NCBI GenBank assembly: GCA_043818055.1
Contig: JBDRGF010000153.1
Coordinates: forward strand, 1-32,832
Reading direction: 5' to 3'
DNA: 32,832 bases
From: Pseudomonadota bacterium
GTDB lineage: Bacteria; UBA10199; 2-02-FULL-44-16; JBDRGF01
A program made the translations under genes and the position numbers. A model generated the notes under the pieces. That model was given only the letters and a program-made list of their open reading frames with translations, searched no databases and was not told the DNA's origin. This document shows positions 1 through 32,832 of the stretch, in pieces (within the stretch, counting starts at the first letter, position 1; each line of letters starts with the position of its first letter).

Positions 1-497
1 GCTACACCGCCTCTTAGCATCTTTTCAACAGTGGAAATATTATAGACTTTCTCTTTGGAGCCTTCGACTATGTAATAAACGACCTTGCCGGATCCGATTA
101 TTCCTGAGGATATGAGCTTCGTGCTACTCCTTCCCAATCCGGCTTTTTTTAACACATAGTTGATTGCGACCTTGGCTATCTTTTCCGGCACTTGTTTTAA
201 ATATTTTTTCAGAAGAGGATTATTGAAGAGGCGTTCTATGGAACTATTTTTGTACAACGATATTGATTCGTGTCGTCGTACAAGCACCTGAACATAAAAG
301 TCATTACTATGCGTTCCGCAAAGGCTATCCTCGTGTCGAGGGCTTAGACTGAAGGTTTTTCTGCAAAATGAAATGGCGGGTCCTGGTAGTAAAACGATGT
401 TTGGATTCTGAATTTTGACTGCGATGAGGTCGGAGTTTGTGAGCGGTTGGAAAACTTTCAACCGGTTGTCAACGGTGGGGTTAGGACCTGTGCCCAT
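1..497 (-). CDS. Hypothetical protein, 3'-truncated by window edge (MGTGPNPTVDNRLKVFQPL..., >=165 aa)
   Basis: Manual translation: ATG at 497 with AGGAGGT RBS at 502-508; frame open to position 1. Not in the ORF track because it has no stop in the window. No family recognised. Confidence 0.7.
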   Translation of the reverse strand, partial: MGTGPNPTVDNRLKVFQPLTNSDLIAVKIQNPNIVLLPGPAISFCRKTFSLSPRHEDSLCGTHSNDFYVQVLVRRHESISLYKNSSIERLFNNPLLKKYLKQVPEKIAKVAINYVLKKAGLGRSSTKLISSGIIGSGKVVYYIVEGSKEKVYNISTVEKMLRGGV

Positions 498-574
498 AAA
501 TACCTCCTGCCAGTCTCTCCCCCGGGGGTTATTTACTCAATTTCAATTTATCGCATTTCGCTTATCTACTGATA

Positions 575-604
575 GTATCGGCATCTGCCGCAATAAAGTT
601 GCTA
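575..604 (-). promoter_or_regulatory. Candidate alternative-sigma (sigma28-like) promoter TAGCAACTTT-N12-GCCGATAC
   Basis: Motif recurs at 1980-2008 (-) and 31097-31126 (+); the downstream box resembles the FliA -10 GCCGATAA; oriented toward the ORF starting at 497. Confidence 0.6.
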
Positions 605-740
605 AGTTTTTTTGAAAAAAGAGGAAAAAAGAGGGACAAGGGGCCAGAGGCAAGTTACCTGAAGAACCTTAAAAACAACCCTGAGAAGGCTGAAAAATCA
701 ATTGTTTTACAAACCTGTTTCTGATATTTTCGTGATACTT

Positions 741-1130
741 ATGAAGAAGCAAACGCTTACATGGTTGGAGCTGGCTGAAAATGACCTCTCATTAGCGGGC
801 GATCTTCTTCAGGGGGAGAAGAGGGCACATTACGCAGTCCACTTTTGTCATCAGTCTATTGAAAAGTTGCTAAAAGCAATTATTCAGGAGCAAATAAATG
901 AAACTCCGCTGAGAACACACAATTTCAAAGCGCTTTGCAAATAGGCAAATATCGACCTGCCAGCCGGTAAAATGGAATGGCTTCTTGGGCTCTCTCCTCA
1001 TTACATTGGAACCAGATACACTGAAGATCTATCCAGACTATATAAACAATATACAATCGGGTTCAGCAAAAAGCTTTTTAGTGAAACAAAGGAGTTTTTT
1101 GAATGGCTAAAAAAAGTTTATCTGAAATAA
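741..1130 (+). pseudogene. HEPN domain toxin with a single in-frame TAG at 942-944
   Basis: MKKQTLTWLELAENDL...HQSIEKLLKA...RTHNF is typical HEPN. The same frame continues past the TAG as ANIDLPAGKMEWLLGLSPHYIGTRYTEDL...FEWLKKVYLK* to TAA at 1128-1130, overlapping the MNT start. Confidence 0.8.
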
Positions 1131-1447
1131 AAAAGATCGTTCGCGATTACGTTAAGGAGCTCAAAAAGAAGGACATTTCCCCTCAAATGATCATTCTTTA
1201 TGGATCATATGCCAGCAATACGGCTACTGATGCAAGCGACATCGATATAGTTGTAATTTCCAACGACCTATCCAAATGGCCACCCATCGAACGATTACAA
1301 ATCCTATCGATCGCAACAATGAACATCGATGCGCCACTTGAGGTTCTGGGATATACACCCGAAGAGATCAAGGCACACGGACATGAAAGCATAATCTGGG
1401 CCGAGATTCAAAAAAACGGAAAAGAGATATACAAAGAAGCTGCGTGA
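1103..1447 (+). CDS. Minimal nucleotidyltransferase (MNT) antitoxin
   Basis: ILYGSYA...SDIDIVVIS pol-beta NTase motif, 114 aa, AAGGAG RBS upstream, adjacent to HEPN. Confidence 0.9.
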   Translation: MAKKSLSEIKKIVRDYVKELKKKDISPQMIILYGSYASNTATDASDIDIVVISNDLSKWPPIERLQILSIATMNIDAPLEVLGYTPEEIKAHGHESIIWAEIQKNGKEIYKEAA

Positions 1448-1458
1448 TCCTGACCACA

Positions 1459-1884
1459 CTATCCAGAAAAAAGCCCGCCTTCTTCTGTCTCATCGTTATG
1501 TTTACGCAATGCCTGTCTCTGAGCATCTGTGAGCGGTTTGATGAGCGATTCGACGAGGAGTGTTTTTGCTCCTCTCAGTAATTCTGGGGAATTCAATTGG
1601 GGATCTGCAAATCCATCACAATCTTCAAAGAAGGCAGACTCACCCACCGGAACTAGATAACTATTTTGTACGGTAATCTCCCTTTGACCATTTATCGTAA
1701 CGCGCGTTTTTTGGGGCAAACCATCAACAAGGATTGAACCATCCTCCTGAGCGATGAGCTTTCCAAAATTCCACTCGGTCAAATCTCGCGTATCAAATGT
1801 TGAAAATCCACCCCGTTCAAAAACTGATCCGACATAAATCTTATTGTCGCCGATATGCATGCCAAAGGCTGCGGCTGATTTCAC
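1459..1884 (-). CDS. Hypothetical protein (141 aa)
   Basis: GTG start with GGAGGAG upstream; fills intergenic space; preceded by the recurrent promoter motif; no family recognised. Confidence 0.6.
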   Translation of the reverse strand: MKSAAAFGMHIGDNKIYVGSVFERGGFSTFDTRDLTEWNFGKLIAQEDGSILVDGLPQKTRVTINGQREITVQNSYLVPVGESAFFEDCDGFADPQLNSPELLRGAKTLLVESLIKPLTDAQRQALRKHNDETEEGGLFSG

Positions 1885-1979
1885 TTTATAATACTCCTCC
1901 CAGGATGATAACAGACGAAGTGGAATATACCTTTTGAGTCGACCACTACAATATTATTGAATCCGATGTTATGGTATTT

Positions 1980-2008
1980 TTATCGTCGGGTGTAGAATAA
2001 AGTTGCTA
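1980..2008 (-). promoter_or_regulatory. Candidate sigma28-like promoter TAGCAACTTT-N11-GACGATAA
   Basis: Second copy of the motif, pointing at the 1459-1884 orphan. Confidence 0.55.
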
Positions 2009-2048
2009 GATTTATTGAAATGATGATGCTCCCACTGTAAATCCAGCA

Positions 2049-2073
2049 AGGGCGGTTCGCGAACCGCCCCTAC
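2049..2073 (-). repeat. GTAG-type REP-like palindrome GTAGGGGCGGTTCGCGAACCGCCCT
   Basis: Perfect palindrome GGGCGGTTCGCGAACCGCCC with a 5' GTAG tetranucleotide, immediately after the ntpK stop; may double as a terminator or stabiliser. Confidence 0.7.
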
Positions 2074-2078
2074 ATTGC

Positions 2079-2486
2079 CTATAACAAAAACAGACAGACA
2101 AAGCTGAAGACAGCGTATGTCTCAGGCATAGCCGCGGCGATGATGCCGTTGCCGAGCGTGTTGCGTCCCTCACCGATGGCACGTACGCCGGCTGCGCAGA
2201 CCTTACCCTGATAGATAGCGCTCAACAGGCATGCTGTGCCGACGAGGAGCAGCAGCGCACCGACTGTCGGATTGGTCGATAGTTCAGGTTTTTTCAAAAT
2301 GCCGCCGAGTAGGGAATATATTCCCTGAGTGCTGGGAAGCACCGCGAGCGGCAGGACTGCAAAGAACTTATCCTTGCCTATTCCCAAGGCCGCCTGAAAG
2401 GAGATAGCGAGCCCCCAAGCCGAACCGGAGAGTCCCAATCCCACGCCCAAATAAAAACAAATCTGTAACAACACTGTTAAGTCCAT
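2079..2486 (-). CDS. ntpK: V/A-type ATP synthase subunit K (4-TM proteolipid)
   Basis: LPSTQGIY, SAIYQG and MPETYA motifs; AAGGAGG RBS; last gene of the operon. Confidence 0.9.
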   Translation of the reverse strand: MDLTVLLQICFYLGVGLGLSGSAWGLAISFQAALGIGKDKFFAVLPLAVLPSTQGIYSLLGGILKKPELSTNPTVGALLLLVGTACLLSAIYQGKVCAAGVRAIGEGRNTLGNGIIAAAMPETYAVFSFVCLFLL

Positions 2487-2502
2487 AATTCCTCCTTGTA
2501 AT

Positions 2503-2625
2503 CAAATAACAAATCTCAAAAACCAAATAACAAATAAATTCCAAACACTCAAATCTCAAATAAAAACCTTTGGAATTTGTGATTTGGAGCTTATTTGTAT
2601 TTTGTAATTTGTATTTTGAAATTTC
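2503..2625. repeat. Heptamer-repeat hairpin, family A (CAAATAA/CAAATCT ... ATTTG)
   Basis: Left arm caaataa-caaatct-caaaaac-caaataa; right arm gatttg/tatttg/aatttg repeats; between ntpI and ntpK. Confidence 0.85.
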
Positions 2626-2655
2626 AAAATTTACCCTTTTAAAATATATCAATGG

Positions 2656-4395
2656 TCATTTTATTAGTGGTTTATACGGTACTCCTGTCAATTCTGCAAA
2701 CTTTGGTATCGCCTCCACTGCATGAAGTCTGCCCGGATGAACGAGTGCCCCCACTATTCCCATCGCAAAGTTAAAGCCGTGTCCTATTATCAAAATTATA
2801 ATCGTAAAGAGTATGCCGGCGTAGGGCACCTCTCCAGCTTGCATCGCAAGTTGGTTCACAACCGAGGCTATCGCACCGGTCGCTATCCCAAGGCCAAACA
2901 ACCTCGCATATGACATCACATCGCCGATGAGACTCGTGAGCCCATAGATATTCCAGAGCCCTAAGCCGACGCGCTTGAAGGGATTGTGCGATGAGGATGA
3001 CATGAAGAGTATGACAGCTACACCAAACGAGACAAGCGCCCACCAGTATTCGATCTTGAGAACCCCCAACACTCCACCCCACAAGACGAATATCCGTCCA
3101 AAGGATGCGAAGCGATCTTCTCCTTTATGTGCAGAGAGCAACGAGATGATGAAAGATATCGAGAGGTGAATCACTCCGAGCGCCACAGAGAGGTAGAAGA
3201 GCCTTATGGGATTTCCGAATTCGCTTGATACATCGAAGAGAATCCAACCTCGTTCATGCTGTGGAAATGAGATACCGAATATAGAACCTGTGATGAGTCC
3301 CCATGCTATGGTCGCGACACCAAAGAGCATCGTCAAATTTGTAACCGGCACGATTGCGGGAATTTTTTTTGCAAGATACCTTCGCATGATGAAAGCCGTG
3401 ACTATCATCATCGCGCCATAGCCGGCGTCGCCAAGGCATATACCGAAGAAGAGCATCATGAATGGCGCGAAGAAGGTCGCGGGATCGACGCTGTTGTAAT
3501 CAGGCACACCCAAAAGCTTCAGGAGAGGTTCGAATGTTTTTGTGAAACGGCTATTCTCAGTCAACACGGGAGGGGTTTCGTCTGCGTTGGGATCCCTCGA
3601 TTTGAGCGCGACGACATCCTCAAACTTTTTGAGTTCATCCGTGAGATATTGCAATTTATTTGCAGGAACCCAGCCGCCGACAGCGGTGAGATTTCCATCT
3701 GAATAACTCTGATGATATGCCTTCAAAAATTCGTATTCAGAGACCTCGTTCTCATATTCACTTTTGAGCGTCGGCAGATGAATGGCCATCGATCTTAATT
3801 TTCCCTCAACCATCTTTAATTCGTGATAGACCTGTATCAACCCCTCATTCACCTGAAAGAAATTTTTCTCGGGAATCGGGATTTCGTCAGCGCTTTTAGC
3901 TTCGAGCTTCCCGCCTGAAATAGTTATATAGTAGTGGCTCCCTTTATGAACGATCTCCTGTAAAAATTTTATATTTTCAAAATCGGTTTCAGAAAGTCCC
4001 TCCTCGCGGCTCTGCCAGAGCTGAACTACGATTCCCTTTTGATTGAGATAGTCTATCGCGGAAGGGTCAAAATCTCCCCAGATAGCCTGACGATCCCTCT
4101 CTCTGGTTAGAATCTCTATCTTGTCGTGCAGAGATCTCTTCTGTAACAAGGCTTTTGAGCCCTCTTCAAATGAGGTCTTTACGATACCGGGCTTTGGCTT
4201 ATATGTTTTTAGCTCCTCGATGAGATGGGCGTGTTCCCTGACATTGTGAGAGGCCTCCTCAAGCTCCTTATTAGGCTTTTCCTCTCCCATCTTCTCCGGA
4301 TGAATCACACCCAGACGCTGTAGCTCTCTTATGAGCCCATCCGCATGAGCACTCCTACCCAACACGATCACATATTTCATAGGTACTATTGCCAT
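2656..4395 (-). CDS. ntpI: V/A-type ATP synthase subunit I
   Basis: MAIVPMK start, GWVP, PPVLTEN, FFGICLGDAGYG, DVMSYARLFGLG (essential Arg), C-terminal YKP. Confidence 0.95.
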   Translation of the reverse strand: MAIVPMKYVIVLGRSAHADGLIRELQRLGVIHPEKMGEEKPNKELEEASHNVREHAHLIEELKTYKPKPGIVKTSFEEGSKALLQKRSLHDKIEILTRERDRQAIWGDFDPSAIDYLNQKGIVVQLWQSREEGLSETDFENIKFLQEIVHKGSHYYITISGGKLEAKSADEIPIPEKNFFQVNEGLIQVYHELKMVEGKLRSMAIHLPTLKSEYENEVSEYEFLKAYHQSYSDGNLTAVGGWVPANKLQYLTDELKKFEDVVALKSRDPNADETPPVLTENSRFTKTFEPLLKLLGVPDYNSVDPATFFAPFMMLFFGICLGDAGYGAMMIVTAFIMRRYLAKKIPAIVPVTNLTMLFGVATIAWGLITGSIFGISFPQHERGWILFDVSSEFGNPIRLFYLSVALGVIHLSISFIISLLSAHKGEDRFASFGRIFVLWGGVLGVLKIEYWWALVSFGVAVILFMSSSSHNPFKRVGLGLWNIYGLTSLIGDVMSYARLFGLGIATGAIASVVNQLAMQAGEVPYAGILFTIIILIIGHGFNFAMGIVGALVHPGRLHAVEAIPKFAELTGVPYKPLIK

Positions 4396-4403
4396 AAAAA
4401 ATC

Positions 4404-4479
4404 CGTGAAGCGTGAAACGTCATACGTGAAGCGCATTTTGTGATTAGAAGTTTTTACGCTTCACGAACGACGCTTCACG
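4404..4479. repeat. Heptamer-repeat hairpin, family B (CGTGAAG / CTTCACG)
   Basis: cgtgaag-cgtgaaa-cgtcata-cgtgaag ... cgcttca-cgaacga-cgcttca-cg; between ntpD and ntpI. Confidence 0.85.
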
Positions 4480-4482
4480 TCC

Positions 4483-5076
4483 TTAGGCTGTTTCAGCCAC
4501 ATGCTGCTCACCTAAAAGCTTTCCCTGCGCTATCTTCGCTACCATGACGCTAGCGCGCTCGCCATCTTCGAGACGCCCCTTTATATAGCGAATATCATCC
4601 TCGCCCTTCGGGACGAGCCGCTTCTCAAAGAGGTTTATCCTCTGAGTAGTTATAGTCAACTCCTCTTCGAGCAGCTCTAAAGCCGTGCTCAAAAATTCTA
4701 ACCTATTCTCCTCCTCGAACAATTTTTTTCTTAGTTCAACGAACTTGTCAAAAGAGGGGGGTGTAATAAGACGGCTATATTCCACCGGTTTAAAATCAAC
4801 GCTCTCAACAAGCGTGATCACAACGCCTGCTATATTTGTTGAGGATGTTTTGATATCGGATATCTCAACGAGCGATTCTATCTCATCATGAGGATTCAGG
4901 CTGAACCTCCTCTTTAGATCGATTACCCTCTTCTCCTGTTCATCGAACTTCCTCTCCCAGTCGAGTATCTCACGGTTGAGTTGCTTGCGACGCAGATCGA
5001 GCGTCGGTATCGCCCGCTCCAAACGAGCAACCTTAAGTTTAATCGACCTCAATTCACCTTTTGAGACTCGTACCAT
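4483..5076 (-). CDS. ntpD: V/A-type ATP synthase subunit D
   Basis: SKGEL...IPTLDLRRKQL, TTQRINLFEKRLVP motifs. Confidence 0.93.
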   Translation of the reverse strand: MVRVSKGELRSIKLKVARLERAIPTLDLRRKQLNREILDWERKFDEQEKRVIDLKRRFSLNPHDEIESLVEISDIKTSSTNIAGVVITLVESVDFKPVEYSRLITPPSFDKFVELRKKLFEEENRLEFLSTALELLEEELTITTQRINLFEKRLVPKGEDDIRYIKGRLEDGERASVMVAKIAQGKLLGEQHVAETA

Positions 5077-5080
5077 AAAA

Positions 5081-5188
5081 AATCCGTCGATCGTGAAGCG
5101 TCATTCGTGAAGCGTGTTTAGTATGGGTGTCTTTTTTTTGCGCTTCACGCTTCACGTTTCACGCTTCACGTTTCACGCTTCACGGATT
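5081..5188. repeat. Heptamer-repeat hairpin, family B, overlapping the ntpB 3' end
   Basis: Terminal inverted repeat AATCCGT...ACGGATT; six tandem (C/T)TTCACG units; encodes SVKRET* of NtpB. Confidence 0.85.
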
Positions 5189-6485
5189 CATAATATTCAT
5201 TCAAAATCTCTTCCTTTATCCTCAACACCCTTTTTGGTAAAATTCGTATCAGCTCCCAGCCCAAATCCAACGTTTGATTCAACGAGAGATCCTGATCGGC
5301 CGGCAGGAATCTCTTCTCAAACTCATCTGCAAATTTCAAATAAGCAAGATCAACCTCGTCCGTGATCGCAAAGCCCATCTCGCGCTGTTCTCTCAATGTC
5401 AGTGCGTTTGCGTATGCGGATACGCACGCATCCATGATCGCTCCGTGATCCTTTCTTGTCTCCTTGCCGACGACGAGCCCTTTGAGACGAGAGAGACATT
5501 TCATTATGACGAAGGCATTCTTTTCAACCGGCAGCTGTCCCTCTGTGATGTAGCCCGTCAGGTTGGCGACGATGTGCGAGAGGTCGTTATCGGGAACGGA
5601 GTTTACACCGATCACAGTCACGGAACCTCGCTCACCTCCGAAGTTCACAGCACGCTCGTAGATTCTCGCAAGCCGGCTGTAGAGATCTCCCGGGTAACCG
5701 TCGCGACTCGGGATCTTCCCCTGTGCGTTGGAAACCTCCATCAGCGCATCTGCATATCTCAGCATATCGGAAAGTACGACGAGCACGTGCTGGCCACTCA
5801 ATGCCAACTGCTCGGCGATTGCGCAGCAGATATGCGGCACGTTGAGCCGCTCTATCGGCGATTCTGATCCGAGGTTGACGACCATGGCCATGCGCTCCGC
5901 TGCATCAGCGAGAATATCCTTGAAGAAGAGATACTCCTCATTCAACAGACCCAACCCTCCAAAAATGACGCTAAAATTTTCCTGTCCGGCAACCCTCGCC
6001 TGACGAATGATCCGAGCGATGATCTTATTGATATCCTCTCCCGGAAGTTTGTAGATCGGTATTTTCTGTCCGCGCACGATAGTGTTTGCGCCATCTATCG
6101 CCGGAATGCCTGTTTCTATATATCCCGCCGAAAGAGCCCTTTTATATGGATTGACGACCGCCCCCTCGGTGTCGATGTTCTTGCCCTCTATCGGCGGCTT
6201 GCCATCGCGGGGGGCACCGATGCCGTCGAATATCCTCCCCAGAATGTATTCGGGATGAAAAGCGACCTGAAATGGATGCCCTGTGAATTCAATCTCCTGC
6301 GTATTTTTTACTCCAAGGCTCCCTTTGAGCGACTGAAGAAACGCACGATCCCCCTGCAGCTTCACGACCTTTGCATGCCCATAGTTCTCGAGTATCGCCT
6401 CTTCACCCATCCCGACCCTGTCGATACCTGAGACCTGAATGATAGGTCCTTCGACGTGCATTATTTGTGAATAAATTTTCTTCAT
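5166..6485 (-). CDS. ntpB: V/A-type ATP synthase subunit B
   Basis: IETGIPAID, RGQKIPI, GYPGDLYSRLARIYERA, LTGYITEGQ motifs. Confidence 0.95.
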   Translation of the reverse strand: MKKIYSQIMHVEGPIIQVSGIDRVGMGEEAILENYGHAKVVKLQGDRAFLQSLKGSLGVKNTQEIEFTGHPFQVAFHPEYILGRIFDGIGAPRDGKPPIEGKNIDTEGAVVNPYKRALSAGYIETGIPAIDGANTIVRGQKIPIYKLPGEDINKIIARIIRQARVAGQENFSVIFGGLGLLNEEYLFFKDILADAAERMAMVVNLGSESPIERLNVPHICCAIAEQLALSGQHVLVVLSDMLRYADALMEVSNAQGKIPSRDGYPGDLYSRLARIYERAVNFGGERGSVTVIGVNSVPDNDLSHIVANLTGYITEGQLPVEKNAFVIMKCLSRLKGLVVGKETRKDHGAIMDACVSAYANALTLREQREMGFAITDEVDLAYLKFADEFEKRFLPADQDLSLNQTLDLGWELIRILPKRVLRIKEEILNEYYESVKRET

Positions 6486-6506
6486 TAATAAAACTCCTTA
6501 CATCTG

Positions 6507-6642
6507 CAAATTATAAATAACAAATTACAAATCCCAAATTTCAAATAAATCCCAAATCGCAAGCTCCAAAATAGTGATACGATGTTTCGAATTTGATTTT
6601 TGGTGCTTATTTGTTATTTGTTATTTGAGATTTGTTATTTTG
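6507..6642. repeat. Heptamer-repeat hairpin, family A, overlapping the ntpA 3' end
   Basis: caaatta-taaataa-caaatta-caaatcc-caaattt ... ttatttg-ttatttg-ttatttg-agatttg; encodes QNNKSQITNNK* of NtpA. Confidence 0.85.
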
Positions 6643-8391
6643 TTCCCCCATTTCATTCAAAATGTTTCTGTATCCAATTTCATATTCCTTCGAAAAATTC
6701 GCCTGAGTTATTTTATATAGGAGATCTTCCTGCAATCTTCGCATCACCTGTTTCCCCGCGATCGGAAAATTGTCGATGACATCTGCAAAAAATTCCAGCA
6801 TCGCGTAATGCCTCTCCTGAGCGGTCGCGTTGTCGTTCGGATCAAATGTGTTTTGACTTAAGTATCCCTTCTGAATCAGATCGCCGATGAGCAACATCCT
6901 ATATTCCTCATCCGGCACTCCCTTCTCTCCCAATATCTCCACCTGACTCTTTATGCGCTCGCCGTGAAAGACTGTCTTTTTGAGTCTTTCCACCCTCTTC
7001 AGCCAGTCGGGAAACTTCATATTTGCGAAGAAGCGACCAAGTTCGTCGTATGATGTATCGAGATATTTCGAATGACATTCCATCGGATCGAAGGCGGGAA
7101 AGAGTCTCGCCGCTGCCCTCTTGCGGCTCAATATCAGCGCAACTTTGGCGGTCTGGATGCCTGCCTGAGTCGGAGGATCCCCAGCGATATCTCCTCCATC
7201 GGGAGAGAGTGCGGCGATCGTCGTGATAGAACCCTCGCGATTCGGACTTCCTAGGCATTTCACCTTGCCGGACCTTTCGAACCAGCGGGTGAGGTATGCC
7301 GACATATAAGCGGGAAATGCCTGCGGGCCGGGGATTTCGCCAAGACGACCCGACATCTCACGCATACCCTGAGCCTGCCGTGACAAACTGTCGGTAAGGA
7401 GCAATACGTCGTAGCCCATGTCCCTGTAATATTCTGCGAGTGTCGCTCCGACGAGGATACTTCCCTCTCTCGCGGCGACAGGCATAGCGCTCGTGTTGAC
7501 TAAAAGCACCGTCCTCTGTTCGAGCGGCAGTCCGGTCTCAGGATCCTTGAGTTCAGGAAATTCTTTAATAAGCTCCACCATCTCGCCGGCCCTCTCTCCG
7601 CAGCCGACGTAGATGACTATATGAGTTTTGCTGTGTCTGGAGAGATCGTGCTGACACATGGTCTTCCCAGTGCCGAAATCCCCCGGAATGCAGGCAGTGC
7701 CGCCACGCATGATCGGGTTGAAGCCGTCGATGACGCGAATGCCTGTGACAAGAGGCTCAGTGAGCTTCTCGCGATTCAACACCGGCCTTGGAATTCTGAT
7801 CGGCCAGCGCTGGTATAATTTGAGTTCATATTCTTTGCCGGAGCTATCGACTAACGTGCCAATCGCTTCTTCTACGGTGAAGGGGCCGCTATTGATATCC
7901 TTTATCTTCCCCTTTGGAAAATAAGGGGGGATCATGATGCGATGTTCGATGAGTGATGTCTCCTGAACTGTCCCTATGATGTCCCCGGGTAAGACCTCTT
8001 CTTCATTCTGTTTTGTCGGTTTGAATTCCCATTTCTTTTCCTTGTCGAGCGTGGGAGTTCTCTCTCCCCGCGGAAGGAAATCTCCGTAACCTTTGAGGCT
8101 GTTGCCGAGTCCGTCGAGGACGCTTGTCAGAAGTCCGGGGCCTAATTCAATATCGATGAGATTTCCTGTGAGCATTACCTCGTCGTTGACCATGAGGCCG
8201 GTCGTATCCTCGTAGCTTTGAAGGTCAGCGTGGCTGCCGCGGACGCGTATCAACTCACCGCGAAGATTAAGAGGGCCGATAAAACCCTCCTCGTTCATTA
8301 TAGCTGTGATCCCCTTCTTGGCGCTGCCGCCAAGATCGACGACCACGAGATTATCATCAACCATTACAATACGGGCTTTACGTTCTTTCAT
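6607..8391 (-). CDS. ntpA: V/A-type ATP synthase catalytic subunit A
   Basis: Walker A GDFGTGKT, YVGCGER, NTSAMPVAARE, AEYYRDMG, REMSGRL motifs. Confidence 0.96.
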   Translation of the reverse strand: MKERKARIVMVDDNLVVVDLGGSAKKGITAIMNEEGFIGPLNLRGELIRVRGSHADLQSYEDTTGLMVNDEVMLTGNLIDIELGPGLLTSVLDGLGNSLKGYGDFLPRGERTPTLDKEKKWEFKPTKQNEEEVLPGDIIGTVQETSLIEHRIMIPPYFPKGKIKDINSGPFTVEEAIGTLVDSSGKEYELKLYQRWPIRIPRPVLNREKLTEPLVTGIRVIDGFNPIMRGGTACIPGDFGTGKTMCQHDLSRHSKTHIVIYVGCGERAGEMVELIKEFPELKDPETGLPLEQRTVLLVNTSAMPVAAREGSILVGATLAEYYRDMGYDVLLLTDSLSRQAQGMREMSGRLGEIPGPQAFPAYMSAYLTRWFERSGKVKCLGSPNREGSITTIAALSPDGGDIAGDPPTQAGIQTAKVALILSRKRAAARLFPAFDPMECHSKYLDTSYDELGRFFANMKFPDWLKRVERLKKTVFHGERIKSQVEILGEKGVPDEEYRMLLIGDLIQKGYLSQNTFDPNDNATAQERHYAMLEFFADVIDNFPIAGKQVMRRLQEDLLYKITQANFSKEYEIGYRNILNEMGEQNNKSQITNNK

Positions 8392-8411
8392 CTGTTAAAC
8401 CTCCAAAAAAT

Positions 8412-8499
8412 CGCATATGGCATATGGCATGTAGTATGTGGTGAAAACCCCGGATTATATGGTTTTTACCATATACTATATACCATATGCCATATACGC
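8412..8499. repeat. Heptamer-repeat hairpin, family C (GCATATG/GCATGTA)
   Basis: gcatatg-gcatatg-gcatgta-gtatgtg, central spacer, then catatac-tatatac-catatgc-catatac; between subunits C and A. Confidence 0.85.
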
Positions 8500-8515
8500 C
8501 TTTTAAATTTCTATT

Positions 8516-9148
8516 CTAACCATTCAAAAGATATCTACCTTGATGCAGAGTTATATACTTCAACACATACCCCAGCACCTCGTTTTCATCAAATGTATAT
8601 CTTGGCGCTGCGTCGTTTAACCAGTTGAGCCTCTGTTTTAAGAGCACGCGGTCGAGCTTGAAGGGATCTTCATCCTCATAAGCCTCCCGCCACACCTCTT
8701 GGCCTGCTCCTCTCTGTCCCAGTCGAATCGCTTCAACACCGTTTCGCATCTTATTATCGAAATCCAACCAGTCGGCGAAGAACCCTTTGTCCCAGTCGAG
8801 TGAGCGATCGACAAGCTCGTTGAAATAGCTATGCCAGACTTTTTCAAAGGGATATCCCTCCTGCTTTGCACTAAGCCCCTCAAGCGCAAGCTCCAGCCAA
8901 TACGGAAGATTATCTTTTCTTTCCAGTTCATCCCTCCTGAAAACAACAGGCTCATGGATCTTCAAATTTCGAGAGATATCTTCAAGACACAAGATATCAA
9001 ATGTAAGAAAAAGTTCTCTCGACAATTTTGCAAGATTTCCACCTTCCTCCTCGATCCTCGCAAACAAAACTTCTCCTGCTATATCCGGCAAAAGCGGAGG
9101 ATCGGTTTCTATAGGTGGCAATGTCGATAATAAATATTCAAAGCTCAT
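8516..9148 (-). CDS. Putative V-ATPase subunit C-like protein (DUF2764-type)
   Basis: MSFEYLLSTLPP N-terminus resembles DUF2764; position between E and A matches the Chlamydia/Bacteroidetes/spirochaete operon order. Start moved to ATG 9148 because the upstream extension is repeat-derived. Confidence 0.7.
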   Translation of the reverse strand: MSFEYLLSTLPPIETDPPLLPDIAGEVLFARIEEEGGNLAKLSRELFLTFDILCLEDISRNLKIHEPVVFRRDELERKDNLPYWLELALEGLSAKQEGYPFEKVWHSYFNELVDRSLDWDKGFFADWLDFDNKMRNGVEAIRLGQRGAGQEVWREAYEDEDPFKLDRVLLKQRLNWLNDAAPRYTFDENEVLGYVLKYITLHQGRYLLNG

Positions 9149-9163
9149 AAAATTAAACCTTAG

Positions 9164-9286
9164 AAAAACCAAATTCCAAAAAACAAATAACAAATAACAA
9201 ATAATTTCCAAATTTCAAATTTCCAAAGTTTTGTAAATTGGAGTTTGTGATTTATTTGGGATTTGGAATTTGTATTTTGGATTTTT
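9164..9286. repeat. Heptamer-repeat hairpin, family A, overlapping the ntpE 3' end
   Basis: caaataa x3, caaattt x2 ... gatttg/aatttg repeats; encodes KSKIQIPNPK* of NtpE. Confidence 0.85.
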
Positions 9287-9899
9287 CCTCCTCTACAAAG
9301 AGTTTCTGAAATCTTTCCGTTATAAAGGGTTTGAGCGATTCCATCAGCGCTTCATCATCTATTACAATCTCGCCATTTTCGTTTAGCGAGAGGCGAAAGC
9401 CCTTCTGTCCTTCTTTGAGGTGTAAAATGGGAACTGATGCAAGACCTTCATGCATCAACTGCCTCCAGTCTTCGACAAATTGTTTTTCCATGTCCGCCGG
9501 GACAGTTATTTCGAGCTGTTTTCTATCCCTTGAAACGTCGGCTTCCGCGTAAGCCACGACCATCCTCTGTATGAGCTGTTTTAAAAAGGCCGGGTTCTTA
9601 AGTTCTTCGCCGACAGCGTCACGCACAGGTTTTAGGGCAAGTTTTTCTGTCAATTCCTGCCGCACATTCAAAAAAAAGTCGCGGGATGCGAGTTTCAACT
9701 GTTTATCGAGATTTTCCTTTTCATTTTTGGATTCTGTGATGGCCTTATTTACAATATCTTGGGCCTCTTTTTTGGCGTCAACTAAGACCCTCTTCACCTC
9801 AACTTCCGCATTTTCTCTGATCTTTTTGGCCTCGCTCTCACCGGCTTCAACGCCGTCTCGCTTTAGGGCATTTATCAATTGGGATAGTTCTTCACTCAC
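9252..9899 (-). CDS. ntpE: V/A-type ATP synthase subunit E
   Basis: LSQLINALKRDGVEAGESEA coiled-coil start, LKLASRD, GFRLS; GTG at 9899 with AGGAGGT RBS at 9905-9911. Confidence 0.88.
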   Translation of the reverse strand: MSEELSQLINALKRDGVEAGESEAKKIRENAEVEVKRVLVDAKKEAQDIVNKAITESKNEKENLDKQLKLASRDFFLNVRQELTEKLALKPVRDAVGEELKNPAFLKQLIQRMVVAYAEADVSRDRKQLEITVPADMEKQFVEDWRQLMHEGLASVPILHLKEGQKGFRLSLNENGEIVIDDEALMESLKPFITERFQKLFVEEEKSKIQIPNPK

Positions 9900-9962
9900 T
9901 CTCAACCTCCTGTTTTTAAACACTTTGACTGTTTGACTTTAGGAAAAACAAATCTGGCGCCC

Positions 9963-9991
9963 AAAATAGCACCATTGAAAGATTGATGCAA
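9963..9991 (-). promoter_or_regulatory. Putative sigma70 promoter of the V-ATPase operon
   Basis: TTGCAT-17 nt-TATTTT with TGn extended -10, about 60 nt upstream of ntpE. Confidence 0.5.
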
Positions 9992-10119
9992 AAGGTTAAT
10001 TTTAAAGGGAGAGCCTTAATTGAATGTCGTCATCGATTTGGTATAGTTCGTCTGCGATATCTTTTATATGCCCTTCGATGATGCTTGAATGCCGCCCGAA
10101 AAAGTTGCCTATGGGAGAA

Positions 10120-11439
10120 TTATAATTGGGGATAATTGGAAAAATCTATGGAACTTTGTATCGCATCTTCAAAGAATTGTGGATCTCCATTTTGAAAACG
10201 GCGCTTTGATAGATCATCAAGGGATGAAATAAAAATCCTCAATTCATCAGTTTTACCCTGATACACCAGAGAGAGAATTAATGTTCGTCTAACATCCTTT
10301 CCATTCAACGAAGTATGCCCGCACCTTAGAAGCTCTTTGCATAAAGGCTCCATTTCACATGATATTTGCTCAAGTTTAACAGACTCTCTGCGTTTGATAA
10401 GATCATCAACATCCGTTGCTAGCAAAGAGATATATGCTTCATATGTTTTTTTACCAAACACGCCTTCGGCCTTTACTCCCAACTTCACGGCCTCACGAAA
10501 TGAGTATAATGCCCATGGATAGAGTTCTCGCACACAATACTGTATTCCCAATATACCTGTCAGATCAGCCTTGAGTTCCTGAGAAAAGCCATCTGCCATA
10601 GCTATCGAATGTTTGATCAAAGAGGTATAATAATTCTGATCTATCTCTTCATCTGGAATAGCCGAGTGCAAGGATATCTGAACTAAGCAACCCCTGATAT
10701 TCACCGGCATTTCCGACTTATCGACTGAGAGGACATCCACTAGAAAGCTGTTCATGTTCGCAAGTTTCACATCTTCAGGAAAACGACTTATGCCAACCCT
10801 TACGATTTCGTGAGATTCACGCCAAAAACCGCTTCTTCCGGCAAAAGTAGCATGTTCAACAAAATCTACTGCCCTCGCACTTTTGAGTCGCTCAACATTT
10901 TGGGCATATACAAGAGCTTTTTGAAACTCTCCCTCATCAAAAATTTTTGTAGCTCGCGCTAAATTGCGCTGCGCGGGAGTCAGTTTTTTTGTTCCCTGCT
11001 CTAATTTTTCTAAAATTTTTGTCCTCGTAGGATTCTGTGCGGATCTCACTACGGTCAAATGGCTCCCTGAACCGGATTTACCAAATTTACTCTTTATCGC
11101 TGCCAATCCTAAGGTTGTTGTGCCTCCCATCGACAAAAGAGCTCCAATAAAGGGAAGTGAACCGTTAAGAAGTGAATAGAATTGAGCGGGATATATCCCA
11201 AAACCTGTCATGACATCGACCTCAAGGCCGACGATAAGGCGATTCGTTTGATCAAGGATGTTGCGACCTCCCTGAACTGATGATCGCCAAAGTGAACCGG
11301 TGAAGTTGTCTATTAATCCCAGACGATGGCAGTTTTGGTGAGTTGCCGACATATCCTGATCTTCAACAGGAATGATTGTCGGTTTTGGGGCAGCGGCATA
11401 AGAAGCAAAAATTTTTGATATAGAATTAATTGTAGTCAT
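10120..11439 (-). CDS. Hypothetical protein (439 aa), helical/TPR-like C-terminal part, one hydrophobic segment
   Basis: Long ORF with GAGGT RBS; segments such as FDEGEFQKALVYAQ and YPWALYSFREAVKL look TPR-like; no family recognised. Confidence 0.7.
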   Translation of the reverse strand: MTTINSISKIFASYAAAPKPTIIPVEDQDMSATHQNCHRLGLIDNFTGSLWRSSVQGGRNILDQTNRLIVGLEVDVMTGFGIYPAQFYSLLNGSLPFIGALLSMGGTTTLGLAAIKSKFGKSGSGSHLTVVRSAQNPTRTKILEKLEQGTKKLTPAQRNLARATKIFDEGEFQKALVYAQNVERLKSARAVDFVEHATFAGRSGFWRESHEIVRVGISRFPEDVKLANMNSFLVDVLSVDKSEMPVNIRGCLVQISLHSAIPDEEIDQNYYTSLIKHSIAMADGFSQELKADLTGILGIQYCVRELYPWALYSFREAVKLGVKAEGVFGKKTYEAYISLLATDVDDLIKRRESVKLEQISCEMEPLCKELLRCGHTSLNGKDVRRTLILSLVYQGKTDELRIFISSLDDLSKRRFQNGDPQFFEDAIQSSIDFSNYPQL

Positions 11440-11597
11440 AAGACCTCAAAAAATCATATTAATGAATTACCTAAAATAGGTAAAATAATCACCATCACAT
11501 AGCAACATTTTAATGTCTTGAGATCGACATCATAATGTTGACAAGAGGGTCTTCTATTGATTAGTTACACCCCACTCTGGGTATAACAATATTATCA

Positions 11598-11671
11598 GCG
11601 CCCGTAGCTCAGCGGATTAGAGTATCTGACTACGAATCAGAGGGTCGCAGGTTCGAATCCTGCCGGGCGCG
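11598..11671 (+). tRNA. tRNA-Arg (anticodon ACG), CCA not encoded
   Basis: Cloverleaf: acceptor GCGCCCG/CGGGCGC, D arm GCTC/GAGT, anticodon stem TCTGA/TCAGA with ACG at 11632-11634, T arm GCAGG-TTCGAAT-CCTGC. Confidence 0.97.
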
Positions 11672-11675
11672 CAAA

Positions 11676-11712
11676 GTAAAATCCTGGCCTTTTGGTCAGG
11701 ATTTTGCTTTTT
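11676..11712 (+). terminator. Rho-independent terminator after tRNA-Arg
   Basis: GTAAAATCCTGGCC-TTTT-GGTCAGGATTTTGC hairpin followed by TTTTT. Confidence 0.75.
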
Positions 11713-11835
11713 GTGCTCAGGAAGGTTCGCACCCGACTTCAGCCGGTTCGCGTACTTCAGTCAGTATGCCTAAGCATGCTGACAATACAATAATTACCTT
11801 AAAGTACGACGAGCCCGACGTAGGAGGGCGAAGTC

Positions 11836-11855
11836 AATCCTGCCGGACGCGCAAA
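11836..11855 (+). repeat. Direct repeat of the tRNA-Arg 3' end
   Basis: AATCCTGCCGGACGCGCAAA versus AATCCTGCCGGGCGCGCAAA at 11656-11675 (19/20 identical), 180 bp apart. Confidence 0.85.
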
Positions 11856-11883
11856 AAAGGCGGATTACAAATCCGCCTTTTTT
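11853..11883. terminator. Bidirectional rho-independent terminator
   Basis: AAAAAA-GGCGGATT-ACA-AATCCGCC-TTTTTT between convergent units. Confidence 0.85.
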
Positions 11884-11903
11884 CATCTAAAAATGTCCTT
11901 AAA

Positions 11904-12290
11904 TCAAGCAGCTGCCGGTGTTGTACCGCCCTCTTTTCCGAAGGCAAGCATCAGCAGTATTACAAGATTCGCAAATGGAACGATCATGAGAATTCCCCAC
12001 CAGTTTGGTTTACCCCTCTTCTCAGCGATCGACATCCAGACTATTATTCCCAGGACGAGGTTGACGATCGGGATGAGGAAAAGGAAGAGCCACCACCATG
12101 GTTTTCCCGCGATCTGTAAGATCAGGATGATGTTTGCGATGGGAATGATGGCCATGATTAAGCTTGTGCCAAATTCCCTTCCCGTCTTCTTCGCAATCAT
12201 CGCAAGACAATACGCGAAGAAGAGATAGACAACCAACCACACAGCGATAAACCCCCATCCAAAACCTGTTGCCGGCACATCGTATTCCAT
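11904..12290 (-). CDS. Small integral membrane protein (DUF5684-like)
   Basis: AIIPIANIILILQIAGKPWWW with an internal repeat KRGKPNWW; AGGGGG RBS. Confidence 0.8.
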   Translation of the reverse strand: MEYDVPATGFGWGFIAVWLVVYLFFAYCLAMIAKKTGREFGTSLIMAIIPIANIILILQIAGKPWWWLFLFLIPIVNLVLGIIVWMSIAEKRGKPNWWGILMIVPFANLVILLMLAFGKEGGTTPAAA

Positions 12291-12308
12291 ATTCCCCCCT
12301 TTTTTTTA

Positions 12309-12351
12309 GGTTATTGCTTATCGGTTTATCTTTTGCCGATTACCAATAACC
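12309..12351. repeat. Short hairpin with 7-nt periodic arms (GGTTATT-GCTTATC / CGATTAC-CAATAAC)
   Basis: GGTTATTG pairs with CAATAACC and ATCGG with CCGAT; lies a few nt after the atpE stop. Confidence 0.6.
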
Positions 12352-12355
12352 GAAC

Positions 12356-12670
12356 TTAAATTTTTCCAGCCAATATAAATGCTATTATCAAGGCATAGAT
12401 GACGAGCGATTCGATCAATGCCAACGCTATGATCATCGGCGTCATGATCTTGCCGCTGGCCTCCGGGTTTCTGGCTATTCCTTCAAGCGCTGAAGCCGCA
12501 GCCTTTCCCTGTCCTATACCCCCTCCAAGCGCCGCAAGGCCTATAGCCAATCCCGCTCCGATAGCTATCGCATATTTGCCCCCAGAGGCGCCCTCTCCCT
12601 CATAAGCAAATGCTGTCTGCGCCATGAATGTTCCAATCAACAAAACCAAAAACGACCAAATCCTTTTCAT
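12356..12670 (-). CDS. atpE: F-type ATP synthase subunit c with signal-like N-terminal extension
   Basis: [18 protein letters not shown] loop, [12 protein letters not shown] at 12670 with GAGGGGG RBS. Confidence 0.95.
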
Positions 12671-12704
12671 AATCCCCCTCCACTTCAGTTTTGAAATTGC
12701 TTTT

Positions 12705-12743
12705 ACCACATGCTACATGCTACATGCTACATGCTACATACGC
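12705..12743. repeat. Family C heptamer repeat, single arm (CATGCTA x4)
   Basis: accacatgctacatgctacatgctacatgctacatacgc between atpB and atpE. Confidence 0.8.
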
Positions 12744-12753
12744 TTTTGATCCT

Positions 12754-13455
12754 TTAATGTTCCTTCGCCAATGATATATATATCATTGTTAAAATGCAAA
12801 ACACAAAAGCTTGAATTATGCCTATTAATAAACCGAGCAACATGAAGATCGTCGGAACGAGTATTGGGACAAAATCTGAAAACATAGTGAGCGTGATGTG
12901 ATCGCCCATCATATTTCCAAAGAGACGAACTGATAGCGAAACGGGTCTGACAAGATGTGAGATAAGCTCATTTGTAAAAATCAGCGGCGCGAGCCATAAA
13001 ACAGGTCCGGCCATCTTTCTGAAATAGGATAAAACGCCATATTTTTTCATCCCCACATAGTTGTAATAGAAAAAAACGATCAACGCACACGGAAGGTTTG
13101 TGTTGATATTGCTTGTCGGCGGATCGAATCCCGGAATTATTCCCATAAGGTTGCACAGCAATATATAGATGAAGAGGGAACCTATCAGAGGAAGGTAAAG
13201 ATTTGCATCCTTTCCTACTATCGATTCCAAAAGGTTCAAAATCATCTCTGTGATCACCTCGTAGAGATGGGAGAAACTAAACCCCGGTGTCGGCAACATG
13301 GCTTTATATGGATCCTTCCAATATTGCCATGCAATAAAAGAGCTTGTCGTGATAATCAGGAGCACCAGAGCAGCACCGATTATATGACCGTAAGGCACAA
13401 GCTGCCACCCCGTCAGATCACTTAGAGTTCTATATATTGATAGTTCCTGAGGCAT
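12754..13455 (-). CDS. atpB: F-type ATP synthase subunit a
   Basis: NLMGIIPGF, PPTSNIN, RPVSLSVRLFGNM (conserved Arg), IQAFVFCILT. Confidence 0.95.
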   Translation of the reverse strand: MPQELSIYRTLSDLTGWQLVPYGHIIGAALVLLIITTSSFIAWQYWKDPYKAMLPTPGFSFSHLYEVITEMILNLLESIVGKDANLYLPLIGSLFIYILLCNLMGIIPGFDPPTSNINTNLPCALIVFFYYNYVGMKKYGVLSYFRKMAGPVLWLAPLIFTNELISHLVRPVSLSVRLFGNMMGDHITLTMFSDFVPILVPTIFMLLGLLIGIIQAFVFCILTMIYISLAKEH

Positions 13456-13557
13456 AGAAAGTTAATCCCTACATAAATCCATCAACCAAAAATCTGGGAT
13501 TGATTTTATACCTAATATACAACTTTGAAAATCTTTTTTCGGTGGGTTCATAAATAC

Positions 13558-13586
13558 TTGATTGCCGGACCATATGCTGCTATAGG
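13558..13586 (+). promoter_or_regulatory. Putative sigma70 promoter for hpnH
   Basis: TTGATT-17 nt-TATAGG with TGn; ends 10 nt before ATG 13597, implying a very short leader. Confidence 0.45.
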
Positions 13587-13596
13587 CTGTAGCCCT

Positions 13597-14598
13597 ATGA
13601 GATTTCCACTAAAGCAAACATTAAAGGTAAAAAATTACATCAGCCAACAAAAAAAGGCGGGCATCAAACGCTTTCCGCTTGTCCTGATGCTCGAACCCCT
13701 TTTCGCCTGCAATTTCAGCTGTTCAGGTTGTGGTCGGATAAAGGAATATAAGGGGGATATGCAAAAGAGGCTTAACTTAGAGGCTTCTTTGAAGGCTGTC
13801 GATGAGTGCAAGGCCCCCGTAATTTCCGTTTGCGGCGGAGAGCCGCTCATCTATCGGGAGATCGGTGAACTTGTGGAGGCGCTTCTTGCGAAGGGGAAGG
13901 TCACATATCTTTGCACCAACGGATGGTCGTTGAAAGAGAAGATCGATCTCTTTGAGCCTCATCCCCTCTTCAACATCAATATTCATCTCGATGGGCTATC
14001 AAAGACACACGATGCCATCGTCGAAAAAAAAGGTGCGTTCGACAGAGCGATTGATGGAATTCTGGCAGCAAAGGAGCGTGGATTTACGGTTTGCACTAAC
14101 ACGACTATCTACAAACAGACAGATATCAAGGAGATCGTAGCCCTCTTTGACATGCTCGAACAGGTTAATGTCGATGGCTTTCTCGTGAGCCCCGGGTTCG
14201 ATTATCAGGATGTAGGCAATAATGATTTTTTTCTGACACGCGAGGAGATAAAACAAAAATTTCAGGAATTGAAGGAGTATAAGGTCTCGAAACGCATCTG
14301 GAGCACCCCCATGTTTCTGGATTATCTGATGGGAAAGAGAGAATATAACTGCACCGCGTGGGGGAATGTGACTTACAACGTGAGGGGATGGAAGGCCCCT
14401 TGTTACCTGATCACAGATGAACATCATCCGACTTACGACTCATTTATAAACGAAACTCCATGGGATAGCTACGGACATAAAAATGACAAGCGCTGCCACA
14501 ATTGCATGGCGCACTGTGGAATAGAGCCGACGGTGGCACTCACCGTGACCAATTCGATAATCGACACCATGAAGATTGCATGGTGGACCATCTTTTAA
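13597..14598 (+). CDS. hpnH: Adenosyl-hopene transferase (hopanoid radical SAM)
   Basis: RFPLVLMLEPLFACNFSCSGCGRI, GGEPL, CTAWGN, CHNCMAHCGIEPT: HpnH signature. Confidence 0.93.
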   Translation: MRFPLKQTLKVKNYISQQKKAGIKRFPLVLMLEPLFACNFSCSGCGRIKEYKGDMQKRLNLEASLKAVDECKAPVISVCGGEPLIYREIGELVEALLAKGKVTYLCTNGWSLKEKIDLFEPHPLFNINIHLDGLSKTHDAIVEKKGAFDRAIDGILAAKERGFTVCTNTTIYKQTDIKEIVALFDMLEQVNVDGFLVSPGFDYQDVGNNDFFLTREEIKQKFQELKEYKVSKRIWSTPMFLDYLMGKREYNCTAWGNVTYNVRGWKAPCYLITDEHHPTYDSFINETPWDSYGHKNDKRCHNCMAHCGIEPTVALTVTNSIIDTMKIAWWTIF

Positions 14599-14600
14599 AA

Positions 14601-14708
14601 CAATTAACAATTAATAATATCCAATTAACAATTATTTGTTTATTGTGTATTGGAAATTATTAATTGATTACTGTTAATTGTGAATTGTAAATTGTGTGTT
14701 GTTAATTG
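14601..14708. repeat. Heptamer-repeat hairpin, family D (CAATTAA / TTAATTG)
   Basis: Terminal 10-bp IR CAATTAACAA...TTGTTAATTG; internal ttaattg-tgaattg-taaattg; spans the hpnH stop to near the next start. Confidence 0.8.
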
Positions 14709-14714
14709 CCTTTT

Positions 14715-15476
14715 ATGATGGGAAATAAACCGTTAGCAATATTTGCCGCTCTATCAAATGAGCTGTCGCTCCTCAAGGGACGGATGCTTATCGACAAGCG
14801 TATCCGTCTCAACAGGACTACAATATTTTCGGGTCAGATTAAAAATAGTTCTGTCATACTTGTCCAAACCGGAGTCGGCAAGGACTCGATGTATGAGGCT
14901 GTTCATACAGCGCTGAATCATTTTGCTATCCCGCTAGCCATAAATCTTGGATTCTGCGGTGGTGCTTCCCCTGAGCTATTCGCAGGCGATGTCATAATCC
15001 CTTACGATATCTTTGAAGAAGAGGGGGAATCTACACATAGGCCGCAGAAAGAATTGGTAGAAAAGGCTCAAGCACTTTGCAAATGTGTTGGTATACAGAT
15101 AAAAGAGGCGAAGCTCCTTACATGCGATAAGGCCATCCTCTCTCCACACGATAAGGCATTTGTCGCATCGAAGTTTCAGGCCCACGCTATAGACATGGAA
15201 TCGAGTGCCTTTTTAAAAGCCACTTCAAAGAATAAAATTCCCTCCTTTGTAGTCAGGGCTGTTTTGGATCCACTTGATATGGAAATACCCGCCCTTACCG
15301 GCACACTCGACGAAGCCGGTGATATAGATTATCCGGGCTTGATAGGTGAGATGGTATCAAATCCAAAACTGATCTTTAAACTTCCGAAGTTTAATTATCT
15401 ATCGACAAAGGCCAGAGAGAATCTCACAACATTCATAGTAGGATGGATCGAAAAAGAAACTTCTTTAGGAAAATAG
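14715..15476 (+). CDS. hpnG: Nucleoside phosphorylase/MTA nucleosidase family; probable hopanoid-associated phosphorylase HpnG
   Basis: TGVG, INLGFCGG, AIDMES, VRAVLD motifs; follows hpnH. Confidence 0.7.
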   Translation: MMGNKPLAIFAALSNELSLLKGRMLIDKRIRLNRTTIFSGQIKNSSVILVQTGVGKDSMYEAVHTALNHFAIPLAINLGFCGGASPELFAGDVIIPYDIFEEEGESTHRPQKELVEKAQALCKCVGIQIKEAKLLTCDKAILSPHDKAFVASKFQAHAIDMESSAFLKATSKNKIPSFVVRAVLDPLDMEIPALTGTLDEAGDIDYPGLIGEMVSNPKLIFKLPKFNYLSTKARENLTTFIVGWIEKETSLGK

Positions 15477-16265
15477 ATGCTATCCACCCTCAATAAAACG
15501 TTCGAAAGGGAGCTTTTTGCCATCGGAGAGAGGATGGTGGCGGTCACAACTGCACCATCTCAGATGATTGCAGGACTTGCCAGAAAAGCAACAACGCCGC
15601 CCGGCAAGATGATCCGCTCGATCGTGACGCTCACATGTGCAGAGGTGATCGATGTCAAAGGCGATGCTGTGACAAGCTTATGTGCCGCCTTGGAACTGAT
15701 ACATTCCGCGAGCCTTCTTCACGACGACATCATAGATGATGAGAAAATCAGGCGTGGAAACGATTCCTTCAGAATAAGAGATGGCGATAAGATGAGCCTG
15801 CTTGTAGGGGATTTTCTTTGGTGCGGGGCTATCGGCGAGATTCTTGCAATGAACGATATCAGTCTTCTTCGAAGCTTTCAGAGGGCTGCCCTCGATACGA
15901 TATCGGGTGAAATCTTAGAACTTCAAATGAAACAGAGCGGCGGGATGAGCCCTGAACTCTATCTTCAAATAATAGAGCTAAAGACGGCCTCACTTTTTAA
16001 ATTAGCAACTCGCATACCGGTTTTACTTTCACCAGCGGAGCCCACACTCGCTGAAAAACTGGAAAAGGTAGGCAGAACATTTGGTATCGCCTATCAGATC
16101 AGGGATGATCTTAACGATCACGAGAGTGATACTGCAACCTTGCCGGGCCCCGATTTTCTTCTCAAGGAGCTAAAGAAATATTCCGGCCTTGTAGAGAAAG
16201 CTATTTCATCCATTCCCGATTTTCATTTTGGAGGGGAACTCTTAACCCTCATCGCTCATGGATAA
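15477..16265 (+). CDS. Polyprenyl synthetase family protein
   Basis: GKMIR, ELIHSASLLHDDIID...RRG, KTASLF, YQIRDDLND. Confidence 0.9.
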   Translation: MLSTLNKTFERELFAIGERMVAVTTAPSQMIAGLARKATTPPGKMIRSIVTLTCAEVIDVKGDAVTSLCAALELIHSASLLHDDIIDDEKIRRGNDSFRIRDGDKMSLLVGDFLWCGAIGEILAMNDISLLRSFQRAALDTISGEILELQMKQSGGMSPELYLQIIELKTASLFKLATRIPVLLSPAEPTLAEKLEKVGRTFGIAYQIRDDLNDHESDTATLPGPDFLLKELKKYSGLVEKAISSIPDFHFGGELLTLIAHG

Positions 16266-16293
16266 AATTCACCTCTTGATTTGCCCAAATAGT

Positions 16294-16310
16294 TATCGCA
16301 CTATGCGATA
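16294..16310. promoter_or_regulatory. Perfect 7-3-7 palindrome TATCGCA-CTA-TGCGATA (candidate operator)
   Basis: About 30 nt upstream of the kdd start; overlaps a possible -10 (TTGATT-17-CACTAT, 16276-16304). Confidence 0.45.
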
Positions 16311-16341
16311 TGAGTCAGAATTCTTTTATGGGGGAAAAATT

Positions 16342-17394
16342 ATGAAATACAGACAGCATGGAGATAAATTCGGGAGGCATAGGGTTATAGAGCCTGAAGG
16401 GGCGCTTCCGCAGGCCGCAAAACAACTGGATAATAGTCTGCCATTATATGACAACGAGATACTGATCGATGTTAAGACGCTCAATATCGATTCAGCCTCC
16501 TTTCGCCAGATGAAGGAGGAGGCGGGCGGCGATCCCAAAAAGGTAGCCAAACAGGTGCTGCAAAATGTGTCGCGCATGGGGAAGCAGCAGAATCCGGTCA
16601 CAGGATCAGGGGGAATGCTCCTCGGAGAGGTAAGTGATATCGGCCCGGGATACTCCAATCTCCATAATCTGAACGTCGGGGATCCTGTGTGTACGCTCGT
16701 CTCGTTGACACTCACCCCCCTTTTGATTGAAGAGATAGTAGATGTGAGGGATTCAGAGCAGATAGACATCAGAGGGCATGCGATCCTCTTCGATTCTGGA
16801 GTCCTTGCTAAGGTGCCATATGATATAAAGCTCAATACAACTCTCGCACTTTTGGATGTCGCAGGTGCTGCACCTCAGACTGAGAGACTCGTCAAAAGTG
16901 GAGACAGGATATACATAATAGGTGCAGGAAAATCGGCAGTGCTCTGCGCAGCAGCGATCAGAAAAAAACTTAACAATGATTGTTCGATCTCTGTATCAGC
17001 TACAAAACAGGAGAGTCTCGACGCGTTCAAAGAGCTTGGACTCTGCAACCATGCATTCATAGCAAATGCGCTTAAGCCGACAGAGGTGCTGGATGTTATG
17101 ACCGATTTCACAAATGGCCACATGTGCGATCTCGTCATCAACACCGCGAACGTCGAAGGGACAGAGCTCGCCTCAGTCCTCACATGCAGACAGGGGGGGA
17201 AGGTTTACTTTTTCAACATGGCGACTAATTTTCAAAAAGCAGCGCTCGGAGCCGAAGGGGTTGGAATGGATGTTGAGATGATAATCGGAAACGGCTATGC
17301 TGCTAACCACGCCGAAGTGACGCTTGATCTCTACAGGACAATGCCGGCGGTAAAAAAGTGGTTCGATAAAAAATTTGGGGGAGTGAATGAGTGA
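16342..17394 (+). CDS. kdd: L-erythro-3,5-diaminohexanoate dehydrogenase
   Basis: GRHRVIEPEGALPQAA, LNIDSASF, QNPVTGSGGML, TLVSLTLTP, LDVAGA, AALGAEGVG, IGNGY. Confidence 0.93.
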   Translation: MKYRQHGDKFGRHRVIEPEGALPQAAKQLDNSLPLYDNEILIDVKTLNIDSASFRQMKEEAGGDPKKVAKQVLQNVSRMGKQQNPVTGSGGMLLGEVSDIGPGYSNLHNLNVGDPVCTLVSLTLTPLLIEEIVDVRDSEQIDIRGHAILFDSGVLAKVPYDIKLNTTLALLDVAGAAPQTERLVKSGDRIYIIGAGKSAVLCAAAIRKKLNNDCSISVSATKQESLDAFKELGLCNHAFIANALKPTEVLDVMTDFTNGHMCDLVINTANVEGTELASVLTCRQGGKVYFFNMATNFQKAALGAEGVGMDVEMIIGNGYAANHAEVTLDLYRTMPAVKKWFDKKFGGVNE

Positions 17395-18640
17395 TAAGCT
17401 AACGTCCGTATATCAAAGGAGAAAAAAACTTTGGAAAGATGCAACACCAGGCGAGTGGAACGACTGGCAATGGCAGATCAAGAATAGAATCACAGATGTT
17501 AACAATCTCTCGAAGGCCATAAAATTAACAGCTAAAGAAAAGGCTGATATCAACAAGGCCATAAAACATTCCAGGTTTCAGCTGACCCCATATTGCCTCT
17601 CCCTCATCGATGAGAATGACCCCTTCTGTCCAATTCGTCTTCAGGCCATCCCCAGCATAAAAGAGATAGAGCCGGGAAAGGGTGATATCTATGATCCGCT
17701 GGCTGAGGACAGAGATTCTCCAGTTGAAGGTCTGGTGCATCGCTATCCCGACAGGGCGCTCTTTCTTGTTTCTGAAGTCTGCTCGATGTATTGCAGGTTC
17801 TGCACGCGTCGTCGTCATGTCTTGAATCGTGACGATAAGGCGATGTGGCAGAGATATAACAAGGCCTTCAACTATATAGAAAAACACAAGGAGATTCGCG
17901 ATGTGATAATCTCCGGCGGCGACGCCCTTATGCTCTCAGATGAAAAGCTCGAAGAGGTGATAGCGAGGGTAAGAAAAATTTCACATGTGGAGATCATTAG
18001 AGTCGCATCGCGTACGCCATGCGTGATGCCCCAGAGGATTACAGATGCACTTGTGAATATGCTAAAAAAATATCAGCCGATATATTTCATGACTCATTTC
18101 AACCATCCTTACGAGATCACCGATGCCGCAAAAACAGCGTGTGAAAAAATTACAGATGCGGGAATACCTTTATTCAACCAATCGGTCTTGTTGAGAAAGA
18201 TAAATTCAGATCCGATGATAATGAAGAAGTTAATGCATAAACTTCTGAAGATCCGGGTGAAACCTTATTACATCTATCAGTGCGATCCTGCTCAAGGAAT
18301 CGAACATTTCAGAACACCTGTTGCCAAAGGGATCGAAATCATGGAATACCTCAGGGGGCATACATCCGGACTCGCTCTGCCAACTTTAGTCCTCGACGCC
18401 CCCGGCGGCGGAGGAAAGATTCCTATCATGCCCAACTACCTGCTCACCATGACGGTGGATGCTGCAGTTGTGAGAAATTATAGAGGGATGATGAGCGTTT
18501 ATATCAACCCGCTCAACGTAGATTGCAGCTGTTCAACGACTGAAAAGATAGAAAGAGGTCTGACAAAAGAATCTCCTAAGGACAGGGTGTTCTTAGATAT
18601 GCTGGAAGGCAAAAGAGTGATGTTGGAACCTAAAATATGA
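17387..18640 (+). CDS. kamA: Lysine 2,3-aminomutase
   Basis: WNDWQWQ, HRYPDR, CSMYCRFCTRRR, YQCD, LRGHTSG, DAPGGGGKIP (PLP lysine). Confidence 0.95.
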   Translation: MSDKLTSVYQRRKKLWKDATPGEWNDWQWQIKNRITDVNNLSKAIKLTAKEKADINKAIKHSRFQLTPYCLSLIDENDPFCPIRLQAIPSIKEIEPGKGDIYDPLAEDRDSPVEGLVHRYPDRALFLVSEVCSMYCRFCTRRRHVLNRDDKAMWQRYNKAFNYIEKHKEIRDVIISGGDALMLSDEKLEEVIARVRKISHVEIIRVASRTPCVMPQRITDALVNMLKKYQPIYFMTHFNHPYEITDAAKTACEKITDAGIPLFNQSVLLRKINSDPMIMKKLMHKLLKIRVKPYYIYQCDPAQGIEHFRTPVAKGIEIMEYLRGHTSGLALPTLVLDAPGGGGKIPIMPNYLLTMTVDAAVVRNYRGMMSVYINPLNVDCSCSTTEKIERGLTKESPKDRVFLDMLEGKRVMLEPKI

Positions 18641-18643
18641 AAG

Positions 18644-18729
18644 GCGTATATAGCATATGGCATGTAGCATATGGTAAAAGCCTCGTTAAACGAGATTTTC
18701 CATATACTATATGCTATATGCCATATGCG
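18644..18729. repeat. Heptamer-repeat hairpin, family C
   Basis: gcatatg-gcatgta-gcatatg, spacer with CTCGTTAAACGAG mini-hairpin, then complementary arm; between kamA and kamD. Confidence 0.85.
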
Positions 18730-18737
18730 GTTTTAAA

Positions 18738-20279
18738 ATGGCTTATAACAAACTGAATTTAGACAGGGATAAGATAGACAGCTGCCGCCATCTGGCGAAG
18801 AGAATAGTCTCGCCTGTCCAGAAGTATATCAAGCACCATTCGACCACATCTATCGAGAGGACAGTCTTAAGAATCCTAGGTGTTGAAGGGGCGCTCGATG
18901 AGATGCCATATGTCAATCTCATCGTCGACAAGTTGGATAGAGATTGTTTAAGGCGCGGAATTGCACAGTGGTTTGGAAAAGCACTTGTTCATACAGGTAT
19001 GAGCGTTAACGATCTGGCAAAGGCTGTAGCAAAAGGGGAAGTAAATCTTAAGGATGCTGAAAAGGTGCCGCGCGAAAAGATGATTTCAGCTGTCGAGCCT
19101 CTCATCCGTGATGGCATCTCAAAATTCGATGGCTGTAAGAGGAGAAAGGAACACCTCCTTGCAAAATTCAAAGGCACAAAGACGCCGCTCAAATATGTTA
19201 TAGTAGCGACCGGAAATATCCATGACGATGCCGCGCAGGCTGTCGCAGCGGTCGAGGCAGGCGCCGACATCATTGCGGTGATAAGGGCCACAGCCCAATC
19301 CCTCCTCGACTATGTGCCTGAAGGGATCACGACAGAGGGATTCGGTGGAACATTTGCAACACAGGCTAATTTCAAGGTCATGCGTCAGGCGCTCGATGAT
19401 ATCGGCAAAAAAGTAGGTCGCTTCATCCGATTGACTAATTACTCCTCAGGGCTTTGCATGTCGGAGATCGCCGCTGTAGCCGCGTTCGAAAATCTCGACA
19501 TGGTCCTCAATGACTCCATGTACGGCATACTCTTTCGGGATATCAACATGAAGCGCACATTTATCGACCAGTATTTTTCAAGGTTGATCTGCGCACGTTC
19601 ACAGATCACCATAAACACGGGAGAGGATAATTACCTGACGACGACCGATGCCTTTCGAAACGCCCATCACGTTTTGACGAGCCAGTTCATAAATGAGCAG
19701 TTCGCCCTTCATTCAAATCTGACTTTCGATCTCATGGGGCTCGGACATGCATTTGAAATCGATCCCAACATCGAAGATGGCTTTCTCTATGAGTTAGCAC
19801 AGGCCGAGATGGTCAGGGAGATCTTTCCGAGATGTCCTATAAAATATATGCCTCCCACGAAATACATGACAGGCGACATCTTCTTCGGAAATGTTCTCGA
19901 CGCCATGTTCAATATCGTTGGAGTTATGACGGAGCAATCGATACAGCTTCTGGGAATACCGACTGAGGCGATTCACAATCCTCATCTTCAGGATCGACAC
20001 TGGGCGATCAAGAACGCAAACTACATCTTCAACAGCGCAAGACACTTAGGAGATGAGATAACCTTCAACCCAAACGGAAAGATAGCAAGGCGCGCACACA
20101 CAGTCCTCGACAACGTTCATAAATATCTGAAACGAATTGAGGGCACAGGTCTCATGAAAGCAATATCCACAGGAATGTTCGCGGAAATCGAGCGCGATGA
20201 AAATGGCGGAAAAGGTTTGAATGGCGTCTTTCAAAAGGCCAGAGACTACTACAATCCGGCACTGGAGATGTTGAAATGA
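18738..20279 (+). CDS. kamD: Lysine 5,6-aminomutase alpha subunit
   Basis: YVIVATGNI, AVIRATAQSLLDYVP, ATQANF, NYSSGLCM, YGILFRDINM, INTGEDNY, KYMPPTK. Confidence 0.95.
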   Translation: MAYNKLNLDRDKIDSCRHLAKRIVSPVQKYIKHHSTTSIERTVLRILGVEGALDEMPYVNLIVDKLDRDCLRRGIAQWFGKALVHTGMSVNDLAKAVAKGEVNLKDAEKVPREKMISAVEPLIRDGISKFDGCKRRKEHLLAKFKGTKTPLKYVIVATGNIHDDAAQAVAAVEAGADIIAVIRATAQSLLDYVPEGITTEGFGGTFATQANFKVMRQALDDIGKKVGRFIRLTNYSSGLCMSEIAAVAAFENLDMVLNDSMYGILFRDINMKRTFIDQYFSRLICARSQITINTGEDNYLTTTDAFRNAHHVLTSQFINEQFALHSNLTFDLMGLGHAFEIDPNIEDGFLYELAQAEMVREIFPRCPIKYMPPTKYMTGDIFFGNVLDAMFNIVGVMTEQSIQLLGIPTEAIHNPHLQDRHWAIKNANYIFNSARHLGDEITFNPNGKIARRAHTVLDNVHKYLKRIEGTGLMKAISTGMFAEIERDENGGKGLNGVFQKARDYYNPALEMLK

Positions 20280-21121
20280 TAAAAATCAATCCAAAAAAGA
20301 TAAGGGCTTATGGCGACAGGCTTGACGATAGCATTGTTCAACTCTCTTTTACTCTACCTGTAAAACCATCATTGCAGGCAAAAGAGGCAGCACGAATGTA
20401 TGTAAAAAAAATGGGACTCACCAACATCAATGTGGCATTTATGGAGGATCTTGGTGGAGGATTTACGACATTCGTCATTTACGCAAATTCAAAGGAGAGC
20501 ATAGACATTACCAAAATTCACGTTCCAAAAGTTGAATACCAGCATTTTAAATACAAGGAACTTGCGGAATACATGCAGGATCATCTGAAGGAACCTATCA
20601 TCGTCGTCGGAGCTACCACAGGAAGCGACGCCCATACAGTCGGCCTCGATGCGATCATGAACATGAAGGGATATAACCACGACTACGGTCTGGAGCGCTA
20701 TCCGTTATTCAAGGCTTATAATTTAAGAAGCCAGCTCAGTAACAAGGAATTGATCGAGAAGGCCGCTCAGTTAAAAGCTGACGTAATCCTCATATCTCAG
20801 ATCGTCACTCAGCGCGACGCGCACATCGCCAACCTGAAGGAATTCAAAAAAATCGTTAAAGAGAACAAAGATCTTTCAAAAGACCTTATAACGATAACAG
20901 GTGGGCCTCGCATGGATCATATTCAAGCGGTAAAGCTTGGGTTTGATGCGGGCTTTGGACCGGGAACCCTTCCATCCCAGGTTGCGAGCTTTATCGTACA
21001 TGAATATATGAAGAGAAAAGGAATCGCATACGTCTCGCACAAACAAGAAAAAACTGTAAAGGATGAAACAAAAAAAGAGTCTCATCCCAGAAGGCGTGTG
21101 AGGAGATGGGGAAAAAGATAA
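20276..21121 (+). CDS. kamE: Lysine 5,6-aminomutase beta subunit (B12-binding)
   Basis: YGDRLDD..VQLSFTLP, SDAHTVGLDAIMNMKG (DxHxxG plus PLP Lys), GFDAGFGPGT. Confidence 0.95.
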   Translation: MIKINPKKIRAYGDRLDDSIVQLSFTLPVKPSLQAKEAARMYVKKMGLTNINVAFMEDLGGGFTTFVIYANSKESIDITKIHVPKVEYQHFKYKELAEYMQDHLKEPIIVVGATTGSDAHTVGLDAIMNMKGYNHDYGLERYPLFKAYNLRSQLSNKELIEKAAQLKADVILISQIVTQRDAHIANLKEFKKIVKENKDLSKDLITITGGPRMDHIQAVKLGFDAGFGPGTLPSQVASFIVHEYMKRKGIAYVSHKQEKTVKDETKKESHPRRRVRRWGKR

Positions 21122-21948
21122 ATAAATTAATCATAACAGCCGCGATAACCGGCGCTGAAACTACAAAGGAGATGAATCCAAATCTTCCGGTGACTGCTGA
21201 AGAACAGGCTAAAGAAGCCAGGGAATGCGTAAAAGCAGGTGCCGCGATCATTCATCTTCATGTGAGAGATAGTAAGGGAAACCCATCACAAAAAATTGCG
21301 GATTTTAAAAGATCGATAGAGGCAATAAATGATTCATGCGATCCTCGTCCTATCACCCAGATTTCAACCGGCGGTGCAGTCGGCGCTTCTATCGAAGATC
21401 GCATTAAACCCATTGTCAAACTCAAACCTGAATTCGCATCCCTAAACATCGCATCGATGAATTTTGGTGAAGATGTCTTTATCAATCATCCAAAGGATGT
21501 AAAAAAACTGGCCACTACTTTGAAAGACCTGAACGTCGCTTACGAAGTTGAAGTTTACGACGCGGGACATATCGAAAGTGCAAAGAGGTTGGCAAAGAAG
21601 GGGGTCATCAGAACGCCTATTCACTACCAGTTTGTGTTGGGAGTTCATGGTGGCATGAGTGGAGATCTTCGAAATTTGAATTTTCTAATAGATTCGATAG
21701 ATGAGGGGGATACCTGGAGTGTGGCCGGCATCGGCAGATATGAATATCCTCTGGCCGTAGAAGCGGTTAAGCGCGGAGGCTTTGTCCGCGTTGGCTTCGA
21801 GGATAATATATATTATGAAAAAGGCGTGCTTGCAAAAAGCAACTCCCAGTTGGTAGAAAGGATCTCTCGCCTCGCAAACGAATTGAAAAGGGAGATCGCA
21901 ACCCCCGATGAGGCGAGGAAGATGTTAAATCTCAAAAGTCGCATGTAG
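21106..21948 (+). CDS. kce: 3-keto-5-aminohexanoate cleavage enzyme (DUF849/BKACE)
   Basis: LIITAAITGAE, IIHLHVRD, STGGAVG, VRVGFEDN, ATPDEAR; within the lysine cluster. Confidence 0.92.
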   Translation: MGKKINKLIITAAITGAETTKEMNPNLPVTAEEQAKEARECVKAGAAIIHLHVRDSKGNPSQKIADFKRSIEAINDSCDPRPITQISTGGAVGASIEDRIKPIVKLKPEFASLNIASMNFGEDVFINHPKDVKKLATTLKDLNVAYEVEVYDAGHIESAKRLAKKGVIRTPIHYQFVLGVHGGMSGDLRNLNFLIDSIDEGDTWSVAGIGRYEYPLAVEAVKRGGFVRVGFEDNIYYEKGVLAKSNSQLVERISRLANELKREIATPDEARKMLNLKSRM

Positions 21949-22024
21949 CATGTGGTATGTGGTTTGTAGAAAAGCTCGTTTAACGAGGTTCTTACCACAG
22001 GCTACATGCTACATGCCACATGCG
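21940..22024. repeat. Heptamer-repeat hairpin, family C, supplying the kce stop codon
   Basis: cgcatgTAG-catgtgg-tatgtgg, spacer CTCGTTTAACGAG, ctacatg-ctacatg-ccacatg-cg. Confidence 0.85.
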
Positions 22025-22032
22025 GTTTATTT

Positions 22033-22962
22033 ATGAGTGGAATCGGAATCATAATCAATCCCTATTCGCGTGCGAACCGGTCGAATCCAAAACGAGCTGA
22101 GCAGTTTGGATTCATCGTCGGCGATAGGGGTACCTGTCACCGGACGAAGGACCTCAAAGATGTTGAGCGCCTCGCGAGGGAGTTCAAAGAACGTGGCGTT
22201 GAGATCCTTGGAATTTCAGGCGGAGATGGCACAAACCATGTGACTCTCTCCACATTCCTCGATGTCTATGGGGATGAACCACTTCCGAAGATCGCGTTCT
22301 TGCGTGGCGGCACGATGAACAATCTCGCAAACGAGCTTGGAATAAAGGGTAAATCCGAAAAAATCCTCTCCAACCTCATACTCAAATATCACCACGGGGA
22401 TAAACTCAACGAGCGTGATATCAACCTGATGAAGATAAACGGGAAATATGGTTTCATATTCGGCATGGGTGTCGTCACCGAATTCACAAAAGTCTATCAT
22501 TCCAAAGATGGATATCCCTCCCCTCAGCGCGCTGCCTGGATTCTGTTACACTGTATTCTGTCCGGCATCATAAATGGAAAGTTCGTAGGGAGGCTGGCGC
22601 GGCGTTTTGAAGCGGATATCTTCTGTGACGGTAAAAAAACGCCATTCGTGAATTGGACGATGCTAGTCGCCGGCACCATAAAAAATTTGGGTTTAGGCTT
22701 CAACGCCATAGCAAGGGCATATGAGGACCCTGAAAAATTTCATTTCATCGGGATGTCAGATACTCCGAGAGGAATTATAAAACAATTTCCGCGCGCGCTG
22801 ATGTCGAAGCCTTTCAATTCAGAACATTTTTTTGATGAGATCTGCAAAGAGCTTGTCATAAAGCTCCCCAAAGAGATGACCTACACAATCGACGGCGATA
22901 TGTTTGATGATAAAGAGATTAAGATAACGCTGGGCCCAAAGATCAGGTGTATAATTCCTTAA
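22033..22962 (+). CDS. Diacylglycerol/lipid kinase family protein
   Basis: IIINPYS, GGDGT, GGTMN, IDGD motifs; start moved to ATG 22033 because the upstream part is repeat. Confidence 0.88.
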   Translation: MSGIGIIINPYSRANRSNPKRAEQFGFIVGDRGTCHRTKDLKDVERLAREFKERGVEILGISGGDGTNHVTLSTFLDVYGDEPLPKIAFLRGGTMNNLANELGIKGKSEKILSNLILKYHHGDKLNERDINLMKINGKYGFIFGMGVVTEFTKVYHSKDGYPSPQRAAWILLHCILSGIINGKFVGRLARRFEADIFCDGKKTPFVNWTMLVAGTIKNLGLGFNAIARAYEDPEKFHFIGMSDTPRGIIKQFPRALMSKPFNSEHFFDEICKELVIKLPKEMTYTIDGDMFDDKEIKITLGPKIRCIIP

Positions 22963-22967
22963 AAAAC

Positions 22968-23048
22968 CGCATGTAGCATATGGCATATGGTCAAAGGCTC
23001 GATTTAATAGATTTTACCCATATACTATATGCAATATGCTATATACGC
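22968..23048. repeat. Heptamer-repeat hairpin, family C, between convergent genes
   Basis: gcatgta-gcatatg-gcatatg ... catatac-tatatgc-aatatgc-tatatac-gc. Confidence 0.85.
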
Positions 23049-23056
23049 CTTTTCTT

Positions 23057-23560
23057 TTAAAACTTATAATGAAACATCGGACCGAATGACCAGCCGAAGA
23101 CTGTGGTGCCGGAGAAAACCAGCACGTGCATGTTCGTGTCCGCGCCTACCGCCATGTTGTCGTTGATATGATATGTGAATCCCACGCCCGGAATGGCAAT
23201 ATCGACCGCCGCTTTACTCGATGTGTTTATGGCAAAACCGACACCTGCCGTACCATAGATCGTCCAGTCCGCCGCTATATCATAATAATATCCAACCTTT
23301 GGAACGAATGAGAACACGCCATAATCGAAATCTGTATGCGTATCGAAGCGCAAACCCAGTCCGATCCTGTCCCACACAAAATACTTTCCATCGATGCCGA
23401 CATTCATATTGAGCTTTGGGCTCTTGTTGGCAACTGTGAGACCAGCTGTGCCGGCCAGATCGACATCCCCTTTTGCATAGCGAGGCATGCCATCATAAGA
23501 GAGAGCCGACTGGGATAACAAAACAGAGAGACAAAAAACGATTGCGATAATCTTCTTCAT
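23057..23560 (-). CDS. Small outer-membrane beta-barrel protein
   Basis: Signal peptide MKKIIAIVFCLSVLLSQSALS, alternating amphipathic strands, C-terminal FHYKF. Confidence 0.85.
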   Translation of the reverse strand: MKKIIAIVFCLSVLLSQSALSYDGMPRYAKGDVDLAGTAGLTVANKSPKLNMNVGIDGKYFVWDRIGLGLRFDTHTDFDYGVFSFVPKVGYYYDIAADWTIYGTAGVGFAINTSSKAAVDIAIPGVGFTYHINDNMAVGADTNMHVLVFSGTTVFGWSFGPMFHYKF

Positions 23561-23584
23561 AAATTGTTCCTTTCAGGTCACAAT

Positions 23585-23662
23585 GGAATAGAGAATCCTG
23601 ATGAGAGAGTCAATACAAAAGGGGATTAGATATTTGACTTCAAACCGTCACTAAGTTATCCC
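23585..23662. promoter_or_regulatory. Back-to-back putative sigma70 promoters
   Basis: Minus: TTGACT-17-TATTCC (23613-23585). Plus: TTGACT-17-TATCCC (23634-23662). Confidence 0.45.
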
Positions 23663-23688
23663 CGCTTTACTTAAGAAGGAGCAGACTC

Positions 23689-26037
23689 ATGGACTTTGAT
23701 AAAAAAATCATCGATCAGATAATCGAAAAGTACGGCTCGGACAAATCGGCGACGATTCCGATTTTGCAGGCCATTCAGGCTAAATACAGCTATGTCCCCA
23801 AAAAGGCTATAGAGTATGTCAGCCAAAAGACCGGCATTCCGGAGGCCGGGATCTACGGCGTTACTACGTTCTATGCCCAGTTCAAGATGGAGCCGCAGGG
23901 CAAACATCACATCAAGGTATGCCACGGCACCGCCTGTCACGTCGCAGATGCGAATAGCATCTCCGAAACGCTTGCCGATATTTTAGAGGTTCCGGTTGGG
24001 GGTGGCACGACCGAGGACAAGCTATTTACAGTTGAAAAGGTCGCGTGTCTCGGCTGTTGTTCACTCGCCCCTGTCATGATGGTCGACGATAGCGTCTTCG
24101 GAAAGCTCGATCGCAAACAGATCGAAAAAATCATCAAAGACTTTCGCGAGCACGGTGGAAGGGCTGCAGAGAAGTTTGAATTTGAAGGTTTGAGCCTCGA
24201 TAAGGCTAGCGAAGTGAAGGAGATTCTGATCGGCATGGGGAGCTGCGGCATCGCGGCCGGCGCTAGCGCGATTGAAAGCTATCTTAACAAAATCAAAGAA
24301 CATTTTAAGTGCGATTTCAATATCAAGCATGTCGGCTGCATGGGGATGTGCCATCAGGAGCCTATGATAGAAGTGATCGAACGATCACAGTCATCTTGCC
24401 CCTCTCCCCTTGCGGGAGAGGGTGATGCCTGCCGTTCAGGCAGGCATGGGAGAGGGGGAAGGCGCACACTCTACGGCAGCGTCGATCTTGTGACTGTTAA
24501 AAAAATCGTCGCCGAGCATGTAGGTGCTGGAAATGTTTTGACTGACAAGATCATTCCCCTAGAAGAGAATGCGTTTCTAAAAAAACAAAAACACATCGTT
24601 TTGGAAAACTGTGGTCGCATCGATCCAGAAAAAATTGAGGAGTATGAAGCAGTTCACGGTTATGAGGCCTTGAAAAAAGTCTTGAAGGATATGACTCAGG
24701 ATGTGGTGATAGACGAAGTGATAAAGTCAGGCCTTCGCGGTCGTGGAGGCGGTGGATTTCCGACCGGCCTTAAATGGAGCTTCACAAAAAAGGCAACGGC
24801 TGACGAAAAATATATCATCTGCAACGCTGACGAGGGTGACCCGGGTGCGTTTATGGATCGTTCTGTTTTAGAGAGCGATCCCCATCGCGTTATCGAGGGT
24901 ATGATCATCGCCTCATTCGCGATAGGTGCAACTCACGGCTATATCTACTGCCGCGCTGAGTATCCACTTGCAGTCAAACGCCTTAACAAGGCGATCGAAC
25001 AGGCGATATCAAAGGGCTATCTCGGAAAAAATATTCTTGGCAGCTCTCACTCGTTTGAGATCAAGGTCAAGGAAGGGGCTGGCGCGTTTGTCTGCGGCGA
25101 GGAGACGGCGCTCATTGGATCAATCGAGGGTGATCGCGGCATGCCCAAAATCAGACCTCCATTTCCCGCACATAAGGGACTCTTTGGGAAGCCGACCAAC
25201 ATCAACAACGTCGAGACATTTGCCAATGTCCCGTGGATTATTCGTCATGGTGCCCAGGCCTATGCAAAGATGGGAACAGAGAAGAGCAAGGGTAGCAAAG
25301 TCTTTGCCCTGGCTGGCGACATCAAAAATGGCGGCCTTGTCGAGGTGCCGATGGGGATGAGTCTGAATGAGGTTGTAAACGATGTCGGAGGAGGCACCTC
25401 ATCGGGTAGACCGGTTAAAGCCGTTCAGCTGGGCGGCCCATCCGGTGGATGTATCCCAGCAAGACTCATGGACACAATTGTCGATTACGATGCGGTTACT
25501 GCTACCGGCGCGATCATGGGATCGGGCGGTATGGTGGTGATGGATGAGTCGAACTGCATGGTCGATATCGCGAAGTTCTTTTTGAATTTCACACAGAACG
25601 AATCATGCGGAAAGTGCACATTTTGCAGAATCGGCACCAGGCGCATGTTGGAGATACTGGAGCGCATCACAGATGGCAAAGGCAAAGATGGAGATATAGA
25701 ACTCTTAGAGGAGTTGGCTGTTCGGATCAAGGATGCAAGCCTGTGTGGGCTCGGCCAAACCGCACCGAATCCGGTTTTGACTACGATCAAATATTTTCGT
25801 GATGAATACGAAACTCATATTAAAAATAAAAAATGTCCGGCAGGAAAGTGCCGTGCGCTAATTTCATATGTTGTGATTCCAGAAAAGTGCATCGGCTGCA
25901 CAGCCTGCAAACGAGTCTGTCCATACGATGCAGTTGAGGGTGAGGTAAAAAAGGTACATAAGATTCTGGACGACAAGTGCACAAGGTGCGGAGCATGTTA
26001 TAAGGCATGTCCGGTGGAGGCAATAAAAAGAGATTAA
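23689..26037 (+). CDS. Fused NuoE-NuoF (HydC-HydB/BfuC-BfuB-like) FMN/Fe-S NADH-binding subunit
   Basis: NuoE CHGTAC...CLGCC; thioredoxin-like GSCG...CMGMC; SGLRGRGGGGFPTG, NADEGDPGAFMDR, GAFVCGEETAL, GGPSGG, ESCGKCTFCR; two C-terminal CxxCxxCxxxCP. Confidence 0.93.
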   Translation: MDFDKKIIDQIIEKYGSDKSATIPILQAIQAKYSYVPKKAIEYVSQKTGIPEAGIYGVTTFYAQFKMEPQGKHHIKVCHGTACHVADANSISETLADILEVPVGGGTTEDKLFTVEKVACLGCCSLAPVMMVDDSVFGKLDRKQIEKIIKDFREHGGRAAEKFEFEGLSLDKASEVKEILIGMGSCGIAAGASAIESYLNKIKEHFKCDFNIKHVGCMGMCHQEPMIEVIERSQSSCPSPLAGEGDACRSGRHGRGGRRTLYGSVDLVTVKKIVAEHVGAGNVLTDKIIPLEENAFLKKQKHIVLENCGRIDPEKIEEYEAVHGYEALKKVLKDMTQDVVIDEVIKSGLRGRGGGGFPTGLKWSFTKKATADEKYIICNADEGDPGAFMDRSVLESDPHRVIEGMIIASFAIGATHGYIYCRAEYPLAVKRLNKAIEQAISKGYLGKNILGSSHSFEIKVKEGAGAFVCGEETALIGSIEGDRGMPKIRPPFPAHKGLFGKPTNINNVETFANVPWIIRHGAQAYAKMGTEKSKGSKVFALAGDIKNGGLVEVPMGMSLNEVVNDVGGGTSSGRPVKAVQLGGPSGGCIPARLMDTIVDYDAVTATGAIMGSGGMVVMDESNCMVDIAKFFLNFTQNESCGKCTFCRIGTRRMLEILERITDGKGKDGDIELLEELAVRIKDASLCGLGQTAPNPVLTTIKYFRDEYETHIKNKKCPAGKCRALISYVVIPEKCIGCTACKRVCPYDAVEGEVKKVHKILDDKCTRCGACYKACPVEAIKRD
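24399..24458 (+). repeat. Palindromic CCCTCTCCC/GGGAGAGGG element inserted in frame in the NuoEF gene
   Basis: CCCTCTCCC-cttgc-GGGAGAGGG, nested ATGCCTGCC-gttca-GGCAGGCAT, then GGGAGAGGGG; translated as PSPLAGEGDACRSGRHGRG. Confidence 0.75.
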
Positions 26038-26041
26038 GAGC

Positions 26042-26128
26042 GTAGGAGCTTATCGAAGGGCGTGGTAATCGCTCCTATTGCAAAACCCCGAGATCGCCAC
26101 GTCGGCCTAAAGGCCTCCTCGCGATGAC
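26042..26128. repeat. Two REP-like palindromic elements
   Basis: GTAGGAGC...GCTCCTA (26042-26077) and GAGATCGCCACGTCGGCCTAAAGGCCTCCTCGCGATGAC (26090-26128) in the intergenic gap. Confidence 0.5.
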
Positions 26129-26164
26129 AAGGGATGGGGATTATCAAGCTCTTACGGAGGATAA

Positions 26165-28294
26165 ATGAAAGTTACTATCAACGAAAAACAATTAGATGCT
26201 TCAGTCGGCGAAACTATTTTGAGCGTCGCACAAAGAAATAACATCGAAATCCCAACTCTGTGTTATCAAAACGAGCTCAAGCCTTTCGCCTCGTGCTTCA
26301 TCTGTGCGGTTGAGGTCGAGGGGATGAATCGACTGGTGCCATCGTGCGCAACGCCGGTTTCCGATGGAATGGTAATTCACACTGAGAGTGATCGCGTGAA
26401 GGCATCACGCAAGATGTGTGTAGAGCTTCTCTTCTCAGATCATGTCGGCGATTGTCATGGGCCGTGTCAGGTGAGTTGTCCTGCAGGTATCGATATCCCG
26501 GGCTTTATCTCGCTGCTCGCAAGTGATCGCGAAGCAGAGGCGCTCAAACTCATCAAAGAGACAATGCCGATGCCGGCGGCGTTGGGTCGCATCTGTCCGC
26601 GGCCCTGCGAAGGTGAGTGTCGTCGCGCGTGTGAGGATGATCCGGTTTCGATCTGCTATTTGAAGCGTTACGTTGCAGACTACGATTTAAAACTTTCAGC
26701 ACCATATATTCCCCAAGTTTCAGCAGACACCGGTAAAAAAGTTGCGGTGATAGGCTCTGGCCCGGCAGGTTTAGCTGCTGCATTTTATCTTCGCATCAAT
26801 GGCTATGCTGTCGATGTTTTCGATGCGCATGAAGAGGCTGGCGGCATGCTCAGATACGGCATTCCTGGATATCGCTTGCCGAGGGATGTGCTCGCCAAAG
26901 AAATCGGTCTCATCGAAAAGATGGGTGTGACGATTACGCAGAATGCAAAGATCGGGAAAGATCGATCGCTTAAAAAACTGGTCGACAATTATGATGCGCT
27001 CTTTTTGGCGATCGGCTGTCAATCATCATCCGGCATGCGAGCCGATGGTGAGAATAGCGAAGGCGTTGTGCCCGGCATTTCGTTTTTAGAGAATGCTGCG
27101 TGTGGAAATGAGATAGATGTTGGAGATCGCGTTGTAGTAGTCGGCGGAGGAAACACCGCTGTCGATTGCGCACGCACCAGTCTGCGTTTGGGCGCTAAGG
27201 AAGTTGTCATGCTCTACAGAAGAACGCGCGCGGAGATGCCGGCCGATGCGATTGAAATCGAAGCAGCTGAAGAGGAGGGTATTAAGTTTGAATTTTTAGC
27301 CGCGCCAACAATGATCGAACGTGTCGATGACAGACTGAAAATTACATCTATAAGAATGGGACTCGGAGAGTCAGATGCGAGCGGCCGACGTCGCCCAGTG
27401 CCAAAAAAGGGCAGCGAATTTGAAATGGATACCTCTCTCATGATTTCGGCAATAGGTCAGCGCGTTGAGAGCAGGGAGCTCGGTCTTGACGAGCTCAAAA
27501 TTAAAATGACCGATTGGGGAACGATCATTGCCAACAATGACTCGTTGCAGACGACCAATCCAAAGATCTTCTCAGGCGGCGATTGCGTCACCGGCGCGGA
27601 CATTGCAGTGAGAGCGATTGAAGCAGGACGTCGTGCGGCAACGGCGATCGACCAATTTTTGAAGAATGAAAAGGTTGTCGGTATTCCTGCACATTATGTT
27701 CATAAGATTGCAGAGGAACGCGACAAGACTCCGAAGGATGTTTTGGAAAAAATTTTTGAAGGGATAGAGAAGAGAAAAAAGGAGCGAATGGAGGAGTTGA
27801 AGGCGGGCAAGAGAATAAAAAGCTTTGATGAGGTCGAACAGGGCTTTACATCGAAGCAGGCAAAGAAGGAGGCCGAGCGTTGCCTTGCCTGCGGCTGTCG
27901 TTCGTATGAGTCGTGTACGATGAGAAGATTAGCTGATACTTACAAAGCAGATCCAAAGAGATGGCTCGGATCGATCCGAGAATTTCATGTCGACGAATCT
28001 CATGAAAAAATTCGTTACGAATCTCACAAGTGCATCATGTGCGGGTCGTGTATCCGTGTCTGTTCCGAGGTGAAGCATCTCGATGCGTTAGGATTTGTAT
28101 GGCGTGGATTTCCAGCCAGGATGCGGCCACAGATGGAAAAGCCGTGGAAGTTATCGACATGTGATGCCTGCCTCAAATGTGTTCCGATGTGTCCTACCGG
28201 CGCAATCTCCCTCAAAGTCACCCCCGGTGAAGACTCTCTCGCTCGCATGAAGGGTAAAGACGCGAGTAAGGATGTATCTAAAGAAAGTGTTTGA
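26165..28294 (+). CDS. FAD/NADP-dependent Fe-S oxidoreductase: NuoG-type 2Fe-2S, GltD-like core, C-terminal 4Fe-4S (StnC/NsoC-like)
   Basis: IPTLC..SCFICAVE..PSC; PCQVSCPAG, GRICPRPCE; IGSGPAG (FAD); VGGGNTAVD and YRR (NADP); EAERCLACGC; KCIMCGSCIRVC, CDACLKCVPMCPTGA. Confidence 0.88.
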   Translation: MKVTINEKQLDASVGETILSVAQRNNIEIPTLCYQNELKPFASCFICAVEVEGMNRLVPSCATPVSDGMVIHTESDRVKASRKMCVELLFSDHVGDCHGPCQVSCPAGIDIPGFISLLASDREAEALKLIKETMPMPAALGRICPRPCEGECRRACEDDPVSICYLKRYVADYDLKLSAPYIPQVSADTGKKVAVIGSGPAGLAAAFYLRINGYAVDVFDAHEEAGGMLRYGIPGYRLPRDVLAKEIGLIEKMGVTITQNAKIGKDRSLKKLVDNYDALFLAIGCQSSSGMRADGENSEGVVPGISFLENAACGNEIDVGDRVVVVGGGNTAVDCARTSLRLGAKEVVMLYRRTRAEMPADAIEIEAAEEEGIKFEFLAAPTMIERVDDRLKITSIRMGLGESDASGRRRPVPKKGSEFEMDTSLMISAIGQRVESRELGLDELKIKMTDWGTIIANNDSLQTTNPKIFSGGDCVTGADIAVRAIEAGRRAATAIDQFLKNEKVVGIPAHYVHKIAEERDKTPKDVLEKIFEGIEKRKKERMEELKAGKRIKSFDEVEQGFTSKQAKKEAERCLACGCRSYESCTMRRLADTYKADPKRWLGSIREFHVDESHEKIRYESHKCIMCGSCIRVCSEVKHLDALGFVWRGFPARMRPQMEKPWKLSTCDACLKCVPMCPTGAISLKVTPGEDSLARMKGKDASKDVSKESV

Positions 28295-28399
28295 GTGTAG
28301 AAGTATAGGAGTGTTTAAGTTGTTAAAATCCTTGCTATCATACAATAGTTGATCTAGTACCGTGATAATTAAATTTACGAAGCGCTAGAAGTCCAGATT

Positions 28400-30040
28400 A
28401 TGAGTGACCCCCTTCACCAAATTTTGCTGCTCTTCGGAATGGCCATGTTCTTTGGCCTCACCGGTGGCAAGATATTCCGTTACTTTAAAATTCCACAGGT
28501 CGTGGGATACATCATTATAGGAATCATATTGGGGATGTCGGGTCTTGGCATCTTTGACAAGGACACGATCCGTGAACTGGGACCGTTTACGAATTTTGCG
28601 CTGGGGCTGATCGGCTTCATGATTGGCGGCGAACTTAAATTTTCGACATTTAAAAAATATGGAAAGAGCATCATAACGATTATGCTGTTCGAAGGCATGT
28701 TCGCGTACTTACTCGTCGGCGCCGCATGCTATATTTTTACCAGGAACATAGCTCTGTCGATTCTTTTGGCCGCCCTCTCGTCCGCTACGGCCCCTGCAGC
28801 AACCGCCGATGTGATATGGGAATATAAGGCGAAGGGTGTCCTCTCCGCGACCGTACTTGCGATCATCGCACTCGATGACGGCCTCTCTCTAATGCTCTAT
28901 GGTCTCTCCAAGGTCTTTGCAGAGAGCGCCATCACCGGTAAATCATTTTCAATCCTTCATTCCCTCGGGCACCCGATCTTAGAACTTGGATCTTCATTGC
29001 TGCTTGGGGCACTAACAGGCGTCATTATCAATTTTGTCATAAAAAGAATTCATGAGGTGACTGAAAAAGAACACCTCCTCGTAACCTCTCTGGGAGCGAT
29101 CCTTATTACGAGCGGTGTCGCCTCAATCTTCAATCTCGATCTGATACTCTGCAACATGGCGCTTGGAATGACACTCATCAATATAAACCCCAAGCGCAGC
29201 CAACAATTATTTGCAATGACAAAACAGATCGCCGCCCCTGTATATGTGATATTCTTTGTGCTCATCGGCGCGAGATTGCAGGTCAATGCGCTCGCCGGCA
29301 TGGGAGCTGTAGGTGGCATCTATCTCATCTTCCGAACTTTGGGAAAAGTTTCGGGTTCATATGTTGGTGCGATCGTTGCCAAAGCGGACATCAAGGTAAA
29401 AAGGTATTTAGGCACGTGCCTCTTTTCGCAAGCGGGTGTGGCTATCGGACTTGCGATTGCCATATATCAAAATTTTAGCAAGATGGGGCCTCAGGGAGAG
29501 GCGATTGGGTTAAGTATTTTAAATATAATCACTGCAACAACCTTCGTCGTTCAGATGATAGGCCCCTCCTGTGTCAAATGGTCGATTGGCAAGGCGGGTG
29601 AAATCGGCAGAGAGGTGAATGAGGAGGATATACTAAATAAGTATAAAGTCTCCGAAATAATGGCCGAAAATCCGACCGTCATAAGCGAGAAGGATGATTA
29701 CAATGCTGTGATGAAAAAATTGAAGGAGAGCGAATTTGTCTACTTTCCTGTCGTAGATATTAAAAATAATTTTAAAGGGATTATTCAGCTTGACCATATT
29801 CGATCTATACTCTTTGAAGAGGAGCTTAATCCGTTGATCAAGGCGGTCGATATGATGGTAACTGATGCGAGCCCAGTTTTACCCAGTGATAAACTTTTAA
29901 AAGCTTCACAGCTTTTCGATTTTGAAGAATATGACTACCTTCCCGTCCTCAACAAGCAGGGAAAGCTTGAAGGCGTCCTGCCAAGAAGATCGCTGAAAAA
30001 ATTTATTAAAAGAAAGCTTTGGGAAGCGGAAGTTGGCTGA
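28400..30040 (+). CDS. Cation:proton antiporter with tandem C-terminal CBS domains
   Basis: KIPQVVGYIIIG, SATAPAAT, IIALDD, FFVLIGA, QAGVAIGL; CBS pair (VSEIM...YFPVVD; YLPVLN). Confidence 0.9.
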   Translation: MSDPLHQILLLFGMAMFFGLTGGKIFRYFKIPQVVGYIIIGIILGMSGLGIFDKDTIRELGPFTNFALGLIGFMIGGELKFSTFKKYGKSIITIMLFEGMFAYLLVGAACYIFTRNIALSILLAALSSATAPAATADVIWEYKAKGVLSATVLAIIALDDGLSLMLYGLSKVFAESAITGKSFSILHSLGHPILELGSSLLLGALTGVIINFVIKRIHEVTEKEHLLVTSLGAILITSGVASIFNLDLILCNMALGMTLININPKRSQQLFAMTKQIAAPVYVIFFVLIGARLQVNALAGMGAVGGIYLIFRTLGKVSGSYVGAIVAKADIKVKRYLGTCLFSQAGVAIGLAIAIYQNFSKMGPQGEAIGLSILNIITATTFVVQMIGPSCVKWSIGKAGEIGREVNEEDILNKYKVSEIMAENPTVISEKDDYNAVMKKLKESEFVYFPVVDIKNNFKGIIQLDHIRSILFEEELNPLIKAVDMMVTDASPVLPSDKLLKASQLFDFEEYDYLPVLNKQGKLEGVLPRRSLKKFIKRKLWEAEVG

Positions 30041-30047
30041 GAACCTG

Positions 30048-31088
30048 TCACTCAACAACATTGCTGATCGGAATTACACCGATATCTTTTATTAAAGATA
30101 CATCTTCAAAGAGCCGTTTTTTATTGTTCGCATATAGCACAGTTCCCGTGATGGCCTTCATAAAGTAGTTGGCAAACATCCATATTAGGGAAATTGCCAA
30201 CATGATCTCTGCCTTGCTCACCTCGCCGGATGCTATCACGTCGCCACTTATATAGGGGCTCATCAGAGCTACCATCGCAACGTTGGTTGTTCCTAATCCT
30301 CCGGGGGTTATTGGCAAAGAACCGATGATAAAAACAATCGGAATATAACAAAGAATTTTAATGAAAGGAATTGTGACTCCAAACGTCTTCACAGCCAAAT
30401 ACATTCCAATCAATATCATCATATGAAGCGGCAGTCGCATCAGACAGACCTTCATGTAATCACTGACGGTCGCCTTTCTAAATACGGCGAACGCCTTTTT
30501 TGATCGTACCCAGTGCATAGCACCGTTCAAAATCTTCACCCTGATCAACCGATCAAACCAACCTCTCCAAAAACCTATCCACAAAATCAAGGAGAGATAA
30601 AGAATCAGAGAAATCATGCGAACATATTCTCCAAAATCGATTCCATTATAAGTGATGTGCTGCAGAAATGTGCCGAGAAAGGCGAAATTGATAAGCCAGA
30701 ATAGATCGATGACGATCATAAAAAAGAAGATGCTGAGCGATTGGGAGATCGGAATTTTGTAACGGCGCTTTAAGTAGTAAGCAAATGTCGCTTGGCTTGC
30801 CGCATAATTGATCACCATTATCAGATAGGTGATGCCTCTGCCTAATATCACGTCCTTTAATTTTACCGGCTTCGAAAACAACTTCACAGTTCTCGTGATA
30901 ACCACACTGTCAAACAGATACATAACAAAAAAATATACTACCGCGAATAAAGAAAAATGTAATAATTTCAGGTGCTTAGTCGCCCCCCATATCTTAGAGG
31001 GAGGGTACTCCCTAAAGATGAAGAAAAAGATGAGAATCGTAACAATCCAGGGTGCGATATCTTTTATTTTAAAAAGCACGTTTTTCAT
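30048..31088 (-). CDS. Lysylphosphatidylglycerol synthase TM / flippase-like membrane protein
   Basis: Multi-TM protein with SLPITPGGLGT motif. Confidence 0.8.
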   Translation of the reverse strand: MKNVLFKIKDIAPWIVTILIFFFIFREYPPSKIWGATKHLKLLHFSLFAVVYFFVMYLFDSVVITRTVKLFSKPVKLKDVILGRGITYLIMVINYAASQATFAYYLKRRYKIPISQSLSIFFFMIVIDLFWLINFAFLGTFLQHITYNGIDFGEYVRMISLILYLSLILWIGFWRGWFDRLIRVKILNGAMHWVRSKKAFAVFRKATVSDYMKVCLMRLPLHMMILIGMYLAVKTFGVTIPFIKILCYIPIVFIIGSLPITPGGLGTTNVAMVALMSPYISGDVIASGEVSKAEIMLAISLIWMFANYFMKAITGTVLYANNKKRLFEDVSLIKDIGVIPISNVVE

Positions 31089-31096
31089 AAAATAGT

Positions 31097-31126
31097 TAGC
31101 AACTTTTCTGAGGCATATGCCGATAA
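31097..31126 (+). promoter_or_regulatory. Candidate sigma28-like promoter TAGCAACTTT-N12-GCCGATAA
   Basis: Third copy, with a perfect FliA-type -10 GCCGATAA. Confidence 0.65.
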
Positions 31127-31131
31127 GTAGT

Positions 31132-31278
31132 ATGCAAGCTAGATACGATTCTAGCGTAAGTCAAACGAAATAAAGCTTTGGCGAGGCAGGGGAGAAGGAG
31201 ATATTCCTCGCCACCTCAATCCCCCAACTCCTTCCCCCAAAATTTTGGCCCGGGCCGCAAGGCTCGGGCCTTCTTTTT
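31132..31278 (+). ncRNA. Candidate small RNA or leaderless 13-codon sORF transcript
   Basis: Lies between the promoter motif and a + strand terminator with no other + strand gene; internal TGGCGAGG/CCTCGCCA stem. Confidence 0.45.
31247..31278 (+). terminator. Rho-independent terminator
   Basis: GGCCCGGGCC-GCAA-GGCTCGGGCC followed by TTCTTTTT. Confidence 0.8.
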
Positions 31279-31285
31279 GCTCACC

Positions 31286-31879
31286 TCAGCCTCTATAATT
31301 CAAACCCAGCAAATACAGTTCTTTCGAATGTTTGCGCGTAGCGGGCGGAACAACCTGAACGACCTTTTCAAATTTAGATTGTAACAATTTTCTAAACTCT
31401 AACACCTCCTGACCTGAAAAAATCTTCGCTATAAAACTCCCCTTAATTTTTAATAGAATTTGTGCGACCTCGAACGCAACCACGCAAAGCTCATATGAAA
31501 GGTATGCATCCTTGAAAGCAACTCCCGATGTATTTGGCGCCATGTCAGAGACTACCAAATCGATATCCCCTCCCGCCTCGACCTTCAGTCTTTCAATGAT
31601 AGCATCATCCTCCATCGACCCTTGAATAAATTTGACATTGGGTGGAAGCTCGATTTTCAAAGGCAAAAGATCAACGCCTACCACCTTTCCAGACTCCCCT
31701 ACCATCTGAGATAGCTCAATCAGCCAGCCGCCGGGAGCGCATCCCAAATCGACTATCTTCTGTCCTCTTTTTATCAGCGAAAATCGCCTCTGAAACTCGA
31801 CCAGCTTATAGGCCGCCCGGGAGGCCTTTCCCTCCTCTTTTGCCTTTCTGTAATAATGGTCTTTTCTGTCGTATGCCAT
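31286..31879 (-). CDS. rlmE: 23S rRNA Um2552 2'-O-methyltransferase (FtsJ family)
   Basis: DHYYRKAK, SRAAYKL, VDLGCAPGGW, VVSDMAPN, AKIF, ATRKHSKELY; TATAAT lies 7 nt before the ATG (possibly leaderless). Confidence 0.95.
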   Translation of the reverse strand: MAYDRKDHYYRKAKEEGKASRAAYKLVEFQRRFSLIKRGQKIVDLGCAPGGWLIELSQMVGESGKVVGVDLLPLKIELPPNVKFIQGSMEDDAIIERLKVEAGGDIDLVVSDMAPNTSGVAFKDAYLSYELCVVAFEVAQILLKIKGSFIAKIFSGQEVLEFRKLLQSKFEKVVQVVPPATRKHSKELYLLGLNYRG

Positions 31880-31987
31880 AGCGAAAATTATACCCCAAAC
31901 GCTTGATTTTGAGGGGTTGATACCCCATCTATCTCTAGCACCTTACAGTAAAAAACTAGTAATTTCAAGTATATATAAATGGGAAAG

Positions 31988-32004
31988 TTGGCAAAGGAAT
32001 TGCA
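31988..32004 (+). promoter_or_regulatory. Sigma54 (-24/-12) promoter
   Basis: TTGGCAAAGGAATTGCA: GG-N10-GC spacing, about 30 nt before the ATG. Confidence 0.7.
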
Positions 32005-32035
32005 AATAGAACAGGCGAAGACTTAAGGAGGCAAT

Positions 32036-32668
32036 ATGGTTAACAGCATCAATGTAAAAAATTTGGGATTATCGATAATAACGGGAATAGCTGAAGGTAG
32101 GTCTATTCAGGAGCTCTTACCCCAAGAGGGGCTTAAAACCACTCCACAAAAACTTTCTGACAAATACAAATCAACTCAAACAGGTTCCGCTGCAAGGTTT
32201 AGTAACGACGCAAAGGCTTATGTAGAGGGAAAATCCCCCGAATTCCGACTGGCACACCTTCTGGCAATACTTCACAAAGAGGGAAAATTTGGACTGGCAG
32301 GCAAAATATTAAAGGCTGCTCTTGAGAATGTTTATGCTACCGAAAATGGAGGCAAGGTCTCTTCACAGCTCTGGACAAAGGAAAAAGTCACAAAAGTCTT
32401 TGAAATCCTTAGAAAAAATGAAATTCCCATTACCAGCCATCCTATGGTTAGAGAGACCTTGGGAGAGAGAGATTTGAATCTATTGGCCAACCAGATCACA
32501 AGAGAGGCTAACAAAAATATCGAATACGCATCAGTGGACTTTGAAATTGACAATTTGACCGATAAAGAAATTTGGGCCCGCATTGATGCAAGCCAATATG
32601 CGCCTGAAATCCTGGATAGAGGGGCAGCGCGAATTTTCAAAAATACAAAAAAGTCTGCAATCTGCTAA
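32036..32668 (+). CDS. Hypothetical protein (210 aa)
   Basis: Strong AAGGAGG RBS, sigma54 site upstream; no family recognised. Confidence 0.75.
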   Translation: MVNSINVKNLGLSIITGIAEGRSIQELLPQEGLKTTPQKLSDKYKSTQTGSAARFSNDAKAYVEGKSPEFRLAHLLAILHKEGKFGLAGKILKAALENVYATENGGKVSSQLWTKEKVTKVFEILRKNEIPITSHPMVRETLGERDLNLLANQITREANKNIEYASVDFEIDNLTDKEIWARIDASQYAPEILDRGAARIFKNTKKSAIC

Positions 32669-32753
32669 AAACTTACATCTGACAAAAAAATAACTAATCG
32701 GGATAGGAGCAAGGAGCATCAGTGATGACACCCCTTGCAACCCCCCGTTGCAC

Positions 32754-32785
32754 GTAGCGTGCGGGTTTCCCGCACTACGCGCTAC
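32754..32785. repeat. GTAG-type REP-like hairpin
   Basis: GTAGCGTGCGGG-TTT-CCCGCACTACGCGCTAC; adjacent TGCAAC/GTTGCA stem. Confidence 0.45.
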
Positions 32786-32832
32786 AAGCAGACGTTGCCC
32801 CACGAAGCTGTTTTGATGTAAACAACTTTCCT

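Follow-up and report, generated by a model that had tools for sequence, protein, structure and literature searches.

Heptamer-array hairpins at gene boundaries share arms with four-helix-bundle (IVP) cassettes in a Pseudomonadota genome

Heptamer repeats in other bacteria and in the window

Paired junction heptamers are already known from Xanthomonas, and the accessible text of Rehm et al. 2015 (PMC4692102) describes them in Xanthomonas and Nostoc as paired GGGAATC repeats. According to that text, the repeats comprise about four tandem units, are ~90% intergenic and form 70-75 inverted pairs in one constant arrangement, lying at most 50 bp from a stop codon in the sense strand and next to different genes in sister species. 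They constitute one unit family, interpreted as G-quadruplexes, and neither four-helix nor intervening-sequence genes come up in the accessible portion of the paper. In the Coxiella 23S rRNA intervening sequence (IVS), heptamers precede the S23p open reading frame (ORF), RNase III cuts at the first repeat, and complementary terminal arms with tandem heptamers enclose decaying IVP cargo, as described in the available sections of PMC4990558. Heptamers are also described in the accessible parts of reports on Beggiatoaceae (TAACTGA repeats, PMC4679880) and Geobacter (several families, PMC2700814).

We compared these systems with a window of 32,832 nucleotides, contig JBDRGF010000153.1 of a Pseudomonadota bacterium. 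A sequence-only reading of the window had listed 12 intergenic elements, most of them built from a heptamer array and its reverse complement. All 12 were present, and 11 formed long hairpins (z -3.1 to -10.1 against dinucleotide shuffles). As in Xanthomonas, tandem 7-mers occupy intergenic sites close to stop codons, paired as inverted copies in a constant arrangement. Unlike the Xanthomonas type, they fall into 15 multi-copy families lacking G-tracts (no window unit has a run of three G), combine periods 7 and 8, and are tied to IVP cassettes. Complementary terminal heptamer arms and a long stem of RNase III substrate length are shared with the Coxiella IVS. Unlike the IVS, the window elements are not in a 23S rRNA gene and their loops contain no ORF, the S23p/IVP ORF included, which occurs at five loci elsewhere in the genome. 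Cyanobacterial STRRs are reportedly another heptamer-array counterpart. So far as the available texts describe STRRs and the Beggiatoaceae and Geobacter repeats, these resemble our elements in being intergenic heptamer arrays by start codons, in housekeeping operons, with stops in all frames. The same texts give no known mechanism, describe single direct arrays or one-family paired sites, and propose no cassette gene.

The sequence-only reading had also excluded CRISPR arrays and simple terminators, and we agree. There are no regular repeats with unique spacers, and the only Rfam match is one tRNA. Short-terminator matches occurred at chance (17 versus 18.1), and the stems are 25-55 bp long and lie within operons, as opposed to the short GC-rich stem and U tract found at operon ends.

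Hairpins at gene ends

All six V-ATPase junctions in the window are filled. An AT-rich family 5 hairpin (2503..2631, z -4.2) separates the stop of subunit I at 2656 from the start of subunit K at 2486, both genes being on the minus strand. Family 1 hairpins fill the D-I junction (4404..4480, z -7.1), ending 9 nt ahead of the start codon of I, and the B-D junction (5081..5184, z -7.3), where the reading frame of B extends into the first arm and terminates within it. Family 5 recurs at the A-B (6507..6640, z -5.4) and E-C (9164..9285, z -3.1) junctions, with the stops of A and E inside the respective first arms, and family 2 lies at the C-A junction (8406..8504, z -9.1). Three V-ATPase subunits thereby have C-termini rewritten by element insertions. 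Such rewriting of the C-termini of core enzymes affects gene calling.

Further along, a short degenerate two-armed hairpin (12309..12352, z -3.9; under the array threshold used) follows F0 subunit c and precedes a DUF5684 gene. The element previously described as single-armed is indeed a lone 7-mer first arm on the minus strand, similar to families 0/2 (12705..12746, z -1.85), and begins directly past the stop of F0 subunit a. Three hairpins begin at or overlap a stop codon or run from stop to stop: family 3 at an hpnH-hpnG-like junction with its first base at the hpnH stop (14599..14708, z -3.4), family 0 overlapping the kce stop (21938..22028, z -9.1), and family 2 filling a convergent junction stop to stop (22963..23053, z -4.1). 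Another family 2 hairpin occupies the kamA-kamD junction of lysine fermentation (18641..18733, z -10.1). A 13th element, absent from the earlier list, is a lone 8-mer first arm on the plus strand (28283..28320) that provides ORF 26165-28294 with its stop codon. All 13 window elements are between protein genes or at their ends. The elements at 6507, 9164, 18644 and 22968 are each crossed, with 0 differences, by contigs from other public runs, so these elements are not an assembly artefact.

Genome-wide, there are 113 co-directional elements: 77 begin no more than 15 nt from the upstream stop, against a per-base expectation of 11.5%, 74 leave at most 40 nt of gap, and in 21 the first arm contains the upstream stop. 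The first arm is rich in stop codons, closing 1.98 frames per 35 nt versus 1.17 for the second arm. Closeness to stop codons can partly reflect survivor bias. Copies occur at mRNA junctions, in tRNA spacers, and beside or inside other RNAs.

This placement raises the alternative that the elements are host-selected RNA structures, with long stems at cistron junctions serving as stability sites or RNase III processing sites, or tuning translation of the next gene through bound protein, and mobility being secondary. The strong folding of 11 of the 12 listed stretches, the concentration of filled junctions in operons (odds ratio 2.8) and the presence of an array within 110 nt of 15 of 46 tRNAs all favor this view, and the accessible text of MacGregor proposes translational control for a similar repeat (PMC4679880). 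Paired bases also show a weak sense-strand excess of G-U over A-C mismatches (386 versus 305; p=0.015 against a 51.2% composition control), but the excess is small, copies are non-independent, and deamination of the non-template strand would yield the same bias. 23S rRNA intervening sequences are excised by RNase III and not religated, and an RNase III gene (rnc) is present in this genome. In contigs of one RNA library, which cannot show ends or levels and may include DNA, no joint skipped an element and two elements were spanned intact.

Comparison with relatives weighs against host selection as the primary explanation. These relatives belong to the same order (V-ATPase B identity 77-90%). 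No close relative was found within the genus or family; a metagenome scan added one at 78%, which duplicated G020, with 79 loci near 40% left out. The sequence-only reading had called for comparing empty with filled orthologous junctions, and both states were found. Whereas 6/6 V-ATPase junctions are filled here, only 10/54 orthologous junctions are filled in relatives (units judged by eye), mostly with other units or other palindromes. At the A-B junction, six of nine relatives have a -4 overlap, and among 11 relatives the kamA-kamD junction is short in four and holds other units or palindromes in seven. Conversely, kamD and kamE overlap here and are separated by heptamer hairpins in 3 of 11 relatives. 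Since the same junctions are mostly empty or hold unrelated units, and since family 1 occurs in both orientations, we consider a primarily host-selected role unlikely. These points are compatible with secondary use by the host.

A genome-wide system of fixed arm order

We scanned the 2.93 Mb genome (166 contigs) for periodicity, a check that the sequence-only reading had set, and periods 7 and 8 stood out over 5, 6, 9, 10 and 11. A first scan found 235 period-7 loci versus 41 for period 6 and 54 for period 8. With a second scorer there were 351 period-7 arrays, of which 321 lay beyond the gene cores that make up 83% of the genome; 140 had a reverse-complement partner within 150 nt and 33 a direct partner. 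Period 8 gave 74 arrays (64 intergenic) with 31 inverted versus five direct partners, and each of the remaining periods gave 9-59 arrays with inverted partners in 0-3. The proposed period-7 system therefore stands as a genome-wide excess, but period 8 belongs to it as well, including the overlooked arm at 28283-28320.

In total, 161 two-armed hairpins were grouped in the 15 multi-copy families. Arm order was fixed in 148 of 151 elements having a relative, and in some hairpins one family nests inside another. Family 1 copies at unlinked sites have a common internal asymmetry (orientation consistency 0.79, null maximum 0.51) and face either way relative to transcription (10 versus 6). Family 1 thus spreads in both orientations as a whole asymmetric unit, the arm pair being copied together. 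Orientation of the largest family by transcription was considered and rejected (17/27, p=0.25); its sub-family 2 alone gave 9/10, a score that flanks may bias.

Could local slippage, inverted duplication and gene conversion have produced these structures without any mobile unit? Lone arms are common (231 arrays had no scored partner) and repeat number per arm varies from 2 to 5.5, so slippage does act on the arms. However, it leaves unaccounted for the fixed arm order, the asymmetric detail common to unlinked copies, the limitation to periods 7 and 8, the nesting of families and the matching arms around IVP genes. This explanation is largely refuted already and seems to us highly improbable, in line with the earlier judgement that ordinary slippage was not at work.

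Arms in common with IVP cassettes

The sequence-only reading stated that similar arrays flank four-helix-bundle (IVP/TIGR02436) genes in other bacteria and suggested that the elements might be cargo-less versions. The first point holds in this genome, and the second is likely. The genome has five IVP genes (TIGR02436/PF05635), and all five are wrapped in inverted 7/8-mer arrays, although one locus is cut by a contig end such that only its downstream arm is visible. The arms of each locus match, with equal polarity, those of a cargo-less family (7-mer sharing score 31-52, versus 0-1 when flipped). Two of the five match families present in the window, and the hairpin at 21938..22028 belongs to the same family as the intact cassette of contig C10. 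The lone 8-mer arm was assigned by eye to the family flanking an IVP remnant on contig C33. Partly deleted IVP copies remain within arms: one locus has an internal stop, and the locus between rpmA and obgE is internally shortened.

The association extends across phyla. Among 80 IVP loci fetched, seven were dropped for short flanks. Inverted arms exceeded the 95th percentile of mismatched pairs at 55 of the 73 loci kept, versus 10 for direct arms, and a period-7 array was present at 50 of 73, with none at periods 5 or 6. The dinucleotide AG appeared once per repeat in the first arm in 32 of 41 distinct units versus 5 of 41 for its complement, and the information content of this register (3.65, in units from other phyla) exceeded that of every one of the 20 flipped and the 20 shuffled controls. 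Among the 27 family units of this genome the register was weak and not significant (15 versus 8), with information content within controls. The earlier description of the units as unrelated in primary sequence was overstated, given the AG register common around IVP genes. In one relative, G006, an armed IVP cassette is inside the RNase P RNA gene.

Array density among 19 relatives did not track IVP number (median 2.0 versus 1.0 per 100 kb, p=0.34), based on small samples of 20-100 kb from kin that are not independent. For example, G001 has no IVP match yet nine arrays per 100 kb, and G005 has 19 IVP matches and no arrays in its sample.

Mobilization and a proposed mechanism

Small non-autonomous inverted-repeat units such as REP/REPIN-RAYT elements and MITEs are extragenic, occur in many copies and are copied whole. 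Our inverted doublets resemble REPINs in being copied as a unit to extragenic sites, but have periodic arrays, not a single palindrome, as arms. No clear sign of the target-site duplication that marks MITEs was seen: direct repeats of at least 5 nt occurred at 12% versus 9% of controls, with ends set by periodicity alone and no close empty site available. The distance of the relatives explains why no exact empty site was seen.

Under a REPIN-RAYT manner of spread, the elements would be non-autonomous partners of a nuclease or transposase, with GxxExxY or Y1 as the mobilizer and IVP as a passenger. In this genome a GxxExxY fragment bears its own inverted periodic arms, and another palindrome family, empty copies of which nest in the loops of heptamer hairpins, flanks a DUF559 gene. 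The GxxExxY arms, however, match no cargo-less family (score 8 versus 31-52 for IVP arms), and full-length GxxExxY is present in 1 of 41 genomes of the class, not this one, versus 28 of 41 for IVP. GxxExxY was rejected as the mobilizer on these grounds. There was no array within 250 nt of the two Y1 transposase genes, and hence no flanked transposase as in REPIN-RAYT systems, nor near the two reverse-transcriptase genes, and no heptamer array within 250 nt of the DUF559 gene or rnc. We regard mobilization by a nuclease or transposase as quite unlikely. The cassettes also differ from diversity-generating retroelements, in which Avd accompanies a reverse transcriptase and a template repeat: the IVPs score 25-26 bits on bAvd (cut-off 40), and no reverse transcriptase was found among genes within ~1.8 kb of IVP loci.

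We favor, with a probability of roughly 0.6, the reading that the elements are arm-sharing, cargo-less derivatives of IVP cassettes that reached gene boundaries by being copied whole. The empty hairpins have their arms in common with the cassettes and keep a fixed arm order. Counterpoints to this reading are that families 3 and 5 (four window elements) match no IVP locus in the genome, that IVP count and array density are unrelated, that no mobilizing enzyme in the genome was tied to the arms, and that IVP has, to our knowledge, no catalytic activity.

We envisage that a cassette would drop its ORF, leaving the arms behind. The arm pair might then be copied at the DNA level by the host's recombination or repair machinery as it engages the fold-back. 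The IVP/S23p fold (PF05635) is a pentamer in PDB 2GSC, and this pentamer could be the arm-binding factor reading the once-per-repeat AG register. Copies would persist where genes end, between tRNAs and within structured-RNA loops. At gene ends, the first arm would terminate the upstream reading frame and the stem would loop out of the transcript or, alternatively, be trimmed by RNase III as for rRNA intervening sequences. On this proposal copies survive and the junction still works because the frame is closed and the stem is looped out or trimmed.

Our literature search of openly accessible main texts found no work that connects junction-located heptamer arms with IVP genes. The association brings together three separate observations from the literature: intergenic 7-base repeats in unexplained excess, the paired repeats at Xanthomonas junctions, and IVP/S23p, the protein of rRNA intervening sequences without an assigned function. 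More tentatively, the elements may represent a distinct class of minimal mobile element in which a non-catalytic, Avd-like pentamer reads an AG register once per 7 nt on fold-back arms, the rest of the unit being irrelevant, and acts with an enzyme of the host to copy hairpins, whether empty or carrying a gene, to gene boundaries and into RNA loops. If true, this would account for the abundance of heptamer repeats long noted in bacterial genomes and would give the IVP family a function.

Heptamer hairpins in the window and the genome

Each of the 12 elements claimed by the sequence-only reading was present at its position in the window, and one, at 12705, is a lone arm, in line with the single-armed copy in that reading. 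Long hairpins folded in 11 of the 12 (z from -3.1 to -10.1), and an additional lone 8-mer arm, absent from that reading, lies at 28283-28320. Four elements (6507, 9164, 18644, and 22968) were spanned by contigs from other public runs with 0 differences. The window is contig C153 of the 2.93 Mb source assembly and ranks first in element density among 60 contigs longer than 15 kb. Its host genes are the V-ATPase operon E-C-A-B-D-I-K, F0 a and c, hpnH, and the lysine fermentation genes kamA-kamD-kamE-kce.

Genome-wide, the suspected enrichment of period 7 was borne out, with 351 arrays, and 74 of period 8, versus 9-59 for periods 5, 6, 9, 10, and 11. Most (321/351 and 64/74, respectively) fell outside gene cores as taken from our own gene calls, and partners were more often inverted than direct (140 vs. 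33 for period 7; 31 vs. 5 for period 8). Two-armed stems, counted only above a score threshold set in this analysis, occurred in 161 of 392 array clusters: 113 at co-directional, 24 at convergent, and 19 at divergent junctions, 3 at contig edges, and 2 in genes. Clustering gave 15 multi-copy families and 24 singletons, with arms of 3.9 repeats (median) and a span of 86 nt. The first and second arms are not interchangeable, as their order is common to 148 of the 151 elements having a relative.

The upstream stop lay within 15 nt of the element start in 77 of 113 co-directional elements and inside the first arm in 21, while removing the element would leave a gap of at most 40 nt in 74. Reading the first arm closed 1.98 of three frames per 35 nt, versus 1.17 for the second arm and 1.50 for control spacers, and the C-termini of V-ATPase A, B, and E are tails encoded by repeats. 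Filled-junction rates were similar for co-directional (111/1763), convergent (24/280), and divergent (18/278) junctions, which fits gene boundaries, rather than bases, being the site, with a contribution from survivor bias. Arrays lay within 110 nt of 15 of 46 tRNAs, and one family prefers spacers of tRNAs and rRNA operons. The RNase P RNA gene also has a heptamer hairpin directly against one of its ends.

Other palindromes and gene remnants

Loops of some hairpins contain another family, or a palindrome type also flanking a DUF559 gene. Several copies of this C/G-rich palindrome stand on either side of that gene (G000:C73:10500-11500, source assembly), and empty copies are nested in heptamer-hairpin loops at about eight loci. 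A similar palindrome at 24385-24445 lies in frame within a NuoE/NuoF-like ORF (23689-26037), so that the protein gains a short segment rich in Pro, Gly, and Arg. Two extragenic palindromes, one REP-like and 3' of V-ATPase K (2047-2070) and a longer one separating two oxidoreductase genes (26040-26150), are of kinds that also occupy the same operon junctions in relatives.

The bacterium has a decayed toxin-antitoxin pair at 741-1884, made up of a broken HEPN gene (stop at 944), an MntA-type nucleotidyltransferase, and an opposite-strand ORF. At 11598-11860, 20 nt from the 3' part of a tRNA recur 180 nt beyond the gene, which hints at an old integration scar. ORFs 10120-11439 (439 aa) and 32036-32668 (210 aa) had no Pfam match.

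Periodic arms around IVP genes

The source genome has five TIGR02436 matches to IVP, a four-helix-bundle protein whose homology with Avd has been noted (PMC10053308). Both IVPs tested (2 of 5) were assigned to PF05635 by Pfam, and the source-genome IVPs are relatives of the pentamer 2GSC. The association with such genes, raised in the sequence-only reading, held at all five loci, which carry periodic arms. Moreover, each matches a cargo-less family (arms without an ORF) in the same polarity, scoring 31-52 versus 0-1 when flipped. Two match families present in the window, 0 and 1; window families 3 and 5 had no matching IVP locus in the source genome. The copy between rpmA and obgE is shortened, and another has an internal stop.

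We fetched 80 IVP loci from many phyla and analysed 73 after dropping 7 with short flanks. Inverted arms exceeded the 95th percentile of mismatched pairs at 55 loci (direct, 10) and the 99th at 27 (direct, 5), and a period-7 array occurred at 50. Of the 41 distinct first-arm units, 32 contained AG and 5 its complement, and their information content exceeded 40/40 controls. In the source genome's own 27 family units, AG was within controls (15 vs. 8). Relative G006 carries an armed IVP within its RNase P RNA gene (L050 1211-2023 on G006:C50, 813 nt). A divergent IVP-like subfamily (L060, L061, L062, and others) forms head-to-head pairs ~140 nt apart, with frequent in-frame TGA, one palindrome between partners, and no heptamer arms upstream.

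Weighing against a cassette origin, IVP number was no predictor of sampled array density across 19 relatives (p = 0.34), and a relative that had no IVP match was nonetheless array-rich. No enzyme was tied to the arms, with the source genome's Y1 and reverse-transcriptase genes lacking arrays. Direct repeats of at least 5 nt at element ends occurred at 12% versus 9% in controls, with no target-site duplication seen.

Probable copying into gene boundaries

Orthologous junctions were both empty and filled in relatives, a comparison that the sequence-only reading had asked for. For V-ATPase it covered a maximum of 10 distinct relatives of the same order (locus L065, a duplicate of L165, was counted once). 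V-ATPase inserts of at least 74 nt occupied 10 of 54 relatives' junctions versus 6/6 here, with unit types assigned by eye, and the A-B junction was a 4-nt overlap in 6/9 relatives. Among 11 relatives, the kamA-kamD junction held periodic hairpins with different 7-/8-mer units in four and other palindromes in three, and was short in four; kamD-kamE, overlapping here, held heptamer hairpins in 3/11.

Unlinked family 1 copies share an internal asymmetry (consistency 0.79 vs. a null maximum of 0.51), with 10 oriented with and 6 against transcription. This means that copying took entire units and placed them either way round. Slippage is a very improbable origin. Spread as REPIN-like elements driven by a nuclease also seems improbable. 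GxxExxY was rejected as an arm-linked enzyme, being a fragment with unrelated arms here and full-length in 1/41 genomes. That the elements are host-selected RNA signals is possible but unlikely; the excess of G-U on the sense strand was weak (386 vs. 305; p = 0.015 once composition was controlled for) and can be mutational. No joint skipping 6507 or 12705 appeared in spanning contigs of one RNA library, a kind of data that cannot show cleavage.

The same paired heptamer layout hugging stops, with one G-rich unit, was interpreted as G-quadruplexes by Rehm et al. (PMC4692102). Junction heptamers are listed, with no mechanism given, by MacGregor (PMC4679880) and in a Geobacter paper (PMC2700814). 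In the 23S intervening sequence of Coxiella, Warrier et al. show that heptamers precede S23p and that RNase III cuts at the first repeat (PMC4990558); RNase III is present in the source genome. Our search of openly readable main texts found no paper joining junction heptamers, S23p intervening sequences, and IVP. The heptamer hairpin system is real and of a kind already known but unexplained.

The most likely reading, to which we assign a probability of roughly 0.6, is that the elements are empty derivatives of IVP cassettes (IVP genes wrapped in arms) and were copied whole, at the DNA level, into gene boundaries, where they do little harm. The arms at IVP loci, same-polarity family matches, junction comparison, and family 1 asymmetry are the basis for cassette derivation and whole-unit spread. 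We infer that IVP reads the arms, how copying proceeds chemically, and that RNase III trims the stem. On this reading, copies would be tolerated since translation would end at the first arm, with the stem either looping out or being trimmed by RNase III.
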